Positions 1 through 64,000 of a DNA stretch of 64,000 nt are shown here, one piece after another. This DNA is from an uncultured archaeon (GTDB lineage Archaea > Altiarchaeota > Altiarchaeia > IMC4 > QMZM01). Position 1 is the stretch's first letter. Each line of letters opens with the position of its first letter. The DNA lies in the NCBI GenBank assembly GCA_964549685.1, contig CAZJVE010000001.1, forward strand, positions 107,906 to 171,905. The letters run 5' to 3'. The notes under the pieces were generated by a model, which saw nothing but the letters and a program-made list of their open reading frames with translations, did not search any database and had not been told where the DNA came from. A program made the position numbers and the translations under genes.

Positions 1-1
1 A

Positions 2-409
2 CTTCAGGAAAACTCAAGAGAAAGTTATAGAGATATTGCAAACAAGCTCAAGGTTGCTGAAGGGACGGTCTATAACAGAGTAAATAAGCTGAGGGAGGAT
101 GGCGTTATAAGACGATTTATGGTCGACGTGGATTTCTCGAAGGTTGGTTATGAACTGACGGTCCTGGTCGGCATCATAGTTGAGGGAGGGCATCTCCCGG
201 AGATTGAGAAGAAGATTTCCAAGGACGGGAATGTTTCAGCGGTGTATGATGTTACCGGGGATTACGATGCAATTGTGGTTGCAAAATTCAAGAGCCGGGA
301 TGATTTGAACAAATTCGTCAAAGGGCTGCTGGCCATGCCCCATGTGAAGAGGACCTATACCATGCTTGTCCTGAATGTTCTCAAGGAGGTTCACGGGGTT
401 GAGATTTGA
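2..409 (+). CDS. Lrp/AsnC family transcriptional regulator (5' partial; reading frame enters the window)
   Basis: Frame starting at nt 2 reads an HTH segment (...IANKLKVAEGTVYNRVNKLREDGVI...) followed by the RAM/AsnC C-terminal domain in ORF 119..409. Confidence 0.75.
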   Translation, partial: LQENSRESYRDIANKLKVAEGTVYNRVNKLREDGVIRRFMVDVDFSKVGYELTVLVGIIVEGGHLPEIEKKISKDGNVSAVYDVTGDYDAIVVAKFKSRDDLNKFVKGLLAMPHVKRTYTMLVLNVLKEVHGVEI

Positions 410-1256
410 GGCTCTCCAGAAATAGTTTGGTATAGTCCTTTCTTCCGGCTTTTTTTGCCTTCTCCTTGAAGCCGTTGTCCCTTGCCAGCCTCTGGATTGT
501 CTTCCATGAGCCGGAGCCGTACTGGGCCGCCTTCTTTCTTCTGTTTATGATTGGGCCTGGAACGCCGAGCTCCTTTGCGAGGAGCCGGAGGATGTATTTC
601 CGGATGAATTTTTCGTCATCGATGCATGTGAATTCACCGGAATTTTTTATTTCGTGGATTTTCAGGTCCATTGGAATGTTCATTGAATAATTTTTGAATC
701 CCTCGTCCAGGAACGGGGCCCTCAACTCGATGCCGTTCTCCTTACAAATTGCGATGTCGTTGTTGAGCTGCTCCGTATGGATATTTTCGATGTCTTTCTT
801 CATCATCTCCTCGACTTGGGTGTAGTCGGGGAGCGGCTCGAGGTAGCGGTTATAGCCGCCGAAGAGCTCGTCGGCGCCCTGGCCGCAGAGCATTGTGGTA
901 AGGCTGTCTTCCCTCGCCTCTTTGGAAGCAAAGTGGAAGGGGACTGCGACAGAGACCTTCACGGGGTTGATATCATTGATTGCGGATACAATATGGGATA
1001 GAGAATTCTCAATCTTCTCCGGAGTCAATTCTATATTTTTTACATTAAAGCCCAAATCCTTTGCGTCCCTTGCATATTCGAGGTCGTGGGAGCCCGGAAT
1101 TCCGCAGGAGTATGCAGTAACATTCGAGAACTCTGATGCCAGGATTGCAACTATAGTGGAATCAACTCCGCCGGAGAATACAATGCCTATATTGGAATCA
1201 CAATCCTTTTCTACAGCCAAAGTTAGCAGTTCCCTCAGTCTTTCTACGTGCTCCAT
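381..1256 (-). CDS. Asparagine synthase-related PP-loop ATPase (adenylating domain only)
   Basis: SGGVDS PP-loop and the GQGADELFGGY motif typical of the AsnB C-terminal domain; no glutamine amidotransferase domain. Confidence 0.6.
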   Translation of the reverse strand: MEHVERLRELLTLAVEKDCDSNIGIVFSGGVDSTIVAILASEFSNVTAYSCGIPGSHDLEYARDAKDLGFNVKNIELTPEKIENSLSHIVSAINDINPVKVSVAVPFHFASKEAREDSLTTMLCGQGADELFGGYNRYLEPLPDYTQVEEMMKKDIENIHTEQLNNDIAICKENGIELRAPFLDEGFKNYSMNIPMDLKIHEIKNSGEFTCIDDEKFIRKYILRLLAKELGVPGPIINRRKKAAQYGSGSWKTIQRLARDNGFKEKAKKAGRKDYTKLFLESLKSQPREPP

Positions 1257-1293
1257 ACCCTAATAATTAGGGAATTAAGAAAGAAGATTCCCT

Positions 1294-2898
1294 TTAACCG
1301 AGAATCTCCTCCATCACGCCCTGCTCGACCTCGTCGACCAGGGGGATTCCGGTAACCGTCTTTGCCCTGTCCGTCAGGGATGCGATGTCGTTCCTGTCAA
1401 GGAGCTCCAGATTCCACTTCCTGGCCCCTGCCATCATCTGCTTCATACCCACTCCAAGCCTGTCAACAAAGTAGGAGTAAAGGCCGACTGCGGGCCATGG
1501 GAGCTTCTTTGCGTCTTTGCCAAAGCTGTCCTCTAAGTCTATGGTTGCTATGAAGAACTGCTCCGGCCTGTTTCCGTATAATGAGACGAAATTCTTGGGT
1601 AGTTTATTCTCCTTTGCCAACTCGACATAGTTCTTTGACTTCATCACTGCCGTTAAAGGCGCTCTGGCCATTCCTATGGTCTTTACGTAGGGGCCGTCAC
1701 CGAAGTTGCTCAGGGCTATGGACTTGAACATCTGGGTCTCATTTACAAATGAGCCGGCCATGCATATGTCAGGGATGTGTTTGCCTTTTTTCTTAAGGAT
1801 TTCAAGGCCCTTGAGAACCTGCGCCTGCAGATATACGGTGGGGGTGGAGGCCTCGTTCATCATCGGAACGGGGGACATTCCGGTTCCTCCTCCTGCGCCG
1901 TCAAAGGTTAGTAAATCTATCTTGGCCTCGGATGCAAGCTTCAGCGTAAGGGCGACCACCGCAGGCCTGTAAGCCCCGGTCTTGAGGAAGACCTTCTTTG
2001 CTCCCTGCTCCCTGAGCCAGTCTATGTCCTCGAGGAAAGCCTGGGAGTCTACCATGCCAACCCGGGAGTGCCTCTCAAATGACTCGAATACCTTGTTCCT
2101 GAAGGCCTCCTGGACGTGGGGGTCCTCTGGGTCTGGATGGACAACGTAGCCTCTCTTCTTCAGGAGTATCGCCCTGTCCAGGTCGAATATCCTTACTTCT
2201 CCTCCTATGGCCTTGGCTCCCTGGCCCCACTTCCTCTCTATGACATTGACCTCAAGCTTTGAGAGCGCATAGACATCGACTCCTCCTCGTTGATCTTCGA
2301 CGTTCGTCTGTACAACGATATCTCCATGTTTACCGTCCCAGAATTCCCGGTACTTCTTGACCCGGTATTCCATGTCTGCTGATTTTATGACCTTGCCCTT
2401 GGAGTCGTACTCTGAGTCGGAGTCCATGCCGCAGACGTTCTCTCCTATGACCTGGATTGTTCCGGAGATTGCTGCTCCGACCGCAAGACCGTCCCAGTTT
2501 CTCTTCGCAACCTCTGTTGAGCCAAGTCCGGCTAGAATTACAGGCACCTTTAGAGGTATTCCTCCCGCGGAGGTATTAATATCCACGTTTGTGAAGAGCG
2601 CCTTGTCGGAATCCGGCTCGATTCCCGCCGTGCCTCTGACATCGACCATTATCTGGAAGTGCGACCAGTCAAGCCCGTAGTCCTTGTTTGAAGAAGCGGT
2701 GCTCTTTCCGAATTCGCCGGGGTCAGGGTATAGAACCTCTCTACCCCTGAAGGCTGACTTTCCTATTTCACAAAGAATCTGACAGTCCTCTGTGCATATG
2801 GGACACATCCCGCTCTGGGGGTTCATGTCCTTCTTTCTAAGATTCGTTCCGGTTGTAGACCTTGCATTTGCGTAAATATCTGCCATTTTCAAACCCAT
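1294..2898 (-). CDS. Archaeal glutamate synthase-like FMN-binding protein (GltB domain 2 family)
   Basis: FMN-site motif FDGAGGGTGMSPV, Cys cluster CPICTEDC, length and overall similarity to archaeal GltB-type proteins. Confidence 0.7.
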   Translation of the reverse strand: MGLKMADIYANARSTTGTNLRKKDMNPQSGMCPICTEDCQILCEIGKSAFRGREVLYPDPGEFGKSTASSNKDYGLDWSHFQIMVDVRGTAGIEPDSDKALFTNVDINTSAGGIPLKVPVILAGLGSTEVAKRNWDGLAVGAAISGTIQVIGENVCGMDSDSEYDSKGKVIKSADMEYRVKKYREFWDGKHGDIVVQTNVEDQRGGVDVYALSKLEVNVIERKWGQGAKAIGGEVRIFDLDRAILLKKRGYVVHPDPEDPHVQEAFRNKVFESFERHSRVGMVDSQAFLEDIDWLREQGAKKVFLKTGAYRPAVVALTLKLASEAKIDLLTFDGAGGGTGMSPVPMMNEASTPTVYLQAQVLKGLEILKKKGKHIPDICMAGSFVNETQMFKSIALSNFGDGPYVKTIGMARAPLTAVMKSKNYVELAKENKLPKNFVSLYGNRPEQFFIATIDLEDSFGKDAKKLPWPAVGLYSYFVDRLGVGMKQMMAGARKWNLELLDRNDIASLTDRAKTVTGIPLVDEVEQGVMEEILG

Positions 2899-2969
2899 AG
2901 CTATTTAAATCTCTTCTTTAAATAACGTTGGTTTTACTTTTAAACTAAAAATACAGTATATATTAAAAG

Positions 2970-3503
2970 ATGAAACTGACTAGGAACGAAAGGAGGGTTC
3001 TAAAGTTTCTGATAGAGAATGGAAGGACTCAGGACGCAGAAATTGCAAGGGAATTAAAGATAACGCCGCAGGCCGTTGGCAAGATTAGGAGGAAGCTTGA
3101 AGAAGCCGGTGCCATAAAGGGTTACTCGGCCGTTATAGACTACGGAAAAATGGGTATAAACGTGCTTGCAATAGTCCTTTTCAAGTTCAGACCGGGGGCA
3201 AGAAAGAATTTGAATGAAAATGACATAGCCGAGAGAATGAAGGGGGCCCACATTATCAATTTCTACAGGGTCCCTGAGGGCGATGTCACCCATATAGTGA
3301 CCTACGGCTTCAGAACCCTGGAGGAGCTGGATAATTATTTCCACGTCCTGCAGACGGAGAGAGGCCATATAAGCGATATAAGGAAGCTCTACATCCTCTC
3401 GTCAAAGAGCGTAAGGAAGAATTCCGACCAGGAGCTATTGAAAAAGGTCATAGACGAGGTGGGGCATGAGACGCTTGCGAGGCCCCTGTCACCCAAGGTA
3501 TAA
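2970..3503 (+). CDS. Lrp/AsnC family transcriptional regulator
   Basis: N-terminal HTH (RRVLKFLIENGRTQDAEIARELKITPQAV) plus C-terminal ligand-binding domain. Confidence 0.75.
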   Translation: MKLTRNERRVLKFLIENGRTQDAEIARELKITPQAVGKIRRKLEEAGAIKGYSAVIDYGKMGINVLAIVLFKFRPGARKNLNENDIAERMKGAHIINFYRVPEGDVTHIVTYGFRTLEELDNYFHVLQTERGHISDIRKLYILSSKSVRKNSDQELLKKVIDEVGHETLARPLSPKV

Positions 3504-3523
3504 TCATAGCGTACTGTCTAGAC

Positions 3524-3940
3524 CTAATGAAACACGCCAAAATCCAGCAGCAGCGCAATGGCTATCGCGACTATCGAGAATGCAGAGATTATCATGTAGT
3601 TCAACCGTTCCTTTGATATGCTCACGCTCCAGAGGACGTATTTCAGGGCTTTGAGTACTTCTGGGTCCATGGCTGTGCAGCAGTCAATCTGGTTGAGGAG
3701 GTCTAGCTTCTTTATTAACCTGTATCTTCTCTGTGCTATCTGGTATCTGTGCATGAAGAATATGAGATATCCAATAATGCCGAAATACCAGAAGAATTTA
3801 GCCAGAAGGGGATAGTAGTGGTTTGCAATGAGTATGGCACGCAGGGAAAAGGCGGATAGTATGCCCAGGAAGAAGTAGGCCTGAATCATGAAGCTGCTAG
3901 AGCCAACCGGAATCTCTATTTTTTGTTCCATCATTCCCAC
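3524..3940 (-). CDS. Hypothetical membrane protein
   Basis: Three to four hydrophobic helices; no recognisable motif. Confidence 0.4.
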   Translation of the reverse strand: MGMMEQKIEIPVGSSSFMIQAYFFLGILSAFSLRAILIANHYYPLLAKFFWYFGIIGYLIFFMHRYQIAQRRYRLIKKLDLLNQIDCCTAMDPEVLKALKYVLWSVSISKERLNYMIISAFSIVAIAIALLLDFGVFH

Positions 3941-5454
3941 TCAATGGTTCCGGGAGGCTTGTGCGTGAGGTCATAGACGACCCGGTTTACCTGGGGGATT
4001 TCGTTTGTGATTCTGGTTGAAATCTTCTCAAGGATGTCATAGGGAATCCTCGCGAAGTTTGCTGTCATTCCGTCCCTGCTCTGGACTATCCTGAGGGCTA
4101 TCGTATTCTTGTAGGTCCTGACGTCTCCCTGCACCCCTACGCTCTTTACAGGCAATAAAACAGCGAAGGACTGCCATAATTCCATATCGAGTTTTGCCCT
4201 CCTTATCTCATCGTTCGTTATTGCATCCGCTTCTCTTACGATTTCGGTTCTCTCTGGAGTTATGTCGCCTATAATCCTTATGGCAAGGGCGGGTCCCGGG
4301 AATGGCATTCTCTCCGCTATGTCGCTGGGGAGGCCGAGTTTTTTCGCCACGGCCCTGACCTCGTCCTTGTATAGGTCCATGAGGGGTTCGACTATGTCAA
4401 GGTTCAGTTTGCTTGGAAGCCCCCCAACGTTGTGGTGGCTCTTGATGGTGCATGCATGCTGGGTGCCTGACTCAATCCTGTCTGGATATATGGTGCCCTG
4501 GACAAGAACCTCGGCATTGATTTCCTTCGCTGCCTCCTCGAAGACCCTGATAAAGTTTTCGCCGATTATCTTTCTCTTCTTCTCGGGGTCTTCCACTCCC
4601 TTGAGGGCACTGAAGAACCTGTCACTTGCGTCGATAATCCTGAGGTTTAGGTTGAACTTATTGAATACCTTCTCAATCTGCTTGGCTTCGTTCTTTCTCA
4701 TTAAGCCAGTGTCAACGAAAACGGATATAAGGTTCTTTTGAATTGCCTTTGCTGTCAGGATTGCTGCGGCGCTTGAGTCTACACCGCCGCTCAGGGCTAT
4801 GACCGCCTTTCTGTTGCCTACCTTTTCCTTAATATCCCTGACGGAGGCTTCGATGAAGTCCTCCATCCTCCAGTTAGGCTTTGCACCGCAGATATCGATT
4901 ACAAAATTCTCAAGTATCTTCATTCCGTTTTCGGTATGAACGACTTCCGGGTGCCATTGAAGGCCGTAGGTGTTTTTTGTTTTGTGCTTGTAGGCAGCTA
5001 CTGGGGAATTCTGCGTGTGGGCAAGAATTTCATAGTCATCAGAGATTTGGGTTACGGTATCTGAATGGCTCATCCAGGCTTTCTCTTTTTTATTCAGGCC
5101 CTTGAGAATTCCCTCCGGCTTGTCGATGGTTGCCTGGGTAATTCCGAATTCCTTTTTTCCTGCTGATTCTACCTTGCCGCCCGTTGAGTGTGCTATGAGC
5201 TGGTGTCCATAGCAAATGCCGAGAATTCCCAGGTCCAGATTCAGGATGTCCTTGTCGAATTTTATCTTGTCAGAATAGACACTTTGGGGGCCTCCCGAGA
5301 TGATGATGCCCTTTACGTTGTCACGGTCCTTAATCTCCTTTGCCGTGATCTCGGGCGAGACGATTTCGGAATAGACATTGAGTTCCCTAATCCTTCTGGC
5401 GATTAGATGGCAGTACTGCCCCCCAAAGTCTAGGACTAGGATGCAGTCGGTCAT
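3931..5454 (-). CDS. guaA: GMP synthase (glutamine-hydrolysing)
   Basis: N-terminal class-I glutamine amidotransferase, SGGVDSS PP-loop, C-terminal dimerisation domain ending PPGTIEWE. Confidence 0.9.
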   Translation of the reverse strand: MTDCILVLDFGGQYCHLIARRIRELNVYSEIVSPEITAKEIKDRDNVKGIIISGGPQSVYSDKIKFDKDILNLDLGILGICYGHQLIAHSTGGKVESAGKKEFGITQATIDKPEGILKGLNKKEKAWMSHSDTVTQISDDYEILAHTQNSPVAAYKHKTKNTYGLQWHPEVVHTENGMKILENFVIDICGAKPNWRMEDFIEASVRDIKEKVGNRKAVIALSGGVDSSAAAILTAKAIQKNLISVFVDTGLMRKNEAKQIEKVFNKFNLNLRIIDASDRFFSALKGVEDPEKKRKIIGENFIRVFEEAAKEINAEVLVQGTIYPDRIESGTQHACTIKSHHNVGGLPSKLNLDIVEPLMDLYKDEVRAVAKKLGLPSDIAERMPFPGPALAIRIIGDITPERTEIVREADAITNDEIRRAKLDMELWQSFAVLLPVKSVGVQGDVRTYKNTIALRIVQSRDGMTANFARIPYDILEKISTRITNEIPQVNRVVYDLTHKPPGTIEWE

Positions 5455-6536
5455 TTCAAAATCTTGATGAATTCGTCGAATAGGTAGTAGCTGTCGTGAG
5501 GGCCTGGGTTTGCCTCGGGGTGGTACTGGACGGCCATTACCGGGAGTTCCTCGTGCATGACGCCCTCGACGCTCTGGTCGTTCAGGTTTATGTGAGATAT
5601 ATCGAGAGTGTCCTTTATTGATTCTGCATCAACGGCAAAGCCGTGGTTCTGCGCAGTTATGTATACTCTGCCAGTCTTCATGTCCTTGACCGGCTGGTTG
5701 GAGCCGCGATGGCCGAACTTCAGCTTGTACGTCTTGGCCCCGAAGGCAAGGGATATGAGCTGAACACCGAGGCAGATTCCAAATAGTGGGAGCCTCTCCT
5801 TGACTAGGTTCTCAATGGTCTTTATCACATAGTCATACCTCTCGGGGTCACCGGGTCCGTTCGTTACTACTATGCCGTCGGGCTCATGCTCCAGAATCTT
5901 TTCTGCCGGGGTTTTTGCAGGGAACTGGATGACATTAATCCCCCTCTCCAGGATATGCTTTATTATGCTGGACTTCGTCCCGCAGTCTATCATTGCCAGT
6001 GTCTTTTTGCCCTTGGCGTCGTGCTTCTTTGTCTTCTTTATCGAGACCAGGTCGACTAGGTCAAGGTCAGAGATGTTCTTCAGTTTCCCTGCCCTCTCCT
6101 TCAGTTCCTCGAGCTCCTTGTCTTCATATGGGTATTTGAGAATTCCGTTCATGACGCCGTGGATTCTGATTTTTCTTGTTAAGAAACGTGTGTCTACCCC
6201 GTGTATTCCGGGGACGTCGTACTCCTTCAGGAACGCATCCAGGTCAGATGTCAGCTTACCGTGGCTCGGTTTCTGTGTCAATTCCCTCACTATGAAACCC
6301 TCCGCCTTTATCCCGTCGGATTCAAAATCCTCCTTGTTTATGCCGTAGTTGCCAACAAGAGGATAGGTCATCATAAGAATCTGGTACTTGTAGGATGGGT
6401 CGGTCAATGCTTCCTGGTAGCCGGTCATGGATGTGTTGAAAACAACCTCCCCCTCTGCCGTGTCCTTGGCTCCGAAACCGGTTCCCTTCAGGACTGTACC
6501 GTCCTGTAAGACTATCGCAGCGTTATTTTTATCCAT
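5451..6536 (-). CDS. carA: Carbamoyl-phosphate synthase small subunit
   Basis: CarA N-terminal domain (LVLEDGTV..GYQE..TDPSY) plus GATase domain with catalytic Cys (GICLG) and His. Confidence 0.88.
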   Translation of the reverse strand: MDKNNAAIVLQDGTVLKGTGFGAKDTAEGEVVFNTSMTGYQEALTDPSYKYQILMMTYPLVGNYGINKEDFESDGIKAEGFIVRELTQKPSHGKLTSDLDAFLKEYDVPGIHGVDTRFLTRKIRIHGVMNGILKYPYEDKELEELKERAGKLKNISDLDLVDLVSIKKTKKHDAKGKKTLAMIDCGTKSSIIKHILERGINVIQFPAKTPAEKILEHEPDGIVVTNGPGDPERYDYVIKTIENLVKERLPLFGICLGVQLISLAFGAKTYKLKFGHRGSNQPVKDMKTGRVYITAQNHGFAVDAESIKDTLDISHINLNDQSVEGVMHEELPVMAVQYHPEANPGPHDSYYLFDEFIKILK

Positions 6537-6699
6537 TATTAAAACGATTATAGAATGAGATAATAAGATATGCGGTTACAGATAGAATCGGTCTATGCGC
6601 CAGCAGGGGCGTTGAAACATCTTCTGCCCCGCTATTTATATAGATTCCTCTTAAATTAGATAAATCCAAAATAGCCTATATAGCCTAAATAGATTTAAG

Positions 6700-7620
6700 A
6701 TGGAACTCAGGAAGATTCAGCTTACAGGAGAAACGACCTTTATTGTTTCGTTGCCCAAGAAATGGGTCACCAAGAACAATCTGGTAAAGGGAGATATTGT
6801 AGCAATCTTGGAAAAGGAGGACGAGCTGGTTATCAGGCCGAAGAGTGAGAAGGGTTATGTTACTGAGATAAAGATAAAGCCTGAAAGCGACCTGGAGCTG
6901 ATAAAGAGGCTCATTATCACAAGGTATATTCAGGGGTACGACGGAATCTTCGTTACATCAAAGAAGCACATATCGCAGGACTTCAGAAAGGGTCTGGAAG
7001 GGGTGCCCATGTTTCTTATAGGGCTTGAACCCTTTGGTGGAAGCTCCAACGAAATTACATTTAGAATGCTGACCAAGGAAAAGGCCGAAATCATTGAGTC
7101 TGTCAGCAGGATGCACGAGATATCAGTCACGTCATTGAATGAGCTGATGGATCAGATAGACCTTGGCAAATATGAGAAGGACGTGCTTAATGGAATAATA
7201 ATGAGAGATAATGATGTAGATAAATTCTACTTCCTTATCCTGAGACAGCTGTCCTCGAGGTCGGGAAGAGAGGTAATTCCATTGATACAGATTATAAAGA
7301 GTATAGAGAGGATTTCAGACCACGTAGAGAGGATAGCGCGGTTGATGATAGAGAGGGGGAGAATCAATAAGAAGGACGTCGTCCAGTATAAAAGGTTGAT
7401 TGAGCTATATAATGATGCCATGCTTGCCCTGAGGTCTGAAAACATACATATAGCAAATGAGGTCATAAAGGATGTCAGGAGGATGAGGGAGGACGATGAG
7501 ATTCTGCTGGACAAGCTCCTGCAGAAAAAGACCGGCGGCTCCCTCCTCATACTCGAGAGTTTCAAGAGGATTGGCGAATACATATCCGACATTGCGGAGG
7601 CGGTAATTAATCTATCATAG
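6700..7620 (+). CDS. PhoU-domain phosphate-uptake regulator homologue with N-terminal AbrB/SpoVT-like domain
   Basis: Archaeal PhoU-like architecture with two helical PhoU repeats. Confidence 0.6.
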   Translation: MELRKIQLTGETTFIVSLPKKWVTKNNLVKGDIVAILEKEDELVIRPKSEKGYVTEIKIKPESDLELIKRLIITRYIQGYDGIFVTSKKHISQDFRKGLEGVPMFLIGLEPFGGSSNEITFRMLTKEKAEIIESVSRMHEISVTSLNELMDQIDLGKYEKDVLNGIIMRDNDVDKFYFLILRQLSSRSGREVIPLIQIIKSIERISDHVERIARLMIERGRINKKDVVQYKRLIELYNDAMLALRSENIHIANEVIKDVRRMREDDEILLDKLLQKKTGGSLLILESFKRIGEYISDIAEAVINLS

Positions 7621-7622
7621 AA

Positions 7623-8522
7623 ATGTACGATTTGGTTATAATAGGCGCGGGCCCGGCAGGAATCTCTGCTGGAATCTATGCAGTAAGGCGCAACCTGAAG
7701 ACGGTAATTCTGGAAAAGGCCTCTGTCGGGGGGCAGATGCTTTTAACAAATGACATAGAGAACTGGCCCGGCTTTGAGATGATTTCGGGTTCCGACTTGG
7801 CCAAGAGGATGGAGTCCCATGCAAAAAAGCTTGGGGTTGAGATTAAGACGGGGGAGGTTATAGGCATGTCCCTGGACGGGGATGTGAAGAAGCTGACCAC
7901 AAGGGATGGAGAATACGAAACCAAAGCCATCATAATCGCAAGCGGCGGGCAGCACAGAAAGCTTGGAATCAAGGGCGAGGATGAATTCGCCGGGAAGGGA
8001 GTGAGTTACTGTGCCACCTGCGATGCCCCGTTCTTCAAGGGCAAGGCCGTTGCCGTTGTGGGGGGAGGAAATATTGCCGCAGAGGATGCGCTCTATCTGA
8101 GCGAGATTGCATCGAAGGTCTATCTGATTCACAGGAAGGAATCCCTCAGGGCGGAGGAGGCCATTCAAAAGAGGCTGAAGGAGAAGGGGGTTGAGTTTAT
8201 TCTCAATGCAGAGGTTGAGGAGATTTCAGGGGAGACCTTTGTGAATAGCATCAAGCTGAAGGATGGGAAAAGCATCGAGGTGAATGGGATCTTCATATCC
8301 ATTGGGATTGTCCCCAGCACGACCATGGCAAAGGCAGCAGGAGTCGAGCTGGATAAGAAGGGCTATGTGAAGGTCAACAGGGAGCAGGAAACTAATGTCC
8401 AGGGAGTCTTTGCAGCGGGGGATGTTACAGGGGGAGTGATGCAGATTTCAACAGCAGTTGGAGAGGGGTGCATCGCTGCCCTCTCAGCCTATAGGTATGT
8501 GAAGAAGCCGTACTGGGGTTAG
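7623..8522 (+). CDS. trxB: Thioredoxin-disulfide reductase
   Basis: GAGPAG FAD motif, CATC redox-active disulfide, GGGN NADPH-binding motif. Confidence 0.88.
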   Translation: MYDLVIIGAGPAGISAGIYAVRRNLKTVILEKASVGGQMLLTNDIENWPGFEMISGSDLAKRMESHAKKLGVEIKTGEVIGMSLDGDVKKLTTRDGEYETKAIIIASGGQHRKLGIKGEDEFAGKGVSYCATCDAPFFKGKAVAVVGGGNIAAEDALYLSEIASKVYLIHRKESLRAEEAIQKRLKEKGVEFILNAEVEEISGETFVNSIKLKDGKSIEVNGIFISIGIVPSTTMAKAAGVELDKKGYVKVNREQETNVQGVFAAGDVTGGVMQISTAVGEGCIAALSAYRYVKKPYWG

Positions 8523-8545
8523 AAAATTATTAGTATGCACCTCGC

Positions 8546-9589
8546 CTATTGTTGTATAACTCTGTAAATCCTCGATTCCGAATAGCTGGTAAGGGTGAAT
8601 GGAATCTCCGGGTCTACTACGATTATGTCGTTCTCCTTACACATGAGGGTTTTGTCACCGGCAGTTACCTTTAACTCACCATCCACCACATACATGTAGC
8701 GTGCTGACTCATCCAGGAAATCCACCTGGCCACCATTTTTTATCTTTAGTATCTCTAACTGGTAACTGTAGTGCTTGTCCTTTATGTTATGGATTTTAAC
8801 GCTATGATTTCTGTCCTTTTTTGTTTCATGGGCCTTAATGGAGCTACCGCTTCCTTCCCTGCTCTTTCCATCATAATAATCGGCTTTCCATTTCAGTATG
8901 GATGGCTTTGATTTTACGCTTATGTTTTTGTTAATAAACGCGTTAGGGTTTTCCAGTCTATGAATTGTTTCAGATTCGAAATATGCAATTTCTTCGCTTT
9001 TTATATTAAATTCGTTTCTCAAACCCTTATGTTTATACACTCCCTGGATTTCTGCACCAAGATTCAGGGAATATTCGCTTTGTGGATGGTGATGAAATAG
9101 CTGGACGTGATTGCGTGGCATGAAGGCTATAGTTACTGAGATGTCCATCTCACTCGATGGCTTTGTATGCAACCCCCAGCCCTTTCTCAGTTCTTTAACT
9201 CCATTCGCATTAATCGCATACCTGTTAGGTAGACTATCCCATCTGAGAACGTCTATTGGTGGCTTCGTCTGCATGATGGGATTTTCTCTCAGTATCTGCT
9301 CCCCAATACTCTGTATCTTAACCAGTTTATTCCGAGCACTATCTATTTTTTTATCTCTATCATACTTGAGTAACTCAGAAATCATAAGCTGGCAATTTTC
9401 CGTAAAGTGTCTTGCTATCCTTGCTCTTCGGTGGGTGTCCTCTTTCTTTACCTCACCTCTCCTAAGACCTTTAATCTCTCCTATTAATTTATCCATAACC
9501 CACTTTTCCTTCTCCAGTCTATCAAGAAATTTTGCTACATCCTCAAAGGACTTTATGTCCTTCTTTCTGTAAAGTTCGTCGTATCTCAT
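8546..9589 (-). CDS. Hypothetical protein with cupin-like domains, encoded in an AT-rich segment
   Basis: HHHPQSEY cupin-type metal motif; local GC is clearly below the window average. Confidence 0.4.
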   Translation of the reverse strand: MRYDELYRKKDIKSFEDVAKFLDRLEKEKWVMDKLIGEIKGLRRGEVKKEDTHRRARIARHFTENCQLMISELLKYDRDKKIDSARNKLVKIQSIGEQILRENPIMQTKPPIDVLRWDSLPNRYAINANGVKELRKGWGLHTKPSSEMDISVTIAFMPRNHVQLFHHHPQSEYSLNLGAEIQGVYKHKGLRNEFNIKSEEIAYFESETIHRLENPNAFINKNISVKSKPSILKWKADYYDGKSREGSGSSIKAHETKKDRNHSVKIHNIKDKHYSYQLEILKIKNGGQVDFLDESARYMYVVDGELKVTAGDKTLMCKENDIIVVDPEIPFTLTSYSESRIYRVIQQ

Positions 9590-9670
9590 CTTGGCAGTAT
9601 ATCTACATATGACTAGCTGAATAAGAAAGCATGCGTCTAAATGGGATTTAAACCCTTCGGTTAGCCAGCC

Positions 9671-10246
9671 CTACCCCTTCAGCGTCTCGCAGATTTTCAG
9701 TGCCAGGTTTTCTACCGTTTTCATGCCGGTTTCGTCCTGAAGGGCATCGCCGGGGTTTCTTCCGACTGCTATGCCACCGAAGTGGGCAGTTGTTTTGTCA
9801 GCAACGACAATCATCTCGTGGAGGAGCATCCAGTTTCGTATCTGGTTGGTGGTGAACTCCTGGCCTCCGTTTCTGCTGCCGCCGATTGCTATTGCGCCGC
9901 CAAGCTTTCCTGACAGTTGGTATTTGTTTCTCCGCAGTGGCAGGGTCCTGTCGAAGAGGGCCTTGAGTCTGCTGGAGACGGAAGCAAAGTAGGTGGGAGA
10001 GCCGATGATTACTGCATTGGAATTCTTCATTTTTTCTAGAATTTCAAAAACATCATCGTCGATGACGCATTTATGTGGTGGTTCTTTGCATGCATCACAA
10101 TGAGTACAGAATTCTATTTTTTTATTTGATAAGGATATGAATTCAGTCTCATGGCCGTTATCCTTGCAGACCTCCAGCGCCTTCTTTACAAGGAGGTCGG
10201 TATTTCCCTCGTTTCTGTGCGAGCCCGATATCCCGAGGATTTTCAT
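9671..10246 (-). CDS. Iron-sulfur flavoprotein / NADPH-dependent FMN reductase family
   Basis: Flavodoxin-like start MKILGISGSHRNEGNT and Cys cluster CTHCDACKEPPHKC typical of Isf. Confidence 0.75.
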   Translation of the reverse strand: MKILGISGSHRNEGNTDLLVKKALEVCKDNGHETEFISLSNKKIEFCTHCDACKEPPHKCVIDDDVFEILEKMKNSNAVIIGSPTYFASVSSRLKALFDRTLPLRRNKYQLSGKLGGAIAIGGSRNGGQEFTTNQIRNWMLLHEMIVVADKTTAHFGGIAVGRNPGDALQDETGMKTVENLALKICETLKG

Positions 10247-10275
10247 ATTAGAAAATTGGATTTCATAGATATATC

Positions 10276-12531
10276 ATGAGACTTCTCAACCTGGAGCTTG
10301 AGAACTGGGCGTGCCACGCAACACTTGATGTCGACCTATCGGCAGGGCTGCAGATAGAGGGCAGGAACGGCGTTGGAAAGAGCAGCATCCTAGAGGCGAT
10401 AAGGTTTGTATTTGCAAAGGATGCCAGAAGGTACAAGGGAAAGATTAAGAACGGTAAGAAGGCTGCAACGGTAAGACTGGAATTCAGAAGGGATGAAACC
10501 TCCTACCGGGTTGAGAAGAGTCTGCATCTGAATAAGAACTCTACAGCGAGCCTGGTCATGAACGGAAACCTTGTCGCTGATAATCCCACCTCCGTCTACA
10601 ATTCATTGCAGGACTGCCTGGACGAGAGGATTTTCGACAGGCTGCTTTATGTTGCGCAGGGCGGTCTGACGGAGCTGGTTGACACCCTGAGTCTGAAGGG
10701 GGGCAGGCAGGAGCTTGATTCTTTGCTGGGGCTGGACAAGTTCGACCTTGTTTATGATGGAGTCGGAAAGGAATTCATAGAGAGAAAGGCAAGATACGAA
10801 AACTATCATGAAGAATTCAGGAGGTATCCAGAGAGCCTGGAGGAAAGCTCCGGGAAGGAGATGAAGGTCCTGACTCTGGAGATGGATAGGATAAAGAGAA
10901 GGGGGGAGGATGAGGAAAGGCGGCTGAATGAACTGTCAGGAAAAATCCAGAAACTTGAGAGCGATATTGAGAATATGCAAAAGACAAGAAAGAATAGAGA
11001 GGAGCTGAACGAGGGGGTGAACGAACTGAGGGTTAAGATAACTGGACAGGAGAGCGAGATTTCCGGCCTGGAGAAGGACCTTGAGCGGATTGAAGAAAAG
11101 AGGAAAAAGACTGCTGTGCTTCTCGATAAAGAGAAGGGGCTTGAGAAATATGAGAGGATAAGGGAGCTTCTGTCGGAATTGAAGAGCAAAGAGGACGGGC
11201 TCGTTGACAGGAAGGGGATAGAAAAGGACAAGGATAAACTTGAGAACCTGAGGGAGACCCTGGTGAAGAAGAGGGAGATTCAGGAGAGGCTCAGGAATTC
11301 AGAGGAGCGGGTAATGGCGCTGGAGAGGGCCCTTGCAGCCTGCAGGCAGAAGGGGAAGGAGATTGGGGACTATCTCAAGGGCCTGGAGAGTCTGGACATG
11401 GCGGCGAAATGCCCCAGGTGTGGCAGGCCATTGACCGAGAAGCACCTTGCGATAGAGAAGAAGGTCGCCAGGGAGGAGGTTAGGAGGGCGTATATCGAAA
11501 TTAAAGCAGTTGAAAAGGAGCTTGAACGGGACTCCAAAACCAGAGACGAGGTGGAGAAAAGGTTCGAGCTCATGAAGAAGAATGATGTAGAGGCGGAGTG
11601 CCTTGACAAGGATTTGTCTGCCAGGGAGAGGGAGAACAGGGAGATTCTCGACAGGATTGATAAGCTAAAGAGGAAGCTGGAGGATTCCGGTTACTCGGGA
11701 GAGAGTCAGGGCGATGTTGAATCGAGGATTGCGGAACTGAACAGCATCAGGGGCGAGATAAAGGCCCTGAAGAAGGAGATTGAAAAGGGCAAGGGATACG
11801 GGAAGAAGCTGAAGGATATTGAGAGAGAGAATAAAAGGTTCAAGAACGACCTGGAAAAGGCGGAGAAGGAATTCACTGGCCTTATATTCAACAACGACGT
11901 TTTCAATTCAATGCAAAAGGATAGGAATTCCCTAAATGACGACAGGTATAAGCTGAAGGGTGAGATGGAAAGGGGCGGGTTCAGGATTAAGGAGATTGAA
12001 GGAAAGGTTGATGAGATAGATAAGGTAATGGGGAACTTCACCGGGCTCAAGGACAGGATGGGGAAGGCCGGGAGAGAGATGAATCTCTTCAGGCAGGCAA
12101 GGGACGAGGTCTTCCACCCGAACAAGGGCATAAGGAGGTACTACAGGGAGCTCTACATGAAGAGGCTGAGTAACCTCCTTACCTACTACTTCAGGCAGAT
12201 AAACCAGAACCCCAGGTACAGGGAGATTATGTTTGACAAGGATTATCGAATTTTGATAAGGAGCAACGAGGGGGAATTTGAGATAGAGCAGCTGTCCGGA
12301 GGGGAGAGGGTTCAGCTTGCCCTTGCCCTGCGGATTTCGCTGATAGAGCTGCTGTCGCCGGTAAGGATGATGGTTCTTGATGAGCCCTTCGGCAGCCTGG
12401 ACAGGGAGCACAGAGAGATTCTGGGTGAGGCCCTGAACAGGATAGCGAGTGACGGCCAGCTGATTCTGGTTACTCACGTTCATGTGGAATCTCTAAACCT
12501 ACCTAAGAAGCTGGAGCTGGGGGGGTATTAG
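10276..12531 (+). CDS. Rad50/SbcC-like SMC ATPase with zinc hook
   Basis: Walker A GRNGVGKSS, Q-loop, long E/K-rich coiled coil, central CPRC zinc hook, signature LSGGER, Walker B MMVLDEP and a D-loop; no Mre11 adjacent. Confidence 0.75.
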   Translation: MRLLNLELENWACHATLDVDLSAGLQIEGRNGVGKSSILEAIRFVFAKDARRYKGKIKNGKKAATVRLEFRRDETSYRVEKSLHLNKNSTASLVMNGNLVADNPTSVYNSLQDCLDERIFDRLLYVAQGGLTELVDTLSLKGGRQELDSLLGLDKFDLVYDGVGKEFIERKARYENYHEEFRRYPESLEESSGKEMKVLTLEMDRIKRRGEDEERRLNELSGKIQKLESDIENMQKTRKNREELNEGVNELRVKITGQESEISGLEKDLERIEEKRKKTAVLLDKEKGLEKYERIRELLSELKSKEDGLVDRKGIEKDKDKLENLRETLVKKREIQERLRNSEERVMALERALAACRQKGKEIGDYLKGLESLDMAAKCPRCGRPLTEKHLAIEKKVAREEVRRAYIEIKAVEKELERDSKTRDEVEKRFELMKKNDVEAECLDKDLSARERENREILDRIDKLKRKLEDSGYSGESQGDVESRIAELNSIRGEIKALKKEIEKGKGYGKKLKDIERENKRFKNDLEKAEKEFTGLIFNNDVFNSMQKDRNSLNDDRYKLKGEMERGGFRIKEIEGKVDEIDKVMGNFTGLKDRMGKAGREMNLFRQARDEVFHPNKGIRRYYRELYMKRLSNLLTYYFRQINQNPRYREIMFDKDYRILIRSNEGEFEIEQLSGGERVQLALALRISLIELLSPVRMMVLDEPFGSLDREHREILGEALNRIASDGQLILVTHVHVESLNLPKKLELGGY

Positions 12532-12554
12532 TGGTGGGGTCTTGGGAGGCATTA

Positions 12555-12827
12555 TTACCTTATCTCAAAGTTGGAGAATTCGCCGGTGGGTTCTTCCAGT
12601 TTGATATCGACTCCTGTTACGTCTGCAAAAGAGGGGCCCTTTCTGCACCACTCGATTGCTTCCCTGACCTTTGACTCGTCTCCCTCGAAGACCGCTTCGA
12701 CGTTTCCGTCGGGAGAATTCCTTACCCAGCCACCTAGGCCGAGCCCCGTTGCCATGTCCCTGGTGCTGGCTCTGAAGAAGACGCCTTGAACACTTCCTGA
12801 GATTCTGAGATGGGCTCGGGAGTTCAT
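12555..12827 (-). CDS. acyP: Acylphosphatase (the track ORF extends to 12893; the Met at MNSRAHL is the likely start)
   Basis: Motifs VQGVFFRASTR and GWVRNSPDGNVE. Confidence 0.75.
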   Translation of the reverse strand: MNSRAHLRISGSVQGVFFRASTRDMATGLGLGGWVRNSPDGNVEAVFEGDESKVREAIEWCRKGPSFADVTGVDIKLEEPTGEFSNFEIR

Positions 12828-13903
12828 TCTTTGATGATGTGCTGAGCATCTATATGGACCTTGTCGAGGTGTTTCTTTGCTGCCTGCAGGCATTTCTCTG
12901 CAAGCTCTTTTGAGGTTGGCGGCATGTCCTCCATGAAGAGGCCCGGCGTATATGCAAGAAGGGTGTAGGGAATGTCCGGGTTTATTTCTGCTATAAATTT
13001 CGCTATCCTCTCGACCTCTATGGCATCGATATAGCCCGAAATCAGAGGGGTTATTGCGGTCAGCACCGGCTCTTTTCTTTCGGTGAATAATTTGTCTGCA
13101 ACGAGTTTGAAGTTCGTGTAGGTTTGTTCGTCATATATGCCGCATAGGGCCTTGTTTATGTTTGGATTGAAGGCATTGAAGTCCATCTTCATGATTCCTC
13201 CGCTTTCAAGGGAGATTTTAGCCGCCTTCAGCATCAGGTCCTCGTCTCCGTTGCCGTTGGACTCCCAGCATATCCTTATGTCTTTTCTCTCCTTCATTAT
13301 CTCCTCCGATGCCTTGATGGCAAAGAGGAGCTGCGGCTCCGGGCTACCTCCGAAAAAGGAGATGCATCTGATTTCCTTGTTATTAACGACCTGGGACACA
13401 AAGTCGTCCAGCGTTATCTTCGGTGCCTTATCAATCTCCTTGTGGGCCTGGTTCTGGCAGAACAGACAGTCCAGGTTGCAGCCATACAGAAAAACCGCGA
13501 GATTCTTTCCCTGCTCCTTGTTTCCTGAACAGAACCAGGAGGCACAGCAGTTTGCAGGCAATGGGTTGAGGTAGAGCTGGGCCAGGGCGTACTCTGTGTC
13601 AGGGATAATGCTGCCTCCGGAATTCCTCCTTACGCCGCAGTAGCCGGTCTCTCCCTCGGACAGGACGCATTTGTTTGAGCATACCTTGCACCGGATTCCC
13701 CCCTCGCTCCTTGGCGGCTTCTCGGGGAGGTTGAATTCTGTCCTTGCTCTCCTGTGCGCCTCATCCATATAGGGGAATGTCTCGGTCGGAATTCCCCTGA
13801 GACAGCCTAGGCAGACTCCCAGTATCTTCGTTACCTCCTTTTCTTCCCCGCAGAGTTTACATCTCATTTTGGTGGTTGAATATAAGAACGCCCCGGAGGG
13901 CAA
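12824..13903 (-). CDS. Radical SAM enzyme, AmmeMemoRadiSam-system type
   Basis: N-terminal Cys-rich segment, CNLDCLFC radical SAM cluster, family-typical C-terminal region. Confidence 0.65.
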   Translation of the reverse strand: MPSGAFLYSTTKMRCKLCGEEKEVTKILGVCLGCLRGIPTETFPYMDEAHRRARTEFNLPEKPPRSEGGIRCKVCSNKCVLSEGETGYCGVRRNSGGSIIPDTEYALAQLYLNPLPANCCASWFCSGNKEQGKNLAVFLYGCNLDCLFCQNQAHKEIDKAPKITLDDFVSQVVNNKEIRCISFFGGSPEPQLLFAIKASEEIMKERKDIRICWESNGNGDEDLMLKAAKISLESGGIMKMDFNAFNPNINKALCGIYDEQTYTNFKLVADKLFTERKEPVLTAITPLISGYIDAIEVERIAKFIAEINPDIPYTLLAYTPGLFMEDMPPTSKELAEKCLQAAKKHLDKVHIDAQHIIKE

Positions 13904-13941
13904 GTATAATTATTGACAGTATTTATTAAAAGTCCAGATAT

Positions 13942-14358
13942 CTATCTCCTTCTGACGACCTCGAGCTCAAACCCTGCCTTCTTCGCCCCCTTCTGGAGAA
14001 ATTTGGACAGGTCCTTGGAATACAGCCCTGCAACCAGTATATTGTTGAAATACCTGAACTGGTACTTCTTCTGTTCTTCCGGCTTCGTGACCTCAAGAAT
14101 CTTGTGGACATAGAATGGGTGGGGGAATTCTACCCTGGCTGATTTACCGTATTCGCCCTCTCTGATGCTGATTGTTGCCCTGGGTTTTTTTGGGTCCCTG
14201 GGTTTTGCGGGCTTCTTGGCTGGTTTTGGTGCTGGCTTTGCTGCCGGCTTTTCTGTTTTCTTGGTTACCGTCTTTGCTGCCGGCTTTTTGGTTGGTTTTG
14301 GTGCTGGCTTTGCTGCATCCTTCGCCTTCCCGGCCGGTTTCTTTGCTTTTTCAGCCAT
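13942..14358 (-). CDS. Small basic protein with a Lys/Ala/Pro-rich histone-H1-like N-terminal tail and a ~75 aa C-terminal globular domain
   Basis: About 60 aa of KPAAK/KKPA repeats followed by ISIREGEYGKSARVEFPHPF...YQFRYFNN. Confidence 0.5.
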   Translation of the reverse strand: MAEKAKKPAGKAKDAAKPAPKPTKKPAAKTVTKKTEKPAAKPAPKPAKKPAKPRDPKKPRATISIREGEYGKSARVEFPHPFYVHKILEVTKPEEQKKYQFRYFNNILVAGLYSKDLSKFLQKGAKKAGFELEVVRRR

Positions 14359-15568
14359 TTTTATCCAGTAGCAGATTCATGAATTCCGTTCCGTTTCTGA
14401 GGCCATAGGAGCCCTTCTCAGCGGATTTTTCAGTAAAGCTCTCTACCGAATCCCCTTCCCTGGCCGTTGAATAGATTGCAAAGGGAACAGGGTCGGGGGT
14501 ATGAGTCTTTACACTCAGGGGAGTTGCATGGTCGGGGAGAATCCCGATTGTGAATTCCTTGCCCTTCATGCCATCGAGAATTCTCGCAAGGACTCTGATG
14601 TCGATGTTCTCAATCGCCTCTATCTTGTTGTCCAGCAAACCCTCATGGCCGGCTTCGTCGGGGGCTTCGATATGGATGCATACGAAGTCGTTCCTCTCCA
14701 GTGCCTCCATGGCATAGTCTGCCTTGCCCTCGTAGTTTGTGTCGAGGTATGCGGTCGCTCCGGGAACCTCAATGACCTCCATTCCGAGGGTTGCTGCAAT
14801 TCCCTTCAGGAGGTCAACCCCAGATATCAGGGCGCCCTTGAGGTTGAACATTTCATTGAAGGAGGGGACCTTCTTGTTCCTGCCCGCACCCCAGGGCCAT
14901 ATCAGGTTGGCAGGCAGTTTGCCGCCTCCCTCTCTCTTTTTGTTTATGGGATGATTCTGGAGAATTTCCCTGGATTTTTCAATTAGGCCATCTAGAATCC
15001 TTGCTGTGTCTTCTCCCTCGGCGGTCTTTGCCTTTGGAAGATTCTCACTAACAGAACAGTCATGGATGTCGTGGGGGGGTTTGCAGATTATCTCCTCAGA
15101 GTATTTCCCGGAGAGAACGATAATGTGCCTGTAGCCTCTGCCAGGGTAGAATTTTATGTCTGTAGTGCCTAACTCTTTGTCCAGCTCTTCTATCAGAACA
15201 CTCGCTTCCTCGTCACTTATGTGTCCGGCGCTGTAGTCCTTAATCATACCGTCAGTCTCATTAATCAGATTGAGCCTTATCGCTATCTCGCTGTTCTTCA
15301 GTTTGATTCCAAGGCTTCTGGCTTCCAGGGGGCCTCTTCCGCCGGGATAATAAACCTTTGGGTCATAGCCAAGGACTGCGAGGTTTGCAACGTCGCTCCC
15401 GGCTTCGAATCCTTCGGGTATTGTCTTCAGGAGGCCGCAGCGCCCGTTCTTTGCGATAAAATCCATTGCCTTGGTTTCTGCCTTCTCCAGAGGGGTTTTT
15501 CCTCCGAGCTGTTCCAGGGGATAGTCAGACATGCCATCCCCGACTACAATCATATATTTCATATCCAA
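14351..15568 (-). CDS. apgM: 2,3-bisphosphoglycerate-independent phosphoglycerate mutase, archaeal type
   Basis: N-terminal MIVVGDGMSDYP and overall ApgM-family similarity. Confidence 0.85.
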   Translation of the reverse strand: MDMKYMIVVGDGMSDYPLEQLGGKTPLEKAETKAMDFIAKNGRCGLLKTIPEGFEAGSDVANLAVLGYDPKVYYPGGRGPLEARSLGIKLKNSEIAIRLNLINETDGMIKDYSAGHISDEEASVLIEELDKELGTTDIKFYPGRGYRHIIVLSGKYSEEIICKPPHDIHDCSVSENLPKAKTAEGEDTARILDGLIEKSREILQNHPINKKREGGGKLPANLIWPWGAGRNKKVPSFNEMFNLKGALISGVDLLKGIAATLGMEVIEVPGATAYLDTNYEGKADYAMEALERNDFVCIHIEAPDEAGHEGLLDNKIEAIENIDIRVLARILDGMKGKEFTIGILPDHATPLSVKTHTPDPVPFAIYSTAREGDSVESFTEKSAEKGSYGLRNGTEFMNLLLDKNG

Positions 15569-15583
15569 TAGAATATATGATAT

Positions 15584-16045
15584 ATGCTTGAAAAATTAAC
15601 CGTCCGGGGCTTTGAGGAGGGGGACGAAAAAGGTATGGTGAAAATTCACAAGGACTCGGTTGAGAAGTTTGAGAACATGGACGTGGATGAGAACTTCATC
15701 ATGAGGCTCTTCCAGAGGTCTGACTTCCGGTTCTTCGTTGCAGATAATGGCGGGGGAATTGTCGGCTTTCTTGGAGCCGTCTTCTATAGCAGCGTGGGCA
15801 GAGCGGAGGTTGGCCCCGTATCAATTGCGGAGGGATATAGAAATTCAGGGGTTGGCTCAAGATTGCTCGATGACTGCGAGAATTTCCTCAGGACATTGAA
15901 CATAAGACGAATAACAGCCAAGGTCAAGTACGACAACAACGAGAGCATAAACTTCTTCAAGAAGCACGGCTTTGAGCAGGAGGCCGTTTTCAGAAGGTAC
16001 ACCAAAGACTGTAGGGACGTTGTTCAATTTGTGAAGTTTCTATAG
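15584..16045 (+). CDS. GNAT family N-acetyltransferase
   Basis: Acetyl-CoA-binding motif region RNSGVGSRLL. Confidence 0.65.
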   Translation: MLEKLTVRGFEEGDEKGMVKIHKDSVEKFENMDVDENFIMRLFQRSDFRFFVADNGGGIVGFLGAVFYSSVGRAEVGPVSIAEGYRNSGVGSRLLDDCENFLRTLNIRRITAKVKYDNNESINFFKKHGFEQEAVFRRYTKDCRDVVQFVKFL

Positions 16046-16100
16046 TATAATATTCATATTTTTATAAAAATTCTCGTATTTATCTATTTTTAACCCGTAA

Positions 16101-18131
16101 ATGGCATATTATAGTATGCAGACAAAGATGGGTGGAGGGCGCTATTTCGCGATTCTTCTGGCGCTTCTCCTTTTGGTTTCGGCTGTTGCCGGAGTGCGCA
16201 TCAGCGACATAGATGTGGAGCCGAACGATTATGAGATTGATAAGGATGATGAGATTTCTGTTGATGTGGAATTCTCCGGAACGCCCTGTAATTCAAAGGT
16301 TCTATTCTTCCTGGACGATGTTCTGTTCAGCTCAAAGAATCTCAGGTGCGACGCCGATGATATAGAGTCCGATTCATGGGACCTTAAGGAGAGGGAGGTT
16401 GAGTGTGGCATCCATGAGATAAGGGTTGAGTTATTCAAGAGCGATGAAAAGATTCAGGCCGTCAACCAGACGATAAGGATAGGCAGGGTTCCGGAAATAA
16501 CCATAAGTCCTGAGAGGCCCCTTGTTGATAAGCAGATGGTTATAGAGTTCATAGAAGAGGACGGAACTCCTGCAAGAAATCTGGTTGTTGACATATACTG
16601 GGTAAAGGATGGTATTGGCTCTGCCGATGATTACGACATTGGAAGCGACGGGAAATTAAAATTCACGCCAAAGGAAAGCGGGGAGTACAGATTTACCATA
16701 GACGATTCGAATTACTGCGGAAGCGAGAGCTTCTATGCAAAGAAAACGCTGATTGTTGACGGTCCCGATCCATCTGAGCCAAAGGTTGGCGACCCAGTTA
16801 CTTTTGCGCTTTCAGGCCCAGTCGGGGCAAAGCTTGTCAAGAGCGATGGAGAAACGACTCCTCTTTACACGACAATAAGCGGTGGGGTCAACTTTACTGT
16901 CGATGAAGGGGGCACCTATACATTGGTTCTGGGGGAACTGAGTACCACATACTGGGGCGTTAACAGAACCGTAGTGATAGAAGATAAGGCAGCCATCTCA
17001 TTATTGATTGAACCCGAAACTCCAGTCATCGGAAAGAGTATTTCAGTGAATACCAGAGTCAATGGAGAGGCGCTTTCCGGCGTTGACATAGAGATAGAGG
17101 ACCAGACGGGTGATATAAAGACATACACTACCGACCTGAACGGGGTTATGAATTTCATCCCAAGCTCGATGGGCCTTCACAGAGTATATGCGAAGAAAAA
17201 GAGCTATAAGGAATCCGAAAAGGATTTCCGTGTTTATAACTCCTTGCATGTATTCTTTGAGCCGGCCAGCCCATCCCCTGGCCAGGAGGTTGCCCTGATA
17301 GTCAAAAACCAGCTCGGCTATCTGATTGATGGAGTAAATGTCTTTATTCCTGAGATTCCGGCCGGTGGAAAGACAGATAATAACGGCATGTTCAAATTCA
17401 CTCCAGCCAAGGTTGGCAGATACACGGTAACCCTGAACAAGGAGAGTTATTGGGATGTTGAAAAGGAGTTAAATATTTCTGGATTACTGGAATTGAGACT
17501 GGACAAAAATGTGATTGAGATTGGAGAATCTGTAACAATCCTTACGCTGGATGAAAACGGCAATCAGGTCTCTACTAGCATTAAGGTAAGAAAGCCGGAC
17601 GGTTCTGAGGAAGGCTTGAGTGGTATGATTTACACCCCTGGAGATATTGGTAAGTATCAGGTTTCTGCAGGAGGAGACGGTTATGTAATCTCTACCAAAG
17701 AGCTCACCGTGAATGCTCATCCTCTCGAAGTGAATACTGCAGTCGAGGGTGATGAGCTGGTCATAAAAACTGAGAGTACCTACGGCCCCGTGGCTGGTAT
17801 TACGCTTCTGCTGAAAACAGCAACCAATGACAAAACCCTTGTGACAGACGAGAACGGAATATCAAGAACCGAGCTTGAGGAAGGGGAGGTAAGAATCATA
17901 GCAAACACCATGAATGTTAACAGAGAATATGGCATTCAGGACGTAACTCAGGAGATAAAAAGGGAGCACAACTACGGCATGCTGGCCTTGTTCCTCATAG
18001 GCATAGTTATATTCACAGTGGTAGCGATATTCGTCTCCGGTTCAAAGGGAGACAGGGGCACTGGAACAAGAAAAAAGAACTCAATGCTTGAAGGTAGGAG
18101 CAAAGGCAAGAATAGTCTTTCCAGTCTATAA
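16101..18131 (+). CDS. Large cell-surface protein with signal peptide, tandem Ig/CarD-like beta domains and C-terminal TM anchor plus basic tail
   Basis: N-terminal hydrophobic leader, repeated ~90 aa beta-rich modules, C-terminal helix LALFLIGIVIFTVVAIFV followed by KGDRGTGTRKK. Confidence 0.6.
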   Translation: MAYYSMQTKMGGGRYFAILLALLLLVSAVAGVRISDIDVEPNDYEIDKDDEISVDVEFSGTPCNSKVLFFLDDVLFSSKNLRCDADDIESDSWDLKEREVECGIHEIRVELFKSDEKIQAVNQTIRIGRVPEITISPERPLVDKQMVIEFIEEDGTPARNLVVDIYWVKDGIGSADDYDIGSDGKLKFTPKESGEYRFTIDDSNYCGSESFYAKKTLIVDGPDPSEPKVGDPVTFALSGPVGAKLVKSDGETTPLYTTISGGVNFTVDEGGTYTLVLGELSTTYWGVNRTVVIEDKAAISLLIEPETPVIGKSISVNTRVNGEALSGVDIEIEDQTGDIKTYTTDLNGVMNFIPSSMGLHRVYAKKKSYKESEKDFRVYNSLHVFFEPASPSPGQEVALIVKNQLGYLIDGVNVFIPEIPAGGKTDNNGMFKFTPAKVGRYTVTLNKESYWDVEKELNISGLLELRLDKNVIEIGESVTILTLDENGNQVSTSIKVRKPDGSEEGLSGMIYTPGDIGKYQVSAGGDGYVISTKELTVNAHPLEVNTAVEGDELVIKTESTYGPVAGITLLLKTATNDKTLVTDENGISRTELEEGEVRIIANTMNVNREYGIQDVTQEIKREHNYGMLALFLIGIVIFTVVAIFVSGSKGDRGTGTRKKNSMLEGRSKGKNSLSSL

Positions 18132-18202
18132 TCATTGCGTCCGCTTTATATATTACTAAATTTAATTCTATTAGTATTGTATTTTGAGGTGATGTTACTA
18201 AA

Positions 18203-20368
18203 ATGAGATCAAGAATATCCGCAATTATTATTGCTATGTTGTTGTTTGGAACTTTGTTTTTTACCGTTGGAATGGCTTTTGCAAAGACTGATGTTAAGGG
18301 AATTGATGTCACGTTATCTAAAAACTCAAGCTATAAGGGTGATGATGATCTTGACATTGATGTTGGTGATAAATTCTATGTCCATATACTGCTGGAGGAG
18401 CCGGAGGAGGATGAAAGCGATCTGGACATTGATGTCGAGATAGAAATAAATGGCGTCAAGGTCTACGATGATGATGAGAAGGGTGTTGACCTGATAGAGG
18501 GTGAAGAGTATTACATAGTCATAGGTTCAAATAGATTCGAGGACGAGTGGGAAGATAATCAGATGGATTACACGTGCGGTAAGGAAAATGTGGAGGTGAC
18601 AATCTCAGGTGATGTCAACAAGGAAACTGACGATGATGCGGAGATTGACATAGACGGCGAAGATTTGGATGTTGAGATTGGCCCGGATGATCCCACCGCA
18701 GAAGACAAGATTACCATTACTGTCACGGATGACGATGATGATGAGGTGGAGGATGTTAAGGTTAAATTCACCCATCTGGGAGACGATGATAAATGGGATA
18801 AGGATGATGAATCGTGGGAAGATGAAACCGATAATGATGGTGAGGTCGAGGTTGAGCTCTCGGAAGAGAGCGAATTTGATGACGATCCCTATGGAAAGTA
18901 CCAGATAGATGTCTGGGAGAAGAACGGCGATTTCTGCAAGGAAATCAGAACCATAGATTTAAAGCGCACCCTTACTATCAAGGAGATAACTCCCTCCAAG
19001 CCCGTTGCTGGCAGTGCTATAAGGGTTAAGATTACCGATGGGAGCGACGACGGGGTTTCCGGGGCTAGGGCAACTGTAAGCTCAAGTGGCTTCCATCAGA
19101 CCTATACTACGGATTCTGGCGGCTTTGTCTCTTTTACTCTAAACGATGAGGGCAACTATGTTTTGATTGCTTCAAAGAGCGGATACAGCAATAGCCAAAG
19201 CAGAACTCTGGCCGTTTCGTCTAAGGAGGGTATAAGGATAAACATAAATCCGAAGGAACAGGAGCTGAACAAGGCGGTTGAGATAACAGTTATGGACGAG
19301 AATGGCAAGGCGCTTACCAATGCAGAGGTCATAATAACAAAGCCCGACGGTACAATCGAGCCGGCAATGACGGTTCCGTCAAGCGGGAGGATAAGCTATG
19401 TGCCACGGCTCGTGGGAACCTACAGTATAAGGGCCGATGCAGATAAGTATGAAACAACGACCAGCAATTTCAAGGCGCAGAGGGCATTCAGCATAATCGT
19501 CCCGGACGTGCTTGAGGTCAACAAGGACATAACAGTAATACTCAGCGATTCTGCCGGTAATGCAGTCGAAGGCGCAGTAGTTTCTGTGGGTGGTACGAGC
19601 GTTTCTGGAAAGACCGACTCGGGAGGGAGATTTGCATTCAAGCTCTCTGAGCCGAAGGAGTATACGCTCACCATAAGCAAAGAGGGTTATGCCACTCTGA
19701 GCAGAAAGGTAAGTACTCTCGGGAGGTTAAAGATTACTCTTGATTCGAACGAGATAGGACTTGGAGATTCCGTAAGTATAAGCATAGTCGATGGGCAGGG
19801 CAATGTGGTATCTGCAGGTATAGAGATAACAAAGCCGGACGGGACAAAAGAGGTGATATCGGGTGATTCCTACACACCATCGGTTTCCGGAAATCACGGC
19901 GTAACCGCCATCAAGAATGACTATGAATCCGACACAGAAAATCTGATGGTAAGGCCTGCGCCACTGACACTGGAATCAAGAATAAGGGACAATACGCTGA
20001 TAGTCAGCGTTTCAAGTAAAGGAGATGCGCTTTCGAACATAAAAGTGGACGTTGGAACTCCCTCCTGGGTGAAGGAGATTGTAACAGATGCTACAGGAAC
20101 GGCCACTCTTTATCTAACGAATCTGGAGCTAAGCAGCGATATAACGGTAAGTGTGGACAAGGAAGGCTATGAGAGGAAAGAGGTAATCCAGGAGATTCCG
20201 AGGTTCGACCTTGCCAACTACTCGATACCAGTGATATTCGGCCTTATAATAGTGATAACTATAGTGATAATCCTGATTGCCAGCAGCAGTGTCGGAAAAG
20301 GGAAGAGAAAGAGGAAGAAGGATAGCCCAACAAAGACGAAGACAGGGTCCAGCCTTGACAAGGTCTGA
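18203..20368 (+). CDS. Large cell-surface protein, paralogous architecture to the preceding gene, with an extremely acidic N-terminal region
   Basis: Signal peptide, ~200 aa D/E-rich segment, Ig-like repeats shared with 16101..18131, C-terminal TM plus KGKRKRKK tail. Confidence 0.6.
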   Translation: MRSRISAIIIAMLLFGTLFFTVGMAFAKTDVKGIDVTLSKNSSYKGDDDLDIDVGDKFYVHILLEEPEEDESDLDIDVEIEINGVKVYDDDEKGVDLIEGEEYYIVIGSNRFEDEWEDNQMDYTCGKENVEVTISGDVNKETDDDAEIDIDGEDLDVEIGPDDPTAEDKITITVTDDDDDEVEDVKVKFTHLGDDDKWDKDDESWEDETDNDGEVEVELSEESEFDDDPYGKYQIDVWEKNGDFCKEIRTIDLKRTLTIKEITPSKPVAGSAIRVKITDGSDDGVSGARATVSSSGFHQTYTTDSGGFVSFTLNDEGNYVLIASKSGYSNSQSRTLAVSSKEGIRININPKEQELNKAVEITVMDENGKALTNAEVIITKPDGTIEPAMTVPSSGRISYVPRLVGTYSIRADADKYETTTSNFKAQRAFSIIVPDVLEVNKDITVILSDSAGNAVEGAVVSVGGTSVSGKTDSGGRFAFKLSEPKEYTLTISKEGYATLSRKVSTLGRLKITLDSNEIGLGDSVSISIVDGQGNVVSAGIEITKPDGTKEVISGDSYTPSVSGNHGVTAIKNDYESDTENLMVRPAPLTLESRIRDNTLIVSVSSKGDALSNIKVDVGTPSWVKEIVTDATGTATLYLTNLELSSDITVSVDKEGYERKEVIQEIPRFDLANYSIPVIFGLIIVITIVIILIASSSVGKGKRKRKKDSPTKTKTGSSLDKV

Positions 20369-20371
20369 TTC

Positions 20372-20400
20372 CCTATTCTTTTTTTTATCTTTTATCTTGT
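20372..20400 (+). terminator. Oligo-T tract downstream of the surface protein gene
   Basis: ttcttttttttatcttttatcttgtcttttt immediately after the stop codon. Confidence 0.4.
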
Positions 20401-20423
20401 CTTTTTCTTATCTTAATACTAGC

Positions 20424-21464
20424 ATGATTCAGTTAACCACAAACATTCTTGGAGTCTTTGCTGTCAGAAAGGGCAAAGTGATTGAGAAGGTTTTGTTTCC
20501 GGACGAGCCAGCAAAGATAGCCGACAGACTGGAGAGGATTCAGGGCTCCTTCTGCGACGAGGAGAAAGGGCTTATAGAGAAGCTGAAGAAGACCGGGATT
20601 AAGGACATTAAGGTAAATAACCCCCGAAGGTTTGAGGGGTCCAATCTGGGAATGGGGTTCAGGCTGGATAAGGGGTTTATGAATCCGCTGGATATTGCCT
20701 CCGAGATTGGAATTTCGGAGGAGGACTTCACCCATCTGCTTGCAGAGGTCAATCTTGAGCTGACAAAGAAAAAGCTCAAGGAGGCCGAGCGGGATCAACT
20801 GATAATTCAGGCCGTCTCCTGTATGGATGATTTGGAGGAGGTAAGCAACAGGCTGGTTGAGCGCCTGAGGGAATGGAACTCCCTGAATTTCCCGGAGCTA
20901 AATGTGCTGGTCAAGACCCATGAGCTCTATGCCGAGGTTGTTTCCGGGAAGGAGTTGGATTCCACGCTGGCTGAAAGGATTGAGAACGTGAAGAAGGAGA
21001 GCTACGGCTTTGATTTCCAGAAGAAGGACCTGGAGATTACAAAGATATTCTCGGATTCAATCCTTGCCTTATATTCAACAAAAGAAGAGACTGAAAAATA
21101 CATAGATGGTATGATGGCTGAGATAGCCCCGAACCTGGCTGCTCTGGCGGGCCCCTTGCTCGGTGCAAGGCTGATTGCCCTTGCAGGAAGCCTCAAGAGG
21201 CTGTCCATGTTTCCTGCCAGCACCATACAGGTCCTTGGAGCAGAGGATGCATTCTTTAGATTCCTAAAAACCAAGAAAAATCCACCCAAGCACGGAGTTA
21301 TATTCCAGCTGCCCGAGATAAGGTCGGCCCAGAAGAAGAACAGGGGTAAAATCTCCAGAACATTCGCAGCGAAGCTTGCAATTGCTGCAAGGGCGGACTA
21401 CTTCAAAGGTGAGTTTATTGGCGATAAACTAAGGAAGGATTTTTTAGGGAAGATAAAGAATTGA
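20424..21464 (+). CDS. nop5: Nop5 (Nop56/58) box C/D snoRNP protein
   Basis: Nop domain (AEIAPNLAALAGPLLGARLIALAGSLKRL...) and coiled-coil middle domain; start taken at ATG 20424 because the track ORF overlaps the upstream gene. Confidence 0.8.
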   Translation: MIQLTTNILGVFAVRKGKVIEKVLFPDEPAKIADRLERIQGSFCDEEKGLIEKLKKTGIKDIKVNNPRRFEGSNLGMGFRLDKGFMNPLDIASEIGISEEDFTHLLAEVNLELTKKKLKEAERDQLIIQAVSCMDDLEEVSNRLVERLREWNSLNFPELNVLVKTHELYAEVVSGKELDSTLAERIENVKKESYGFDFQKKDLEITKIFSDSILALYSTKEETEKYIDGMMAEIAPNLAALAGPLLGARLIALAGSLKRLSMFPASTIQVLGAEDAFFRFLKTKKNPPKHGVIFQLPEIRSAQKKNRGKISRTFAAKLAIAARADYFKGEFIGDKLRKDFLGKIKN

Positions 21465-21465
21465 A

Positions 21466-22602
21466 ATGAATTCATTAATAAAAAAAATTTTGATGCCCGG
21501 GATAATTCTCATATTTTTGATTTCTGCCTACTCACAAGAATATGAATGGGTCCCGGCGGGTGCATTCGGCGGCCAGGATTGTGACGGGGATTCTGCAGAG
21601 GATGGGAAATTCTGTGAACCAAGGAGTATAGATGTCGGCTTCAATGATACTATTTATGTTATCGACACTGAAAACGATAGGTTTCAGGTATTTGATTCTA
21701 ATTTCACGCATATGGAGACAGATGGCGAGCTGGATCCAGATGGAGTAGAGCTTGGAAAGTTCCAGGACCCTGAGGGAATAGCCGTCAGGTTTATTGACGT
21801 CAACATAAGCTACGTGTATATAACAGATACGAGGAACTACAGGGTTGAGATTAGGTATCAGAACTCTACATTCAACAACGAGACCAATGAAACCACAGTG
21901 AATAATTCCTGGGTCGACTTTGGTCGAAGATGCTATAGCGAATGTAACTATGACGATTACATCTACTTTGACAGACCGAAGGATATTGAGGTCGATGCTG
22001 ATGGGACGGTCTATGTTGCCGATACAGAGGAGGATAGAATCCATATAATAGAGGATGGTTTTGATGCCCCTTCCCTCATGTTTGACGGTTCGGACTCCGC
22101 GGATGGTGATGTGAGTGTGCCTGAGGGGATAGCCATAGACTCCAATGGGAATATCTATGTTGCTGATACCGGCAATAACAAGGTGAGGATTTTCGACCCA
22201 AGCGGCGCGCAGCTGAGGTCCTTTGGTAGCTTTGGTTCAGGTCAGAAGGAATTCAACGAACCCTCGGGGATAGAGGTCGACGATGAAGGACATATATTTG
22301 TTGCCGACCGTGGCAATCACAGGATTCAAATATTCGGCGTTTCAGGCAATTATATAACTGAATTTGGAAACGAGACGTGCTCCGCCTATATCTATGACGA
22401 AGAAGGAAACGTAAGCCTCCATATGGGGAGCTTCTGCTATCCGAACGATATCGACTTAAATAACGATAAGCTCTATGTAGCTGACTCTGAAAACCACAGG
22501 ATACAGGTCTTCCACGTACCGGCGCTTCCATCAGCGAATGTTACCGTGGATATAGGACTGAAGTATGGCTGGAACCTCATCTCCATTCCCTTCGAACCCT
22601 AA
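21466..22602 (+). CDS. Secreted NHL-repeat beta-propeller protein
   Basis: Signal peptide plus six NHL-like blades (IYVADTGNNKVRIF, HIFVADRGNHRIQIF, LYVADSENHRIQVF). Confidence 0.7.
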   Translation: MNSLIKKILMPGIILIFLISAYSQEYEWVPAGAFGGQDCDGDSAEDGKFCEPRSIDVGFNDTIYVIDTENDRFQVFDSNFTHMETDGELDPDGVELGKFQDPEGIAVRFIDVNISYVYITDTRNYRVEIRYQNSTFNNETNETTVNNSWVDFGRRCYSECNYDDYIYFDRPKDIEVDADGTVYVADTEEDRIHIIEDGFDAPSLMFDGSDSADGDVSVPEGIAIDSNGNIYVADTGNNKVRIFDPSGAQLRSFGSFGSGQKEFNEPSGIEVDDEGHIFVADRGNHRIQIFGVSGNYITEFGNETCSAYIYDEEGNVSLHMGSFCYPNDIDLNNDKLYVADSENHRIQVFHVPALPSANVTVDIGLKYGWNLISIPFEP

Positions 22603-22603
22603 G

Positions 22604-23506
22604 ATGGATGTCACATCTATCGGCGACATAAATCTCGATGCCATAACGTCAAAACTCAAAGAGCTGCCGGAAAAGGACTCGCAGAGGGTTGTATCGGACA
22701 TGTCCCTGAGCTCTGGGGGCTGTGCCGCAAACTTTGCGAAGGCGATAAGCGGGTTGGGGCTTGAGACAAGGTTTATTGGAAAGATTGGCGATGATATAAT
22801 TGGAGAATTTCTAAGGGATTCCATGGGTAATGTTGAGATTGTTCTTTCAAAAGGTAAGAAAACGGGAATTACCTTTGCGATGGTCTTTGAGGACAATACG
22901 AGGTCATTTGTAACATATCCCGGCTCGAACGTTGAATTCAAAATTGATGATATAGATTTCGATTTGATAGAGGGCAAATACCTGCATGTTGGCTCGTTCT
23001 TTCTCCAGGGGTTGAGGAAGGATACAAAGAGAATTTTTGAATATGCTCATGGAAAGGGTATGACAGCGTCCCTCGATACGGGGTGGGATCCGGCGGGCTG
23101 GGGCAGGAAGGACGTACAACTTGTGAGGGAAATTCTTAAAGGTGTGGATATATTCTTCCCGAATCTGAAGGAGGGAGAGGCGATAACCGGCGCGAAGGGC
23201 AAGGAGGACGTGTGCGACGAACTGCTTCCTCTCGGTCCTCAGATAATTGCCCTGAAGCTTGGCTCTGAGGGGAGTTATATAGCAACCAAGGATGAGAGAA
23301 TTTCCATTCCCCCAATCAAGGTTGATGTCCTCGACACCACCGGGGCAGGGGATGTCTTTGGCGCGGCATTCATCTACGGGCATTCAAAGGGCTGGGATTT
23401 AGAGAAGTGTGGGAGGTTTGCTAATGCCGCTGCAGCGCTCTCGACGAGAGGTTACGGAAGTAGCAGCTATCCAGCCTCATCAGAAGTCGATAGTATCTTG
23501 CAATGA
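22604..23506 (+). CDS. PfkB-family carbohydrate kinase
   Basis: Ribokinase-like fold with DTTGAGDVFGAAF ATP-site motif. Confidence 0.75.
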   Translation: MDVTSIGDINLDAITSKLKELPEKDSQRVVSDMSLSSGGCAANFAKAISGLGLETRFIGKIGDDIIGEFLRDSMGNVEIVLSKGKKTGITFAMVFEDNTRSFVTYPGSNVEFKIDDIDFDLIEGKYLHVGSFFLQGLRKDTKRIFEYAHGKGMTASLDTGWDPAGWGRKDVQLVREILKGVDIFFPNLKEGEAITGAKGKEDVCDELLPLGPQIIALKLGSEGSYIATKDERISIPPIKVDVLDTTGAGDVFGAAFIYGHSKGWDLEKCGRFANAAAALSTRGYGSSSYPASSEVDSILQ

Positions 23507-24552
23507 CCCTCTCATTCAAACCTGTCTGGTCCGACTCCATGGGTGCAAAGTCTTCATGCACGCTCGTTGAGACTCCTGACGTTAGAATTCTTATAGACCC
23601 CGGCGTCTCAATCATGCAAAAAAGTTTCCCTGCCTCCATGAACAAAAAGATGGGGTGGCTGAAGCAGGGTGAGAAGGCGGTTCTGGATGCCAGTAAGGAA
23701 GCCGACATCGTCGTTATATCCCATTACCACTATGACCATTTTACAGACTTCGATGCGCGGCTCTATGAGGGAAAGAGGCTGTTTTTAAAGAACCCGAACG
23801 AATTCATAAATTATTCTCAACGAGGGAGGGCAGAGAATTTCCTGGGGAACGTGTGTGAGGAATTCGGGGGGGTTAAATTCAAATCCATTTTAGAAAAAAA
23901 TAAGAAAAAGAAATACCCCGACCCGATGGCGAAGATGCCGCTTGCGGCTGAACGGGATTTTGGAGACTATAACAAGAGAAGGGGAGAGTTGCTCGGTAAT
24001 GGCAGGGAGAGGTTCTCCAAGAGGGTAAAGTCATGGAACAAGAACATGAAGATTCCTGAAATAAAATTTGAAGATATTAAAATTGAGTTTCCTGAGGGAA
24101 AAAAGTTTAAGTTTGGAAAAACGAAACTGGAATTCTCGCAGCCCTTGTTTCATGGTATAGAATACACCAACCTCGGCTGGGTCTTTGCAACACTGGTTGA
24201 GTCCGGGGGGAAACGGCTGATGCACTCCTCGGACCTGTGCGGCGTCTATATCGAGGACTATGCTGAGATGGTTGTGAAGGAGAACCCCGACATCCTTATT
24301 CTTGATGGGCCCCCTACATATCTGCTGCCCTACATGATGAATTCTATAAATCTTAGTAGATGCATCAGGAATATCTGTAATATCATCAAGAACGTAGATT
24401 CTGAATTAATCCTTCTTGACCATCATCTTCCAAGGGATGCTAAGTACCGGGAAAGGTTGAAGGAGGTCTATGACCTCGCGGCAAGGGAGAATAAAACAGT
24501 CACGACCGCTGCGGAATGCCTTGGGCAGGAGGTTGCTGCTCTCTCCCCATGA
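23503..24552 (+). CDS. MBL-fold metallo-hydrolase (archaeal UPF0282-like)
   Basis: HYHYDH metal-binding motif and MBL fold. Confidence 0.6.
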   Translation: MTLSFKPVWSDSMGAKSSCTLVETPDVRILIDPGVSIMQKSFPASMNKKMGWLKQGEKAVLDASKEADIVVISHYHYDHFTDFDARLYEGKRLFLKNPNEFINYSQRGRAENFLGNVCEEFGGVKFKSILEKNKKKKYPDPMAKMPLAAERDFGDYNKRRGELLGNGRERFSKRVKSWNKNMKIPEIKFEDIKIEFPEGKKFKFGKTKLEFSQPLFHGIEYTNLGWVFATLVESGGKRLMHSSDLCGVYIEDYAEMVVKENPDILILDGPPTYLLPYMMNSINLSRCIRNICNIIKNVDSELILLDHHLPRDAKYRERLKEVYDLAARENKTVTTAAECLGQEVAALSP

Positions 24553-26338
24553 CGTCCTCGAAATAGGCCCTTGTCAGCTCTGCTACGGCCGGGGCATGGG
24601 ATATGTTTCCTACGGATTTGAGGTTCTCTCCTGAAAAGAACTCCGATATCGTTCCGATTCCTGCTTCCCTTGTATGATTCTCGAAGATGTTTTCCAGAAC
24701 CCCCTTGGCATGGAGCCTCCTGTCGGAGACCCTCATCAGGAGCTGGGTGTAGGGTCCAAGCAACCATGTAAATGCCGCCCCGTTGAACCGGTCATCGGGA
24801 TTGTAGTTCTCGCTCTTCGGGTCAAGGGTCCTGATACCGACCACCGTAACCAATTCCTCAAGTGAATTCAGAACCTTTTTCTGCAAAGTTTCATTAAGTG
24901 GAGAGAATTCCAATGTTAGTGTGATAATCTGGTTGGGCCTTATGGATTCGTCATCTATCGTATCCTTTAGATAGCTCCCATTCCAGAATTCCTCCAGGAA
25001 ATTCTCCTCGAATGCAAGGTAAATTCCCCGGAAGTCGGTCTCATCGTCATCCATGAGTTCCGATAGCTTTTCCATTATTTTCAGTGAATTGTACCATAGC
25101 CCCTGCACCTCAACGGCATTGTCCCTGTCCGGCATCCACGTCCCGCCCTTGTGCATGAGGAGACCGTCCTTCTCCATGTCGATGTATCCCTTTACCATGT
25201 CCTTCATGTCCCACCAGTAGGTATGCAGCAGTCCCTTGAGCCTTTCCATGCCTGCCGCTTTCCCGTATTTGTAGAGGCGGTCAATCAGCCAGAGGGTTGT
25301 GTCGATGCTGTCGTGAATCGGCTCTCCGTCGATGATGCTGCCTGGGACTCCGTTCCTTGAAGAGTTGTTGAGAATCCTCTCAAAGACCTGCTCGGCGTCG
25401 TCGAATCTCTGGTTGAATAGAGTTAATCCGGGCAGCGCTATCATCGCCTCCCTTACATTCTCCCCGGAAAACGGATAGGAGATGATGCTTTTCTTTGAGT
25501 CAATATCAACTATGAATGTTTCGGCTATTTTCAGGATGGCGAAAATCGAGGAGCCCATGTCCGATGAGAGGATTCTGCTCTTCTTCTCCCTCGGCTGTGA
25601 CAAATCCTTGAAAGCAGCAGCAGTTTTTTCCTCTGTTTCATAGGCAAGGGCCGAGATGGTGAAGTCCTGGGTTGAGTTTCCATCAACAGAGAATTCAAAG
25701 AATGCAGGAATATTATGGAAATTCCTTTCATCGTTATTGGAATAAATAAAAGAATTCCACCTCTCGCCTTCGTTCTCTTTGCAGATTGCCTTGTCGGAGT
25801 AGATTGTCAGGTAGCCGAGTTTGGAGTCAAGTCCCAGGATTTTGTCCGTGAAGAGTTTTGGCTGGAAGTGGTTTTCCGCCGTGCCCAAATCCTCAACGCC
25901 TCTTGAATTCGCAAGGACTTTAACCCTGATTTTGAGGGGGGCGGGGGTTTTGTTCTCAATAGTATAGAGAACGGCCACGCCGTTCTTGTCCTGCAGGGGG
26001 TTTATGGTCTTGGCAAGGGAGAATTCATCAAAATAATGGTAATATGAAACCGAATTATGATTGAAATCGAATTTACCAGGGCCGCTATATTGGGAATTCC
26101 CCAGACCTATAACCCTTTCCGGCAGATGAATCTCCTCCTCCAGGCCCTCGAGATATACCATTCTTTTCAGATTATCACAAGCAGATACAAGCAGTGCATG
26201 ATGGCTGTTTGCAGGCAAACCAAGAATGGTCGATGCAGAGTAGCCGCCGATTTTGTTGGGAATCAGCCACTCAAGCCCTCTGGACTTTTCCAAATCCATT
26301 GCGTTTGGATTGAATGTGGCGAAGGGAGTTTCACTCAT
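24500..26338 (-). CDS. Archaeal glycogen-debranching enzyme family protein (GDE N-terminal domain plus amylo-alpha-1,6-glucosidase domain)
   Basis: N-terminal GDE_N-like region and C-terminal (alpha/alpha)6 GDE_C-like region. Confidence 0.65.
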   Translation of the reverse strand: MSETPFATFNPNAMDLEKSRGLEWLIPNKIGGYSASTILGLPANSHHALLVSACDNLKRMVYLEGLEEEIHLPERVIGLGNSQYSGPGKFDFNHNSVSYYHYFDEFSLAKTINPLQDKNGVAVLYTIENKTPAPLKIRVKVLANSRGVEDLGTAENHFQPKLFTDKILGLDSKLGYLTIYSDKAICKENEGERWNSFIYSNNDERNFHNIPAFFEFSVDGNSTQDFTISALAYETEEKTAAAFKDLSQPREKKSRILSSDMGSSIFAILKIAETFIVDIDSKKSIISYPFSGENVREAMIALPGLTLFNQRFDDAEQVFERILNNSSRNGVPGSIIDGEPIHDSIDTTLWLIDRLYKYGKAAGMERLKGLLHTYWWDMKDMVKGYIDMEKDGLLMHKGGTWMPDRDNAVEVQGLWYNSLKIMEKLSELMDDDETDFRGIYLAFEENFLEEFWNGSYLKDTIDDESIRPNQIITLTLEFSPLNETLQKKVLNSLEELVTVVGIRTLDPKSENYNPDDRFNGAAFTWLLGPYTQLLMRVSDRRLHAKGVLENIFENHTREAGIGTISEFFSGENLKSVGNISHAPAVAELTRAYFEDVMGREQQPPAQGIPQRS

Positions 26339-26342
26339 CTTG

Positions 26343-26828
26343 CTATCTGAATACCTCGTTGTCTAGGATTAGGTGGCTGAAAAAGCCGATAAGAGCAAAC
26401 CCAACGTAGTGGAGGTCTATTAGATATAAGGGAAGCGAGAGTAAAATTCCAACGACGGGTGTATGAAAGAGCCCCCTGTGCCTTGAAAACCACAGCAGGT
26501 AGAGGAACAGAATTAAGAGCAGCGGGATGTAGATTAGCTCCATCCTCCTCAGGAATATGAACGCCATGAGACAGACAATGGATACGGCAAGAAAGAGCCT
26601 GCCAAGAATCTTTCGCATCTTCGAGGAGGGAGTATCCATGTCCGGCAAAATTGAATAGAGAATTCCGATTATATTTCCAAAGATGAGCATATGTAGGGAT
26701 ATATTAAAATTCAGAATTCTATTCATCAACAATAGGATAATCCCCATCATCATCAGATAGCCGAATATGTGGGTCTTGTAACTGGGCATTATAGATAATA
26801 TTTTACCCCTGAACATAAAATCTATCAT
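26343..26828 (-). CDS. Membrane-bound metal-dependent hydrolase (DUF457/YdjM-like)
   Basis: Polytopic membrane protein with conserved His/Asp positions (HLILD). Confidence 0.5.
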   Translation of the reverse strand: MIDFMFRGKILSIMPSYKTHIFGYLMMMGIILLLMNRILNFNISLHMLIFGNIIGILYSILPDMDTPSSKMRKILGRLFLAVSIVCLMAFIFLRRMELIYIPLLLILFLYLLWFSRHRGLFHTPVVGILLSLPLYLIDLHYVGFALIGFFSHLILDNEVFR

Positions 26829-28763
26829 ATGGCACTTGTTGAATTCGTTACTCCCTTGGCTCTGGCAGGCCTCATTCTCCTGGTTCCAATCATAATCCTC
26901 TATCTCCTGAAGCCAAAGCCGAAACAGATAAAGCTGCCGACCCTGATGTTCGTAATTTCAAAGAAGAGAAGAAAGAGGTTTGCATCCTTCTTCAACAGGT
27001 TCATCCGGGACCCGTTGCTTCTTCTGCAGCTCCTGATAATACTGCTCCTTGTCCTTGCAGTAGCGAATCCCTTCATGATTTTGTTTGAGGAAAGGGGTGA
27101 AAAGGAGGCCGTAGTATTTGTCATTGATGCCTCGGCAAGCATGCAATCAACAGACGTAAGCCCAAACAGATTTGAAAAGGCTAAGGAGCTTGCGATGCAG
27201 GTTCTGGACTACCAGAATCCAGGAAGCCCAATAAGTCTTGTTCTGGCTGAAAACGTTCCGATACTCCTTCTGAGGGATGGAAGAAAGGATGATGTAGAGG
27301 GGATTCTATCCGTCATTGGCGCTGCAGACACCGGCTCCAACATAGGCGATTCGGTTCTCTTCGGAAAGGACCTTCTATCCGGTTCCAGTATGAATAAGAG
27401 AATCTATGTGTTTTCTGATTTCTCGAAGAGCCAGGAATCCGGGCTGGAATTCTCAAGGAAGATTGCGTCAATGGGCAACGTTGCCGTGGAATTCATAAGA
27501 GTCTCAGGCGAGGGGGAGAATTTCGGCGTAATAGACATGGACGCGAGGCGCTTTATCACAGAGCCTGAAAAATGCTCGATAACATTCACTGTAAAGAATT
27601 TCGGCCGGGCGGAGCAGGGGCCGTCCGTGGATGTCCTTGTTGATGGCGGGAGTGTGGAGACAATAACAAACTACATCAAAGGCGGGGAGCAGTTCCTGTA
27701 CCACCTCGAGCCGGACATTACGGAAGAGGAACACATAATAAAGGTCATGATAAATGGAAACGACGCCCTGGCCGTGGATAATGCGGCCTTTGCCTTCCTT
27801 CCCAGGGTAAGGAAATACAGGGTTTTGCTGGTTACAGAAGAGGGCTCAGGCAACTATCTGAGGTATGCCCTTGAAGCATCATCGAATGTTGAGCTTGAGG
27901 TTTCCATCCTTCCAGTCGTTCCAGAATTTCATGGTTTTGATACAGTAATATTCGGGGACCTGAATCCGGAACTTGTTCTCCCCGGAACGTTTAAGAAGCT
28001 TGATGAATATGTCAGGGGTGGGAAGAGCGTTGTATTCCTGGCCTCGACAGGCCTGGGGGGGATAGACAATGAAAATCTGGGGTCCCTTCTTCCAGTCATG
28101 CTTATCGGTCTCAGGGAGGGGGATGAAAAGATAGTAGTGGAGCAGAACCATGAAATCATATCCAGTGTAACGCTTCAGAATCTAATCACAAAGAGACATA
28201 TGCGGTGTGTGGCAAAAAACCAGAGCAGTGTAATAGCAACCATAGATGAGAGCCCCGCACTTGCCTATCATAGCTATGGGGATGGAAAGGTTGCCTTTGT
28301 TGGAATAAATCCTGATGAAGAATGGAGTAACTTCTACTACAGCTCTTCTCACCCCATATTCTGGTTCCAGTTATTGCAATGGATAAACAGGATGGAAAAC
28401 TCGCTGGTTATCAATAACTTCAAGACGGGAGAGTCGCTGCCTGTAAAAGGCAGAGTTGATGTTACAACCCCTTCAGGAAAGTCCCTCCATACAGGAAACA
28501 TAATACTGGACGAGGTTGGAATCTATGGTATAAGACTCGATGATTTGGACGATAAGATAACCGTTTCCCTTCTCGATGAGTCAGAATCTGCAATCTCCGA
28601 ATCCATTCCTGGCCTGGATACAATAAATGATGAAAATTTTGTAATCTCTGGGGAGAAGGTTCAGACAAGGAGGGAGTTCTGGTTCTATATCCTCGCTCTA
28701 GGGGTACTCTTCCTTTTTATTGAGATTCTGGTTTACAAAAGGAGGGGGCTTCTTGAGGAGTGA
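26829..28763 (+). CDS. BatA-like von Willebrand factor A domain membrane protein
   Basis: BatA N-terminal TM segment, vWA MIDAS (VVFVIDASASM), C-terminal TM. Confidence 0.65.
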   Translation: MALVEFVTPLALAGLILLVPIIILYLLKPKPKQIKLPTLMFVISKKRRKRFASFFNRFIRDPLLLLQLLIILLLVLAVANPFMILFEERGEKEAVVFVIDASASMQSTDVSPNRFEKAKELAMQVLDYQNPGSPISLVLAENVPILLLRDGRKDDVEGILSVIGAADTGSNIGDSVLFGKDLLSGSSMNKRIYVFSDFSKSQESGLEFSRKIASMGNVAVEFIRVSGEGENFGVIDMDARRFITEPEKCSITFTVKNFGRAEQGPSVDVLVDGGSVETITNYIKGGEQFLYHLEPDITEEEHIIKVMINGNDALAVDNAAFAFLPRVRKYRVLLVTEEGSGNYLRYALEASSNVELEVSILPVVPEFHGFDTVIFGDLNPELVLPGTFKKLDEYVRGGKSVVFLASTGLGGIDNENLGSLLPVMLIGLREGDEKIVVEQNHEIISSVTLQNLITKRHMRCVAKNQSSVIATIDESPALAYHSYGDGKVAFVGINPDEEWSNFYYSSSHPIFWFQLLQWINRMENSLVINNFKTGESLPVKGRVDVTTPSGKSLHTGNIILDEVGIYGIRLDDLDDKITVSLLDESESAISESIPGLDTINDENFVISGEKVQTRREFWFYILALGVLFLFIEILVYKRRGLLEE

Positions 28764-28802
28764 TATTTATAACTCTCTTACCCAATAAAAGACACCCAGA
28801 GA

Positions 28803-29723
28803 ATGAAAACCAAGTGGAAGGTCCTTATCCTGGTATCTTTGCTTATCTTTGTTACTCTCGGCATCATTGGAATTATAGCTCTTGTTGGAGAGTTCAACAA
28901 GAACGAGATGCCCTTTTTCGGGAACAAGATTGCCATAATTCCGGTAAAGGGATATATAACAACAGAGAGCTGCGGACCCAGTATGATTGGTGGGGCGCAG
29001 TGTGCTGAAGTGGCAGTAATAAAGAGTAGGATACAGGGTGCTGAAAGCGACCCCTCGATAAGGGCCATAGTCCTTGACATAAATTCCGGTGGCGGCAGTG
29101 TCGTTGCCACAGGCGAGATTGAGGAGGCGATTAGGAACAGTGACAAGCCGGTGGTTGCATGGATTGAAGAGGTCGGTGCATCTGGGGCGTACTACATTGC
29201 ATCAGCAGCTGATGTTATTGTAGCAGATAAAAATTCGATTACGGGAAGCATAGGCGTTATAATGACGGTCCCTCACTATTATGGGCTACTGGGAATGATT
29301 GGCGTTAACATGACAGTAATCAAGGCAGGGAACAGCAAGGATATAGGGAGCCCCTACAGGGAGATGACCAACGAGGAAGAAGGCGACCTTCAGGGGATGG
29401 TGGATAAGATCTACTACGATTTTGTCTCAGGGGTGGCAGAAAACAGGGGCCTTTCAGTGGAGTATGTAGAAAACATATCCGATGGTAGCATATATCTCGG
29501 CAGTGAGGCGCAGGAGCTCGGCCTGGTGGATGTCCTTGGAGGAAGGTCAGCCGCCATAGAGATTGCAGCAGAGCTCGGAGGGATTGAAGGGACTCCAGGC
29601 ATAGTCGAAACAAGGCCAAAGAAAAACCTGGTTGATTTGCTGTCAGAGATGTCAACACACGTGGGCTATGGAATAGGTAAGGGTATAATAAGCGAATACG
29701 GAGACCAAAGATGGGCAGAATAA
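28803..29723 (+). CDS. sppA: Signal peptide peptidase SppA (36K type)
   Basis: TM anchor and ClpP/crotonase fold with the Ser motif region GASGAYY. Confidence 0.75.
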   Translation: MKTKWKVLILVSLLIFVTLGIIGIIALVGEFNKNEMPFFGNKIAIIPVKGYITTESCGPSMIGGAQCAEVAVIKSRIQGAESDPSIRAIVLDINSGGGSVVATGEIEEAIRNSDKPVVAWIEEVGASGAYYIASAADVIVADKNSITGSIGVIMTVPHYYGLLGMIGVNMTVIKAGNSKDIGSPYREMTNEEEGDLQGMVDKIYYDFVSGVAENRGLSVEYVENISDGSIYLGSEAQELGLVDVLGGRSAAIEIAAELGGIEGTPGIVETRPKKNLVDLLSEMSTHVGYGIGKGIISEYGDQRWAE

Positions 29724-29911
29724 AGCAGACGTATCTGAAGAGGATTGCCAACGAGCTCCTTGAGAAATACAGGGGGGAGTTCGGCAAGGACTTTCAGAAG
29801 AATAAGGAGAAGGTGCATGAGCTAAGCACTGTAGAGAGCAAGGCCATAAGGAACAAGATTGCAGGCTACATAACGAAGGTTATGAAGAGGGAAGCGGTAG
29901 AGGCAAGCTAG
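29711..29911 (+). CDS. rps17e: 30S ribosomal protein S17e
   Basis: MGRIKQTYLKRIANELLEKY is a canonical S17e N-terminus. Confidence 0.88.
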   Translation: MGRIKQTYLKRIANELLEKYRGEFGKDFQKNKEKVHELSTVESKAIRNKIAGYITKVMKREAVEAS

Positions 29912-30699
29912 ATTTCATAGCACTTTTTCTTATAGCCGCATGCTTCGCATTTCTTTTCTGAGCCGTGGGAGCAGATTTCAGGGATTTTCCCCTGAAGGAT
30001 TTCTATTATCTCATCTCTTGTATTGATTACCTCCCTTCTCAGTTTCTCCGTTGTCATGACGGGCCTTCTCTCCTGGATTCTGGTATATTCGACAAAGCCG
30101 TGGGTTATTGGCTCCTTCAGCTTGAATTTGTCCTCAAGGAGCATTGCATAGGCACACGTCTGGAGGCGGTCGCCCTCCCATACTCCGTCTGACGGCTGGC
30201 CCGTCTTTATCTCTACCGGAACGTAGGTTTCATCGAGCATTATCTTGTCAACTCTCCCTGTAATTCCAATGCTGTCTGACTTTATGTAGTATTCTACCTT
30301 CCACGGAGTCACCATCTGCAGGGCCCGGTCGATTCCAAGCTCCTCGACAATAATTCCCAGCTTGGTGCTTATGGTTCCGATTTCTTTCAGCAGCTCCGAC
30401 CTTATGGCAGGGATGAAACTCTCATAGCGGGCATCCTTTAGCATTCCCTTGTAGATGGAGGGAAAGTCCTGCATTATCTGCTCCAGCTCCTGCAGCAGGA
30501 GAATTTCCAGCTCGTCAGGATGTTGAATCTTACCTAGTAACTTCGCCTGCCTCATGCTGAGTTCTTTTCTTACTGCATGTCCTAACAGTCCCTTGGTCTG
30601 CCCTTCTGTGGGTTTGGTCTTTATCTTCAATACCTTAGAAAGATAGATGTTCCTGGGGCAGAAGGTGTACTGGTTCAAGGTAGAGGCATTGACATTCAT
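29908..30699 (-). CDS. Cas4-like PD-(D/E)xK nuclease with 4-Cys Fe-S cluster (DUF83 family), not CRISPR-linked
   Basis: N-terminal Cys (YTFCPR), D (GRVDKI), ExK (VEIKTG), QxxxY (QTCAYAML), C-terminal CX8CX2CX5C. Confidence 0.7.
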   Translation of the reverse strand: MNVNASTLNQYTFCPRNIYLSKVLKIKTKPTEGQTKGLLGHAVRKELSMRQAKLLGKIQHPDELEILLLQELEQIMQDFPSIYKGMLKDARYESFIPAIRSELLKEIGTISTKLGIIVEELGIDRALQMVTPWKVEYYIKSDSIGITGRVDKIMLDETYVPVEIKTGQPSDGVWEGDRLQTCAYAMLLEDKFKLKEPITHGFVEYTRIQERRPVMTTEKLRREVINTRDEIIEILQGKIPEICSHGSEKKCEACGYKKKCYEI

Positions 30700-30746
30700 C
30701 TTACAAATACTGATATTCTTAGAAGTAGGTTAAGATAAACCTGTTT

Positions 30747-30905
30747 TTAGACCGATGCCTTGGCAGCCATCTTCTTGTTCTTTCTCCTTATCTTCCCTGT
30801 CTTCCCGCATTTCCTGCACTTTGTTGACCCAAGTGGGTTCTTTGCGTTGCATTCCATGCAGATTCCCTTGAAGATTCTGATCTCTGCCTCCTTGAATCGT
30901 GCCAT
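30747..30905 (-). CDS. rpl40e: 50S ribosomal protein L40e
   Basis: [23 protein letters not shown]...CRKCG zinc-ribbon L40e; the track ORF has a spurious N-terminal extension. Confidence 0.8.
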
Positions 30906-30976
30906 TTCAGGTATAATTACTATAAAGGCAAGGCATAAAAATGCGGAATTTAAGCCCTCCATCTTAATTTCTTAGG

Positions 30977-32392
30977 ATGGAGAAGCTGGATAAAATACTT
31001 ATCATAGGCTCCGGCCCCATACAGATTGGGCAGGCTGCGGAATTCGACTATAGTGGGAGCCAGGCCTGCCTCTCGCTGAGGGAGGAAGGGAAGACGGTGG
31101 TTCTTGTGAATTCTAACCCGGCTACAATAATGACGGAGCCGGACATTGCGGACATAATCTACATCGAGCCCCTGGTTCCGGAGGTTGTTGCAAAGATTAT
31201 AGAGAAGGAGAAGCCAGACGGGATTCTGCCCACGATGGGGGGACAGACCGGCCTGAACCTTGCTTCTGCCCTGGCAGTTATGGGTGTCTTTGAAGAACAT
31301 AACGTAAAGATACTTGGAACGCCGATAGAGACGATAAAGAACGGCGAGGACAGGGACTCGTTTGCTAACCTTATGAGAGAGATTAACGAGCCAGTGCCCC
31401 CAAGCAAGGCGGTAAATTCGTTCATTGAGGCAAAGGAGGCTGCGGATGAGATTGGCTATCCAGTCATTGTCAGGCCTGCCTACACTCTTGGCGGAGGAGG
31501 GGGCGGAATTGCAGAGAACGAGGAGGAGCTCGAGAGGATAGCAAGGCACGGCCTGCAGCTGAGTATGATAAACCAGGTTCTGATTGAACAGTCGCTCATT
31601 GGCTGGTATGAGTTCGAGTATGAGGTGATGAGAGACTCCGCGGATAACTGTATAACTATATGCTCGATGGAGAATTTCGACCCGATGGGGATTCATACCG
31701 GCGAGAGCATAGTCGTTGCCCCTGCCCAGACTCTGAGTGACGTGGATAACCAGATGCTCAGGAGCGCTTCGTTAAAGATTATAAGGGCTCTGGGCGTTGA
31801 AGGAGGGTGCAACATACAGTTTGCTTTGCATCCCGAAACCAGGGAGTATATGGTGATAGAGGTCAATCCCCGAGTTTCAAGGTCGTCAGCACTGGCTTCC
31901 AAGGCAACCGGCTATCCGATAGCAAGAGTTGCAGCAAAGGTCGCGATAGGAAAAACCCTGGACGAGATTCCGAACGAGGTTACCAAGAAAACACCATCTT
32001 CTTTCGAGCCGTCAATAGACTATATCGTGCTGAAGATCCCGAGATGGCCCTTTGACAAGTTCAGGGACATTGACAGGACCATAGAAACGCAGATGAAGGC
32101 AACGGGAGAGGTCATGTCCATAGGCAGAACATTCGAGGAGGCGCTGCAGAAGGCGATAAATTCCCTGGACGTTGGGAAGGTGGGAATCAGCGGCATGGGC
32201 GAAACGGACATTGACAAGATTAAGGCAAAAATTGAAACCCCGAACGACGAGAGGATGTTCTATATTGTCGATGGGTTCAAGGCAGGCATGTCTGTCGATG
32301 AGATTAATGAGATTTCCCACATCTGCCCCTGGTTCCTGGAGAAGATTAAGGGGCTGGTTGATACAGCAGAGAAGTTTAAGATTGCTATTTAA
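30977..32392 (+). CDS. carB: Carbamoyl-phosphate synthase large subunit, N-terminal half (split gene)
   Basis: Complete first ATP-grasp domain and the start of the oligomerisation domain; stop after ~471 aa, as in split carB of some methanogens; C-half not in the window. Confidence 0.8.
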
Positions 32393-32450
32393 TTTCTGGA
32401 TTGGAGTGCTAAAATATCCCATATTTATCCGTGTAATCTAAGTTAGTTAT

Positions 32451-33155
32451 ATGAGATTTCCGGCGCTTGGTCCTGATCTTGCAGAGTTCGTAGGTGTGCT
32501 CCTAGGTGACGGTTCAATAGGCAGATATGAGTGTCGTGCAGGAGATAAAATCAAAATCCAACATAGAGTAAAAGTAACCGGTGATGGGGAAGAGGACCTG
32601 CCATATTTCAAGGAGTTTTTGTCCCCATTAATGACAAACCTCTTTGGTAAAGGGCCGTTGCTTCGTTTCAAAAGAAACGAAAGGACTGCAGAACTCGCAT
32701 ATTTTGGTAAGGAGTTATATGAATTCTTAATTGGATTAGGTATGGTTTCCGCCCCAAAGAGAAATAGAGCAATAATTCCTCCTTTTGTATTTGAGAAAAA
32801 TCTTGAATTGCATTTCCTGAGGGGTTTGTTTGACACAGATGGGTGTTTAGTATTTGACAAACAGCACAAGGATATTCATTACTACCCCAGAATAGAGATA
32901 AAGATGTTGTCGTGTCCTATGAGGGAGCAATTGTTGAGTATACTGTCAGATAGAGGGTTCAGATATATAACTTCACCCCAACCTAATGAGGGCTTGAGGA
33001 TACAGATGAATGGTAAGAAAATATTTGAGAGGTGGATGAAGGATATTGGGTTCAATAACCAGAAACACGTAAGCAAGTATGATGTATGGAGTAAGTTTGG
33101 ATATTACACACCAAATACCACACTGAAGGAAAGAATCGATATTCTAGCGCAGTGA
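32451..33155 (+). CDS. Free-standing double-motif LAGLIDADG homing endonuclease
   Basis: Two LAGLIDADG motifs (VLLGDGSIG and LRGLFDTDGCL) about 100 aa apart; AT-rich compared with its neighbours. Confidence 0.75.
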   Translation: MRFPALGPDLAEFVGVLLGDGSIGRYECRAGDKIKIQHRVKVTGDGEEDLPYFKEFLSPLMTNLFGKGPLLRFKRNERTAELAYFGKELYEFLIGLGMVSAPKRNRAIIPPFVFEKNLELHFLRGLFDTDGCLVFDKQHKDIHYYPRIEIKMLSCPMREQLLSILSDRGFRYITSPQPNEGLRIQMNGKKIFERWMKDIGFNNQKHVSKYDVWSKFGYYTPNTTLKERIDILAQ

Positions 33156-33228
33156 TTGCTATTTAACGCCTTATTCTGAAAGTATTAAACGCGAGGTTGC
33201 TGTTCACCGTAGCGAAATAGTACCCTAT

Positions 33229-33381
33229 AGCGGGATTGAGCAGCCAGGAGTGCTCGTCGGACGTATGGAGGTGTTATACATGCTCGTGCGGGCGAAGCTC
33301 ATATGAGGGTTTTTAACCAATCGTGAGAAAAAGTGCTTCTGAGAGACCCGAAGGTCGGTGGTTCAAATCCACCTCCCGCTA
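33229..33381 (+). tRNA. Initiator-type tRNA-Met(CAT) with two predicted introns (exons 33229..33260, 33297..33303, 33346..33381)
   Basis: A1:U72 acceptor AGCGGGA/TCCCGCT, D-loop AGCCAGGAG, T-arm GGTGG-TTCAAAT-CCACC, variable AGGTC. Joining the three exons gives anticodon arm UCGGG-CUCAUAA-CCCGA, an initiator signature. Confidence 0.55.
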
Positions 33382-33412
33382 TATTTTCTTTTAAAATTAT
33401 GGTGGTTGGTAA

Positions 33413-33772
33413 ATGGATATAACAACGAATACAGTTCAGGTTCTCACAGGCTCAACAATAGCTATACTTGCAACTTTTGTATATTCGGCACTCACTCGTG
33501 CTTTTTTGAGTGGGGGGTCATTCCGTAAAAAATGGGAGGCTGTGTTTATCACATTAGGAACAGCCTTTGCATTAGGCATGTTAACACCAAGCATAAACGA
33601 ATTCTGGCGGGAAGTAATCCCTCAAATTACTTATCTTCAATTGGTTGGTGTTTTGATAATGGTCGGAACATTCAGCGTAAATCAAATGGTGCATAATTGG
33701 CGACATAGCACCGGAACATCAATCATTCTCTACGGTGCCGGGTTGATACTCTTTGGTTATCGATACATATAA
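33413..33772 (+). CDS. Hypothetical membrane protein
   Basis: Four predicted TM helices. Confidence 0.4.
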   Translation: MDITTNTVQVLTGSTIAILATFVYSALTRAFLSGGSFRKKWEAVFITLGTAFALGMLTPSINEFWREVIPQITYLQLVGVLIMVGTFSVNQMVHNWRHSTGTSIILYGAGLILFGYRYI

Positions 33773-33779
33773 GAACCGG

Positions 33780-34574
33780 TCATAAAACCATCAAACTAAC
33801 CCCAAATCCAACAATCAGCCCCGCACAAATCGGGGGCAGTGCTGGAAGTGCGACTTTTTCTTGGTTCAGAATGTAGACAAAGAGTAGGGTTATGCCGATT
33901 AATCCCCCGGCTGCTGTGATGGCCGCGTTCGTGAAGGAATAATCCCTCATCACAGAGACCGAGAAGATAAGGGGAACTGCCAGGTCTCCCGTTCCGAGGC
34001 CAAGGAACCTGTCGCCGAAGGGGATTGTGAACATCAGCGGGATTTTGCCTTCGGCTCCCTTTGCGAGGGTTATCATGTGTTTTGTGCCGAAGACTGCAAC
34101 AAGGTCGTAGGCCGAGAGGATTAGGATGAGTATGAGGGCTGGGATGAATGCTATTGAGGAACCAAACAGCGCCCCGATGCCAGGAATCGTGAAGAGAAGG
34201 ACTATGTTCATGACTGCCGGGTTCCTGCTCTTCAGGATTGAGAGGATAAATAGAGCCGCTGCCAGAAGCAGGCCGATGAAATCGAAGAGAACCCAGAGGG
34301 TGAATGAAAGGCCGACTACTAGGAAGAAAAAGGACATAATTTTTATAATAAAATATAGCCCGAATTTCAGTAGCAGGAGCAGTATTCCCGTCCCGATGAG
34401 AATGTAAACGAAAATTATCAATGAGGTGAGGGGGTTATCCGGCTCCTCTATTACCGGGGCAATCTCCCCTGATTCTATCGCCCCTATCAGCTCGGAACCA
34501 ATATGCAGGCCCATCAGCTGAATGGAAACGTAAAGAAGGATTATCAGTATCAGGGGCTCGTATTTCATTCTCAT
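33780..34574 (-). CDS. Presenilin/signal-peptide-peptidase homologue (intramembrane aspartyl protease, A22 family)
   Basis: YD motif (SAYDLVAV), GxGD motif (GLGTGD), PAL motif (LPALPP) in a polytopic membrane protein. Confidence 0.7.
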   Translation of the reverse strand: MRMKYEPLILIILLYVSIQLMGLHIGSELIGAIESGEIAPVIEEPDNPLTSLIIFVYILIGTGILLLLLKFGLYFIIKIMSFFFLVVGLSFTLWVLFDFIGLLLAAALFILSILKSRNPAVMNIVLLFTIPGIGALFGSSIAFIPALILILILSAYDLVAVFGTKHMITLAKGAEGKIPLMFTIPFGDRFLGLGTGDLAVPLIFSVSVMRDYSFTNAAITAAGGLIGITLLFVYILNQEKVALPALPPICAGLIVGFGVSLMVL

Positions 34575-36595
34575 CTATGTTCTGTGAACATGAATTTCCC
34601 GTGCCTGGGCTCGTAGATTATTCCCTTTGTCTTTAATTCGGTTATTATCTTCTCTGCCTTGAACTTGTCTATCTCCTTGCCTTCTGCCTCTCTAATAATG
34701 TCCTCCATGTGAGCGGAGCCGTCGCCGCTTTCGGCAAGAAGCCCCCTTATGATGTCCTCCATCAGCTTTATCTTGTCCCTGTCCGATTTTGGATATTCCG
34801 CACCGATTCTGTCGATGTCTATCTCTCCTGTTGCGGCGTCATAGGCGACCTCCCTAAGCACGAAGTTTGTGAGTCTTATTGCTCTGTCTGCATCGCTGAC
34901 TGTTACCGCGTCGCTCAGCCTTATCTTTGCCGATGCCTCGGCCAGCCTTACTAACGCCTCTAGCTGTCTTGGGGTTGCCCTTACTGTTTCCTGGCTCCCG
35001 CCCCTCAAATCCACGTAGTACGCCTTTATCTTCTCCGCCGCATCGTCCGTCATGACGGGACGCATGTTCTTGCGCGAATATGCTATGTACTTCCTGAACA
35101 ATTCCGCATTAATTACCGGCTGGATTTCTTCGGCTTCCTCCGGCGTCTTGTGCATCTTGAGCATGTGGTCTGCTATTTCCGCGTCCTTCTCCTTGTCCAG
35201 GATGTCTCTGATAGGGAAAATGAGGTCAAATCTGCTTAGTAGGGTTGGGGGTATATCGAACTGCTCGCCCAGCGGCTTGTAGCTGTCGAACCTGCTGAAT
35301 TTTGGATTAGATGCTGCGAGGACCGCAGTATTTGCAATGAACCTTGTTACCATCCCAGCCTTCGCCACGCTAATGGTTTGCTGCTCCATCGCCTCGTGCA
35401 TGGCACTTCTGTCTTCCTTGTCCATCTTGTCGAACTCGTCAATGCAGACGACTCCGCCTCCTGCAAGAACCAGTGCTCCTGCCTTCAGGGTCCATCCACC
35501 CTCACCGAAGTCGTCCTTCTCTGCCGTGGCTGTAAGGCCCGCCCCGGTTGTGCCTTTGCCGGTAACATAGATGCTTTTTGGTGCTATCTGGTTAACGTAC
35601 TGAAGAATTCTCGATTTAGCGACACCGGGGTCTCCGACGAGAAGAAGATGTATATCCGGTCTGAGGGGGGTTCCGTCAGGAAGCCTCTTCCTTCCCCTTC
35701 CGCCAAAGAGCTGTAATGCGATGGCTTCCTTGACCTCGTTGTAGCCCCAAATTCCGGGGGCGATTGATGCTATTACATGGTCATGAATCTTGGGGTTCTT
35801 GGCAAACTTCTTAATCTCCCTCTCTTCTTTCTTGCTAATTTCGATGTCCTCGAACTCCCTGGCTATTCCCTCAATGTTGTTGCCTTCAATATATTTGAGG
35901 TAGACCGAGCCGCCTTTCTTCGGGGGGAGGAGTCTCATTATGCCCGTGATTACAACACGGTCTCCTGCATAGACCGCATCGGTCAAATCATCCTCCACCC
36001 ACACCTCTATCCTTCTCGCTTCCGCACCTCCCTTGAGCATCTCCAGCGGCTCCTGAATCTCCAGCTTCTGGATGTCTGTCAGTTTTGATTCCTCGGGTAC
36101 AAAGCGAAATTCCCGTCTCTTGCAGTTATTGCAGAACGGGGGCTGCTGCAGAAATCTTGTCGCCTGCGGCTCATCGTGCGATTCATTGCATTTATTGCAG
36201 TAGAATCTGCCGGTTTCAATCTTCGGGAAGATGTCAGTAATCTTGTTAACAAGGCCCTCAAGGGCCATCATCCCCCCTACATTTTTGGATCTGAGTTCTC
36301 TAACGAGAATAGTATAGCCCTTCTCCTTGGGGATGTTATAGAAACGGACGTTTATCCTGAGGTCGTCCATTAGTTCTGGCGCAACCGAGATTTTTTCCTT
36401 CAGAAGAGTCTGGAGGATTTCCAGTATATCGTCGGGATTCGCAATTAACTCCTCAGCAAGCCCGTGGTCAAATTTCTCAAGCTCTTCATAATTGATGAGG
36501 AGGCTTTTTACCTCGGGATAGAGCTCAGCAACCTTGTTTATGTCATTGGACTTCTTGTTTAGAAACCCCTCAAGCTTATCGTTGACTTTTTCCAT
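34571..36595 (-). CDS. mcm: MCM replicative helicase
   Basis: N-terminal Zn finger (CNKCN...CNNCK), Walker A GDPGVAKS, Walker B IDEFDKM, arginine finger, winged-helix C-terminus; size shows no intein. Confidence 0.9.
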   Translation of the reverse strand: MEKVNDKLEGFLNKKSNDINKVAELYPEVKSLLINYEELEKFDHGLAEELIANPDDILEILQTLLKEKISVAPELMDDLRINVRFYNIPKEKGYTILVRELRSKNVGGMMALEGLVNKITDIFPKIETGRFYCNKCNESHDEPQATRFLQQPPFCNNCKRREFRFVPEESKLTDIQKLEIQEPLEMLKGGAEARRIEVWVEDDLTDAVYAGDRVVITGIMRLLPPKKGGSVYLKYIEGNNIEGIAREFEDIEISKKEEREIKKFAKNPKIHDHVIASIAPGIWGYNEVKEAIALQLFGGRGRKRLPDGTPLRPDIHLLLVGDPGVAKSRILQYVNQIAPKSIYVTGKGTTGAGLTATAEKDDFGEGGWTLKAGALVLAGGGVVCIDEFDKMDKEDRSAMHEAMEQQTISVAKAGMVTRFIANTAVLAASNPKFSRFDSYKPLGEQFDIPPTLLSRFDLIFPIRDILDKEKDAEIADHMLKMHKTPEEAEEIQPVINAELFRKYIAYSRKNMRPVMTDDAAEKIKAYYVDLRGGSQETVRATPRQLEALVRLAEASAKIRLSDAVTVSDADRAIRLTNFVLREVAYDAATGEIDIDRIGAEYPKSDRDKIKLMEDIIRGLLAESGDGSAHMEDIIREAEGKEIDKFKAEKIITELKTKGIIYEPRHGKFMFTEHR

Positions 36596-36741
36596 CTTGC
36601 TGAAATTTCGGGAGGATTAATATAATAGGGGCACTTGGTAAAAAGGCAGTTTGGAATTTCTTGTGTTTTCAGCCTTATAGACAATTGTCGATTTTTATTC
36701 GCCTATGTATTTATACATATACGGATAAGTAATGGTATGAA

Positions 36742-37437
36742 TTGGACTCTGAAAGCGAGATCACACGGAGGATTGCAGGGGAAATCGTGCTGGCAGAGAA
36801 ACCAGGAAAGTCGATGAGGAAGTGGCGCGAGATCTTCGGCATTAAACAGAAGAGGCTTGCGCAAAAGCTTGGGATTTCGGCCTCGGTGATTTCGGATTAC
36901 GAGTCCGGAAGGAGGAAATCTCCAGGCATTGGGTTCGTGAGGAGATTCATAAAGGCTTTGGTTCGGGAGGACATCAAGGGCAGGCGTGAGTTGACGAAGA
37001 TGCTCTCCCCCGCCAGGAAACCGGATGCGATTCTCGGCATCAGGGAATTCCTGACACCGCTGCCTATCAAAAAGCTTGTGAAGGCGGTAAATGGCAGGGT
37101 TGTCGTAAGGGGGGGTATGAAGGACAAGGCGGTGTGGGGATATACCGTCATCGATTCGATAAAGGCAATCCTTGAGCTTTCCGAGACGGAGTTCATGAGC
37201 CTCTATGGAGCAAACGCCAAGAGGGCATTGATATTCACAAAGGTTCAAACGGGTCGGTCACCGATGATAGCGATAAAGGTGACCTCACCCAAACCGTCGG
37301 TAGTAATACTTCACGGCCTGAAGGCCGGGAAGGTGGACAAGCTAGCGGCAAGCATTGCGAAGAACGAGGGCATACCGCTCGTCGTTTCGGAGATGAGCGA
37401 TGAGGAGTTGACTAATAAGCTAAGGAAGCTCGCATAA
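36742..37437 (+). CDS. XRE-family HTH transcriptional regulator (TTG start)
   Basis: [21 protein letters not shown]; conserved position upstream of the HMGCS/thiolase/DUF35 operon. Confidence 0.6.
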
Positions 37438-37438
37438 A

Positions 37439-38491
37439 ATGGCTGTTGGAATTGTCGGCTATGGAACATATCTCCCGAAGTACAGGATAAAGGCTGAGGA
37501 GATTGCAAGGGTATGGGGCAAAGACCCGGAAGCTATGAAGAAGGGTCTTGGAGTTTATGAGAAGACAATCCCCAACCTGGATGAGGATGCTGCGACCATT
37601 GCTGTTGAAGCAGCCAGAAGTGCACTGAGGCATTCCGGAATTAACCCGGCAGATATAGGGGCAATCTACGTGGGCTCTGAGTCACATCCCTATGCCGTAA
37701 AGCCAACTGCGACTATTGTGAGCGCCGCAATAGAGGCAACTCCCGATTTAACTGCAGCAGACCTTGAATTCGCATGCAAGGCAGGGACTGCAGCAATTCA
37801 GTGCTGCATGGGTCTGGTCGAGGCAGGGAGGATTAAATATGGATTAGCAATCGGTTCTGATACATCTCAGGGGATGCCAGGAGATGCACTAGAGTATACC
37901 GCATCAGCAGGGGGTGCTGCCTTCATCATAGGGAATAACAAGCTGATTGCAGAGATTAAAGATACCTATTCCTTTACCACAGACACGCCGGACTTCTGGA
38001 GGAGGGAGGGTCAAGAATTCCCAAAGCACGGGGCAAGGTTTACCGGAGAGCCCGCTTATTTTAAACACGTAATTAATTGCTCGAAAAAGATAATGGAGAG
38101 AAACAAGCTGAGTCCAAAAGACTTCCAGTATGCTGTGTTTCATCAGCCCAACGGCAGATTCCCGGCGAAGGCTGCGAAGATACTCGGCTTCGACCAGGAG
38201 CAGATAAAACTGGGATTGCTGACGCCATGGATTGGCAATACCTATTCGGGGTCCACTCCACTGGGCCTTGCGAGAATTCTCGACGAGGCGAAGGGGGGCG
38301 ATTTGATTCTTGCAACGTCCTATGGCTCTGGTGCCGGTTCCGACTCGTTTATAATCGAGGTAACAAAGGAGAATGAGAAGAGGAGGAATGCAAAACCGCT
38401 CCAGTGTTTCATCGACAGGAAGGAGTACGTTGATTATGCCATATATGCAAAGCTGAAGGGTAAGATTAAGGGGGTTGTCCTGGAGAAATGA
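37439..38491 (+). CDS. Hydroxymethylglutaryl-CoA synthase
   Basis: Archaeal HMGCS start [17 protein letters not shown] and catalytic Cys region. Confidence 0.85.
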
Positions 38492-39654
38492 GTTCAAAGG
38501 TCGGGATTATAGGCGTCGGTATGACAAAGTTCGGCGAGCACTGGGATAGAAGATATAGGGATTTGATTGTCGATGCGGGTGTTGAAGCAATTAAAGATGC
38601 AGGGATTGAAGGAAATCAGATTGGGGGTATGTATGTGGGCTCCATGTCACCCGGCCTTTTTGCCGAGCAGGAGCACGTCTCAGCACTGGTTGCCGACTAT
38701 TCGGGGCTTGCTGGAATTCCCGCCACCAGAGTAGAGGCTGCATGTGCCTCTGGAGGCGTTGCATTAAGAGAGGCCTATCTTGCAGTGAAATCCGGCGAGA
38801 TGGATATCGTTGTTGCAGGAGGAGTCGAAAAGATGACCGACGTTCCAACTGGCTCTGCTGCCGTCGCTCTTATGGGAGCAGGCGACCAGGAGTGGGAGGC
38901 ATTCAAGGGAGCGACCTTCCCGAGTTTGTATGCATTAATGGCAAGGAGGCATATGGTTGAATATGGAACTACTATTGAACAGATTTCCCAGGTGGCTGTT
39001 AAGAGCCACGACAATGCCTCGCATAACGAGGATGCCCACTACGGCTTCAAGGTCACTTTAGAGCAGGTCATGAATTCAAGTCCGGTTGCCGACCCATTGA
39101 GAATTCTCCATTGTTCTGGAATTACTGATGGAGCAGCGACGGTAATTCTTGCCTCGGAGGAAAAGGCCAAGGAGCTGGTTGATGACCCGGTATGGATTAA
39201 AGCATCGGCTCTGGCTACTGACACCATAGCGCTGCATGACAGGAAATCCCTATCAAAAACCGAAGCCACCGTTCTTGCTGCAAGGAAGGCCTATAAGGCC
39301 GCAGAAATCAAACCGGAAGACGTTGATTTTGCAGAGGTCCATGACGCCTTTTCAATTGCCGAGATTCTAGCAATAGAGGCATTGGATTTCTGTGATTTTG
39401 GAGAAGGTGGGAAGCTGACACACAATGGGGAGACTGCGCTTAAGGGCAGAATTCCCGTCAACCCCTCGGGCGGGCTGAAAGGAAAGGGCCATCCCGTCGG
39501 AGCGACAGGAATCGCCCAGGCAATCGAGGCCGTGCTGCAGATAAGGGGTAAGGCCGGGGAGCGGCAGGTCAAGGGTGCTGAGACGGGTTTGATTCATAAT
39601 GTCGGCGGGTCGGGAGCCACCTGTGTTATCCATATATTGAGCGGAGAAAAATGA
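38488..39654 (+). CDS. Acetyl-CoA C-acetyltransferase (archaeal thiolase)
   Basis: Thiolase fold with the active-site Cys region (AACASGG). Confidence 0.85.
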
Positions 39655-40052
39655 CAAAGGGTTTGGCAACTCACTGGAGATTGGTTCCACAGAGGTACAA
39701 TCTGATTGGAACTCATTGCAAGAATTGCAACAGTAGGTTCTTCCCGCAGAGGAAGATTTGTCCCAAGTGCAGGAGAACCGGAAGCATCGAGGATTTCAAG
39801 TTCTCTGGGAAGGGGGAGATTTACAGCTATACCGTTGTTTGCGCAGCGCCGCAGGGCTTTGAGTACCAGGCGCCCTATGTTCTAGCAATAGTGAAGATGA
39901 AGGAGGGGCCGTTCATTACAGCGCAGATTGTCGACTGCAAACCGGAAGAGATTGAGATTGGTAAGAAGGTCGAGACCGTGTTCAGGAGGGTAATTGCCGA
40001 TGGGAGCTCAGGAATAATAAGGTATGGGTATAAGTTCAGGCTGAGGGATTGA
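39651..40052 (+). CDS. DUF35 OB-fold / Zn-ribbon protein (thiolase-HMGCS scaffold)
   Basis: CKNCNSRFFPQRKICPKCRR zinc ribbon; conserved third gene of this operon. Confidence 0.8.
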   Translation: MTKGLATHWRLVPQRYNLIGTHCKNCNSRFFPQRKICPKCRRTGSIEDFKFSGKGEIYSYTVVCAAPQGFEYQAPYVLAIVKMKEGPFITAQIVDCKPEEIEIGKKVETVFRRVIADGSSGIIRYGYKFRLRD

Positions 40053-40079
40053 GATTTAACAGATAACGTTAATAGGAAT

Positions 40080-40328
40080 ATGGAGATGAAAAAATATATT
40101 TTGGTTTTGCTGGTTGTTGTTGCCGTAATTGTTATTGGTTATTTTGTTTCTCAAGGCCAGGAGAGCGGTATGGGGGAATCAATGACAGAAAAACTTTGCG
40201 AAGAGCAGGGCGGGGCTTGGAGTGAAATGGAAATTCTGCGTGAGGAAGGGCATGATTTGTTTTACCAGTGTGAATGCCCAGACAACGGACCATGGATAAG
40301 GGAGGGTACGGTAGAAAGTTGTAAATAG
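40080..40328 (+). CDS. Small secreted or membrane-anchored Cys-containing protein
   Basis: N-terminal hydrophobic helix and four Cys. Confidence 0.35.
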   Translation: MEMKKYILVLLVVVAVIVIGYFVSQGQESGMGESMTEKLCEEQGGAWSEMEILREEGHDLFYQCECPDNGPWIREGTVESCK

Positions 40329-40344
40329 CTCCTTCTGGGGTTAA

Positions 40345-41520
40345 TCAAAAAGTACACACAACCCCATCCAGGCACATCTGCGTGACGTCAGTGACCTTCT
40401 CGAGCCACCTGTCAGTGACTTCTCTCGCCTTATTCTCTATGCCCTTGTCCCCTATAACCTGAACCGATGCCAAGAGGGGCTGGTCAATGGGCTTTCCAAT
40501 CTGGCTCATTATTCTGACGTAGACCTGCTCGGCTCCCTCTTCGGCAATTTCCTCTGCAATCTTGTTTGAGAGGATGTTGTAGAGCTTGCCCACGTGGTTT
40601 ACCGGGTTCTTTCCTGCCGTTGCCTCCATGGACATGGGCCGGTATGGGGTGATGAGGCCGTTGGCCCTGTTTCCTCTGCCGACGGAACCGTCGTCGCCGT
40701 GCTCAGCAGATGTTCCTGTCACCGTCAGGAAAAGCGAGCCCTTCTCGTAATCGTCTCCTGTGTTTATATGAACCTCAACGTCCTTGTCTGTAATTCCTGC
40801 GATGAAGTCCTTGAGCTTTGAGTTCATGTCCCCGATTGCTGACTTGTAGTGATCCAGGTCCTCCAGATATTTTGAAACCATTGCGGCAGCAATAGTGAGA
40901 GTGATTTTGTCGTTGTTCCTGACGCCCATCACCTTGATGTCCTCTCCCACCTCTTTCATTCCCATCTTTCCAGTGATGTACTTTTCGCTTTCCAGAACAA
41001 GCTTTTCTGTCAGGGACAGGGGAGCGAAGCTCACTCCAAAGGAGGTGTCGTTGGAATTTGGAACCCCCTTCTGCGCAAAGACGTGCCTGAGGTCCGAAGA
41101 GCCGTGGCCCAGCTTCTCCTCAATCTCGACGTGGGAGTTAATGTCAATGTTTGGGAAATTCTCACTGATGTATTTTTTGGCTGCTTCTATTGCTATGGTT
41201 CCAACAGGAATCTCTTCGCCCTCAACAACGGTGGTTGCCCGCCCGCTTAATAGTATGTATATGGGCCGTGTTATTTCTCCGGCGCCGAACTCGGGCTTTG
41301 CGCCGCCGCCAACAAGCTCCACCTGGTCGGTGTTGTGGTGAAGAATCTCGCCGTGCCTTTGCATATACTCCTTGGAAAGGGCCCTTGAGATTGACTCTGC
41401 AATTCCGTCGCAGATGGAGTCCGGGTGCCCTATACCCTTCCTCTCCACGAGCTCTACGGGTTGTTTCTCCAGTGGAATCTCGTCAGGGAATTCAAGAACA
41501 ATGTTTCTCATTTTAATCAA
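40345..41520 (-). CDS. S-adenosylmethionine synthetase, archaeal type
   Basis: Archaeal MAT N-terminus ([13 protein letters not shown]) and overall family match. Confidence 0.88.
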
Positions 41521-41553
41521 GAGATAAATAATAGGATTGCTTAATAAAAAAGG

Positions 41554-42198
41554 TCAGATTATGCTCGCCTTCAGTACGTTTGGGTGGGGGAGGTCCATGG
41601 TTCCGGCACCGTGGCCGCTTCTTCCCTCAGGTGGGGCGTTGGTGAATTCATCAACGGCTGCTGCGAGAATCGCCATTCCTGTGGGGGTTGCAATCTCTTT
41701 GTCGATTAGAAATTCTGTAGGGAATGAATTGTTTTTTATTATCTCCTGGGTTGCCGGGGCGATGGTGCCTGTTGATATCATGGAGCAGGATATGGTTGAA
41801 TGAATAAGGCCGAGGTTCTCCAGTGCCAGAGAGAATGCTACTGCATCAACTATGCTGTCCCTTGCTTCATGGAGGTGAACCTGTTCGAGTGGGGTTTTGT
41901 GAACCCTGGATTCAGCCATTGCAAGATTGTGGAGGATTCCGGTGGAGAGGGTTTTTGCCTGCTCAGAGATTCTGAGAGCGTCTATATCAGCAAGCAGTTC
42001 TGTGTATCTTCTGGAGTCGGAAACAAATTTTACGTCGAATTTCTTTGCCGGGATTCCTGCCTTTGTTACATCCCTGAGAGAGAGCTCGGCTATGCCTGAG
42101 AGGGTTTCCTTCATGGGTTTGAAATCTGCTCCCAGGTCTATAAGGGCGCCGACCAGCATGTCTCCGCTGACTCCATGGGAACAGTCTAAGTGGAGCAT
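41554..42198 (-). CDS. larC: LarC N-terminal domain protein (nickel-pincer cofactor nickel insertion; DUF111), C-terminal domain missing
   Basis: [25 protein letters not shown] is a typical LarC start; only ~214 aa is present. Confidence 0.6.
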
Positions 42199-42848
42199 TT
42201 TAGAATCTTGCAGGCAAGGACTGCGGCTCCATAGCCGTTGTCTATGTTCACCACAGCGACCGGGGAGCATGAATTCAGCATTGCGTTCAGGGCTGCCTGT
42301 CCCTTGGCGCCGGTGCCATAGCCGACCGATGTCGGGACGCCTATCACTGGGGCAGAAACCAGACCGGAGACTATGGACGGGAGTGCGCCCTCCATCCCTG
42401 CGATTACTATCAGGGCTCTTGCGTCCTTCATCTTATCGAGGGCTGGAAAAAGGCGGTGGATTCCTGCAATGCCAACATCGTAGGAAGTAATTACCTTGCC
42501 ACCAAGCTCCTCGGCGACCGCCTTTGCCTCCTCGGCTACAGGAATGTCGGATGTTCCAGCAGTGACGATTCCTATGGTTCCAAGGGGCTTTGTCCTGAAA
42601 TTCTTTTTCTTGATTACAAGGACGCTGCCCTTTTTGTTATGGTTGATGGTTAAATTCTTTATTTTTAATTTTTTTAGAATCTCCTTTGTCTTCTCTTCAT
42701 CAATTTTTGTGATAATAATTCTCCCGGACGTGCTGAGGAATTCATCCGTGATTTCTATCAGGTCATCAGCTGTTTTTCCGAGGCCGAAAACAACCTCTGG
42801 AATTCCGCAGCGCTTCTCCCTCCCCGTGTCGTGATTCAGGATTTCCAT
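42186..42848 (-). CDS. larB: LarB (PurE-like pyridinium-3,5-biscarboxylic acid mononucleotide synthase)
   Basis: PurE-like core [16 protein letters not shown]...AGMEGALPS. Confidence 0.7.
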
Positions 42849-42849
42849 T

Positions 42850-43509
42850 CTATCCGATGATATTGAGTATCCCCCTTAGCTCCTCCACCGTTAGCTGCCC
42901 GGGAGCAGACTCCTTCCCCTGGGTGGGGGAGGCGTAGGTGAGGTAAGCGCCCAGAGCCGGTCCCAAAACCCGAGATACCTTCCCCAACTCGCCCATTGCT
43001 ATTGCGATTACAGGAATCTTGGTGGGGTTTTCTGTTATTGCCGCAAGGGTGTTGAGAACATCGGCTTGTTTTTTTGGCATGAGCGCCACCTTTGCTATGT
43101 CTGCCCCGGCCTCTTCTTCCTGTTTCAGTAGGGAGAGGATTTCCTCTTTGCCCGGAGTAGAGTTGAAGTCATGGTGGGAAAGAATAGCCTTGACTCCTTT
43201 CTCCTTGGCTTCCCTGACGAGAGAATCTCTGAGCTTGGTTTCTGTTTTTAGTTCTATTGTTAAATGGCTCGAGAATTCACTTGCCTTTCTCAGGATGTCG
43301 ATTCTTTCCGTTTCTGTTCCTGCAAAATTCCCGCCCTCGAATTCCGGCATACATGTTGCAATTATCGGCTTCTGGATTTCACTTAGTTCATCAATACTGG
43401 AAAATTCCGTCAGATAATCAAGTCTCAGCTCTATCGAATCCGCGTTTGTCGAATTTGCAGCTTCTATCATTGAATCCAATTCTTTTTCGATTATTGGGGC
43501 GCAAATCAT
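42850..43509 (-). CDS. aroD: 3-dehydroquinate dehydratase type I
   Basis: Type I DHQase TIM barrel with the catalytic Lys region. Confidence 0.8.
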
Positions 43510-43552
43510 TTTTGTAGGGAGATATTTATATATTGAAGATATTATAATTACT

Positions 43553-44314
43553 ATGGCTAGGGTAATCGGTGTTCTTTCGGGGAAGGGTGGTGTTGGAAAG
43601 ACTACTCTCGTTTCTAATCTTGGTGTGTCTTTGGCTCAGGAGGGTAAGAACGTCGCCATTGTTGATGCAAACCTTACCGGCGCTAATCTGGGACTTCACT
43701 TCGGCTTGCTAAGCTATCCGGTTTCCATTCACGACGTCATGAGTGATGAGGCGCTGATAACGGATGCCATGTACAAGCACCCATCTGGAGTAGACATAGT
43801 TCCCGCGTCCCTCTCTATCGAGCATATAGATACCGAGCCAAGGAACCTGAGGAGCTCGATTGACGAATTTCTTGGCGATAAGGATTTCGTTCTGATTGAT
43901 GCCGCAACCGGTCTGGACAGGGAGACATTAAATGCGATAGACATGTCTGATGAGGTTCTTATTGTCACGCATCCGGAGCTTCCTACGATTTCAGATGCAT
44001 TAAGAACAAAGACCATAGCAGAGAAGTACGGTAAGGATGTCATAGGTATCGTCCTTAACAGAGTGAACAGGAAGGACGAGCTGAATAAGGATAACGTGTC
44101 ATCATTCTTTGAGCTTCCTGTTATCGGCGCTATTCCTGACGACCCCGTGGTTAGGAAATCCATCGAAGCCAAGAATCCGGTAGTTTTGAGTCACCCGAAC
44201 CACAGGGTAAGCAACGAGGTAAGGAGGGTGTCAAGCCATGTATTGGGCAAGAAATACAAACCAGTAAGCAACGGCGGCTTCCTGGACAGGCTTCTGGCTA
44301 TGTTTAAATGGTGA
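43553..44314 (+). CDS. minD: MinD/ParA-family ATPase
   Basis: Deviant Walker A GKGGVGKTT. Confidence 0.8.
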   Translation: MARVIGVLSGKGGVGKTTLVSNLGVSLAQEGKNVAIVDANLTGANLGLHFGLLSYPVSIHDVMSDEALITDAMYKHPSGVDIVPASLSIEHIDTEPRNLRSSIDEFLGDKDFVLIDAATGLDRETLNAIDMSDEVLIVTHPELPTISDALRTKTIAEKYGKDVIGIVLNRVNRKDELNKDNVSSFFELPVIGAIPDDPVVRKSIEAKNPVVLSHPNHRVSNEVRRVSSHVLGKKYKPVSNGGFLDRLLAMFKW

Positions 44315-44697
44315 TTCAGGTTCTCAACAAGAGCAGGGGTTTTGTTATAAGCGAATCCTGTGGTGTAGCTGATTCTTTCTTCTCCAGGTTCAGGGGGCTG
44401 ATGCTTTCAAAGCCAAGGGACCTGGTTCTTGTTTCTCCGAGGGAGGACATAAAGTCCTCGGCGATTCACATGCTGTTTATGAGGTTTCCCATAGATGCTG
44501 TGTGGGTAGATTCAAAAATGATTGTTGTTGATATTAAAAAAAATATTAAACCTAATTCCCTAGGGATTTTCAGGCCGGGGAAGCCGGCTAAGTTTGTTGT
44601 GGAGCTGGGGGTGGGGAAGTTAGGCACTACAGAAGTTGGTGACATAATTGAGTTCTCACATCCCGGCCCCGCCGAGCCGCTTCATCAGCCGCTTTAG
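44308..44697 (+). CDS. DUF192 family protein; carries an in-frame copy of the recurrent 15-mer
   Basis: COG1430-like pattern; KLGTT is encoded by AAGTTAGGCACTACA at 44617..44631. Confidence 0.55.
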   Translation: MVIQVLNKSRGFVISESCGVADSFFSRFRGLMLSKPRDLVLVSPREDIKSSAIHMLFMRFPIDAVWVDSKMIVVDIKKNIKPNSLGIFRPGKPAKFVVELGVGKLGTTEVGDIIEFSHPGPAEPLHQPL

Positions 44698-45972
44698 CTT
44701 TCTTTCATCTCCGAACATGCGCATCATCTTCTTCATCTTCTTGTGATAGTTGAGGAGTTCGCGAACCTCCTCCGGCTTGGTTCCTGAGCCGGATGAGATT
44801 CTGCTGATTCGTTCTCTTTTGATTAGGGTGGGGTCCTCCCTTTCTTGGGCAGTCATCGAGTCCATTATGTAGATGAACTTGTCCAGCTTTTCTTCCTGCA
44901 TATCCAGCATGTCCTTGGGTATCTTTGCCCCAAAGGGGAGCATGCCCGCAACCTGTTTCATTGGGCCCATCTTCTTCATCTGCTGGATTTGAGAATAAAT
45001 GTCGTTCATGTTGAATTTCCCAGACATCATCCTTTCGGCGGCCTTTTCGTCAAAGTCTACCTCCTTTGCCTTCTCGAGCAGGCCCTCCAGGTCGCCGAAG
45101 CCGATGAGTCTTGATACAAACCCTTCTGGGTTGAATTCCTCGAAGTCGTTGATGTGCTCTCCTGTCCCTATGAAATTCACCCCGGAGCCGGTTGCGGAGC
45201 AGGCAGAGATTGCGCCCCCGCCCTTTGCCGTGCCGTCGAGCTTCGTGAGGATTATGCCATCTACTCTTGATGAGTTCTTGAATGCCTCGGCCTCCTTCCC
45301 TGCCTGCTGGCCCGTGGTTCCGTCGAGGATTAGAAGAACCCTCTCGGGCTTTATCTCCTTGTAGATTTTGTTGATGTCCTTCATCAGCTCCTTGTCCAGT
45401 TTGTGCCTGCCTTCAGAGTCTATTAGAATCAGGCCCTCGTTCTTGAACTCCTTGATTCCTTCCTTTATTGTGTTGAGGGCGTTCTTCTCTTCCGGGTTTC
45501 CGTAGAAGGGCAGCTTAATCTCTTCGGAGAGCTGCTTCAGCTGTTCATAGGCCGCGGGCCTGAATGTATCCGCGCAGATGAGTTTTGGATGGAGGCCCTT
45601 TTTCTTAAAGTACCTGGCAAGTTTTGCTACCGTGGTTGTTTTGCCGCTCCCTTGCGTTCCAACGAGAAGGAGTTTTTGTCCGTCCTGTATCTCGACCGGT
45701 TCCCCCTTCCCAAGTAAATTCACCAGCTCCTCGTATGTTATCCTTATAAGGTTCTCCTTTCTGGAGAGCATCCCGGGGGGCTTCTCAAGAAGACCCCTAT
45801 CCTCAATTCTCTTGGACAGCTCAAAAACCTGCTCTATCTGAACATCCGCTGAAAGAAGGGTCTTCTGAATCTCCTTGGTGTAATTCTTTACAGTCTTCTT
45901 ATCGACCACTACCGCTTTCCTCAGGTTCGTGATGGAGCTCTGCAGGCCCTCCGATAACTTTTCGAATACCAT
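44656..45972 (-). CDS. srp54: Signal recognition particle protein SRP54
   Basis: N domain, G domain (GTQGSGKTT, DTFRPAA) and Met-rich M domain. Confidence 0.9.
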   Translation of the reverse strand: MVFEKLSEGLQSSITNLRKAVVVDKKTVKNYTKEIQKTLLSADVQIEQVFELSKRIEDRGLLEKPPGMLSRKENLIRITYEELVNLLGKGEPVEIQDGQKLLLVGTQGSGKTTTVAKLARYFKKKGLHPKLICADTFRPAAYEQLKQLSEEIKLPFYGNPEEKNALNTIKEGIKEFKNEGLILIDSEGRHKLDKELMKDINKIYKEIKPERVLLILDGTTGQQAGKEAEAFKNSSRVDGIILTKLDGTAKGGGAISACSATGSGVNFIGTGEHINDFEEFNPEGFVSRLIGFGDLEGLLEKAKEVDFDEKAAERMMSGKFNMNDIYSQIQQMKKMGPMKQVAGMLPFGAKIPKDMLDMQEEKLDKFIYIMDSMTAQEREDPTLIKRERISRISSGSGTKPEEVRELLNYHKKMKKMMRMFGDERKLKRLMKRLGGAGM

Positions 45973-45973
45973 T

Positions 45974-46657
45974 CTATTGAATCTCCTCTGAGATTATCCT
46001 CGTGAGGTTATCTTCTGGGATTAAGCCCTTGTAAGTCCGGTCACCTATGACCACCGCGGGGGTTTCAGTCACATTGTGGCTCCTTTTCAGGAGGTTGACT
46101 ATGGGCTCGTCGAGGTCGGAATTGAGGACAAACACTATTATTCTGTCCTTGAATTCCCCATCATATAGGTTGTCGAGTATGTGGCCCTGCTCAACGCATT
46201 CCTGGCACGGAACGGAATAGAAATAGAGGATTACCGCAACCTCGCGGTTGCATCTTTCCTTCACGTAGTTGTTGAGAATCCATGCTTTTGTGGATAAAAG
46301 AGCATAGTCTCTCCTGAGCGAGTCGAACTCCTTTCCCTTGGCATTTTCGAGGTCCTCTCCAAGCCCCCTTACCTTCTTTGTCGTATCATCGACTAGTGCC
46401 GAGAGGGAGTCACATGAGAGGTTATTGCCTATAATGCTGAGATATGCGTACTCCAGCTGAAGGTTTTCGGTCCTTCTCTGCAGCGATGCATACTCCTCTT
46501 CGGATGGAAGGCGGTCTATTCTGCTCTGTAGTATGCTTATCTTGCCCTCAGTATAATCAATCAGCGTGCCCTCTATGAAAAGCCCGGACATCACGCCAAT
46601 CAGGTAAAAGAAGATGGAAAGAACTGCTGCTGCCAGGTATACTCTCTTGTTTTGCAT
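45974..46657 (-). CDS. Membrane-anchored thioredoxin-fold protein with coiled-coil
   Basis: N-terminal TM, coiled-coil, CQEC redox motif. Confidence 0.45.
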   Translation of the reverse strand: MQNKRVYLAAAVLSIFFYLIGVMSGLFIEGTLIDYTEGKISILQSRIDRLPSEEEYASLQRRTENLQLEYAYLSIIGNNLSCDSLSALVDDTTKKVRGLGEDLENAKGKEFDSLRRDYALLSTKAWILNNYVKERCNREVAVILYFYSVPCQECVEQGHILDNLYDGEFKDRIIVFVLNSDLDEPIVNLLKRSHNVTETPAVVIGDRTYKGLIPEDNLTRIISEEIQ

Positions 46658-46701
46658 ATTTTAACGTATTTACGAAATATTAATAAAAAGCAGAGTATAC
46701 A

Positions 46702-47979
46702 ATGGATTTTGTCCACTCTACGAGTTTGATGTTGTATAATGCCTTTTTAATCCCGGTGGCTTTCTTTTCGTTCGTGTATTATATCGTGGCGCTGAGAACC
46801 ATACTGGTTAGGGAGGAGGAGAATGAAACCGACATGACAGAGATAGATTGGCCCAGAGTAACCGTTCAGATTCCCACATTTAATGAGCCCGTTGCCATAA
46901 GGTGCGCGAGAAGCTGCTTGAATTTCGACTATCCGAAAGATAGGTTTGAGGTAATAATTGGCGATGATAGCACCAACCCCGATGTGTCAAAGGCCATTGA
47001 TGAGTTTGTAGATGAGAACAGCGGGTTAGTAAGAGTGACAAGAAGGGGACACAATAGAGGATTCAAAGCGGGTAATCTAAATCACATGTTGAGGTTCTCA
47101 GATGGGGACATTGTCGTAATATTCGATTCCGACTTCACGGCCAAGAAGGATTTTCTGAAGAGGGTTGTGATGCCATTTATTAAAGACGATAAGGTTGGTT
47201 GTGTCCAAGCGGAGTGGGATTTTCTGAATTCAGGAAAGAATTATATCTCAAAGCTCTCGACGACGCTTTTGATGTTTTATTATTCCCTCATAGTCCCCAT
47301 AAACAAAATGCTTGGCGTGCCTTTCCTCTTCGGTTCCGGAGAGGCAATAAGAAAGGCCCTGTTGCTGGAGATGGGTGGCTGGCACGAGGGTAGCCTTACA
47401 GAGGATACAGAATTCTCGCTCAGGTTGTTCAAAGAGGGCTACAGAATAGTCTATCTGGATGATGTCAAGGCCACGGGGGAGGTGCCTTACACATTGAAGG
47501 GGCTTCTAAGCCAGCAGAGGAGGTGGGCCTATGGAAATACAAAGGCGTTTCTGGGCCATGCAAGGTCAATCCTCTTCGGTCCGTTTTCGTTTTTGCAGAA
47601 AACGATGATGACTTATACCACCTCCATAGGTTATCTGTCAAATCTGTTTCTTCTGCTGTTCCTGTTTGCGGGAATGGCCTCATTTTTTTCACAGCCGGCC
47701 GCCCCGATAGATATACCAAGGTTCGTAAACCAGACAGTGAGCGTGTTTTTAATTACCTCCGGTTTCCTTTTGGGAGGAATTGCCGCACTCTATAAGAAGA
47801 GTAAGCTCAGGATATTGCTTCCTTCAATCGTCTCGGTCTTAACGGTTGGTTTTTTGGTTTCCTTCAATGTTTGCGTTGGCTTTTTCAAGGCCGTTTCTGG
47901 TAAGGAGATGGTCTGGTCCGCGATAAACAAAGAGGGTAATTTCGATATCATTCCCCAAGAACGGCTGGGGGAGACGTAA
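46702..47979 (+). CDS. Processive family-2 glycosyltransferase (membrane synthase)
   Basis: GT-A fold with DxD and the QQRRW motif; multiple C-terminal TM helices. Confidence 0.75.
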   Translation: MDFVHSTSLMLYNAFLIPVAFFSFVYYIVALRTILVREEENETDMTEIDWPRVTVQIPTFNEPVAIRCARSCLNFDYPKDRFEVIIGDDSTNPDVSKAIDEFVDENSGLVRVTRRGHNRGFKAGNLNHMLRFSDGDIVVIFDSDFTAKKDFLKRVVMPFIKDDKVGCVQAEWDFLNSGKNYISKLSTTLLMFYYSLIVPINKMLGVPFLFGSGEAIRKALLLEMGGWHEGSLTEDTEFSLRLFKEGYRIVYLDDVKATGEVPYTLKGLLSQQRRWAYGNTKAFLGHARSILFGPFSFLQKTMMTYTTSIGYLSNLFLLLFLFAGMASFFSQPAAPIDIPRFVNQTVSVFLITSGFLLGGIAALYKKSKLRILLPSIVSVLTVGFLVSFNVCVGFFKAVSGKEMVWSAINKEGNFDIIPQERLGET

Positions 47980-49242
47980 ATGATTGACCTAATTCTCATA
48001 GTAATATTTTCGGTACTGATTGTTCTTCACGGCTCCTGGGTTTTTCTTCTCCTTTACCCTGAAAGAAAGAGATATGATGAGATTTCGCCGGATATCTCCA
48101 TAATCATGCCCGCCCACAACGAGGAGGCGATAATAGAATCTACAGTAAAGAGCGTTCTTGAAGCAGAATACTCCGGAGGTAGGGAGATTATTGTAGTAAA
48201 TGACGGTTCAACTGATAGGACCGCAGAAATAGTCAGAGGCCTGGCAGAAAAAGACGAGAGAATTCACCTGTATGAGACAGAGCATGTAGGAAAGGCGAAG
48301 GCAATAAACCGGGGCGTTGAAAATGCAATCAACGAGATAGTCGTGGTGCTTGATGCGGACTCCAGGTTGGATTCCAAGGCACTGGTCAAGATTGTGAAGC
48401 CCTTCTCCGACGAGAAGGTGGGGGGTGTTTCAGGGATAATAAGGGCAATCCAGACAAATAATCCCTTAACCTGGTTTCAGGACCTGGAGTATATAATAAC
48501 GTCCGGGTGGAGATACACCTGCAACAGGCTGAATAGCACATACATTTTTCCTGGGTTTGCAGCATTCAGGAAAGGTGCCCTTTTGAAGACGGGCGGATTT
48601 TCAAGCGATACGCTCTCCGAGGACTTTGAGATTGGTTTGAGGTTGAGAAAGGAGGGTCATGGGTTGGTTATGTCGTGGGCGACAATCTATACGAAGGTTC
48701 CTGAGACGTTTTCCGGCCTAATGAAACAGAGAATCCGCTGGGGCAGGGGCACCATCCAGGTGATAAGGAAGCATTTTGATGTGCCGTTCAACAAGAAGTA
48801 CGGCGCCATTGGATTCTATGGGATTCCGACGCAGATGTACTGGTTCATTCACGGCCTGACCTATCTGCCTGTCGTTTTTTACCAGATATTGAGCGGCTAT
48901 TTGAAGTATTTTGTCGCATCCGACAATTCCCTCTCCCTGGAGGCAGCGGCGTACTTCTTCCGGTGGTTCTCGTTTTATGGGATGGTTGATTTCACCTACA
49001 GGACCTTCATTGGAGAATATGAGATGTCCCTGGTCTTTGTTCTGACCCTTGTGATGTTCTGCCTCTACATTCTATATGATGCCCTCGTGATAATGAAGAT
49101 AGGGAAGCCGTCGATTCGCTTCCTCTTTGTTATTTTTTTCCTCTTTCCATATTCTTTATTCGCTCTGTCGCTTCATGTGGTCCCGCTCTTTTATGAGCTG
49201 TTAAAACCAGGAAGCGCCAACGTCTGGGAAAAGAATAGATAA
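47980..49242 (+). CDS. Processive family-2 glycosyltransferase (second copy)
   Basis: GT-A fold with QRIRW; start overlaps the stop of the upstream GT2. Confidence 0.75.
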   Translation: MIDLILIVIFSVLIVLHGSWVFLLLYPERKRYDEISPDISIIMPAHNEEAIIESTVKSVLEAEYSGGREIIVVNDGSTDRTAEIVRGLAEKDERIHLYETEHVGKAKAINRGVENAINEIVVVLDADSRLDSKALVKIVKPFSDEKVGGVSGIIRAIQTNNPLTWFQDLEYIITSGWRYTCNRLNSTYIFPGFAAFRKGALLKTGGFSSDTLSEDFEIGLRLRKEGHGLVMSWATIYTKVPETFSGLMKQRIRWGRGTIQVIRKHFDVPFNKKYGAIGFYGIPTQMYWFIHGLTYLPVVFYQILSGYLKYFVASDNSLSLEAAAYFFRWFSFYGMVDFTYRTFIGEYEMSLVFVLTLVMFCLYILYDALVIMKIGKPSIRFLFVIFFLFPYSLFALSLHVVPLFYELLKPGSANVWEKNR

Positions 49243-49243
49243 A

Positions 49244-49849
49244 ATGACAAAAAAGGAACATCCGGAGTTTTTGCTGGAGCTGAAGAGGCAGCTGGTGCAT
49301 TTGTTCATGGGCATAGTGATTTCTCTCTCAGTCTACTTCGTGTATCCGTTTATGGGCCGGTTTGTCCTTCTGCCATTGATTGTTATACTGTTATTCATCT
49401 TTACCCTCCCGCGGCTGATAACGGACATATGGCTGTTCAACCATCTCTTCCTGCACTTCGAGAGGGAAGACGACATAATGAATTTTCCGTTCAGGGGCGC
49501 GTTCTGGTACGGGGTGGGGATAATCCCCCCGATTCTGTTCCTGCCGCTGAATCCCGCCTGCGCAGTGATTGCTGTTCTGTCTGCGGGGGATTCCATGTCA
49601 ACCATAGTCGGGAAATTCCTTGGTAAGAGAAGATACGGCCATAAGAGCGCCGAGGGTTTTCTGTCCTTTTTCGTCTTCGGCTTCCTTGCCGCCTCGGTGT
49701 TTGTAAGCCCAGGGCTGGCCATTATGTTTGCCTTTCTAGGAGCAGTGATGGAGTTCCTCACGTTTATAGACGATAACCTTTTAATCCCCCTGGGCCTGAG
49801 CGTTTTTTATGTCCTGGCTTCGAACATAATTAGGTTGAATCTAATGTGA
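49244..49849 (+). CDS. CTP-dependent polyprenol/dolichol kinase-like membrane protein (Sec59/CdsA superfamily)
   Basis: GDSMSTIVGKFLGKRRYGHKSAEG motif in a polytopic membrane protein. Confidence 0.5.
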   Translation: MTKKEHPEFLLELKRQLVHLFMGIVISLSVYFVYPFMGRFVLLPLIVILLFIFTLPRLITDIWLFNHLFLHFEREDDIMNFPFRGAFWYGVGIIPPILFLPLNPACAVIAVLSAGDSMSTIVGKFLGKRRYGHKSAEGFLSFFVFGFLAASVFVSPGLAIMFAFLGAVMEFLTFIDDNLLIPLGLSVFYVLASNIIRLNLM

Positions 49850-49866
49850 TTATCCAATCATTCGTT

Positions 49867-49941
49867 GGGCCCGTAGCCTAGCCTGGATAGGGCACCGGAC
49901 TTCTAATCCGGAGATCACGGGTTCGAATCCCGTCGGGTCCG
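49867..49941 (+). tRNA. tRNA-Arg (anticodon TCT)
   Basis: Cloverleaf: acceptor GGGCCCG/CGGGTCC, D-arm GCCT..GGGC, anticodon arm CCGGA-CTTCTAA-TCCGG, T-arm ACGGG-TTCGAAT-CCCGT. Confidence 0.85.
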
Positions 49942-50125
49942 TTGAACTGGCGTCAGTGTGGCGGAGCGACTTCGTCGCTCCGACATATGTCCGAGAGGCT
50001 GCGCCTCTCGGCCACATTCACACCGGAGCGAGTTTGTGGGTTCTTTGAACCCACATAACGCACTGTGAATTCCCCTGCGGTTCAGGGGGGAATTCTGCCA
50101 GTCACGTGTGGGTTTTTCTTTTAGA
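49942..50125 (+). other. Compact multi-hairpin structured element immediately downstream of tRNA-Arg, ending in an oligo-T tract (candidate ncRNA or DNA palindrome cluster)
   Basis: Four near-perfect stem-loops: 49963..49981, 49991..50011, 50036..50054 and 50067..50095. Flanking imperfect direct repeats GGCGTCAGTGTGG / GCCAGTCACGTGTGG. T-run at 50111..50125. Confidence 0.5.
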
Positions 50126-50143
50126 AAAACCAAAAGATTAAAA

Positions 50144-50392
50144 ATGGCGAGCAAATCTGAGGAGGGAAGGGTCAGCATCAGACTTGATGTGATAAAGGAC
50201 GTCATAGAAGACATTGACAGGAACCACGAGCTGCAGAAAATCTTTGGTTCCCCGGTCTCTGAGTCCCTGGTTATTGTTGCGGACAACAACGACATCAGGG
50301 TAGAAGAGGGCGGGGCAATAAAGCTGACAAAGGCCGAGTGTAAGCGGTTTGCTGATGTCCTTAATGGGATTATAGAAAACAGCACGCTTTAA
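50144..50392 (+). CDS. Hypothetical small protein
   Basis: ORF with plausible start MASKSEEGRV; no recognisable motif. Confidence 0.35.
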   Translation: MASKSEEGRVSIRLDVIKDVIEDIDRNHELQKIFGSPVSESLVIVADNNDIRVEEGGAIKLTKAECKRFADVLNGIIENSTL

Positions 50393-50393
50393 G

Positions 50394-50684
50394 ATGTTCG
50401 AGTGCATGAGAGAGACCAAAGAGGGAGTCATTATAGAAATCTATGTGGTTCCCGGTTCTAAGAACGGTGGGTTTTCCTATGAATCCTGGGAAAAACGACT
50501 GAAGGTAAGGGTTTCTTCCCCCGCCGTTAAGGGAAAGGCAAACAGAGAGGTTGTTGCTATTTTCTCCGAGCTGTTCGGTAATTGTGAACTCGTTTCGGGA
50601 CCGGGCTCGAGAAAGAAGAGTTTGTTGGTTGAGGGTAAGAATATGAAGGAGGTAAGTGAAATTCTGGGTTCTCTGGTGAATTAG
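50394..50684 (+). CDS. DUF167 (YggU-like) protein
   Basis: Family-typical segment VKVRVSSPAVKGKANREV. Confidence 0.6.
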   Translation: MFECMRETKEGVIIEIYVVPGSKNGGFSYESWEKRLKVRVSSPAVKGKANREVVAIFSELFGNCELVSGPGSRKKSLLVEGKNMKEVSEILGSLVN

Positions 50685-50856
50685 GCATATTTATTGATTG
50701 AATTCCAAGGAATATGAGAATTGTTTCAGATTCACTCGTCAAGAATATAACGCGTTCACGCTCATAGTTGTTTGCCTTAATGAGAAGGATACCGGGGGTT
50801 AGCACTATTTCTTGGCTGTGATGCCTGAATAATTCCAAACACGTTTAAATTTTGAG

Positions 50857-52008
50857 GTGATTGATATGGCAAAAGCGCCAGCAGATACGGTAAAATACAA
50901 CATATACGCGGACATTATCATAGACGGCGTGGTTGAGAAACCAGACGTCGTCGGAGCGATTTTCGGGCAGTCGGAAGGCCTGCTCGGAGAAGAGCTTGAA
51001 CTGAGAGACTTGCAGAAGACCGGAAGAATAGGTCGGATAGAGGTTGATGTTTCAACAAAGGCAGGAAAGTCGACGGGAAAAGTTACGGTACCCTCCAGCC
51101 TGGATATGGTCGAGACGTCAATTATCGCTGCTGCGATAGAAGGAGTCGATAGGGTGGGTCCCTGTAACGCGAAAATAACGGTAAAAGACGTTGAAGATGC
51201 AAGAACTGCAAAGAGGAAGTCTGTGATTGATAGAGCAAAAGAGCTCCTGAAGAAGTTGATGGATGAGGAGATACCTGAAAGCGGTGAGCTAACTGAAGAG
51301 GTCAAGAAGGCGGTTCAGTTGAGTGAAATTGGTGATTATAGAGGGCTTCCTGCGGGACCTACGATAAGCGGTGCTGAGAGCGTCATTCTTGTCGAGGGCA
51401 GAGCAGACGTGATAACTCTGTTAAAGGCAGGGATAAAGAATGCCGTTGCTGTTGGTGGTACAAACATTCCAAAGGCCATTGTGGACCTAAGCAAGGAAAA
51501 AACGACCATTGCCTTTCTGGACGGTGACCGCGGCGGTGAGATGATACTGAAGGAATTATCACAGGTTTCTGAGATTGATTTTGTAGCTAGGGCGCCGAGA
51601 GGGAAAGAGGTGGAGGAGTTGGGCAAGAAAGAAATAATAATGGCTCTGAGAAGGAAGGCCCCCCTAAGCCAGGTAAAGGGAAACAATAATAGAGCACCCG
51701 AAAAGGCCCACCCAAAATCGAAAGAGAGTAAAGACACGCGGCTCCTGTCTCTTTTGGGGGACGTAAAGGGAAAATTAACCGCAAGGCTATATGACAGCAA
51801 CCTGAACCAGATTACGGAGATTGAGATTAAGGACCTTATAGACTCCCTTGGTGGGGTGCAGCCATACTGTGTCGTTTTTGATGGCATCGTTACCCAGAGG
51901 CTGATAGATGCTGCTGCATCAAGTAAGGTTAAGTGTGTTGTGGGCATAAACAAGTCATCAATCTCTAACACACGAGGAGTTCAGATTGTTACTGAGAGGG
52001 ATAAATAA
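50857..52008 (+). CDS. dnaG: Archaeal DnaG primase (Toprim; exosome-associated)
   Basis: Archaeal DnaG N-terminus (KYNIYADIIIDGVVEKPDVVGAIFGQSEGLLG) and Toprim acidic motifs. Confidence 0.85.
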   Translation: MIDMAKAPADTVKYNIYADIIIDGVVEKPDVVGAIFGQSEGLLGEELELRDLQKTGRIGRIEVDVSTKAGKSTGKVTVPSSLDMVETSIIAAAIEGVDRVGPCNAKITVKDVEDARTAKRKSVIDRAKELLKKLMDEEIPESGELTEEVKKAVQLSEIGDYRGLPAGPTISGAESVILVEGRADVITLLKAGIKNAVAVGGTNIPKAIVDLSKEKTTIAFLDGDRGGEMILKELSQVSEIDFVARAPRGKEVEELGKKEIIMALRRKAPLSQVKGNNNRAPEKAHPKSKESKDTRLLSLLGDVKGKLTARLYDSNLNQITEIEIKDLIDSLGGVQPYCVVFDGIVTQRLIDAAASSKVKCVVGINKSSISNTRGVQIVTERDK

Positions 52009-52011
52009 TCC

Positions 52012-52032
52012 CTCTTCTTTTTTTCTATTTTT
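52012..52032 (+). terminator. Oligo-T tract downstream of dnaG
   Basis: cctcttctttttttctatttttatcc. Confidence 0.35.
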
Positions 52033-52067
52033 ATCCGTCTGAATCTAACTTAATAGTGGGTTCAAAC

Positions 52068-53531
52068 ATGCGCCTTGAGAGCATAGATAGCACCAGAGAC
52101 GTTGAAATTGTAAGAGACCCAATGGCCAGGATTGTTGGGCAGAGTGGTGCTATAGAACGAGTCAAGGTCGCCATAAAACAGAGAAGACACCTGCTTCTTG
52201 TTGGTCCCCCCGGAATCGGGAAGTCTATGATTGCTCAGGCGATTGCCCTTTCCCTTCCAAAGCCAGAAGAGGAGATTCGTATTCTTCATAACCCAGAGAA
52301 TCTGGAGAGGCCAGTTCTCAAGGTTGTATCTGGAGGGGAGGCCAGGGAGGAAGAAGCGCCACCGTCTGCTGATGAGCGGACCGTTAGCCCGCAGTCTGTT
52401 CCGTCCTTTGTTGCGGAGCGCCTTGGCTTCCGATGCTTTGTTTGTGGAGCAATAAGCGGCGCACGGGAGCGGACGTGTCCCTCCTGCGGAGCAAACAAAT
52501 ATAAGAAATTCGCATGGAACCAGCAGAGCTCGCCCCTTGGGGAGATAATAACTGAGGTCTTTGAGATTGAGGGGGAGGGTCCCGAACTGGAGGTGAAAAC
52601 AGTAACTGCCGGGCCCTCTGGAAAGGAACGCGTTGTGGTCTACCGCAGGACAGATGAGGGGAGGATTATGGTTCTGCAGGGGGGGGAGTTAGAGGGGCCG
52701 GCTCAAGAAAATGCTCCCCCGGCAACGAAGGTTCTGGTTCCACTTGGTAGGGCCCCGTTCGTTCGTGCTACTGGCGCCTCAGAGACCGAGCTTTTGGGCG
52801 ATGTAAGGCACGATCCGTATGGTGGCCACCCAGAGATTGGGGCCCCCGCGTATCAAAGGGTTGTTCCTGGTGCGATACATGAGGCTCATGAGGGCGTTCT
52901 CTTCATAGACGAGCTGCCTTCCATGGAGCATTTGCAGGGCTTCATCCTGACCGCGATGCAGGAAAAGAAATTTCCAATTATTGGCAGAAATCCGCACTCC
53001 TCCGGGGCTTCGGTAAAGGTCGAGGCCGTGCCCTGCGACTTTGTTTTTGTGGGCGCGTGTAACACGCGGGAGCTTGCCGGGATGCTTCCTGCCCTGCGCT
53101 CCAGAATTGTTGGTTCGGGTTATGAAATATTGCTGGAGACTACGATGCCTGATTGTGAGGAGAACAAAATGGCTTTGGTCAGGTTTATTGCACAGGAGAT
53201 TGAATTGGACGGCAGAATCCCCCACGCCAGTAGGGGGGCCGTTGAGGAGATAATAAAGGTTGCCAGAAAGCGGGCATTAGAGATAGATGGTGTGAGAAAC
53301 GCCCTCTCCCTTCGCCTTAGAGAGCTCGGGGGCCTGATACGGCTTGCGGGGGACATTGCCGTGTCTGAGGGCACGGAATTTATAGAAGGAAAGCACGTTA
53401 AGGAGGGCATCACGGAAACAAAGCCCATAGAACACCAGTTAAGGGAAAAATACGGCTCTGTTTGGAAGGGGCTGGAGCGCGATAGTTATATTGATTCTAC
53501 CCAGGACCCCCGGCTTGAGGGTTATGGGTGA
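52068..53531 (+). CDS. LonB-like AAA+ ATPase lacking a protease domain, with Zn-ribbon insertion
   Basis: LonB-type N-terminus, Walker A GPPGIGKS, CxxC...CxxC insert, Walker B FIDELP, no S16 Ser-Lys domain; the track ORF starts at GTG 52056. Confidence 0.55.
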   Translation: MRLESIDSTRDVEIVRDPMARIVGQSGAIERVKVAIKQRRHLLLVGPPGIGKSMIAQAIALSLPKPEEEIRILHNPENLERPVLKVVSGGEAREEEAPPSADERTVSPQSVPSFVAERLGFRCFVCGAISGARERTCPSCGANKYKKFAWNQQSSPLGEIITEVFEIEGEGPELEVKTVTAGPSGKERVVVYRRTDEGRIMVLQGGELEGPAQENAPPATKVLVPLGRAPFVRATGASETELLGDVRHDPYGGHPEIGAPAYQRVVPGAIHEAHEGVLFIDELPSMEHLQGFILTAMQEKKFPIIGRNPHSSGASVKVEAVPCDFVFVGACNTRELAGMLPALRSRIVGSGYEILLETTMPDCEENKMALVRFIAQEIELDGRIPHASRGAVEEIIKVARKRALEIDGVRNALSLRLRELGGLIRLAGDIAVSEGTEFIEGKHVKEGITETKPIEHQLREKYGSVWKGLERDSYIDSTQDPRLEGYG

Positions 53532-53577
53532 GGGGGGACATTTCCGGTATTCTGGCGTGTCTTTGTTTTGGGTAGGA

Positions 53578-53680
53578 GTTAGGCACTACGTTCTGATTTC
53601 GGGGGCCCGAGTTAGGCACTACACTAAGGCATCAAAACTTAGGCACTACAAAACCAAAAGTAGAATAAGTTAGGCACTAC
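53578..53680 (+). repeat. Array of four direct copies of 12-mer GTTAGGCACTAC (15-mer consensus RAGTTAGGCACTACA), with 16-21 nt spacers, in a convergent intergenic region
   Basis: Exact copies at 53578, 53611, 53638 (first base C) and 53669; first unit followed by a GGGGG run. Confidence 0.85.
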
Positions 53681-53749
53681 ATAAAAATAGAATTGGTTGG
53701 GTGTCCTCTCAGATCAACGAATATTTAGACGCTGCGCGTTTCGGCTTAA

Positions 53750-54061
53750 CTATTCCTCGGCCGCTGCTTCCTCAGCACCGGCCACTACCAATTTACCGAA
53801 TTTCCCTGTGCTTACTTGGATTTCGCCGCGATACTCTTTCGCCCATCCATTCTCTATAACTATCTTGTCGTTTGCCTTTACTTGGTCCGCCTGTTCGTTC
53901 CAGAGGGTTAGGTTTATCTCGCCGGTTTCGTCCTTCGCCTTGGCGTTTGCCACTCGACCGGTGCCTCTAAAATTGGTAAACTCCCGTGGTTCCTCAACCT
54001 CAACTACCTCCACCTCAAGCACGTCAACGGGCTTGTTTGGCTGAACATCCTTTATCTGCAT
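53750..54061 (-). CDS. OB-fold nucleic-acid-binding protein (short RPA/SSB-like)
   Basis: Single OB-fold pattern and acidic C-terminal tail (AEEAAAEE). Confidence 0.55.
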   Translation of the reverse strand: MQIKDVQPNKPVDVLEVEVVEVEEPREFTNFRGTGRVANAKAKDETGEINLTLWNEQADQVKANDKIVIENGWAKEYRGEIQVSTGKFGKLVVAGAEEAAAEE

Positions 54062-54129
54062 TTTATATACCTCATGAAATAATAGATTTATGATTTAGAT
54101 GAGGAACTATATAAATGAGCCATTGGTTA

Positions 54130-54939
54130 CTATACTCCTATTTTAATCCTATTATTAATCTCTTTTAGAATAGCGATAGTAGATAGTGCTGCGAGATAGC
54201 TTGTTTTTGGGTTGTTAGGAGAGGGTAGGTTTTCCATCCTGACTTTGAATTCCCCAAACTCTCCTTTAACACGAATTTCATGAATGTTCCTCTCCACACC
54301 CGGGTCCGCTATTATTCTTAGTTTCGTTTTATCAAACCCTATGCCTGCCAAAGAGAGGGTGGCAGCAACATTAACGTTTTTTGGGAATTTTTTGATTCCC
54401 TCTCTTGCAGAACCATCATAGAGCACGGTTTCTTTGTCGGTTGTAGTGCCTAACTCTGCCGGGGGCTTCCGCGTTGTCAATTCAACCGAGTCGATTCCCT
54501 TGGCTTTGGCTGCCTTTATCCCATCCAAACCAGCAACCGCCCCGGAGGGAAGATAGACCGTGCTTTTGTTTTTATTGCTGCTCTCCACCAGCCCGTTAAA
54601 CACCGTTTCATCAGCAAGGGCACCGACACTCATTATAATCAAGCCCCGGCCGGAATTCAGAACCCCCACCCCATATTCCTTCACCGCGTCCTGCGACGCC
54701 GCCTCAACTATCAAATCAGTGCCCTGGAGCAGGCCCTCGAAGGAGCCTGCAACGCTTGGTTTCCTACTCAACGACTCTGCTAATCCTCTGGCTCGCTCGG
54801 CGTCCTGGTCAAAGACGGCAACCAGGCTGCAATTAACCTCTCCGTTATCAATTGCCTCGGCCAGAATTCTGCCGATGTTCCCGCAACCAAGGAGGCCGAT
54901 TCTCATCTTCTTCCCTTCCCTACTTATCTCCTTATCCAT
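54130..54939 (-). CDS. nadX: L-aspartate dehydrogenase
   Basis: Rossmann start MRIGLLGCGNIG and the NadX-family C-terminal domain. Confidence 0.75.
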   Translation of the reverse strand: MDKEISREGKKMRIGLLGCGNIGRILAEAIDNGEVNCSLVAVFDQDAERARGLAESLSRKPSVAGSFEGLLQGTDLIVEAASQDAVKEYGVGVLNSGRGLIIMSVGALADETVFNGLVESSNKNKSTVYLPSGAVAGLDGIKAAKAKGIDSVELTTRKPPAELGTTTDKETVLYDGSAREGIKKFPKNVNVAATLSLAGIGFDKTKLRIIADPGVERNIHEIRVKGEFGEFKVRMENLPSPNNPKTSYLAALSTIAILKEINNRIKIGV

Positions 54940-55739
54940 AACTGCACCCTGATTAGAATATACAAGAGGAAAAAGATAAAAGAGAGCACCAGGACGCGTA
55001 GTTTTGACACCGGCCGCGCCTGAGTCAAACCACCGGCATCAAAAAACTTCCCCCGTTCAATATCCTCGACATACTTGAGAATTCCCCTCTTATGTCCTGC
55101 ACCAACAATGGCCAGGATTTTCTTATCCGGGTTATTTGCCTGGAGCTGGTGGAGCGACAGGGCCATGTACCTGTCTCTTTCATCAACCAGAGCACCGTAA
55201 AGGCGGGGCAGCCGGCGTCTGACAACACCCATAACCTTTTCAATATTCTCCTCCTCAAGGATGCTGCTCAAATCGTTCCCGAACAGGTCCCCAAAGACCA
55301 ACGCCTCCTCCTTACCGAGACGCGCCATCCTTAGAATCTCCCTGAACGGAATATTGACAAGCCTGCTGACGGTAACCTCAATATCCCTGTCAATCAGCGC
55401 TGTTCCTGCACCGATTTCATTGGAGAACTGAATAGCAGCGAACATATCTGAGCCCGGCGGAAGCCCATACCTCTTTCCAATATCCTGCTGAATCAAAGCG
55501 AGAATTCCACCCAGGAATACAAGAAACGACCCCCCTCTCACCACATCGGCTATTATGCTGCCCGCGCTTTTCTGTGCCCCGCCCTGGTAGAAACCAGCAC
55601 CTTGCGATTCTATTACCCGGAATCTCTTTTCACACAGCTCAAGAGCAACGATGTCCGGTCTCTCATCAAAGACGGCCTCCCTGACGCCCTCAACACTCCT
55701 CTCCAGAATGTGCCCCGTCCCGACGATTTTTATATTCAT
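54924..55739 (-). CDS. TraB/GumN family protein
   Basis: Conserved start MNIKIVGTGHILERS; family-typical length. Confidence 0.6.
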   Translation of the reverse strand: MNIKIVGTGHILERSVEGVREAVFDERPDIVALELCEKRFRVIESQGAGFYQGGAQKSAGSIIADVVRGGSFLVFLGGILALIQQDIGKRYGLPPGSDMFAAIQFSNEIGAGTALIDRDIEVTVSRLVNIPFREILRMARLGKEEALVFGDLFGNDLSSILEEENIEKVMGVVRRRLPRLYGALVDERDRYMALSLHQLQANNPDKKILAIVGAGHKRGILKYVEDIERGKFFDAGGLTQARPVSKLRVLVLSFIFFLLYILIRVQLWIRR

Positions 55740-55803
55740 CCTTACATAATTAAATACACGAAATTTAAATGGTTGGACAAAATCAACTAATTGGAGGGAT
55801 AAA

Positions 55804-56097
55804 ATGAGCAGGAGACTATCACAATTCTATGGGATGGACATATATACGGAACAGGCAGAGTACGTGGGTAAGGTGGAGGACGTTATTCTAAATCTGGACA
55901 AGGGCGAGATTATGCGTCTCACGCTCCGGTCATTCAAGACCAGAAGGATACCAAGCGAGGACGTGAGGAAGATTCTCCAGGAAGAGAGCATTGGATACCC
56001 CGATATAGAGCGGGTCGCTGACATAATAATATGCAAAAAAGACCCCCGGAAGTCAAAGAAGCGGGAGAAGATTCCAACCCTAGAGGCGGCAGAATAA
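55804..56097 (+). CDS. PRC-barrel domain protein
   Basis: YGMDIYTEQAEYVGKVEDVILNLDKGEI PRC-barrel pattern. Confidence 0.6.
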   Translation: MSRRLSQFYGMDIYTEQAEYVGKVEDVILNLDKGEIMRLTLRSFKTRRIPSEDVRKILQEESIGYPDIERVADIIICKKDPRKSKKREKIPTLEAAE

Positions 56098-56112
56098 TCC
56101 CGCCAAATCAGG

Positions 56113-56661
56113 ATGGATATGATTCAATTGAGAGAAAACCTTCTAGAGCTGATTAAAACAGAGGCACTCTCTAATCAACCAGTCAAACTTTCTTCTGGGA
56201 AAGAGAGCAGCTACTATATCGACTGTCGGCTCGTTACTTTGAACCCGGCGGGCTCGCTGGCGATTGCCGAGATTCTCTTCGATATGTTAGCCGACGACGA
56301 GATTGATGCATTCGGTGGTCCGACGCTTGGAGCTGACCCCATATGTGGTTCTCTGGCAGCACTAAGCCAGCAGAAAGGAAAACCACTCCCATCATTCATT
56401 ATACGGAAAGAGCCCAAGGCCCACGGCAAGGGCAAATGGATTGAGGGCCCGCTGAAAACCGACTCTAGAGTCGCAATCTTCGATGACGTTGCAACAAGCG
56501 GCGGCTCCCTACTGAAGGCCATAAAGGCAGTAGAAGAGATGGGCTGCAAGGTGGCGAGAGTCATTGTTCTGGTGGACCGGGGGGAGGGGGCGAAAGAGAA
56601 GCTGGCCGAAGAAGGCCACAGCCTTGAGGCAATATTCACAAAAGAAGACCTCGGGGTCTGA
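56113..56661 (+). CDS. pyrE: Orotate phosphoribosyltransferase
   Basis: PRPP-binding motif VAIFDDVATSGGS. Confidence 0.85.
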   Translation: MDMIQLRENLLELIKTEALSNQPVKLSSGKESSYYIDCRLVTLNPAGSLAIAEILFDMLADDEIDAFGGPTLGADPICGSLAALSQQKGKPLPSFIIRKEPKAHGKGKWIEGPLKTDSRVAIFDDVATSGGSLLKAIKAVEEMGCKVARVIVLVDRGEGAKEKLAEEGHSLEAIFTKEDLGV

Positions 56662-56663
56662 AA

Positions 56664-57503
56664 ATGAACCATGCTGCTCTGAAGAAACGACTTCGGGAGA
56701 TGGTCCACGAGGACGCTGGGGCCGGGGACATAACAACGGCGCTCGTTCCAAACAAGAAAGCCAGGGCAGAGATTGTGGCGAAGGAGCCATGCATCGTTGC
56801 AGGAACCAAAGAACTGAATTCATTATTTTCTTTATTTAATATAAAAATTACGAAGTCTACCAAAGACGGAGCAAGGGTGAGAAAGGGCCAGCGAATTCTT
56901 TCTCTTTCTGGGAATTCCCACGACATTCTTGTTGTTGAGAGAACGGCGCTCAATATTCTATCAAGAATGAGCGGAATTGCCTCATTGACAGCAGAGGTTC
57001 TGAAAGAGGCAAGGAAGGGCAGCCCCAAAATAAGGATTGCGGCAACAAGAAAGACAACCCCCCTCTTCGGATATTTCGAGAAGAAGGCAATAAAGGCCGC
57101 CGGGGGAGAAACACACCGCATGGGTCTGTGGGACATGGTTCTTATCAAGGACAACCACCTTGGGTTCTTTGGGGGCATAACTGAGGCAGTACGGGCAGCA
57201 AAGCGAGGCAGGCCCCGCAACGACAGGATTGAGATTGAGGCCTCAAACCCGAAAGAGGCGTTGGAAGCGGCAAAGGCCGGGGCGGACATAATTATGCTCG
57301 ACAACTTCACGCCGAGGGCGATAGGGAAAACGATATCGCTGCTGAAGGAGAATAAACTAAGGAAGGGAACCGTCCTTGAGGCCTCCGGCGGCATAACGAA
57401 GAAAAGCATCAGGGCTTACGCAAAGACAGGCGTTGATGTAATCTCGCTCGGGATGCTCACGCACTCGGCAAAGGCGAAGGACTTCTCGCTGAGAATAATA
57501 TAA
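56664..57503 (+). CDS. nadC: Nicotinate-nucleotide pyrophosphorylase (carboxylating)
   Basis: QPRTase N-terminal and TIM-barrel domains (IMLDNF, ASGGI). Confidence 0.85.
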   Translation: MNHAALKKRLREMVHEDAGAGDITTALVPNKKARAEIVAKEPCIVAGTKELNSLFSLFNIKITKSTKDGARVRKGQRILSLSGNSHDILVVERTALNILSRMSGIASLTAEVLKEARKGSPKIRIAATRKTTPLFGYFEKKAIKAAGGETHRMGLWDMVLIKDNHLGFFGGITEAVRAAKRGRPRNDRIEIEASNPKEALEAAKAGADIIMLDNFTPRAIGKTISLLKENKLRKGTVLEASGGITKKSIRAYAKTGVDVISLGMLTHSAKAKDFSLRII

Positions 57504-57504
57504 A

Positions 57505-57813
57505 ATGTTCCGTCTTGTGTACATAACCTGCGGCGGCAATGAGGAAGCGGAAAGGATTTCCGACGCTCTCGTTAAGGAGAAGCTTGCAGCATGCGTGAAT
57601 TTCTTCCCAATAAACTCCGTATTTGAATGGGAAGGGGAAATAAAACAGGAAAAGGAGTTCGCCATGCTCTGCAAAACGACGCAGGACAAAATCCCCCAAC
57701 TAAAGAAAAGGGTGAAGGAGATTCACAGCTATGAGATTCCCGCAATCCTCATTATAGAAATAAAAGAGGGAAACGAGGAATTCCTTAGGTGGGTTGATAA
57801 GTGCCTGGAATAG
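57505..57813 (+). CDS. cutA: Divalent-cation tolerance protein CutA
   Basis: CutA1 family: LAACVNF, WKGEI-like region, 100 aa. Confidence 0.75.
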   Translation: MFRLVYITCGGNEEAERISDALVKEKLAACVNFFPINSVFEWEGEIKQEKEFAMLCKTTQDKIPQLKKRVKEIHSYEIPAILIIEIKEGNEEFLRWVDKCLE

Positions 57814-57816
57814 TTT

Positions 57817-57906
57817 GTAGTGCCTAACTCTGCAGTGGTGTGGTGCTTAACCTTTGGTGCTGTTTTGTAGTGCCTAACTTTATTATGCCGTGTTGTAGTG
57901 CCTAAC
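57817..57906 (-). repeat. Array of three exact and one degenerate copy of the same 12-mer in reverse orientation (GTAGTGCCTAAC), in a convergent intergenic region
   Basis: Exact copies at 57817, 57867 and 57895; degenerate GTGGTGCTTAAC at 57840. Confidence 0.85.
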
Positions 57907-57928
57907 TTTCTAGAACCGCAACACACAA

Positions 57929-58507
57929 CTACTCTCTGAGAACCTTCCCGGACCGCAAATCAATAACCTTCGACGGCTTCCCCACCCTGCACGGCCCGGA
58001 GTCGATAACGAGATCTGCTCCATCCTTTATCCTATCAGAAATCTCCTCGACGCTGGTGGGGGGCGCCTCACCAGAGGCATTCGCTGAGGTGGTTATTATT
58101 GGAACCCCCGCGGCATCGACGACTCTCCTCAATGCTGCGTGGTTGGGAATCCTCACCCCAACCGTGTCCTTACCAGCAGTAACGGCATCGGGAATTCTAG
58201 ATTTTTTCTTTAAAATGAACGTGTATGGTTTACCAATATTATCAAGTATGAATTTTCTCTCCCCCACACCGACAACTGCGTACTCCTCAACCATCTCGAT
58301 GCTGGAGAAGGCAACGGACAGCGGCATGTCTCTACTCCTCTTCTTAATCTCAAAAACCCTCTCTACGCCGGGGGATTCTATGGAGCAACCGAGTCCATAG
58401 ACGGTATCTGTCGGATATACAATAAGCTTACCCGCCCTCAAAAACTCCGCAGCGCATAGAATCTTATCCTCTTCAGGGTTATCTGGAGAAATTCTTAGAA
58501 TCTTCAT
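57929..58507 (-). CDS. YrdC/Sua5-family L-threonylcarbamoyladenylate synthase
   Basis: YrdC domain motifs (VYPTDTVYGL, SANASGE). Confidence 0.8.
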   Translation of the reverse strand: MKILRISPDNPEEDKILCAAEFLRAGKLIVYPTDTVYGLGCSIESPGVERVFEIKKRSRDMPLSVAFSSIEMVEEYAVVGVGERKFILDNIGKPYTFILKKKSRIPDAVTAGKDTVGVRIPNHAALRRVVDAAGVPIITTSANASGEAPPTSVEEISDRIKDGADLVIDSGPCRVGKPSKVIDLRSGKVLRE

Positions 58508-58530
58508 GTTGACTGTGGCAGACCAAGGGT

Positions 58531-58689
58531 CTACGGTCCTTTAAAGCCGCACTTTTCACACACATACGGTGTACCAAGCCCTCTGCATGACTTGCACCGT
58601 ATCATCTCGGTCTCGCCGCACTGGGGGCACTTAAATTCAACAAACTTCTGCCTTACCTCTGTTCCGCAACTGCTACATAATTTGACCAT
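58531..58689 (-). CDS. Small Zn-ribbon protein (2x CxxC pairs; COG2888-like)
   Basis: MVKLCSSCGTEVRQKFVEFKCPQCGETEMIRCKSCRGLGTPYVCEKCGF; the longer track ORF has a low-complexity upstream extension. Confidence 0.55.
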   Translation of the reverse strand: MVKLCSSCGTEVRQKFVEFKCPQCGETEMIRCKSCRGLGTPYVCEKCGFKGP

Positions 58690-58737
58690 CGTTTTGTGGA
58701 TATTTGTATTCGATTGAATATTAATATAATATAGAGA

Positions 58738-60012
58738 ATGCGAAAACCCATCCCAAAACCAGGAACCCCGGTAGAGATAAAAACCAAGGAGAAGACATAC
58801 GAGGGGATTCTTATGGAGCGGCCCGCCTTGGCCAAGGACAAGTTCGTGGTAATAAAGCTGGAGAGCGGCTACAATGTCGGCATAAAGGAGAAGAAAATCG
58901 ATAGCATCAAACCCATCAAGAAGAAGATAAAAAAGGACGCCTTCAAACCCGCCAGGCACAGAAGGGACCCGAAAAAACCCGACATATCAATCCTTGCAAC
59001 CGGCGGAACAATAGCCAGCAGGGTTGACTATCTTACTGGGGGTGTACATTCAGCCTTTTCAGCAGAGGAACTAATCTCTGCTGTGCCTGAGCTGGAGGAG
59101 ATTGCAAACCTCTCCGGAAGGCAGCTCTTCAACAAGTTCTCGGAGAACATGCAGCCAGAGGACTGGGTTAAAACCGCAAAGGAGACCGCAAAGGAGATAA
59201 AGAAGAAATCCGCTGGAGTGGTCATCACCCACGGAACAGACACGATGCACTATACCTCAGCAGCATTAGCTTTCATGCTGAAAACCCCGGTTCCTGTCGT
59301 CATCACTGGTGCACAGAGGAGCTCCGACAGGGGCTCAAGCGACGCTGCCTTTAATCTGATAAATTCTGCAAGGGTCGCAGCCAACGGAGAATTCGCAGAG
59401 GTGTGCGTTGTCATGCATGCAGAACCCTCAGATTCACACTGCCTAATCCATCCCGCAACAAAGGCAAGAAAGCTGCACTCCAGCAGGAGGGATGCATTCA
59501 GGAGTGTGAATTCACAGCCCCTTGGAAGGATTTCAGAAGAAGGAATAGAATTCTTCCAGGAGATGAATAAAGGAAATAAACTGGAACTGGACACGAAACT
59601 GGAGGAGAAGGTGTCCTTACTAAAATACCACCCAGGAATGGATTCTAAAATAATTGATAATTTAATAAAGGAAAATTACAAGGGAATTCTCATTGAGGGC
59701 ACTGGCCTTGGCCACACCAGTGAGGCCCTTTTCGATTCGATAGAGAACGCAATAAACTCTGGAGTTGCTGTTGCAATGACATCCCAGACGATATTCGGCA
59801 CCGTAAACATGAACGTCTACTCCACCGGCAGGAAGCTCCTCGACATGGGAGTAATTGCGTGTGGGGACATGCTCAGCGAAACAGCCTACGTAAAGCTGAT
59901 GTTCGTCCTAGGGCATACAAAGAAACAGGACAAGGCTAGGGAGATGATGCTAGCGAATTACGCGAGGGAGCTCACAGAGGGATGTGGGGTCGACCCCCCG
60001 GACCTATACTAA
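58738..60012 (+). CDS. gatD: Glutamyl-tRNA(Gln) amidotransferase subunit D
   Basis: Archaeal GatD N-terminal domain plus asparaginase-like domain (ILATGGTIAS, HGTDTM). Confidence 0.85.
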   Translation: MRKPIPKPGTPVEIKTKEKTYEGILMERPALAKDKFVVIKLESGYNVGIKEKKIDSIKPIKKKIKKDAFKPARHRRDPKKPDISILATGGTIASRVDYLTGGVHSAFSAEELISAVPELEEIANLSGRQLFNKFSENMQPEDWVKTAKETAKEIKKKSAGVVITHGTDTMHYTSAALAFMLKTPVPVVITGAQRSSDRGSSDAAFNLINSARVAANGEFAEVCVVMHAEPSDSHCLIHPATKARKLHSSRRDAFRSVNSQPLGRISEEGIEFFQEMNKGNKLELDTKLEEKVSLLKYHPGMDSKIIDNLIKENYKGILIEGTGLGHTSEALFDSIENAINSGVAVAMTSQTIFGTVNMNVYSTGRKLLDMGVIACGDMLSETAYVKLMFVLGHTKKQDKAREMMLANYARELTEGCGVDPPDLY

Positions 60013-60216
60013 CTCTTTTATCACGACATCGCACGCTGCAAGAATCGTTAGACCGATAATTGCCGAGATCAGAAAACGCAGACCCGGGTCATTTGGAAAT
60101 AAATAGACGTCCAGCAGGCCCCAGATTCCGTGCCAGAACATAATCACTGCAACACCGATTATAAGGGCAAATAGCTTTTGATGATTTACCTCTAACTTTT
60201 TAAACGCCTTTAGCAT
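60004..60216 (-). CDS. Hypothetical small membrane protein
   Basis: Two TM helices. Confidence 0.35.
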   Translation of the reverse strand: MLKAFKKLEVNHQKLFALIIGVAVIMFWHGIWGLLDVYLFPNDPGLRFLISAIIGLTILAACDVVIKELV

Positions 60217-60243
60217 ATTTATCTATTACTCTTTTATTAAAAA

Positions 60244-61476
60244 ATGTTTATCGGTTTGGATGATACGGACTCCCTGAAGGGGGGATGCACCACTTACCTA
60301 GCAGCGCTGCTGTGTAGGGAGCTAGGCACTACAACACGCCCCCGACTCATCCGGCTCAACCCGAACATCCCCTACAAGACAAGAGGCAACGGCGCAGTCG
60401 CAATTGAGGTGGATGGAAACCCTGCTAGAATAAAGGAAACGGCCCTGAAACTGGTCAAGAAACGCGCCCACACCCAGGACAAGAGAACAAACCCCGGTGT
60501 GGCATTCATTGATAATCTAAATTCAAAAAATAAAGACATTTTAAATGAATTCTACCAGAGAGCGGTCTCAGAACTCGTAACGATAGAGGAAGCCGATGAA
60601 ACCGCAGCAAGGGCTGTGGCCGAAACCCACAAATTCAACAACGGCAGGGGCATCATCGGCGCACTGGCAGCAATCGGTGCAGAACTTGATGACAGGACCT
60701 ATGAGCTAATTGCCTACAGGACGAAGGAGAACTGCGGCAAGCCGAAGAAGATAGACGAGGATTCCGTATTCTTGATGCATGAACAATTCCACCCCAAGGT
60801 ATTCAACTCCATTGACCCAGAGACGAATCAAATCCTTATAACCCCACACGGCTACGACCCGGTCTTCTGTGGCATCCGGGGAGAATCTCCCGGCGCAGTT
60901 TTGAAAGCATGGAAGGCCATAAAACCCCTGGAAGAGATAGAACTCACCCAAATATTTGAGACAAACCAAGCTACAGATGCTCATTTGAGAAATAGAAAAA
61001 TCTCTGAATTAAAGCCCCATGACTGCGCAATTCTGGAAGGCGCCGTTGCCAAAGACCCAAGAACAATCGAGGGCGGCCACGTGCTCTTCTCAATTGCTGA
61101 CAGCACGGCAGAGATTGATTGCGCGGCCTACGAGCCAACAGGAGGATTCAGAGAAATAGCAAGGAAACTGCTGCCCGGGGACAGGATTCGTGCCTACGGC
61201 GGGATTGGAAAATATATTAATACTCTAAACCTTGAGAAAATTGAAATTTTAGAATTGGTTAAGGCCTACAAGAAGGAATCTCCTGCCTGTTGCGGCCGGA
61301 GGATGACCTCAGCAGGAAAAGACAAGGGCTTCAAGTGCAGGAAGTGCGGCAAGAGAAAGGACTCGAACTCTGCAGCAACCCAGGAAATTCCCCGGGGACT
61401 TAAAGAAGGATTCTACGAGGCACCACCCAGGGCGATGAGGCACCTGAGCAAGCCGATAATAAGGGCGCAGCAGTGA
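60244..61476 (+). CDS. tiaS: tRNA(Ile2) 2-agmatinylcytidine synthetase
   Basis: MFIGLDDTDS N-terminus and C-terminal Zn ribbon (CRKCGKRK); carries an in-frame 15-mer copy (ELGTT). Confidence 0.8.
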   Translation: MFIGLDDTDSLKGGCTTYLAALLCRELGTTTRPRLIRLNPNIPYKTRGNGAVAIEVDGNPARIKETALKLVKKRAHTQDKRTNPGVAFIDNLNSKNKDILNEFYQRAVSELVTIEEADETAARAVAETHKFNNGRGIIGALAAIGAELDDRTYELIAYRTKENCGKPKKIDEDSVFLMHEQFHPKVFNSIDPETNQILITPHGYDPVFCGIRGESPGAVLKAWKAIKPLEEIELTQIFETNQATDAHLRNRKISELKPHDCAILEGAVAKDPRTIEGGHVLFSIADSTAEIDCAAYEPTGGFREIARKLLPGDRIRAYGGIGKYINTLNLEKIEILELVKAYKKESPACCGRRMTSAGKDKGFKCRKCGKRKDSNSAATQEIPRGLKEGFYEAPPRAMRHLSKPIIRAQQ

Positions 61477-61563
61477 ATTTCAACAGACAAAACCGATATG
61501 TAGTGCCTAACTTTTCTCCAACCTATTTAATCCTCCACTCCTAATTCTATTACACTCCCAGAG

Positions 61564-63705
61564 ATGGAAAACAACTACAAATCCAAGGTCAAGGTAAGGA
61601 CGTCCAAGACAACTTTTGAGAGATTTGACAGCGAAAAGATAACGAAATCCCTGGTGCGGGAGACCGGCCTTGACGAGAAGAAATCAAGAGAGGTAGCGGA
61701 GGCAGTCGAGGCGGAACTTCAGGGACTTAAGCTCGAATACGTCACTGCTCCATTAATCAGAGAGATAGCAAACGTAAAGCTGCTTGAGCACGGCCTTGAG
61801 GACGTAAGGGCCAAATATACCCGTCTCGGAATGCCAGTCTATGACGTAAAAAACCTGATAGAGCTCCCCTCAAAGGAGAACGCAAACCTGCAATATAATC
61901 CTGAATCCATTCATAAGCTTCTTGCAGACCAGGTCTCTAAGGAATATACTCTGATAAACGTGCTTCCTCTGGAGCTGGCAGACGCTCACATGGCGGGCGA
62001 AATCCATATTCACGACCTGGACTACTTCATAAGGCCCTTCTGTTTCAGCCATGATATAAGATTCTTCCTAAAGAACGGCTTCAAGGCCGATGGGATTGGC
62101 AACCACACAGCAATTGCGGGGCCCGCAAAGCGCCCCGAGGTAGCCTTCCTCCATGCAGCAAAGGTCCTTGCAGCATCGCAGACAAACTGTGCGGGAGGAC
62201 AGGGCTTCAGCTTTTTCAATACATTTCTTGCGCCCTTCATAGCAGGCCTTGACTACAAGAAGATAAAACAGCTGGCCCAGATGTTCATCTACGAGCTGTC
62301 GCAGATGTACGTTGCAAGGGGCGGCCAGGTTGTTTTCAGCTCAATAGACTGCGACATGTCGGTTCCAAAGCAGTTCAGGGACATCCCCGCAATCCTGCCC
62401 GGCGGGGACGTCAAGGAATCTGTAACATACGCGGACTTTGAGGACGAAACAAGAAGTTTATTTAATGCAATCCTTGATGTCTATCTCGAGGGGGACTGCA
62501 TAGGAAAGCCCTTTAATTTCCCCAAATTCGAGGTACAGGTTCACCCTAAGGATCTAAAAAACGGCAAGAACGATGAAGAATTGATGAGGGTATCGGAGCT
62601 GGCTGCAAAATTCGGAACCCCATATTACATAATAAACCAGCCATACATGCCGGAATTTGCTTGCTACCAATGTTGTTCGTTCCTTATGCCGTTAGACGAA
62701 TCATCAACAGATGATGACGTAAGGGACGGAACCATAAGGGGTGGCGGTCTGCAGGTTATAACAACAAACCTGCCGCAGATTGCTTATGAAGCAAATGGCA
62801 ACGACGACAAATTCTTCGAGCTCCTTCAAGACAGGATGGAGAAGGCAAAGAAGACGCTCCTGCTGAAAAGGCAGACCATAACGAGAAACCTTAACAACAA
62901 CCTGCTTCCATTCATGGGCCAGCCGGTAAACGACAAGGAGAGATACCTTGAGGTTGACAAGCAAAGCTACATAATCGGGCTAGTTGGCATGAACGAAGCC
63001 GTAAAGGCACACACAGGGGAGGAGCTACACGAGTCGGATAACGCATGGAAATTCGGTCTTAAGGTAATGAAGGCGATGAAGGACACGGTAGCACAGTTCA
63101 GAGACGAAACGAAGCTCAACTTCACTCTTGCTAGAACCCCTGCAGAATCATCTGCTTACAGGCTCGCTCAGATAGACCTTAAGAAATACGGCGACAAGGC
63201 AGTAGTGAACGGCGAAAATGATTCGGCCTACTACACCAACTCATTCCACACAAGGCCCTCGGCAGAAATTCCCCTATGGAAGAAGCTCACAGTAGAAGGG
63301 GCCTTCCATCCCCTAACAGACGGGGGGGCGCTGAGTCACGTATATCTTTCGGAAAAGAACCCGAGCCCCGAGGGCATATATGAACTGACAAAGAAGATTG
63401 CAACAAAGACAGCCATACAGTATTTCGCCTTTACTAAGGACCTCTCAGTATGCAGCAAATGCAACTTCACCTCCGGCGGGCTTGTTAATGAGTGCCCGAA
63501 CTGCAACTCCAAGAACATTGACTGGTGGTCCAGAATCACGGGATACTATCAGAACGTTGCAGGCTGGAACAAAGGCAAACTGGCAGAGCTTAGCGAAAGG
63601 AGAAGGTACGGTCTTTCCGACGACTCAGGGGAACTCTCATTAAACGTAAAGAAGAAACTCAGCAAGGAAGGCAAAGCCAACTGGAATGGGAACTTTGACT
63701 TTTAA
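61564..63705 (+). CDS. nrdD: Anaerobic ribonucleoside-triphosphate reductase (class III)
   Basis: N-terminal ATP-cone, C-terminal Zn site CSKCN...CPNCN, glycyl-radical loop RITGYY. Confidence 0.85.
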   Translation: MENNYKSKVKVRTSKTTFERFDSEKITKSLVRETGLDEKKSREVAEAVEAELQGLKLEYVTAPLIREIANVKLLEHGLEDVRAKYTRLGMPVYDVKNLIELPSKENANLQYNPESIHKLLADQVSKEYTLINVLPLELADAHMAGEIHIHDLDYFIRPFCFSHDIRFFLKNGFKADGIGNHTAIAGPAKRPEVAFLHAAKVLAASQTNCAGGQGFSFFNTFLAPFIAGLDYKKIKQLAQMFIYELSQMYVARGGQVVFSSIDCDMSVPKQFRDIPAILPGGDVKESVTYADFEDETRSLFNAILDVYLEGDCIGKPFNFPKFEVQVHPKDLKNGKNDEELMRVSELAAKFGTPYYIINQPYMPEFACYQCCSFLMPLDESSTDDDVRDGTIRGGGLQVITTNLPQIAYEANGNDDKFFELLQDRMEKAKKTLLLKRQTITRNLNNNLLPFMGQPVNDKERYLEVDKQSYIIGLVGMNEAVKAHTGEELHESDNAWKFGLKVMKAMKDTVAQFRDETKLNFTLARTPAESSAYRLAQIDLKKYGDKAVVNGENDSAYYTNSFHTRPSAEIPLWKKLTVEGAFHPLTDGGALSHVYLSEKNPSPEGIYELTKKIATKTAIQYFAFTKDLSVCSKCNFTSGGLVNECPNCNSKNIDWWSRITGYYQNVAGWNKGKLAELSERRRYGLSDDSGELSLNVKKKLSKEGKANWNGNFDF

Positions 63706-63706
63706 A

Positions 63707-63955
63707 ATGGCCAGGCTAAAACTCTTCACAGCGACCAAATGCCCCAAATGCCCAGAGGCAAAGAGGGTCGTTGAGGAAGTAGCAAAGGATTTAAACCTAG
63801 AGTATGAAATTGTTAACATAGACGAGGGAGATAACCTCATCAACGCATTGCAATATCAGATTGCCTCCACCCCCTCAATAGTGATAGATGAGCAGGCGGA
63901 ATTCATAGGAGCTGTTCCAACCAAGGAGGAACTGGTACAAAAACTAAACAAATAG
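63707..63955 (+). CDS. Glutaredoxin/NrdH-like small redoxin
   Basis: CPKC active site in a thioredoxin fold, directly downstream of nrdD. Confidence 0.7.
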   Translation: MARLKLFTATKCPKCPEAKRVVEEVAKDLNLEYEIVNIDEGDNLINALQYQIASTPSIVIDEQAEFIGAVPTKEELVQKLNK

Positions 63956-64000
63956 CAGAATGTATCATATAGCTGCTTACTCCCAGAACGATTCTGAAAT

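Follow-up and report, generated by a model that had tools for sequence, protein, structure and literature searches.

The 64-kb window (the whole stretch of DNA analyzed here) contains multiple copies of a short DNA word, AGTTAGGCACTACA, which lie both within protein-coding genes and between genes:

15161-15175, minus strand, copy within apgM (gene 14351-15568, minus strand); GAG TTA GGC ACT ACA, encoding ELGTT at codons 132-136
44617-44631, plus strand, copy within the DUF192 gene (44308-44697, plus strand); AAG TTA GGC ACT ACA, encoding KLGTT
53577..53681, plus strand, array of four direct copies starting at 53577 (final G), 53610, 53637 and 53668, with spacings of 33, 27 and 31
54442-54456, minus strand, copy within nadX (gene 54130-54939, minus strand); GAG TTA GGC ACT ACA, encoding ELGTT
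57816..57907, minus strand, array of three exact copies (57816, 57866 and 57894) and one decayed copy
57839-57852, minus strand, the decayed copy (TGTGGTGCTTAACC) of the preceding array
60319-60333, plus strand, near-copy with one mismatch within tiaS (gene 60244-61476, plus strand); GAG CTA GGC ACT ACA, encoding ELGTT
61499..61512, minus strand, lone intergenic copy in the gap between tiaS and nrdD (nrdD 61564-63705, plus strand), antisense to both genes

The coordinates, strands, reading frames and peptides of the four in-gene copies agreed with those given in an earlier note on this DNA. Its claim that the four genes use identical codons held for three of them; tiaS has CTA in place of TTA, and the first codon is either GAG or AAG.

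The word is real and non-random. The exact 14-mer AGTTAGGCACTACA was found nine times in the window, whereas 100 shuffles gave an expectation of 0.00; allowing up to two mismatches raised the count to 12 (0.15 expected), and 10 of these 12 fall within an 8-kb span. The array at 53577..53681 is intergenic, between a ComM-like AAA+ gene (52056-53531, plus strand) and a convergent gene for an Ssb-like OB-fold protein (53750-54061, minus strand), and both L074, a sister genome, and L088 carry a word array at the syntenic position. The intergenic array at 57816..57907 also has convergent genes on either side, namely, CutA (57505-57813, plus strand) and Sua5/YrdC (57929-58507, minus strand). At this junction the sister genome L074 contains more copies, and the copy that is decayed in the window is intact there. 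A TATA-like TATTTAAT lies approximately 10 nt downstream of the lone copy at 61499..61512. The word cluster at 53.5-61.5 kb adjoins the dnaG, ssb-like and nrdD genes, and MCM is located at 34.6-36.6 kb; neither a replication origin nor Orc1/Cdc6 was identified within the 64-kb window. The two arrays are mutually inverted and flank 4.1 kb, which raised the possibility of transposon ends of the Tn7/Mu type. This reading was rejected since there is no transposase inside the 4.1 kb, the enclosed ssb-like, nadX, nadC and cutA genes have housekeeping roles and are syntenic in distant Altiarchaeota, and the arrays in L074 and L088 occupy the same syntenic places.

The earlier note had suggested that the pentapeptides could be recent short insertions. 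Our alignments of the four host proteins contradicted this: all four in-gene copies are loop substitutions with gap-free alignments to orthologues or solved structures (in apgM, to LDMGEY of the solved structure), and LG is ancestral at all four sites. In apgM, RAGTTAGGCACTACA is unchanged in the orthologues at 90, 79 and 62% identity, and RAG TTA GGC ACT AC(A/G) is retained in DUF192 orthologues at 71, 69 and 56% identity. The DUF192 copy lies 66 nt upstream of the stop codon of its own gene and 25 nt from the stop codon of the overlapping convergent SRP54 gene (44656-45972, minus strand). The nadX copy is retained in the sister genome L074 with a synonymous A>G change at its final position. 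The earlier note would have regarded its proposal as refuted had word-free orthologues carried the same residues with unrelated codons throughout, which was not the case; in the word-free nadX of distant Altiarchaeota, LG is followed by VD, VN or SG rather than TT, and the DNA is unrelated, so that the nadX copy is derived in the lineage of the window. Of the four copies, that in tiaS is the weakest and also the least conserved: the corresponding site in L074 has CTG and two mismatches, and TiaS of A. fulgidus has RELGKV at this position.

The in-ORF copies are conserved at the nucleotide level. The retention of the codons in apgM and DUF192 orthologues at 56-79% identity bears out the proposal of the earlier note that selection acts on the DNA word. 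In 62,028 residues of Altiarchaeota proteins, the word encodes every one of the 12 LGTT tetrapeptides (12/12), compared with an expectation of 1.1; the codon combination has a background frequency of 0.0018, and TTA and ACT are minority codons (12% and 17%, respectively). For two apgM lineages, chance identity of the LGTT codons has a probability of P = 0.0235 and 0.0037. These sequence comparisons strongly support selection that targets the nucleotide word rather than the peptide. There is next to no prospect that the copies arose by chance, from codon bias or through a conserved peptide motif. The ancestral LG at all four sites speaks for such an explanation, but the shuffles yielded no copies, LGTT is never written with other codons, and one word-free apgM orthologue (79% identity) retains LGT using other codons (NLGTE, AAT CTA GGA ACA GAA).

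The coincidence of reading frames is weaker than it appears, because a stop codon interrupts the word in three of its six frames (T-TAG, TGT AGT GCC TAA and TG-TAG). The only frames open within an ORF are LGTT, (V)RHY and the antisense VVP(N/K). As a proxy for tolerance, we counted these motifs in the same Altiarchaeota proteins and found LG 426 times, HY 34 times, VP(N/K) six times, RHY once and VVP(N/K) not at all; the choice of the LGTT frame fits peptide tolerance as gauged by these counts. The in-ORF copies in Altiarchaeota are all in the sense orientation (15 of 15 by crude gene calls, representing approximately eight independent events). The loci outside Altiarchaeota have few in-ORF copies, which use the antisense VVP frame.

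The word is conserved across phyla. A search for two copies 10-40 nt apart yielded 95 stretches, with a host GC content of 25-59%, from Woese-, Pace-, Nano-, Iain-, Micr-, Aenigmat- and Altiarchaeota, uncultured 'Methanosarcinales' MAGs and a few bacteria, and the 12-mer core of the word is present in at least seven archaeal phyla in addition to the few bacteria. Approximately 80% of the copies are intergenic, in direct-repeat arrays, and the density outside the clusters is about one per 10-15 kb; five further copies were present in 77 kb of Altiarchaeota DNA that had been selected for its genes and not for the word. The spacing within the arrays has a period of approximately 10.25-10.5 bp (p ~0.002), which is the pattern expected if proteins bind to a single face of duplex DNA. 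The Altiarchaeota arrays lie at convergent 3'-3' junctions in 10-11 of 20 cases, against approximately 20% expected, and avoid divergent promoter regions. They directly follow stop codons, and in four loci the stop codon is the TAG within the word. We evaluated strand bias in tandem contexts only, since convergent and divergent contexts are uninformative on orientation; sense exceeded antisense by 5-7 to 3 in Altiarchaeota, which is not a significant bias, and in the DPANN loci neither strand was favored with respect to the genes. The word of Iainarchaeum CSSed10_269 belongs to a 32-nt unit whose spacer is conserved. A viral or mobile origin of the word was rejected, since only six matches to the word pair were found among 2.9 million viral contigs; none of these encodes the small protein family described below.

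Variation in array copy number between the sister genomes, the presence of the 32-nt Iainarchaeum unit on at least seven contigs and the origin of the nadX copy via at least five clustered nucleotide changes might be explained by a self-propagating repeat or a mutational drive, that is, by a REP/MITE-like or gene-conversion-like spread that is functionless in genes. We consider this very unlikely, because the apgM and DUF192 copies occupy fixed codon positions in orthologues as distant as 56-62% identity, in which the remaining synonymous sites are largely randomized, the spacers between copies are unrelated in most arrays, and the asymmetric word has no hairpin or terminal repeat, no nearby transposase and almost no viral matches. 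The REP/BIME elements of enterobacteria resemble the arrays in their short units, their location at gene 3' ends that are often convergent and their variable copy number between relatives; however, REP sequences, which are imperfectly palindromic and fold into hairpins, occur strictly outside genes, whereas the word is non-palindromic, shows no excess folding energy and is conserved in ORFs.

The word is coupled to the genes of a conserved, uncharacterized family of ~50-residue proteins, which comprises 3,042 clusters in a representative library. The family had no match among Pfam, NCBIfam, PHROG and PDB sequences, and the protein has no signal peptide or membrane segment. An AF2 model (pLDDT 90.5) has a beta-beta-beta-alpha topology, and the predicted fold may be PC4/Pur-alpha-like; by sequence, the family does not belong to Pfam PC4, and no Pfam family was obtained at an E of 1 or better except noise. 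Members are encoded in 25 of the 95 loci selected by the word. All four members selected by protein have an upstream region that reads TATA, 3-6 nt, TGTAGTGCCTAA (0-1 mismatch), 6-8 nt and ATG. In a protein-based metagenome scan, the word (up to two mismatches) was found within 60 nt of the ATG in 44 of 73 distinct upstream regions, which were treated as independent cases, against 3.6% of control windows. The promoters of bacterial-type members read TTGACA-N17-AGGCACTACAAT, and the word thus overlaps the -10 box. Protein and site appear to co-vary by visual comparison of about 30 loci, without statistics: a YYYIVEG..RD sub-family accompanies GTTGTGCCTAA, and an RHGNR.YYYLVE sub-family accompanies GTGCCCA. 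Phased arrays adjoin other genes as well, most often scpA; the link with scpA was observed in DPANN loci only. There is no family gene in the 64-kb window and no canonical member in the approximately 270 kb of Altiarchaeota DNA examined, which contained only a divergent paralogue without the word upstream (L069) and another with a frameshift (L203). The N-termini of IS1634-type transposases (..Y.LVES.R..GK.RQ...LG) may resemble the family; Pfam showed no link between the two.

The earlier note had likened the word to DNA uptake signals such as the Neisseria DUS and the Pasteurellaceae USS, which bias uptake toward related DNA. Like them, the word is short, non-palindromic, over-represented and under selection at the nucleotide level, occupies the least harmful frame within ORFs and is frequent near gene 3' ends. 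However, USS and DUS are lineage-specific and evenly spread at approximately one per kb, with DUS often in inverted pairs, whereas the word is about 10-fold sparser, clustered, mostly intergenic and arranged in phased direct repeats with no inverted pairs, and it occupies a fixed core-promoter position at the gene of a small cytoplasmic protein. Moreover, it cannot mark 'self' because it is identical in many phyla. These features do not support the comparison, and an uptake function seems extremely improbable.

A further possibility is that the Altiarchaeota word acts in the transcript (UUAGGCACUACA), within mRNAs and 3' UTR arrays, as the site of an RNA-binding protein, possibly the PC4/Pur-alpha-like one of the ~50-residue family, that affects stability, translation or 3'-end formation. 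The exclusively sense in-ORF copies in Altiarchaeota, the excess of sense over antisense in tandem intergenic contexts and the arrays located right after stop codons would agree with this, as would the single-strand binding of the PC4 and Pur-alpha fold class. In three loci, the domain of the ~50-residue family is fused to GlyRS, which hints at RNA binding. Nevertheless, we regard an RNA-level element as unlikely. In the archaeal promoters of the family, the antisense word comes after the TATA box and before a start that is probably leaderless, and would hence not be transcribed. The DPANN loci lack strand bias and have antisense in-ORF copies, the spacing of copies matches the DNA helical repeat, and peptide tolerance alone can account for the sense bias in ORFs. 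Furthermore, the arrays folded no better than shuffled sequences (z of -0.8 to +1.1), and the sole match in a search for known RNA families of the Rfam type was a tRNA, with none for the arrays.

The explanation we prefer, with a probability of roughly 60%, is that the ~50-residue family recognizes the word, (R)AG-TTAGGCACTACA, as an operator-like site; this reading includes the tolerance of the word in ORFs and its maintenance by purifying selection. The candidate binder would be a nucleic-acid-binding protein of about 50 residues, with three beta-strands and a helix, that probably binds duplex DNA. In DPANN archaea and some bacteria, the position of the word within the core promoters of the family's own genes points to autoregulation, and the phased direct-repeat arrays beside other genes, chiefly scpA, would be further sites. 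In the Altiarchaeota lineage of the window, the word would additionally have become fixed at gene 3' ends and within ORFs. Among the three open frames, the proteins would tolerate the LGTT frame, since substitutions at loop residues that already read LG can create it; thereafter, purifying selection on the nucleotides would maintain the word. The in-ORF copies may then serve as extra binding sites with a regulatory, roadblock or architectural role. A promoter operator alone does not explain the preference for 3'-3' junctions and the all-sense in-ORF copies in Altiarchaeota. Alternatively, the word could belong to some other factor, of which the small gene would simply be the best conserved target.

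An operator-like site has counterparts in small autoregulated archaeal transcription factors whose operators cover the TATA/TSS region, such as Lrs14 or CopG-like repressors, which also have a site between the TATA box and the factor's own start and direct-repeat arrays upstream of targets. Unlike these, the ~50-residue family has another fold, is not in Pfam and includes bacterial members, and its putative site is identical across phyla and also occurs in ORFs and at 3'-3' junctions. The family has no sequence relationship to PC4/Sub1, Pur-alpha or Whirly-type proteins, as judged from Pfam and PDB; PC4 binds single strands and shows little preference for sequence, whereas the word implies a specific 12-nt site with duplex-type phasing.

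The word also resembles parS/ParB, DnaA boxes and iterons, in which an invariant word is shared across phyla, clustered and partly located in ORFs at conserved positions, and in which the gene of the (here putative) binder carries its own site. Its association with scpA, which encodes the kleisin of SMC, recalls the loading of SMC by ParB. The word might mark archaeal chromosomes in a parS/ParB-like manner, with a PC4-like protein that acts on phased arrays between convergent genes, on conserved in-ORF sites and through control of scpA to organize or segregate the chromosome in DPANN archaea and Altiarchaeota; we view this as a decidedly doubtful extension. parS is palindromic, spans 16 bp and is recognized by an HTH protein that has a CTPase domain, whereas the word is asymmetric and its candidate binder is a 50-residue beta-sheet protein. 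To our knowledge, no centromere-like element is known in DPANN archaea or Altiarchaeota.

If the operator-like reading is correct, thousands of clusters of small sequence-specific binders have escaped annotation in DPANN archaea, Altiarchaeota and some bacteria. Since the family comes with a near-invariant 12-nt site, it would be directly testable in organisms that cannot be cultured. It would also offer a first handle on gene regulation or chromosome organization in DPANN archaea and Altiarchaeota, with the scpA link as the main lead. The in-ORF copies would represent a clean natural case of coding sequence under a second, DNA-level code, with four codons frozen while the host proteins diverged to 56-62% identity. 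A full-text search of the literature for the word, its complement, the family peptides and the topic returned nothing relevant. The sole match to the word was the promoter of the RNA polymerase of E. coli phage ECBP5, TAGGCACTACAATA (PMC11617373), which we treated as a coincidence.

The exact 14-mer AGTTAGGCACTACA was found nine times in the 64-kb window, compared with 0.00 copies expected from 100 dinucleotide-preserving shuffles; when up to two mismatches were allowed, 12 copies of this word were present, compared with 0.15 expected. The copies and relevant genes were located as follows.

15161-15175, minus strand: copy in the apgM ORF, GAG TTA GGC ACT ACA (ELGTT)
34571-36595: MCM gene
44617-44631, plus strand: copy in the DUF192 ORF, AAG TTA GGC ACT ACA (KLGTT)
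50857-52008: dnaG/Toprim gene
52056-53531: ComM-like AAA+ gene
53577-53681: intergenic array of four direct copies, between the convergent ComM-like and Ssb-like genes
53750-54061: Ssb-like OB-fold gene
54442-54456, minus strand: copy in the nadX ORF, GAG TTA GGC ACT ACA (ELGTT)
57816-57907: intergenic array of three copies and one decayed copy, between convergent cutA and sua5
60319-60333, plus strand: copy in the tiaS ORF, GAG CTA GGC ACT ACA (ELGTT), one mismatch
61499: single intergenic copy upstream of nrdD
61564-63705: nrdD

Ten of the 12 copies lie in an 8-kb cluster at 53.5-61.5 kb (53577-61512), and the first 44 kb contains a single copy. On its flanks lie genes for replication and DNA metabolism (dnaG/Toprim, ComM-like, Ssb-like and nrdD); no replication origin was identified in the window.

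The four in-ORF copies share one frame and are all in the sense orientation. An earlier note had described them as identical in-frame words; the coordinates, frame, sense and peptide were confirmed, but the codons are not identical because the tiaS copy carries a mismatch. The suggestion that they are short insertions was contradicted by ungapped alignment of all four: KELGTTDIKF of apgM aligned with LDMGEYSFRV, AELGTTTDK of nadX with KSLGLDLKG of T. maritima (other Altiarchaeota have TLGVDVKE, GLDVNVDK and SLGSGVKE at this site), and RELGTTT of tiaS with RELGKVI, and the DUF192 copy is located in the usual G-x-L-G-x-T loop. At all four sites, 'LG' is ancestral and 'TT' derived.

Comparison of orthologues revealed conservation at the nucleotide level. 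Three apgM orthologues with 90, 79 and 62% identity contain exactly RAGTTAGGCACTACA, and a fourth (79%) encodes NLGTE as AAT CTA GGA ACA GAA; judged by how often codons agree at the remaining conserved L, G and T positions, four identical codons would arise by chance with a probability of 0.0235 in the 79% lineage and 0.0037 in the 62% lineage. DUF192 orthologues with 71, 69 and 56% identity keep RAG TTA GGC ACT AC(A/G), the final A/G alternative being the common variant of the intergenic arrays as well. All 12 LGTT tetrapeptides among 62,028 residues of Altiarchaeota ORFs were written with the word, compared with 1.1 LGTT expected from composition and a background probability of 0.0018 for the codons TTA-GGC-ACT-ACA. 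The proposal that selection acts on the DNA word itself is therefore correct, resting on the orthologue evidence. The copies are not all of one age. Those in apgM and DUF192 are old; that in nadX, which requires at least five clustered changes, is confined to the lineage of the window and its sister genome L074, and the one in tiaS, imperfect in the window, deviates further in the sister genome. An IS66-family transposase gene (7523-8866) is inserted between DUF192 and SRP54 in L205, a related Altiarchaeota contig, and the in-ORF word of DUF192 is kept there.

Synteny at 86-90% nucleotide identity links 52.8-60.7 kb of the window with locus L074 (Candidatus Altiarchaeota KR13_N1.mb.66), and the closest homologues of apgM and DUF192 are Altiarchaeales proteins, indicating that the window derives from an Altiarchaeota genome. 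The cutA-sua5 array comprises five or six copies in L074 (5044-5181; 86% identity), compared with three intact copies and one decayed copy in the window; the word is retained and the spacers have diverged. Genes are very tightly packed: 15 bp separate apgM from a divergent GNAT acetyltransferase gene (15568-15584), so that each promoter must lie within the other ORF, and DUF192 and SRP54 overlap tail to tail by 42 nt (44656-44697).

Half of the word's six reading frames contain a stop codon, which leaves LGTT, (V)RHY and antisense VVP(N/K) as the possible readings inside genes. In 191 kb of Altiarchaeota DNA, all 15 in-ORF copies (approximately eight independent events) used the sense LGTT frame, with genes called by a crude longest-ORF rule and many loci selected for arrays. 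Among the 15 are pairs 24-30 nt apart in three further Altiarchaeota genes. The proteins of the same set contain LG 426 times, HY 34 times, VP[NK] six times, RHY once and VVP[NK] never; thus, pre-sites are far more numerous for the LGTT frame than for the others, and its peptide is the mildest. The few in-ORF copies of non-Altiarchaeota loci use the antisense VVP frame.

Sixty of 75 Altiarchaeota copies were intergenic in a sample partly chosen for arrays (8 of 12 in the window alone), and intergenic DNA makes up less than 10% of the sequence. Convergent 3'-3' junctions, approximately 20% of gene pairs, hold 10-11 of 20 arrays, and divergent promoter regions hold one. In four Altiarchaeota loci (L009, L051, L081 and L084), the stop of the upstream gene is the TAG of the first copy (T-TAG-GCA...), so that the word overlaps the ORF end; SRP54, a convergent gene overlapping DUF192, has its stop codon 25 nt from the DUF192 copy, which occupies the same kind of place as the convergent arrays. 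Five further copies in 77 kb chosen by gene, not by word, correspond to approximately one per 10-15 kb.

The word is no private signal of the window genome. When one genome per species was scanned for pairs of the 12-mer core spaced 10-40 nt apart, 95 stretches were obtained; they belong to Woese-, Pace-, Nano-, Iain-, Micr-, Aenigmat- and Altiarchaeota, MAGs labelled Methanosarcinales and a few bacteria, with host GC of 25 to 59%. Many arrays adjoin a gene of approximately 50 codons, whose product is MAFIRxKKIxGxxYYYLVxSxRxxGKVxQKVxKYIG; a profile search found this domain in 25 of the 95 loci, including a divergent Altiarchaeota paralogue (L069), two Acidobacteriaceae loci and fusion proteins with GlyRS and Fic parts. 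The reverse test, from protein to word, is a strong test of their coupling. All four family members chosen by protein only showed TATA, 3-6 nt, TGTAGTGCCTAA (0-1 mismatch), 6-8 nt and ATG, and in a protein-based metagenome scan, 44 of 73 distinct upstream regions contained the word (two mismatches or fewer) within 60 nt of the ATG, compared with 3.6% of control windows. Bacterial-type promoters of the family read TTGACA-N17-AGGCACTACAAT, in which the word overlaps the -10 box, and site variants match protein sub-families. Because the word accompanies the gene in archaea and bacteria alike and invariably overlies the core promoter, it would most simply be the operator of the protein itself, a candidate binder.

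Bacterial members (L137, L145, L171, L153, L188, L195 and the Acidobacteriaceae MAGs L018 and L064) have either the forward word over the -10 box or four head-to-tail 12-mers before the gene; in two Acidobacteriaceae loci, the four 12-mers abut it. AGGCACTACAAT equals the promoter given for RNA polymerase of E. coli phage ECBP5, TAGGCACTACAATA (PMC11617373), a match that may be a coincidence.

The family comprises 3,042 clusters in a 50% representative library; searches of Pfam, NCBIfam, PHROG and PDB sequences gave no match, and a literature search found no paper. AlphaFold predicts a beta-beta-beta-alpha topology with confidence (pLDDT 90.5), and the top structural neighbours of the model, with moderate scores, are nucleic-acid binders of the PC4, Sub1 and Pur-alpha type. 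N-terminal fusions join the domain to archaeal-type GlyRS (L063, L094 and L022) and a Fic protein (L045; HPFx[D/E]GNGR), and many proteins of 100-300 residues carry it N-terminally, the rest having no Pfam match. The family gene was found neither in the window nor in most Altiarchaeota DNA available, where only the L069 paralogue and a frameshifted copy were present; the latter (L203, approximately 9500-9650, minus strand; MSFIRYKRVWNKEYAYEI...KSKYL..) has a near-word, CTTAGGCACTATG, approximately 70 nt upstream. Near MCM and TBP in a Woesearchaeota contig (L099-L101, 4309-5165), the small-protein gene directly follows a tRNA and DUF192, the latter a host of the in-ORF word in the window; L107 has the small-protein gene next to orc1/cdc6 and polB.

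Array copies are direct repeats with start-to-start spacings peaking at 22-25, 31-33 and 44-45 nt, and the periodogram peaks at 10.25-10.5 bp (p approximately 0.002 against uniform spacing), the helical repeat of duplex DNA. This phasing bears on the main rival explanation, an RNA-level role of the word in Altiarchaeota, which is favored by the sense-only ORF copies, the GlyRS fusions and a predicted fold of single-strand-binder type; however, the word is untranscribed and antisense in the family's own promoters, DPANN loci lack strand bias, and the arrays are helically phased and without RNA structure. The analogy with bacterial uptake sequences (USS/DUS) fails, since the word differs in lineage range, density, distribution and repeat geometry and is promoter-coupled to a protein family. 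An operator-like site of the small protein is the best-supported mechanism: we infer that the protein binds the word, that it does so as duplex and that in-gene copies act as sites. In DPANN, the word would be used at promoters; in Altiarchaeota, it would additionally have become fixed at the ends of genes and within them, the copies within genes being written in the only benign frame.

The most frequent gene downstream of arrays in DPANN loci was scpA (Pfam-confirmed), and 15 of 17 scpA genes had two or three forward copies within 150 nt upstream. In Ca. Iainarchaeum CSSed10_269, the word lies within a larger unit repeated on at least seven contigs (L002, L019, L026, L032, L038, L044 and L052), with a conserved 20-nt spacer, atcgttcgtttcagaaggat, and an adjoining hairpin-like aaacttttgaNcaaaaagttt, which suggests a lineage-specific amplified element.

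Follow-up and report, generated by a model that had tools for sequence, protein, structure and literature searches.

A free-standing LAGLIDADG endonuclease gene beside a two-intron initiator tRNA gene in Altiarchaeota, a putative homing element of tRNA gene flanks

The open reading frame (ORF) at 32451..33155 (+ strand, 234 aa) of the window, a 64,000-nucleotide stretch of DNA from an uncultured archaeon of the Altiarchaeota, is probably a functional, selfish, free-standing LAGLIDADG endonuclease gene that homes at a tRNA locus. It lies between the N-terminal half of carB and an initiator tRNA-Met (tRNAiMet) gene. The first-pass annotation of this region had offered several origins for the gene, namely a relic of the event that split carB, a domesticated endonuclease, or a mobile one targeting the adjacent tRNA or carB. 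Of these, the comparative data favour a mobile endonuclease that targets the adjacent tRNA.

The ORF is a genuine gene, far beyond chance, as attested by its homologues (72 at E ≤ 1e-3), its LAGLIDADG fold and purifying selection. It carries two intact LAGLIDADG motifs, LAEFVGVLLGDGS and FLRGLFDTDGC, with the helices ending in Asp20 (LLGDG, the GDG motif) and Asp130 (LFDTDG, the DTDG motif). In an alignment of 24 sequences neither catalytic Asp varies, and across the family the two are retained in 83/84 and 84/84 members. An AlphaFold2 model of the protein (pLDDT 94.4, pTM 0.91) is consistent with tandem α-β-β-α-β-β-α domains and a β-sheet DNA-binding saddle, and a Foldseek search with this model returned I-Tsp061I and I-DmoI as top matches (probability 1.00, TM 0.66-0.74), with only ~16-18% identity over the structural alignment. 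Pfam PF14528 scores 18.2 bits on the window protein, below the gathering cut-off of 22.5, because the protein is divergent and not because it has another fold, and PF14528, PF03161 or PF00961 was found in many of its homologues. Motifs, fold and homologues agree with the free-standing, monomeric, double-motif enzyme described in the first-pass annotation, the sequence-level statements of which (coordinates, spacer, motifs, AT-richness) were all confirmed. The GC content of the ORF is 38-43% as compared to 50-53% in carB, and the two genes are 58 nt apart (32393..32450) and in different reading frames. Enzymes of this kind make a site-specific double-strand cut in a target of 14-40 bp; for the window protein we infer such cleavage, the position of its target and homing itself.

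The locus of the closest relative, L008 (95% CarB identity), contains a precise empty site. It is collinear with the window across the junction, and the window copy is therefore a precise insertion of 774 bp at the stop codon of carB. On either side it is bordered by a 13-nt direct repeat, GATTGCTATTTAA, that has two matches in the window as compared to 0.01 expected. The left copy of the repeat (32380..32392, + strand) is formed by the 3′-terminal 13 nt of carB, stop codon included, and the right copy (33154..33166, + strand) overlaps the endonuclease stop codon TGA. The 5′ part of the cassette (32393..32450, + strand) harbours a conserved motif, GGAGTGCTAAAATATCCCATATTTA, at 32403..32427, which directly follows the carB stop codon in L011, L013, L018 and L019 and, in L004, where the locus is rearranged, precedes the endonuclease. 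As a TATA-like ATATTTA is located ~26 nt before the endonuclease ATG, this region presumably serves as the cassette's own promoter, giving rise to a leaderless or short-leader mRNA. The original carB-tRNA spacer (33167..33228, + strand) is retained 3′ of the insertion, is collinear with the spacer of L008 and contains AAAGTATTAAA, the presumed tRNA promoter. The flanking duplication points to an illegitimate right-hand junction in the window lineage rather than a clean homing event. Being unlike the product of clean double-strand-break repair, the duplication is also an observation that counts against homing as the preferred reading.

The N-terminal half of carB (30977..32392, + strand, 471 aa) is a stand-alone gene, a neighbour of the element and not part of it. 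It matches the Pfam domains CPSase_L_D1 and D2 and, of the 80 positions of the oligomerisation domain D3, only 2-52, and the NCBIfam carB models (~1050 positions) are matched over ~4-473. The gene hence ends, as had been stated before, at 471 aa inside the oligomerisation domain, with carA unlinked at 5451..6536 (minus strand). The C-terminal half, which had been placed outside the window, is indeed not found in it, as tblastn with a full-length relative matched only the N-half and gave a paralogous cross-hit. Neither was a C-half detected within 6 kb in any of the ~20 Altiarchaeota loci examined, and when the C-half served as a protein query, all matches were full-length carB, which swamps any separate C-half. 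In all of these ~20 loci carB ends at 466-471 aa, and purifying selection (dN/dS 0.04-0.12) has conserved the N-half across ~20 genomes; in sister lineages carB is contiguous. Judged from these sequences, the carB split appears to be an older, Altiarchaeota-wide trait that is unrelated to the endonuclease. As such, the carB part of the locus is ordinary: a clade-wide split gene with known precedents.

That the endonuclease is a relic of the event that split carB, either as a decayed intein or as part of a 'fractured gene' with an endonuclease between its halves, had been suggested from its position directly after the truncated carB. Genes in pieces made by an endonuclease are represented by nrdA/mobE of phage Aeh1. 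Further precedent for endonuclease insertions that create such genes is provided by the fractured genes (PMC2677866). We nevertheless consider this origin hardly credible and in effect refuted by relatives that have the same split and no cassette. The carB end point is identical in all Altiarchaeota loci, most of which lack an endonuclease nearby, and relatives having the same split carB and no endonuclease in the vicinity had been named beforehand as the observation that contradicts the relic. In nine loci (L008, L076, L009, L010, L012, L014, L015, L017 and L020) carB-N is directly followed by the tRNA gene, and in L022 by neither endonuclease nor tRNA; L076 is itself a near relative of the window (90% CarB identity). 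The empty site of L008 places the insertion after the stop codon, and since the insertion follows and duplicates this codon, the split and the termination of carB predate the arrival of the cassette. CarB-N and the endonuclease both lack a Hint or intein domain, and the ORF has its own start and upstream region in a frame unlike that of carB, in line with the earlier statement that it is not an intein. An intein or fractured gene was also rejected on the ground that a stop codon and the 58-nt spacer intervene and that the ORF is not flanked by the carB halves, the C-half being within 6 kb in none of the loci. Finally, the endonuclease goes with the tRNA and not with carB, both in L004 and L171 and family-wide.

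The intron-containing tRNA gene noted downstream of the endonuclease proved to be real. It encodes tRNAiMet, is located at 33229..33381 (+ strand), 73 nt downstream of the ORF, and has two predicted introns. Intron-less orthologues (L013, L076 and L012) served as the reference for its exon-intron structure. Exon 1 (33229..33260, tRNA positions 1-30) is followed by the 36-nt intron 1 between positions 30 and 31 (33261..33296), a 7-nt micro-exon, GCTCATA, that contains the anticodon CAT (exon 2, 33297..33303), the 42-nt intron 2 at the canonical 37/38 position (33304..33345) and exon 3 (33346..33381, positions 38-73), all on the + strand, and the two introns are 7 bp apart. Hallmarks of archaeal initiator tRNA-Met are the CAT anticodon, a pair A1:U72 and an anticodon stem closed by three G:C pairs. 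ARAGORN folds the spliced sequence into a perfect tRNA-Met(CAT) cloverleaf with an A1-T72 pair and GGG/CCC closing the anticodon stem. Splice sites of the bulge-helix-bulge (BHB) type comprise two 3-nt bulges with a 4-bp helix between them, and for intron 2 a canonical hBHBh′ motif (H = CUCA/UGAG, h′ = GAGG/CUUC) can be drawn by hand from the sequence, with helix H having only three pairs in L018. Intron 1 forms a conserved hairpin with compensatory changes, and its BHB motif is relaxed. This essential initiator tRNA with its two introns and 7-nt micro-exon was missed by ARAGORN, with and without the intron option, and by Rfam (gathering score; E ≤ 1), and the tRNA sets of such genomes are therefore under-annotated. 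Among the Altiarchaeota loci compared, carB-N followed by tRNAiMet is the ancestral layout, and L008, L009 and L010 contain the same two introns without an endonuclease at the locus.

The proximity of ORF and tRNA raises the question of whether the endonuclease is intron-encoded in disguise, with the ORF residing in a very long BHB intron, like I-DmoI, or in a processed pre-tRNA leader. The nearest solved relatives of the protein are archaeal intron-encoded enzymes, and in relatives of the window the ORF runs into the 5′ end of the tRNA. Even so, such an arrangement is very improbable: the 5′ acceptor strand of the tRNA is contiguous with the D-arm, so that no upstream exon is needed, and in the window 73 nt, including the old spacer, separate ORF and tRNA. 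A partial tRNA duplication upstream of the ORF, which would be a sign of insertion into the tRNA, was considered and dismissed, as the shared 8-mer, GGAGTGCT, is within chance. Family-wide, tRNA fragments upstream of the ORF are at chance level as well, with a mean longest match of 6.9 nt vs 6.8 nt in controls. The earlier assignment of the ORF to a position outside any rRNA or tRNA intron thus stands, since it ends before tRNA position 1 and no upstream tRNA exon was found.

The association with a tRNA gene extends far beyond the window. In 32 of 67 unselected metagenomic loci a same-strand tRNA-like gene starts between -60 and +150 nt from the end of the ORF, as compared to 1.4 expected, and in further loci among the 67 the tRNA is convergent to the ORF or lies just upstream of it. 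ARAGORN with intron detection independently confirmed the tRNAs in many of these loci. Typically, the family gene directly adjoins the tRNA or overlaps it with its last codons, and about a quarter of the members adjoin no tRNA by the detectors used (e.g. L173). The endonuclease tree clusters by the type of the adjacent tRNA, in either orientation, and the clades are each tied to one tRNA species. The endonuclease follows the tRNA and not carB: in the rearranged locus L004 it remains beside the tRNA with carB-N 4.5 kb off, and in L171 it is convergent to the tRNA. The endonucleases form a large family in Altiarchaeota and DPANN-type archaea, the niche of which is probably the tRNA gene flank. 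Viruses were considered as vectors and rejected, as viral contigs hold only distant LAGLIDADG genes (≤33% identity), with a tRNA within 1.5 kb in 0/52 of these loci. A search of a full-text library with few subscription journals yielded no description of LAGLIDADG genes flanking archaeal tRNA genes.

Mobility of the gene is suggested by its distribution. Presence or absence of the gene, proposed earlier as a check among strains, indeed varies among relatives: besides the empty site of L008, the lineages with a cassette are dispersed over the carB tree and each has a sister without one, and decayed copies are found as a frameshifted gene in L013, beside an intron-less tRNA, and as a 3′ remnant in L079. 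The L013 frameshift is possibly an assembly error because both records probably come from one sample. L021 contains a second, unrelated LAGLIDADG ORF in the same gap. In two pairs, the synonymous divergence (dS) of the endonuclease is lower than that of the adjacent carB (0.86 vs 2.46 for L011-L018 and 0.19 vs 0.38 for L018-L019), which might be a faint trace of mobility. Along carB, synonymous divergence shows no gradient in the direction of the cassette, and a direct trace of co-conversion is thus missing.

In the mechanism we propose, the cassette would bring its own conserved promoter-like 5′ region, and the monomeric two-domain enzyme would recognise an extended asymmetric site that lies within the highly conserved tRNA gene or at its border. 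A double-strand break would then be made in a genome without the cassette. As the broken locus is repaired from an allele that bears the cassette, it would receive the endonuclease gene and with it the adjacent tRNA allele, the flanking carB and tRNA sequences supplying the homology. Such a process would correspond to intronless homing as for the seg/mob genes of phage T4. After fixation, the gene would decay and be lost, which would account for the patchy distribution.

A different reading is that the protein has been domesticated and is kept by the host, either as a maturase-like factor or chaperone in the folding or splicing of the unusual two-intron pre-tRNAiMet or by regulating the tRNA gene. 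Maturases of the LAGLIDADG type are well established, and bI3 maturase is among the fold matches of the model. Between Altiarchaeota orthologues of the endonuclease, dN/dS is 0.04-0.17 (about 0.1 overall), a level as low as that of carB. Such strong purifying selection, and an endonuclease that has diverged as much as carB, would also be expected of a domesticated gene with vertical inheritance and in this respect count against the preferred reading. Moreover, the two-intron tRNAiMet allele lies beside all seven intact Altiarchaeota-type copies (window, L011, L018, L019, L004, L170 and L171) vs 4/12 loci in which no intact copy is present (Fisher about 0.007, with no correction for phylogeny). 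The frameshifted gene of L013 adjoins an intron-less tRNA, and ORF and tRNA often overlap on the same strand, suggesting co-transcription. We nonetheless regard domestication as unlikely. L008, L009 and L010 have the introns and no endonuclease at the locus, and L079 has only the remnant. Both catalytic Asp residues are near-universal, and pure RNA binding would not require them. Many members lie by intron-less tRNAs or, like L171, are convergent to the tRNA, and hence co-transcription and introns are not general. In addition, archaeal BHB introns are cut by the splicing endonuclease, and no maturases are known for them (PMC4090602).

The co-occurrence with the introns can also be accommodated within the preferred reading of a selfish homing endonuclease, by a sub-model in which the target is the anticodon arm of the intron-less tRNAiMet and the introns interrupt this site, protect the carrier and spread with the endonuclease. 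Within the Altiarchaeota-type clade, the perfect co-occurrence of endonuclease and two-intron allele, and the position of the only broken copy beside an intron-less tRNA, are consistent with this collaborative homing, and the anticodon arm is a natural pseudo-palindrome, presumably the kind of site that is favoured by LAGLIDADG enzymes. Family-wide, adjacent tRNAs are more often intron-bearing than other tRNAs on the same contig (26/32 vs 24/43, p = 0.027), and phages provide a precedent in the part of PMC3984707 that cites Zeng et al. 2009 and Bonocora & Shub 2009. However, about half of the non-adjacent DPANN tRNAs contain introns, so these tRNAs are intron-rich anyway, and simple linkage, i.e. 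hitch-hiking of a neighbouring allele, explains the co-occurrence equally well. Intact members with both catalytic Asp residues abut intron-less tRNAs (L102, L140, L109, L095, L116, L156 and L157), and introns are thus not generally needed for self-immunity; as a general requirement, this role was rejected. Collaborative homing is no more than a tentative extension of selfish homing at the tRNA locus, in which the two tRNA introns may have a protective or a hitch-hiking role. It is likewise conceivable, albeit doubtful, that the family as a whole uses individual tRNA genes as homing targets and thereby, through the breakage and conversion of these loci, drives the exchange of tRNA alleles between lineages as well as the gain, spread and retention of BHB introns, which would be hitch-hikers, interruptions of the target, or both.

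Archaeal homing endonucleases are known from rRNA introns and inteins. A large chromosomal family that flanks tRNA genes, with every clade bound to a single tRNA species, would represent a new niche. According to the idea of Randau and Söll, gene disruption reportedly shields tRNA genes from mobile elements, and a tRNA-homing family, if real, would extend this idea. The mechanism of archaeal tRNA intron transposition has been stated to be unknown, and tRNA introns have been discussed as a protection of tRNA genes against mobile DNA (PMC4090602). An endonuclease that breaks and converts tRNA loci would render both ideas testable with natural empty and filled sites and, if confirmed, would offer a concrete explanation, at the DNA level, of why archaeal tRNA introns are so mobile and so abundant. 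Many natural LAGLIDADG scaffolds, presumably with different tRNA-derived specificities, are also available in the family.

In Methanocaldococcus jannaschii carB is encoded in separate sections. The large subunit of Aquifex aeolicus is, as is presumed for that of the Altiarchaeota, encoded as separate N and C halves (CPS.A/CPS.B), and the separate carbamoyl-phosphate synthetase subunits assemble into an active enzyme, as reported where PMC6022934 cites Ahuja et al. 2001. Unlike in these systems, the split is here a trait of the whole sampled Altiarchaeota clade, and its halves would be unlinked (>6 kb apart). With I-DmoI and I-Tsp061I, its best structural and sequence matches, the endonuclease shares the archaeal origin, the monomeric LAGLIDADG fold of two domains and a single acidic residue in each motif, but whereas those enzymes are encoded inside rRNA BHB introns and home to intron-less rDNA, the window gene is free-standing, with its own upstream region, beside a tRNA gene. 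T4 SegB is located in a tRNA gene cluster, cleaves there and promotes the preferential inheritance of the tRNA region (PMC2330249). Like the seg and mob genes in general, the archaeal genes are free-standing, lie between conserved genes and are patchy among relatives. In contrast, SegB is a GIY-YIG enzyme of a phage, and the archaeal family consists of LAGLIDADG enzymes on chromosomes, with no viral copies found and with clades that correspond to tRNA species. In the collaborative homing of cyanophage psbA and phage Aeh1 nrdA, a free-standing endonuclease gene adjoins a gene with an ORF-less intron, and in the Altiarchaeota clade the endonuclease is likewise always found together with the intron pair. 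The introns are, however, presumably protein-spliced BHB tRNA introns here and group I introns there, and other members of the archaeal family reside beside intron-less tRNAs.

The candidate homing endonuclease gene (32451..33155, 234 aa) is separated by a 58-nt spacer from carB-N, the gene for the N-half of the carbamoyl-phosphate synthetase large subunit. In agreement with the first-pass annotation it is an AT-rich ORF (38-43% GC vs 50-53% in carB) with two LAGLIDADG motifs, LLGDGS and LFDTDGC, in a frame different from that of carB. The protein scored 18.2 bits against Pfam LAGLIDADG_3, below the cut-off of 22.5, and sequence searches against solved structures yielded weak matches to I-Tsp061I and I-DmoI. 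An AlphaFold2 model based on a 24-sequence alignment (pLDDT 94.4, pTM 0.91) comprises two alpha-beta-beta-alpha-beta-beta-alpha modules, and the best Foldseek matches of this model were again I-Tsp061I and I-DmoI. The catalytic residues D20 and D130 are invariant in the alignment and retained by 83/84 and 84/84, respectively, of the family members from contigs, and dN/dS among Altiarchaeota orthologues is 0.04-0.17, as compared to 0.04-0.12 for carB-N. Predicted fold, kept aspartates and low dN/dS indicate, at the level of sequence, an intact enzyme under selection rather than a relic. The first 11 nt of the ORF (ATGAGATTTCC, 32451..32461) recur inside carB (32307..32317), 144 nt upstream, a match that is probably due to chance.

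carB-N (30977..32392) encodes 471 aa with Pfam CPSase domains D1 and D2 and the first 52 of the 80 positions of the oligomerisation domain, confirming the earlier description of a stop inside this domain; equally, the 64-kb window contains no C-half, and carA is unlinked (5451..6536, minus strand). The window belongs to the Altiarchaeota, as placed by endonuclease homologues and carB relatives, and carB ends at 466-471 aa in all of the approximately 20 Altiarchaeota loci examined, with no C-half within 6 kb of carB-N in any of them, while carB is contiguous in Hydrothermarchaeales, Methanobacteriota and bacteria. This distribution argues that the split is clade-wide and predates the endonuclease insertion. 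The proposal that the endonuclease is a relic of the event that split carB was thereby refuted, since the same split end is found in many loci without endonuclease. A protein search for the C-half was swamped by full-length proteins and did not locate it. Split CPS genes of Aquifex are described as assembling into an active enzyme (PMC6022934). At L077, a locus of Altiarchaeales IMC4/SM1 (6001..7020), the carB-N match is limited to residues 4-304 and the frame closes at about 339 aa, which may point to a truncated or frameshifted gene or to a problem in the assembly of that genome. A gene for a Cas4/Csa1-like PD-(D/E)XK nuclease with a C-terminal Cys cluster (29908..30699, minus strand) adjoins rpl40e and carB-N in every Altiarchaeota locus seen; neither a CRISPR array nor further cas genes were noticed in its vicinity.

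In the ancestral layout the carB-N stop is followed after 30-170 nt by tRNA-Met(CAT). The endonuclease lies in this gap in the window and in the relatives' loci L011, L018 (same locus as L001/L002), L019 and L170; L013 has a frameshifted copy and L079 retains no more than a 3' remnant; the gene is convergent to the tRNA in L171 and still beside the tRNA in L004, where carB-N is 4.5 kb away. The closest relatives of the window, L008 (95% CarB identity) and L076 (90%), lack it, as do L009, L010, L012, L014, L015, L017 and L020, so that its presence is patchy. Window and L008 are collinear on both flanks of a precise 774-bp insertion in the window, which is flanked by a 13-nt repeat, GATTGCTATTTAA, corresponding to the carB end including the stop codon (2 matches in the window vs 0.01 expected). 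Directly behind the carB stop every cassette, i.e. the endonuclease gene plus its own 5' region, opens with a conserved GGAGTGCTAAAATATCCCATATTTA element, probably the cassettes' own promoter. Cassette-bearing lineages are scattered on the carB tree, each with a cassette-less sister. The overall distribution shows the invasion, decay and loss that typify the life cycle of homing endonuclease genes. At L021 the same gap is filled by a different LAGLIDADG ORF (6767..7351, 194 aa; 34 bits on PF14528, above the Pfam cut-off), which resembles the window protein at motif level only, has GNG as motif 1, with Asn replacing the first catalytic Asp, and adjoins a tRNA without introns.

Additional genes were noticed at or near two of these loci. 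Four genes are inserted between carB-N and the endonuclease in L004 (841..4896), two of them with SLFN_AlbA_2 and one of these also with HATPase_c_4 and HTH, and the block from carB-N to the endonuclease is inverted relative to its L40e/Cas4-like/S17e neighbours. Downstream of the locus in L002 (7046..8152) the NCBI record lists an IS605 OrfB/TnpB-like gene with a Cas12f1-like TNB domain; the ENA record of this sequence has a different gene call there, on the other strand.

By comparison with the intron-less orthologues L013, L076 and L012 the initiator tRNA gene (33229..33381) was divided into five pieces: exon 1 (33229-33260, 32 nt), predicted intron 1 (33261-33296, 36 nt), the micro-exon GCTCATA carrying the anticodon (33297-33303, 7 nt), predicted intron 2 (33304-33345, 42 nt) and exon 3 (33346-33381, 36 nt). 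Splicing would give a sequence that folds as a perfect cloverleaf of tRNA-Met(CAT), in which A1 pairs with U72 and the anticodon stem contains GGG/CCC. Compensatory changes are seen in a hairpin formed by intron 1, and a canonical hBHBh' motif can be drawn by hand for intron 2 of the window copy. ARAGORN, with and without the intron option, and Rfam (gathering score, E<=1) both missed this gene, so that such genomes would seem to have no initiator tRNA. Relatives carry 0, 1, 2 or 3 introns, the third being located inside the T-loop in L008 (7479..~7650) and L009 (2382..~2560). Despite their distance on the carB tree these two loci have the T-stem CGAGG/CCTCG in common, and the GGTGG/CCACC T-stem of the window resembles that of L011 and L018, not that of L008 and L076, to which the window is most closely related; this suggests that the tRNA alleles are mosaic or have been exchanged between lineages. 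In L010 (~3016..3085) a 19-nt stretch repeating the 5' part of the tRNA (GGGGGGTTGAGCAGCCAGG) occupies the position of the tRNA start in its sister L009 and is followed by about 50 nt of unrelated sequence and the complete tRNA, which could be a scar left by a past insertion or deletion.

Scanning metagenome contigs with the family alignment yielded over 470 relatives, and 80 loci were retained. A tRNA-like gene on the same strand starts -60 to +150 nt from the ORF end in 32 of the 67 loci that extend for at least 200 nt downstream, vs 1.4 expected from local density, and the ORF stop codon often lies inside the tRNA. The ORF abuts a convergent tRNA in about 10 further loci, and in about 6 a tRNA lies just upstream. 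A strict tRNA detector missed several iMet genes; ARAGORN in intron mode gave independent calls of many isoacceptors at ORF-adjacent positions. Two distant members from genomes show the tRNA-adjacent layout, too, whereas in the negative control, which comprised 52 distantly related LAGLIDADG loci of viral contigs, no locus has a tRNA within 1.5 kb. The endonuclease tree groups by type of adjacent tRNA (Gln-like AGCCCCG, Arg-TCG, Leu, Ser, iMet) in either orientation, a match that would be predicted by sequence-specific targeting of the tRNA locus. Family-wide association and clade-to-tRNA match support one of the alternatives raised in the first-pass annotation, namely that the endonuclease is mobile and targets the adjacent tRNA.

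We infer cleavage, target position and homing as follows. A free-standing endonuclease would home at the tRNA locus, with the conserved tRNA as source of both the recognition sequence and one homology arm. The tight abutment in either orientation is compatible with a target in the tRNA or at its edge, and the acceptor-stem 7-mer would follow the ORF on the endonuclease strand in both orientations. The 13-nt duplication and retained spacer at the window cassette indicate that its right-hand junction is atypical and probably illegitimate.

The tRNA introns might protect their carrier from the endonuclease, as in collaborative homing. Within the Altiarchaeota-type clade the two-intron allele is found beside 7/7 intact endonucleases and in 4/12 loci without an intact copy (Fisher about 0.007, phylogeny ignored), a co-occurrence for which hitch-hiking of a linked allele accounts equally well. 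Family-wide, 26/32 adjacent tRNAs bear introns vs 24/43 others on the same contigs (p = 0.027). However, intact members with both aspartates also adjoin intron-less tRNAs, ruling out that introns are generally needed for self-protection, and we consider intron immunity unlikely. The significance of the proposed homing at tRNA loci lies in the family-wide tRNA association, with a possible bearing on tRNA intron dynamics.

Full-text literature searches turned up no account of archaeal LAGLIDADG genes lying next to tRNA genes, and the word "homing" is absent from a review of tRNA introns (PMC4090602). Assignment of the window gene as an intein or as an intron-encoded endonuclease was rejected, as the first reading had held, and so was that as a fractured gene (PMC2677866). 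The possible link between endonuclease and introns recalls collaborative homing (PMC3984707). In fold and chemistry the window endonuclease resembles I-DmoI-type enzymes, and in lifestyle its gene resembles the seg/mob genes of T4, of which SegB acts in a tRNA cluster (PMC2330249).

Follow-up and report, generated by a model that had tools for sequence, protein, structure and literature searches.

How an essential initiator tRNA gene can escape the standard tRNA finders is the question raised by a 153-nt precursor locus at positions 33229-33381 of the window, by which we mean the whole 64-kb stretch of DNA that was analysed. ARAGORN makes no call at the unspliced locus, whether or not its intron option is used, and Rfam gives no match there at either the gathering threshold or E<=1; an ARAGORN call appears only once one of the two introns is taken out by hand. 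From the letters alone, an earlier note had read the stretch as an initiator tRNA-Met gene interrupted by two introns, one of them at a non-canonical site. The window sequence bears out this layout, and the coordinates proposed for all exons and introns proved exact, both on the sequence and in the ARAGORN analysis of the spliced product. The locus is very probably where a Candidatus Altiarchaeales genome encodes its working initiator tRNA-Met, in a gene carrying two bulge-helix-bulge (BHB) introns that would be excised by the archaeal tRNA splicing endonuclease (EndA). The parts of the gene and its surroundings are these.

32451..33155, plus strand: LAGLIDADG homing-endonuclease-like gene, 234 aa, free-standing, double-motif
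33183..33189, plus strand: TATA-like box TATTAAA, a putative tRNA promoter inside a conserved 62-nt block
33211..33228, plus strand: probable 5' leader, opening with an orphan AGCG, from the alignment with the relative L001
33229..33260, plus strand: exon 1, 32 nt, tRNA positions 1-30 (5' strand of the acceptor stem, D-arm, 5' strand of the anticodon stem to G30)
33261..33296, plus strand: intron 1, 36 nt, at 30/31, relaxed BHB
33297..33303, plus strand: exon 2, the micro-exon, 7 nt, GCTCATA (G31, C32, U33, the anticodon CAU and A37)
33304..33345, plus strand: intron 2, 42 nt, at 37/38, canonical hBHBh'
33332..33341, plus strand: conserved intron-2 core AGTGCTTCTG, complementary to CAGGAGTGCT at 33245-33254 of exon 1
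33346..33381, plus strand: exon 3, positions 38-73 (A38, 3' strand of the anticodon stem, AGGTC, T-arm, 3' strand of the acceptor stem, discriminator A); CCA not encoded
33382..33392, plus strand: T-rich stretch TATTTTCTTTT, by presumption a likely transcription stop

Archaeal initiator tRNA-Met is marked by A1:U72, by three G:C pairs in a row at 29-31/39-41, and by A11:U24. Removal of both introns in silico joins exon 1 (ending in ...GTGCTCGTCGG), GCTCATA and exon 3 (beginning with ACCCGAAGG) at the predicted mature junctions, and ARAGORN calls the resulting 75-mer as tRNA-Met(CAT) with a perfect cloverleaf in which the CAU anticodon occupies a standard 7-nt loop, CUCAUAA. On the sequence and in the ARAGORN drawing the 75-mer carries A1:U72, A11:U24, G18G19 and G29G30G31:C39C40C41, as well as the variable loop AGGTC and the T-loop TTCAAAT; the A1:U72 pair, AGGTC loop, T-arm and three G:C pairs closing the CAU loop that the earlier note had listed are thus all in place. 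By these sequence marks, and in keeping with the identity first proposed, the product is an archaeal initiator tRNA-Met with a predicted role in initiation. It is identical to the spliced product of a second interrupted gene, L130, and differs from the uninterrupted genes L166, L171, L185 and L237 in a sole change, A7:U66 versus G7:C66. Since the spliced product equals the genes of uninterrupted relatives save for this one compensatory pair, the exon boundaries are independently validated. Within the 64-kb window no second initiator anticodon arm was found.

Whether both junctions have the geometry that the splicing endonuclease would recognize was assessed in the established BHB register, in which a central helix of 4 bp, taking in the first two anticodon bases, is flanked by two 3-nt bulges (PMC4090602), each cut being placed after the second base of a 3-nt bulge. 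Both introns present a central helix of 4/4 pairs and two 3-nt bulges, as the note had expected of the junctions. At intron 1 the central helix joins 33255-33258 with 33291-33294 (C25-C28:GGCG, one G:U), the bulges are 33259-33261 (GG, then the cut, then A) and 33295-33297 (AA, cut, G), and the inner helix h' of 7 bp joins 33262-33268 with 33284-33290; the outer helix h is 0 in all ten loci examined for it, nine of them distinct. Intron 1 is therefore of the relaxed HBh'/BHL type, short of the strict hBHBh' form, and without an outer helix it requires an endonuclease of broad specificity. That such motifs are cut by broad-specificity EndA is established (PMC4090602; PMC4033280; PMC5829648), and 30/31, 37/38 and 59/60 are all known archaeal disruption sites (PMC3218864). 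Intron 2 is a textbook hBHBh' intron, its central helix joining 33298-33301 with 33340-33343 (CUCA:UGAG), its bulges lying at 33302-33304 (UA, cut, U) and 33344-33346 (AG, cut, A), and its 4-bp h' joining 33305-33308 with 33336-33339; the outer helix of 5 bp is the anticodon stem, which forms only after intron 1 is out. The two sites, non-canonical 30/31 and canonical 37/38 as the note had assigned them, fit the cloverleaf, the BHB geometry and the uninterrupted orthologues alike. At a fixed pair of positions in the window, geometry of this kind arises by chance at a rate of 7.7e-5 for intron 1 and 6.7e-4 for intron 2. The micro-exon is wholly shared out between the two motifs: G31 is the final base of the 3' bulge of intron 1, CUCA forms the 5' side of the central helix of intron 2, and UA supplies the opening two bases of the 5' bulge of intron 2. 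On this geometry GCTCATA would be the shortest exon that two abutting BHBs can leave, of 1+4+2 bases.

Thermodynamic folding (MFE) of the precursor did not recover the BHBs unaided, as is expected of bulged motifs. The palindrome CTCATATGAG to which the note had drawn attention is present at 33298-33307 across the junction of exon 2 and intron 2, although it is not itself a structural element and its halves pair elsewhere: CTCA, its first half, lies opposite TGAG at 33340-33343 as the 5' side of the intron-2 central helix, and GAG(G), its second half, lies opposite CTTC at 33336-33339 as the 5' side of h'. In a fixed register across eight distinct sequences, 88.6% of cells are paired in BHB1, versus 25-50% with slid partners. 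Its central helix and both bulges do not vary, the first five pairs of the inner helix form in 8/8, and in four pairs of h' both partners have changed, C:G to U:A being one instance (the pair variants are C:G/U:A, C:G/U:G/U:A and A:U/G:U/G:C). The covariation score was matched by 8/500 shuffles, and BHB1 thus appears to have been kept in evolution by compensatory change. For BHB2, 88.4% of cells are paired versus <=56% when slid, covariation is no better than in shuffles, and the central helix is degraded to 2-3/4 pairs in L187, L198, L219 and L233.

The surroundings place the gene in its host and at an orthologous locus. The neighbouring MCM is 95% identical to proteins labelled Candidatus Altiarchaeales, the exact window protein having no database record, and by this likeness the host is assigned to a Candidatus Altiarchaeales genome, which bears out the note's pointer to Thermoproteales and some DPANN lineages as groups where multi-intron tRNAs are known. 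Of the relatives found, the closest is L001/L002, which shares about 88% nucleotide identity over 15 kb and the gene order CarB-N / tRNA / SPP / MCM. The 62 nt upstream of the tRNA, TATA-like box included, are 95% identical between the two, and L001 has its box about 22 nt ahead of the 5' end of its tRNA. In the L001 initiator gene the anticodon arm is uninterrupted; the only intron, of 33 nt, divides the acceptor stem at 4/5 within a full hBHBh' (H 4, h' 3, h 3), and the gene splices to a perfect cloverleaf. The orphan AGCG at 33211-33214 of the window is the counterpart of the 4-nt first exon of that gene, and the intact 5' end of the window tRNA starts 14 nt after it. A third intron, at 4/5, was considered at the upstream AGCG...AGCG repeat and rejected: 0/5 equivalent 18-nt excisions fit a BHB, and A1 is accordingly set at 33229. 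Differences between the window and L001 are confined to indels at the tRNA locus, where the LAGLIDADG gene and the anticodon-arm introns differ together; a recombination footprint was sought and not seen, identity being flat at 85-93% on both sides with no dip.

The layout is not peculiar to the window. A metagenome scan with the 23-nt D-arm sequence returned 103 loci, and 107 initiator genes share the sequence. No intron interrupts 57 of the 107; 14 have one at 37/38 only, 8 have the pair 30/31 and 37/38, three have a 4/5 intron and three a T-loop intron only. A 59/60 intron is found as well in 4 of the 8 double-intron genes (L208, L130/L165, L219). In all, the pair recurs in at least 10 divergent metagenomic loci, its carriers being the window/L232, L208, L130/L165, L215, L235, L233, L187, L198, L219 and L239, the last with four introns in its initiator gene. 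The window sequence itself turns up again in Logan SRR24302412, and for Ca. Altiarchaeum there are metatranscriptomes (PMC12133352). Every 30/31 intron in this family is accompanied by one at 37/38, which makes the GCTCATA exon a stable, inherited feature, and the 7-nt sequence that the note had singled out is identical in every 30/31 carrier. At L243 there is a 29/30 intron without any 37/38 intron. A pattern of the 3' half of the gene also fits bacterial tRNA-fMet, and there were almost no archaea among the matches listed.

In light of this conservation, a decaying tRNA pseudogene, broken by two insertions while a working initiator tRNA is encoded elsewhere, is very improbable. It would accord with the silence of ARAGORN and Rfam, with a gene model known here from DNA sequence alone and with a view of the genome spanning 64 kb. 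Against it, all three exons are undamaged and match L130 letter for letter, both insertions fall at precisely the points where BHB geometry permits clean excision, and the window itself holds no other initiator anticodon arm. Further, the note had itself raised a pseudogene as a way in which its reading might fail, and two findings render it unlikely: the gene occupies an orthologous position, that of the initiator locus in relatives, and some ten divergent lineages have conserved the exons and BHB1, the intron helix showing compensatory changes among them. A different division into exons and introns, with a single large intron or another anticodon, is exceedingly improbable. BHB-like pairs do arise by chance (55 in a 353-nt scan, 33289..33345 among them), but excision of 33261-33345 as a whole deletes the anticodon loop, and sliding either junction never keeps the mature sequence. 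The two-intron parse alone gives a cloverleaf and reproduces the uninterrupted orthologues base for base, so that the single intron with a different anticodon, which the note had allowed for, is excluded in silico.

As a functional gene, the locus would be transcribed from the conserved TATA-like promoter, starting near 33211; RNase P would trim the leader, EndA would excise both BHB-type introns, an RtcB-type ligase would join the exons and CCA would be added post-transcriptionally. The enzymes, the order of splicing and the expression of the gene are what we infer. A tblastn search with M. jannaschii EndA found no EndA in the 64-kb window; with the same query, matches in about 1.65 Mb of fetched loci lay only beside intron-less initiator genes, and none of these loci was among those tied to Altiarchaeota by synteny.

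Why the two introns should be kept together may have its answer in a second pairing. The double-intron alleles share a 37/38-intron core, CTCATGAGA...GCAC.TC.TG, that is absent from 37/38-only introns, and in the unconstrained precursor fold (MFE) 33245-33254 pairs with 33332-33341 to form a helix of 10 bp, here called helix X, whose exon side is the D-loop and the 3' strand of the D-stem. The complementarity is found at the homologous place in 10/10 family members; 86.9% of cells are paired versus 32-54% when slid, and duplex energies run from -13.5 to -25, versus -6 to -16 kcal/mol for 37/38-only introns. Since its 5' strand runs without a break into that of the intron-1 central helix, helix X can replace the missing outer helix of intron 1. 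It takes in bases of the 3' strands of the intron-2 BHB as well, and the two structures therefore exclude each other. Ordered splicing through this pairing is accordingly conceivable: the intron-2 segment would first pair with the D-arm of exon 1 and extend the intron-1 central helix in the manner of an outer helix; once intron 1 was removed, the anticodon stem would form and the segment would switch to build the intron-2 BHB. In this order the micro-exon would stay covalently attached and never be a free 7-mer, and the fact that both introns travel together would be explained. We regard such ordering, proposed from sequence comparison and folding, as close to an open call, with a slight lean toward doubt.

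The contrary view, that helix X has no role, that the introns are cut independently in either order and that the core reflects common descent together with the constraints of BHB2, is a real possibility that we nonetheless somewhat doubt. It draws on a feasible conformer, at -47.3 kcal/mol, in which both central helices are formed at once, and on the interrupted gene at L243, which copes with its 29/30 intron with no intron at 37/38. The exon side of helix X is invariant, and hence beyond shuffle tests, which lend the helix no support, and its intron segment is partly constrained by BHB2. Yet the changes on the intron side are all wobble-compatible transitions, the four helix X pairs that are free of BHB2 constraint are paired in 34/36 cells, and L239 has a double change in which exon U24 to C is matched by intron A to G. 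Likewise, independent cutting does not readily account for the pairing of every 30/31 intron with a core-bearing 37/38 intron while 37/38-only introns lack the core, and simultaneous cuts would presumably free a 7-mer held by a single base pair. Introns may also encode guide RNAs, the C/D box guide of the Haloferax tRNA-Trp intron being a known case. Judged by a conserved C box RUGAUGA and D box CUGA at guide spacing, a C/D-box guide RNA in intron 2 was rejected: there is only (C/G)UGAGA, CUGA occurs in 4/9 family members and the spacer is 9-10 nt.

Ordered splicing would bear on how the introns are removed; how they came to be there may be bound up with the LAGLIDADG gene, which lies 73 nt upstream of the tRNA and is absent from L001. 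Its motifs are LLGDGS and GLFDTDG, in which G19, D20, G21 and D128, D130, G131, the two catalytic aspartates D20 and D130 among them, are invariant in 31 homologues. The single sequence matches I-Tsp061I and I-DmoI in the PDB at E about 1e-3 and falls below the cut-off in Pfam; a profile of the 31 homologues reaches 3.7e-9 with I-DmoI and 1.1e-8 with 2dch, and homologues of the window protein carry PF14528/PF03161/PF00961. The protein is thus, by sequence and profile, a member of an I-DmoI-like double-motif LAGLIDADG family and a putative endonuclease. I-DmoI and I-Tsp061I are LAGLIDADG endonucleases encoded inside BHB introns of archaeal rRNA genes, and they are its best structural relatives, monomers with two LAGLIDADG motifs and conserved catalytic Asp; unlike them, the window protein is free-standing, its ORF lying outside any intron or intein, and its family is tied to tRNA genes, mostly initiator. 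A BHB around the 774-bp LAGLIDADG cassette was considered and judged not convincing, with 1/14 registers giving H 4/4 and h' 3, by A:U and G:U pairs only, at a chance of about 1.5% (a rough estimate).

The association of this family with interrupted initiator genes recurs. In the D-arm scan, homologues occur only at L215 and L198, both double-intron carriers; with the window included, 3/3 loci with the gene are 30/31 carriers versus 2/65 loci without it (contingency [3,0] vs [2,63], Fisher p = 2e-4, uncorrected for shared ancestry). Homologues adjoin a tRNA gene in 9/9 contexts, 8 of them initiator and 6 of those interrupted at 29-31. At L233 and L235 an intact gene lies directly 5' of a 30/31 and 37/38 initiator gene, its ORF reading through exon 1 to end in intron 1; at L239 the LAGLIDADG gene lies 146 nt 3' of the four-intron gene, and at L243 it lies 5' of the initiator gene with the 29/30 intron. 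The L241 homologue lies 5' of another interrupted tRNA, for which no unique parse was found, L244 has an intact homologue next to an initiator gene that lacks introns and whose anticodon stem is different, and L237 has a frameshifted copy beside an intron-less initiator gene. Among contexts with an intact endonuclease gene (the window and six found via the protein search), the adjacent initiator gene is interrupted at 29/30 or 30/31 in 5/7. Double-intron carriers without the gene also exist (L130/L165, L187, L219), and the family's link to introns on the 5' side of the anticodon stem is, on this comparison of loci, strong, though not absolute.

That homologues of the LAGLIDADG gene keep recurring beside tRNA genes hints at a protective role for the introns, which would shield the tRNA gene from the endonuclease. 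In its full form, this would make the I-DmoI-like family homing endonucleases specific for tRNA genes that target the uninterrupted initiator anticodon arm, and the 29-31 and 37/38 introns immunity devices. Since tRNA genes have no synonymous sites, a spliceable intron would be the only silent way to make one uncuttable; the introns would travel with the endonuclease gene, and an arms race would add others at 14/15, 45/46 and 59/60, up to four per gene. We offer this immunity role tentatively and hold it to be rather unlikely. That the LAGLIDADG gene is a mere hitch-hiker homing near a conserved tRNA gene, the introns having an origin of their own, for instance in intron transposition (the Thermoproteales case) or in integrative elements (the Caldiarchaeum case), is a proposition on which we are evenly divided. 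Intron gain by both routes is documented (PMC4033280; PMC3293823), the carriers lacking the gene and the intact homologue beside the intron-less gene of L244 are readily accommodated, and the association of gene and introns carries no correction for shared ancestry. Weighing against the hitch-hiker are that same association in the scan, the predominance of interrupted initiator genes in the intact contexts, the fact that the sole frameshifted copy adjoins an intron-less gene and the joint difference in gene and introns between the window and L001.

Multi-intron archaeal tRNA genes are of a known kind, and for this lineage a search of the accessible literature found no paper on tRNA introns in Altiarchaeales. 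The nearest precedents are the Thermoproteales (Pyrobaculum, Thermofilum, Caldivirga), where multi-intron tRNA genes with relaxed BHBs are known and a maximum of three introns per gene is stated (PMC4033280, PMC3218864; the work of Sugahara 2007/2008 and Fujishima 2010 as reviewed there). As in that order, several short BHB or relaxed introns occupy canonical and non-canonical sites in one tRNA gene, a broad-specificity EndA is required and intron content differs among relatives. Unlike it, the phylum here is the DPANN-affiliated Altiarchaeota, the phenomenon concerns one gene (iMet) with a fixed, inherited 30/31 and 37/38 pair, abutting BHBs and a 7-nt exon, and the relative L239, with its four introns, exceeds the stated maximum. 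The sites themselves recur in split and permuted genes: tRNA-Lys(CUU) is split at 30/31 in Nanoarchaeum equitans and Staphylothermus marinus, iMet is split at 37/38 in N. equitans, and Thermofilum pendens has a permuted iMet with a 59/60 junction and a 37/38 intron (PMC3218864). Sites 30/31, 37/38 and 59/60, and the initiator tRNA as a target of disruption, are thus held in common, although those genes are trans-spliced or permuted whereas the pieces in the window are collinear in one predicted transcript.

Two further systems bear on the neighbouring gene. The tRNA-Thr(GGU) locus of Caldiarchaeum subterraneum shows heterogeneity, an orphan 5' fragment and a mobile-element gene (PMC3293823), and there as here relatives differ in the number of introns at a single tRNA locus, which has an orphan 5' piece ahead of it and a mobile-element gene for a neighbour. 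That element is of recombinase/integrase type with att-site logic, whereas the window neighbour is LAGLIDADG; the orphan fragment in the window is only 4 nt, 14 nt upstream; and the Caldiarchaeum comparison is of strains, that of the window and L001 being between species at about 88% nucleotide identity. In phage collaborative homing, a free-standing endonuclease mobilises a neighbouring endonuclease-less intron (PMC2790892). Here too a free-standing endonuclease-like gene adjoins an intron-bearing gene; joint presence or absence of the two holds in some comparisons (the window versus L001, and L237) and fails in others (L130, L187, L219 and L244). In phages the introns are of the self-splicing group I type and interrupt protein genes, as opposed to the protein-spliced BHB introns of a tRNA gene in the window.

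More broadly, an essential initiator tRNA gene escapes ARAGORN and Rfam in this lineage. Altiarchaeales bins have low tRNA counts, 18-24 per bin (PMC4975002), with which a missed initiator gene is consistent, and it agrees with a published caution about disrupted tRNA genes lying hidden in DPANN genomes (PMC5829648). The fixed 30/31 and 37/38 pair is a natural substrate for asking how close two BHB motifs can sit, and it bears on micro-exon retention and on the use of one intron as a folding partner for the removal of another. This dependency between introns and the link to an endonuclease would both be new leads. The LAGLIDADG neighbour may explain the presence of introns in the initiator gene, and the link makes directly testable the old question of why archaeal tRNA genes gather introns. 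Randau and Soll (2008) proposed that tRNA gene disruption protects against selfish DNA, a proposal that is summarised in PMC3293823 with the remark that direct evidence is lacking. If the immunity role were true, the locus and its relatives would provide the first direct genomic handle on that proposal.

Initiator tRNA genes in related metagenomic loci (designated by L-numbers) carry introns at several further positions, each given here by the tRNA nucleotides on either side of it, and the window retains what appears to be a trace of one of them:

L239, 614-802 (also L240): initiator tRNA gene with four bulge-helix-bulge (BHB) introns, at 14/15, 30/31, 37/38 and 45/46
L208, 222-406: third intron at 59/60, in the T-loop, full hBHBh' form
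L130, 1363-1542: third intron at 59/60, in the T-loop, full hBHBh' form
L219, 9010-8828, minus strand: third intron at 59/60, in the T-loop, full hBHBh' form
L001, about 6650-6757, minus strand: initiator gene with an acceptor-stem intron at 4/5, canonical BHB
Window, 33211-33214: orphan AGCG, preceding the tRNA 5' end by 14 nt

The three genes with a 59/60 intron belong to the same initiator gene family as that of the window. The L239 gene splices to a perfect 75-nt cloverleaf with an encoded CCA, and its four introns exceed the three that reviews state as the maximum for an archaeal tRNA gene (PMC4033280, PMC3218864). The 4/5 acceptor-stem intron, again with a canonical BHB, recurs in the initiator gene of L190 together with a 37/38 intron. 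The orphan AGCG of the window matches in position the 4-nt first exon of the gene in L001, the closest relative found, and the same relic is present in L208.

Initiator genes elsewhere vary in other ways. Nine loci (L131, L137, L145, L151, L182, L212, L228, L243 and L244) have the anticodon loop CCCAUAA, with C33 in place of the near-universal U33, and some of these genes also contain long T-loop introns of 62-69 nt. In L132, L199, L214, L155, L168 and L186 an intact intron-less initiator gene is followed, 100-150 nt downstream, by a second, incomplete copy of its T-arm and acceptor 3' end; these copies resemble the att-site remnants of integrated elements. Homologues of the splicing endonuclease EndA, sharing 34-40% identity with the M. 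jannaschii enzyme, have their genes no more than a few kb away from initiator genes that lack introns (L129, L132, L136, L141, L142, L164, L191, L209, L221 and about 18 more); none of these loci is among those linked to Altiarchaeota through synteny.

The surroundings of the window tRNA comprise the following features:

30977-32392, plus strand: carbamoyl-phosphate synthase large subunit, separate N-terminal half (CarB-N), 471 aa, split carB
32451-33155, plus strand: free-standing I-DmoI-like LAGLIDADG endonuclease gene, 73 nt 5' of the tRNA
32380-32392 and 33154-33166: 13-bp direct repeat GATTGCTATTTAA, bounding a 774-bp LAGLIDADG cassette
33413-33772, plus strand: predicted membrane-protein ORF, 119 aa, between the tRNA and SPP
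49866-49942, plus strand: tRNA-Arg(TCT), intron-less, the sole tRNA gene in the window detected by standard tools

The carB split is kept in all Altiarchaeales relatives seen. The 119-aa ORF has no Pfam match; it occurs in L232, which is the same organism in another dataset, and is missing from L001, as is the LAGLIDADG gene. The repeat GATTGCTATTTAA is the end of CarB-N, and the left junction of the cassette, GGAGTGCTAAAATATCCCATATT, is common to the window, L233 and L237, the right junction being different. Nine contexts of LAGLIDADG homologues (35-76% identity) were examined, and in every one the homologue adjoins a tRNA gene, which in eight is an initiator gene. In L233 (3001-3738), L235 (3001-3765), L215 and L198 the LAGLIDADG ORF continues across exon 1 of the tRNA gene, in a frame that differs between lineages, and ends at a stop codon supplied by intron 1. 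Because the ORF crosses exon 1 and ends within intron 1, a single transcript in these four loci would, on this gene arrangement, have to hold both the endonuclease mRNA and the pre-tRNA, the two overlapping.

Follow-up and report, generated by a model that had tools for sequence, protein, structure and literature searches.

A hairpin-rich block directly downstream of a tRNA-Arg(TCT) gene in an Altiarchaeal genome is very probably a recent insertion, specific to the lineage in which it was found. It lies in a 64-kb stretch of DNA, which was analysed as a whole and is referred to here as the window. Comparison with relatives and with known elements suggests to us, at a probability of roughly one half, that the block derives from a mobile element. 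It would be either a small non-autonomous palindromic element, similar to palindrome-associated transposable elements (PATEs) or small mobile repeats (SMRs), or a short composite of two such elements, and it would be passively co-transcribed with the tRNA without a function for the host. That it was moved specifically by the HUH/PATE mechanism is a more tentative proposal, made by analogy with described elements.

The orthologous loci (L034, L004/L014, L035 and L018/L019) were compared with the window by alignment. In these four closest relatives GTTCGGTTTTTCTTTTAGAAAAACC stands directly 3' of the tRNA and is followed by the start of an 82-aa gene, and the block is absent. The empty site reads GGGTCCG(T/C)TCGGTTTTTCTTTTAGAAAAACC, with flanks near-identical to those in the window. 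The 166-167 extra bases of the window replace, or follow, the single C of an ancestral GTTC|GG. One base of the left junction is unlike the empty site (GTTC vs GTTG). After the insert, the host sequence continues from precisely the junction of the empty site. The alignment with the four empty-site relatives showed no target-site duplication at the insert.

The DNA identity of the neighbouring 201-aa gene to the window is 94.9% for L034, 91.7% for L004, 87.8% for L035 and 82.8% for L019, which nests the window beside L034. Since the site is empty in four relatives and the window is nested beside one of them, the insertion is most likely recent; if the block had been present ancestrally, several identical and precise deletions would be needed. 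This gives the locus a modest value of its own as a dated example of how a small piece of DNA was precisely inserted in a phylum of uncultivated archaea; its flanks diverge by less than ~5% from those of the nearest empty-site relative.

The block is also present in two independent Logan assemblies, L001 and L003 (SRR24302412 and SRR8146443), which hold its two halves with identical sequence. Both contigs break within the second hairpin (H2), and de Bruijn assemblers often break at palindromes. The identical block sequence in independent read sets rules out an assembly artefact.

The host tRNA-Arg(TCT) was placed at 49866-49942 by ARAGORN and, with slightly narrower boundaries and 69.8 bits, by Rfam. 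The insertion starts three bases past its discriminator base. Upstream lie two family-2 glycosyltransferase genes and the 201-aa gene (49244-49849), which encodes a dolichol-kinase-like membrane protein whose homologues carry the labels Candidatus Altiarchaeota or Altiarchaeales. Downstream are the 82-aa ORF (50144-50392) and the genes of a DUF167 protein, a Toprim protein and an AAA+/Mg-chelatase-like ATPase.

The original prediction described four near-perfect stem-loops after the tRNA-Arg and a palindrome between the first two of them. By sequence inspection and repeat search, all of these were present exactly as described (Table 1). The larger composite palindrome at 49956-50017 (62 nt), which is made up of H1, H2 and TGTGGC...GCCACA, is centred on the palindrome ACATATGT. 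H1 and H2 are identical in 16/21 positions and, as read from the sequence, all of their stem differences (3/3) are compensated on the opposite arm. This compensated similarity and the composite palindrome show that hairpin formation itself is preserved or generated here, as in transposase-recognised hairpins and REP-like units. H1 is followed by ACA.

Table 1. Features of the tRNA-Arg(TCT) locus and its insertion (positions in the window)
Feature	Position	Strand	Source
tRNA-Arg(TCT), host gene	49867..49941	+	ARAGORN; Rfam RF00005
Insertion, 166-167 bp, non-coding, four hairpins	49944/5..50110	.	Alignment with four empty-site relatives
Left terminal imperfect direct repeat, CTGGCGTCAGTGTGG	49947..49961	+	End-versus-end local alignment
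H1, CGGAGCGAC-TTC-GTCGCTCCG, perfect 9-bp stem, 3-nt loop	49962..49982	.	Hairpin search
Palindrome between H1 and H2, ACATATGT	49983..49990	.	Repeat analysis
H2, CCGAGAGGC-TGC-GCCTCTCGG, perfect 9-bp stem, 3-nt loop	49991..50011	.	Hairpin search
H3, TGTGGGTTC-TTT-GAACCCACA, perfect 9-bp stem, 3-nt loop	50035..50055	.	Hairpin search
H4, GAATTCCCCTG-CGGTT-CAGGGGGGAATTC, 11-bp stem, one bulged G, 5-nt loop	50067..50095	.	Repeat search
Right terminal imperfect direct repeat, CTGCCAGTCACGTGTGG	50095..50111	+	Local alignment of ends
Native host hairpin, GGTTTTTCT-TTT-AGAAAAACC, carries the oligo-T terminator of the tRNA	50111..50131	.	Conserved in insert-free relatives

H1 and H4 are the near-terminal palindromes of the insert, 17-18 nt from its left boundary and 15 nt from its right boundary, respectively. 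They are dissimilar to each other, and both arms of H4 end in GAATTC. Each of the four hairpin sequences is single-copy within the window. The flanking direct repeats that had been reported, CTGGC-GTCA-GTGTGG and CTGCCAGTCACGTGTGG, are real, but their significance is modest (p about 0.012). In the minimum-energy fold, the first bases of the left repeat pair with 50095-50104 and form a closing stem. Only one inverted repeat is present, TGAACTGGC paired with GCCAGTCA; it is weak (p = 0.06), and 6-8 nt separate it from the right end. The insert has a GC content of 58%, compared with 48% in the window, and it is too short, and on the tRNA strand too rich in stop codons, to code for a protein.

After correction for GC content, the block was the top folding outlier of the window (z = -4.5; the next best region reached -2.7). 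Perfect hairpins with a 9-bp stem and a 3-nt loop occur only four times in the 64 kb, all of them inside 49962-50131. Folded as RNA, positions 49943-50125 gave -87.8 kcal/mol on the plus strand (z = -5.8) and -89.0 kcal/mol on the minus strand (z = -8.2), and the minus strand folded as single-stranded DNA reached z = -10. The stems of H1-H3 hold 27 uninterrupted Watson-Crick base pairs and not a single G-U pair. Since the stems are purely Watson-Crick and fold equally on both strands, the block has no strand-specific RNA signature. Equal or better folding of the minus strand marks a DNA palindrome and argues against an evolved RNA.

The terminal T-rich tract, which had been taken as a part of the element, has to be assigned elsewhere. 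It belongs to a fifth hairpin, that of the host, which is present in the relatives that lack the insert, and its T5 tract occupies 50113-50117. This native hairpin is unchanged in L004, L014, L034 and L035, and in L018/L019 its 3' arm is one base shorter. The insert landed exactly at its 5' foot and separates the tRNA from its own oligo-T terminator; inside the insert there is no T-run longer than three. Since the insert precedes the oligo-T and its own T-runs do not exceed three, read-through by the archaeal RNA polymerase is expected, and we reasonably infer from this arrangement that the block is co-transcribed with the tRNA.

The resulting transcript would be a pre-tRNA with a closed, very stable and structured 3' trailer of ~170 nt, which RNase Z would cut off. 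When the tRNA was co-folded with the insert it retained its cloverleaf, and the two formed separate domains; the cloverleaf would thus stay intact in the precursor as well. Transcription of the trailer would be a passive consequence of the landing position, with no sign of a host function. The insertion changed neither the native hairpin nor the 35 nt that lead up to the ATG of the 82-aa gene, which may be a reason why it was tolerated. The hairpin may also double as the TATA region of that gene, which starts at 50144. The landing damaged neither the tRNA, nor the terminator, nor the start of the downstream gene.

Multiple copies are a hallmark of mobile elements. A blastn-short search of the 64-kb window and 37 related loci matched only chance 11-13-mers, and the copy number seen in the window and the fetched loci is one. 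One exact 23-mer gave 0 matches in JGI metagenomes. The one match among viral contigs, a 17-mer, falls in a GC-rich coding region and is an unrelated chance match. By blastn, a phage collection contained no match to the insert and a plasmid collection contained one of 28 nt (E = 0.1). We also compared the concatenated six-frame translation of the insert with 5.8 billion predicted proteins, in order to catch spurious ORF calls over other copies, and there was no match. The 64-kb window holds no gene for TnpB, a Y2 transposase or any other transposase. Palindromic hexamers did not serve as a mark of foreign DNA: CATATG and CACGTG occur at the expected frequency, and GAATTC is strongly over-represented in the host itself (97 copies in the window vs 17-31 expected, 2 of them within the 166-nt insert). 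Should more copies or a partner transposase come to light, the block would represent a new family of non-autonomous elements together with its target rule.

Candidate parents of such an element are IS200/IS605 insertion sequences. In L004, L014 and L021, a TnpB-only element of this family stands after TTAA about 270 bp downstream; in the window, L003 and L035 that site is empty. The hairpin at the right end of this element, CCAAAAACC-GTA-GGTTTTTGG, has a perfect 9-bp stem and a 3-nt loop. The homologues of its TnpB number in the thousands, and many are labelled Altiarchaeota. From this distribution, the parent family is clearly active in the clade. When the insert was compared with the ends of four Altiarchaeal IS200/IS605 elements, the best match was the 9-mer TGAATGTGG (p = 0.013, uncorrected, 14 tests), which is the start of the left end of the L014 element; after correction for multiple tests, the similarity to these ends is not significant. 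The minus strand of the insert ends with ...AGTTCAA| at the tRNA and the right end of the IS family with ...AG(T/C)TCAC|, a likeness that was spotted post hoc.

A PATE- or SMR-like element would move as single-stranded DNA, and its hairpins would be recognised by a transposase encoded elsewhere in the genome. Such an element would have landed three bases 3' of the tRNA-Arg(TCT), at the 5' foot of the terminator hairpin. The changed base at the left junction, however, is not predicted by a clean peel-and-paste insertion.

Other relatives carry different DNA at the same tRNA. At the identical nucleotide, L016 (73% protein identity) bears an insert of its own, about 250 nt long, which differs from that of the window, is rich in hairpins and also begins with AACTG. 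At its far end stands a degenerate copy of the tRNA 3' end (p = 0.002), after which a Y2-transposase gene follows. Homology between this insert and that of the window was not significant (p = 0.07-0.23). In L006, a 31-nt copy of the 5' part and a 20-nt copy of the 3' part of the tRNA flank inserts of 133 nt and 115 nt, and L007 has a 5' tRNA fragment together with a cluster of four perfect hairpins with 9-10-bp stems. The inserts of L006 and L007 likewise showed no significant homology to the insert of the window. These loci mark the 3' flank of tRNA-Arg(TCT) as a place where small hairpin-rich DNA has landed repeatedly in Altiarchaeota.

Such a position raises the question of an integrase. 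The 3' end of a tRNA is the classic location for integrative elements, and the block could be a scar of site-specific integration and excision at a tRNA-Arg att site. It would then represent the ends of an integrative plasmid or virus that had used an integrase of the tyrosine or SSV type and has since lost its body by deletion. The tRNA fragment duplications at the same tRNA in L006, L007 and L016 (p = 0.002 for L016) point in this direction. Nevertheless, the insert of the window contains no copy of the tRNA 3' end (p = 0.59-0.92): the 3' part of the tRNA gave p = 0.87 against the insert and p = 0.59 against its right end, and the empty-site sequence gave p = 0.92 against the insert. This test has power, because it detected the tRNA-end repeat of L016 (p = 0.002). 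There is also no partial copy of tRNA-Arg anywhere in the 64 kb, no integrase remnant, and no viral contig with this tRNA 3' end. Moreover, with a junction as clean as the one observed, the secondary deletion would have to end precisely at the att boundary. We consider such a scar rather unlikely. The original prediction had offered, among other options, a DNA-level palindrome cluster or an insertion relic at the tRNA 3' end. That option came closest to what we found; its integrase form, an att relic, is disfavoured by the lack of a tRNA 3'-end repeat (p = 0.6-0.9).

The block may instead be non-mobile DNA, either filler captured during double-strand-break repair or a palindrome built up locally by template switching beside the native hairpin, although we think this improbable. 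It is single-copy everywhere we searched, and one base of the left junction is changed, as is often the case at repair junctions. H3 resembles both junctions over short stretches (GGGTCCGTTGAAC with GGGTTCTTTGAAC, and TGTGGGTTCTT with TGTGGGTTTTT), the insert hairpins share the geometry of a 9-bp stem and a 3-nt loop with the native hairpin, and the host-favoured GAATTC is frequent in the insert (2 in 166 nt). However, template switching turns existing sequence into inverted repeats and does not generate ~166 nt de novo. Similarity between the insert and the neighbouring sequence does not reach significance (p > 0.5), and no intermediates of stepwise growth were seen, since the relatives are empty and the window is full.

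As its lead idea, the original prediction had named a new kind of small RNA linked to the tRNA, or a module for processing or stability, and it had itself counted a lack of conservation in related genomes against this. The block is absent from all four closest relatives and no homologue was found in the collections searched, so a conserved RNA is not supported on those terms. Comparison of related genomes for covariation in the stems had also been proposed. The orthologous site in the four relatives is empty, and the collections searched gave no homologue with stems to compare. A conserved structured sRNA gene is not supported, as the orthologous site is empty in L034, L035, L004/L014 and L018/L019.

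The remark that the block does not match SRP RNA or RNase P can be extended to C/D and H/ACA RNAs, ribozymes, rRNA fragments and the other known RNA families. At gathering thresholds, the tRNA was the sole Rfam match in the insert region. At E <= 10 (49700-50300), the sole match that overlaps the insert was YrlA, which is at chance level: it scores 15 bits compared with a gathering score of 69 (E = 3.9), spans 49889-50010 and begins inside the tRNA. An archaeal H/ACA guide sRNA was likewise rejected. Such an RNA would have an internal pseudouridylation pocket and a K-turn or K-loop ahead of its ACA, but on inspection the 9-bp stems of H1-H3 run without interruption up to their 3-nt loops and leave no pocket, and no snoRNA family of Rfam matched inside the insert.

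Another reading is a functional structured RNA that was newly acquired and is co-expressed with the tRNA. It could be a stable trailer-derived sRNA, or an orphan omega-RNA-like guide scaffold for a TnpB-type nuclease that came with a protein-less derivative of IS200/IS605. Transcription is expected at the position of the block, which follows the tRNA and precedes the first oligo-T run, and the block folds into a closed domain of high stability without disturbing the tRNA; furthermore, PATEs often carry omega-RNAs (PMC10055086). Several results speak against it. The block is missing from all four closest relatives, it has no homologue in the collections searched that could show covariation and no Rfam family even at E <= 10, and it shows no similarity to the right end or the tnpB 3' region of the insertion sequence in the neighbouring clade. 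It is also atypical of evolved RNAs to consist of perfect Watson-Crick palindromes whose loops are 3 nt long, which lack G-U pairs and which are equally stable on both strands. We give a functional RNA a low probability. The block should not be annotated as a new RNA gene, because it is young and lineage-specific DNA; in this respect the result is mainly a clean negative.

A bolder possibility, which we regard as a long shot, connects the inserts described above. They might belong to an undescribed class of tiny, protein-less hairpin-cluster elements in Altiarchaeota, which would home to the first bases after tRNA-Arg(TCT) at ...GGGTCCGTT(C)| and might ride on the tRNA promoter as structured trailer RNAs, possibly as orphan TnpB guide scaffolds. 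Least probable by far is a regulatory role, in which the palindromes would form an operator array that binds a protein and controls the 82-aa gene or the tRNA. Three 21-bp palindromes of the same geometry (9 bp, 3 nt, 9 bp) do precede the probable promoter of that gene at a short distance, but their sequences differ from one another, the block is absent from relatives in which the downstream gene and the intergenic sequence are unchanged, and no regulator gene arrived with it.

An insertion derived from a mobile element remains our preferred reading, and we compared it with known systems. Archaeal att-site remnants, left by SSV-type or pTN3-type integrases, share the location at a tRNA 3' end, and the neighbouring lineages show the corresponding duplications of tRNA fragments. 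The insert of the window differs from them in having neither a duplicated tRNA segment nor an integrase fragment, and its junction is clean. Bacterial REP/BIME clusters are similar in being clustered extragenic palindromes 3' of a gene, with compensated arms as in H1 and H2 and with G-T-G-G-type motifs at the hairpin feet. REPs, however, occur in tens to hundreds per genome, whereas there is no other copy of the present hairpins within 64 kb. REP/BIME clusters are mobilised by RAYT (Y1 HUH) transposases, and we know of no RAYT/REP system described in archaea. Classical MITEs are also small, non-coding and structured, and they vary in presence and absence among strains. We rejected a classical MITE, as the insert lacks a target-site duplication, true terminal inverted repeats and ends related to a transposase element.

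The SMR-A small mobile repeats of Haloquadratum are closer. They are about 110 bp in length (PMC3119063) and, as with our insert, they are small and non-coding and make no target duplication. SMR-A inserts in or beside palindromes, and the present insert stands at the foot of the native terminator palindrome. Unlike the insert, SMR-A has prominent terminal inverted repeats and dozens of copies, while the inverted repeat of the insert is weak (p = 0.06) and lies 6-8 nt inside its right end.

PATEs were described in Haloquadratum walsbyi as protein-less derivatives of IS200/IS605 (IS1341-type) elements (PMC3119063). They are defined by the lack of terminal inverted repeats, palindromes near both ends, no target duplication, a length too short for a protein, and strain-specific insertion (PMC3119063). 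Protein-less PATE-like companions of IS200/IS605 elements, often with omega-RNAs, are also known from Geobacillus (PMC10055086). The insert departs from PATEs in several points: it is known from one copy, its near-terminal hairpins are dissimilar, one junction base is changed, it has no significant match to the ends of the examined Altiarchaeal IS200/IS605 elements, and no conserved target oligonucleotide has been demonstrated. In every point of the structural definition it agrees with them. It has no convincing terminal inverted repeats (p = 0.06, and not terminal), and its palindromes lie 17-18 and 15 nt from the ends. The insertion is precise and strain-specific, without target duplication and with a contiguous empty site in the relatives. 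It is far too short for a protein, and the parent IS family is abundant in the clade. By this comparison the insert looks like a PATE or a small mobile repeat, and we file it as a candidate member of either group.

Across the 64-kb window, the most over-represented hexamer is GAATTC. It occurs 97 times, against 16.7 occurrences expected from base composition and 31.1 expected under a first-order Markov model, and two of the copies lie within the hairpin-rich insert that follows tRNA-Arg(TCT). An enrichment of this size is unusual for palindromic restriction-type sites.

The contigs of two independent Logan assemblies that carry the two halves of the insert (L001 and L003) both break inside its second hairpin, and a third Logan assembly (L002) breaks inside the tRNA. 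These breaks probably arise from the behaviour of the assembler at palindromes or repeats, but they could also reflect population heterogeneity at the insert site.

The native hairpin of the host tRNA, which lies just outside the insert, carries T-runs on both strands and therefore looks like a bidirectional terminator. Comparable palindromes with T and A runs were found downstream of genes at other Altiarchaeota loci. Since its TTTTAGAAAAA is positioned about 25 nt upstream of the ATG (50144) of the 82-aa gene, it may also serve as the TATA box of a leaderless gene. The 82-aa protein (window 50144-50392) had no Pfam matches. It is highly conserved in all close relatives, where it adjoins the tRNA and the DUF167 gene.

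Positions of the features described in the window and in related loci (L handles)
Feature	Position	Detail
GAATTC examples	window 50067 and 50090	within the insert
Contig breaks in hairpin 2	L001 end, ~window 50015; L003 start, ~window 49996	
Native palindrome and start of the 82-aa gene	window 50111-50146	GGTTTTTCT-TTT-AGAAAAACC
Empty site of the TnpB-only element	window ~50385-50393	ACGCTTTAAGATG
TnpB-only element	L014 1583-2975	also in L004 and L021
Region with partial tRNA-Arg(TCT) copies	L006 3097-3470	
Region with a partial tRNA-Arg(TCT) copy	L007 3095-3389	
Hairpin-rich insert and Y2_Tnp gene	L016 1382-2434	also in L015 and L017

At two related loci from two species, L006 and L007, the full tRNA-Arg(TCT) gene is flanked by partial copies of itself. 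L006 has a 31-nt 5' fragment 133 nt upstream of the full gene and a 20-nt 3' fragment 115 nt downstream of it. L007 has a 5' fragment, and the roughly 200 nt after it contain four perfect hairpins (9-10-bp stems, 3-4-nt loops). Both share the conserved 5' tRNA fragment and the hairpin after it, ...AACCCTTTTCTT..AAGAA.

In the closest relatives, a TnpB-only element (IS1341-type, IS200/IS605-family) is inserted after TTAA, with the 82-aa gene on one side and the DUF167 gene on the other. Its empty site is uninterrupted in the window and in the related loci L003 and L035. The right ends of elements of this family in Altiarchaeota terminate in ...AG(T/C)TCAC|, and the TnpB family is very large there.

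In the related locus L016, about 250 nt of hairpin-rich DNA are inserted behind the tRNA, precisely where the window has its own insert (...GGGTCCGTTC|AACTG...). The L016 insert terminates in sequence that repeats the tRNA 3' end in degenerate form (p = 0.002). It is followed, on the opposite strand, by a 255-aa Y2_Tnp gene (PF04986), which is IS91-like.
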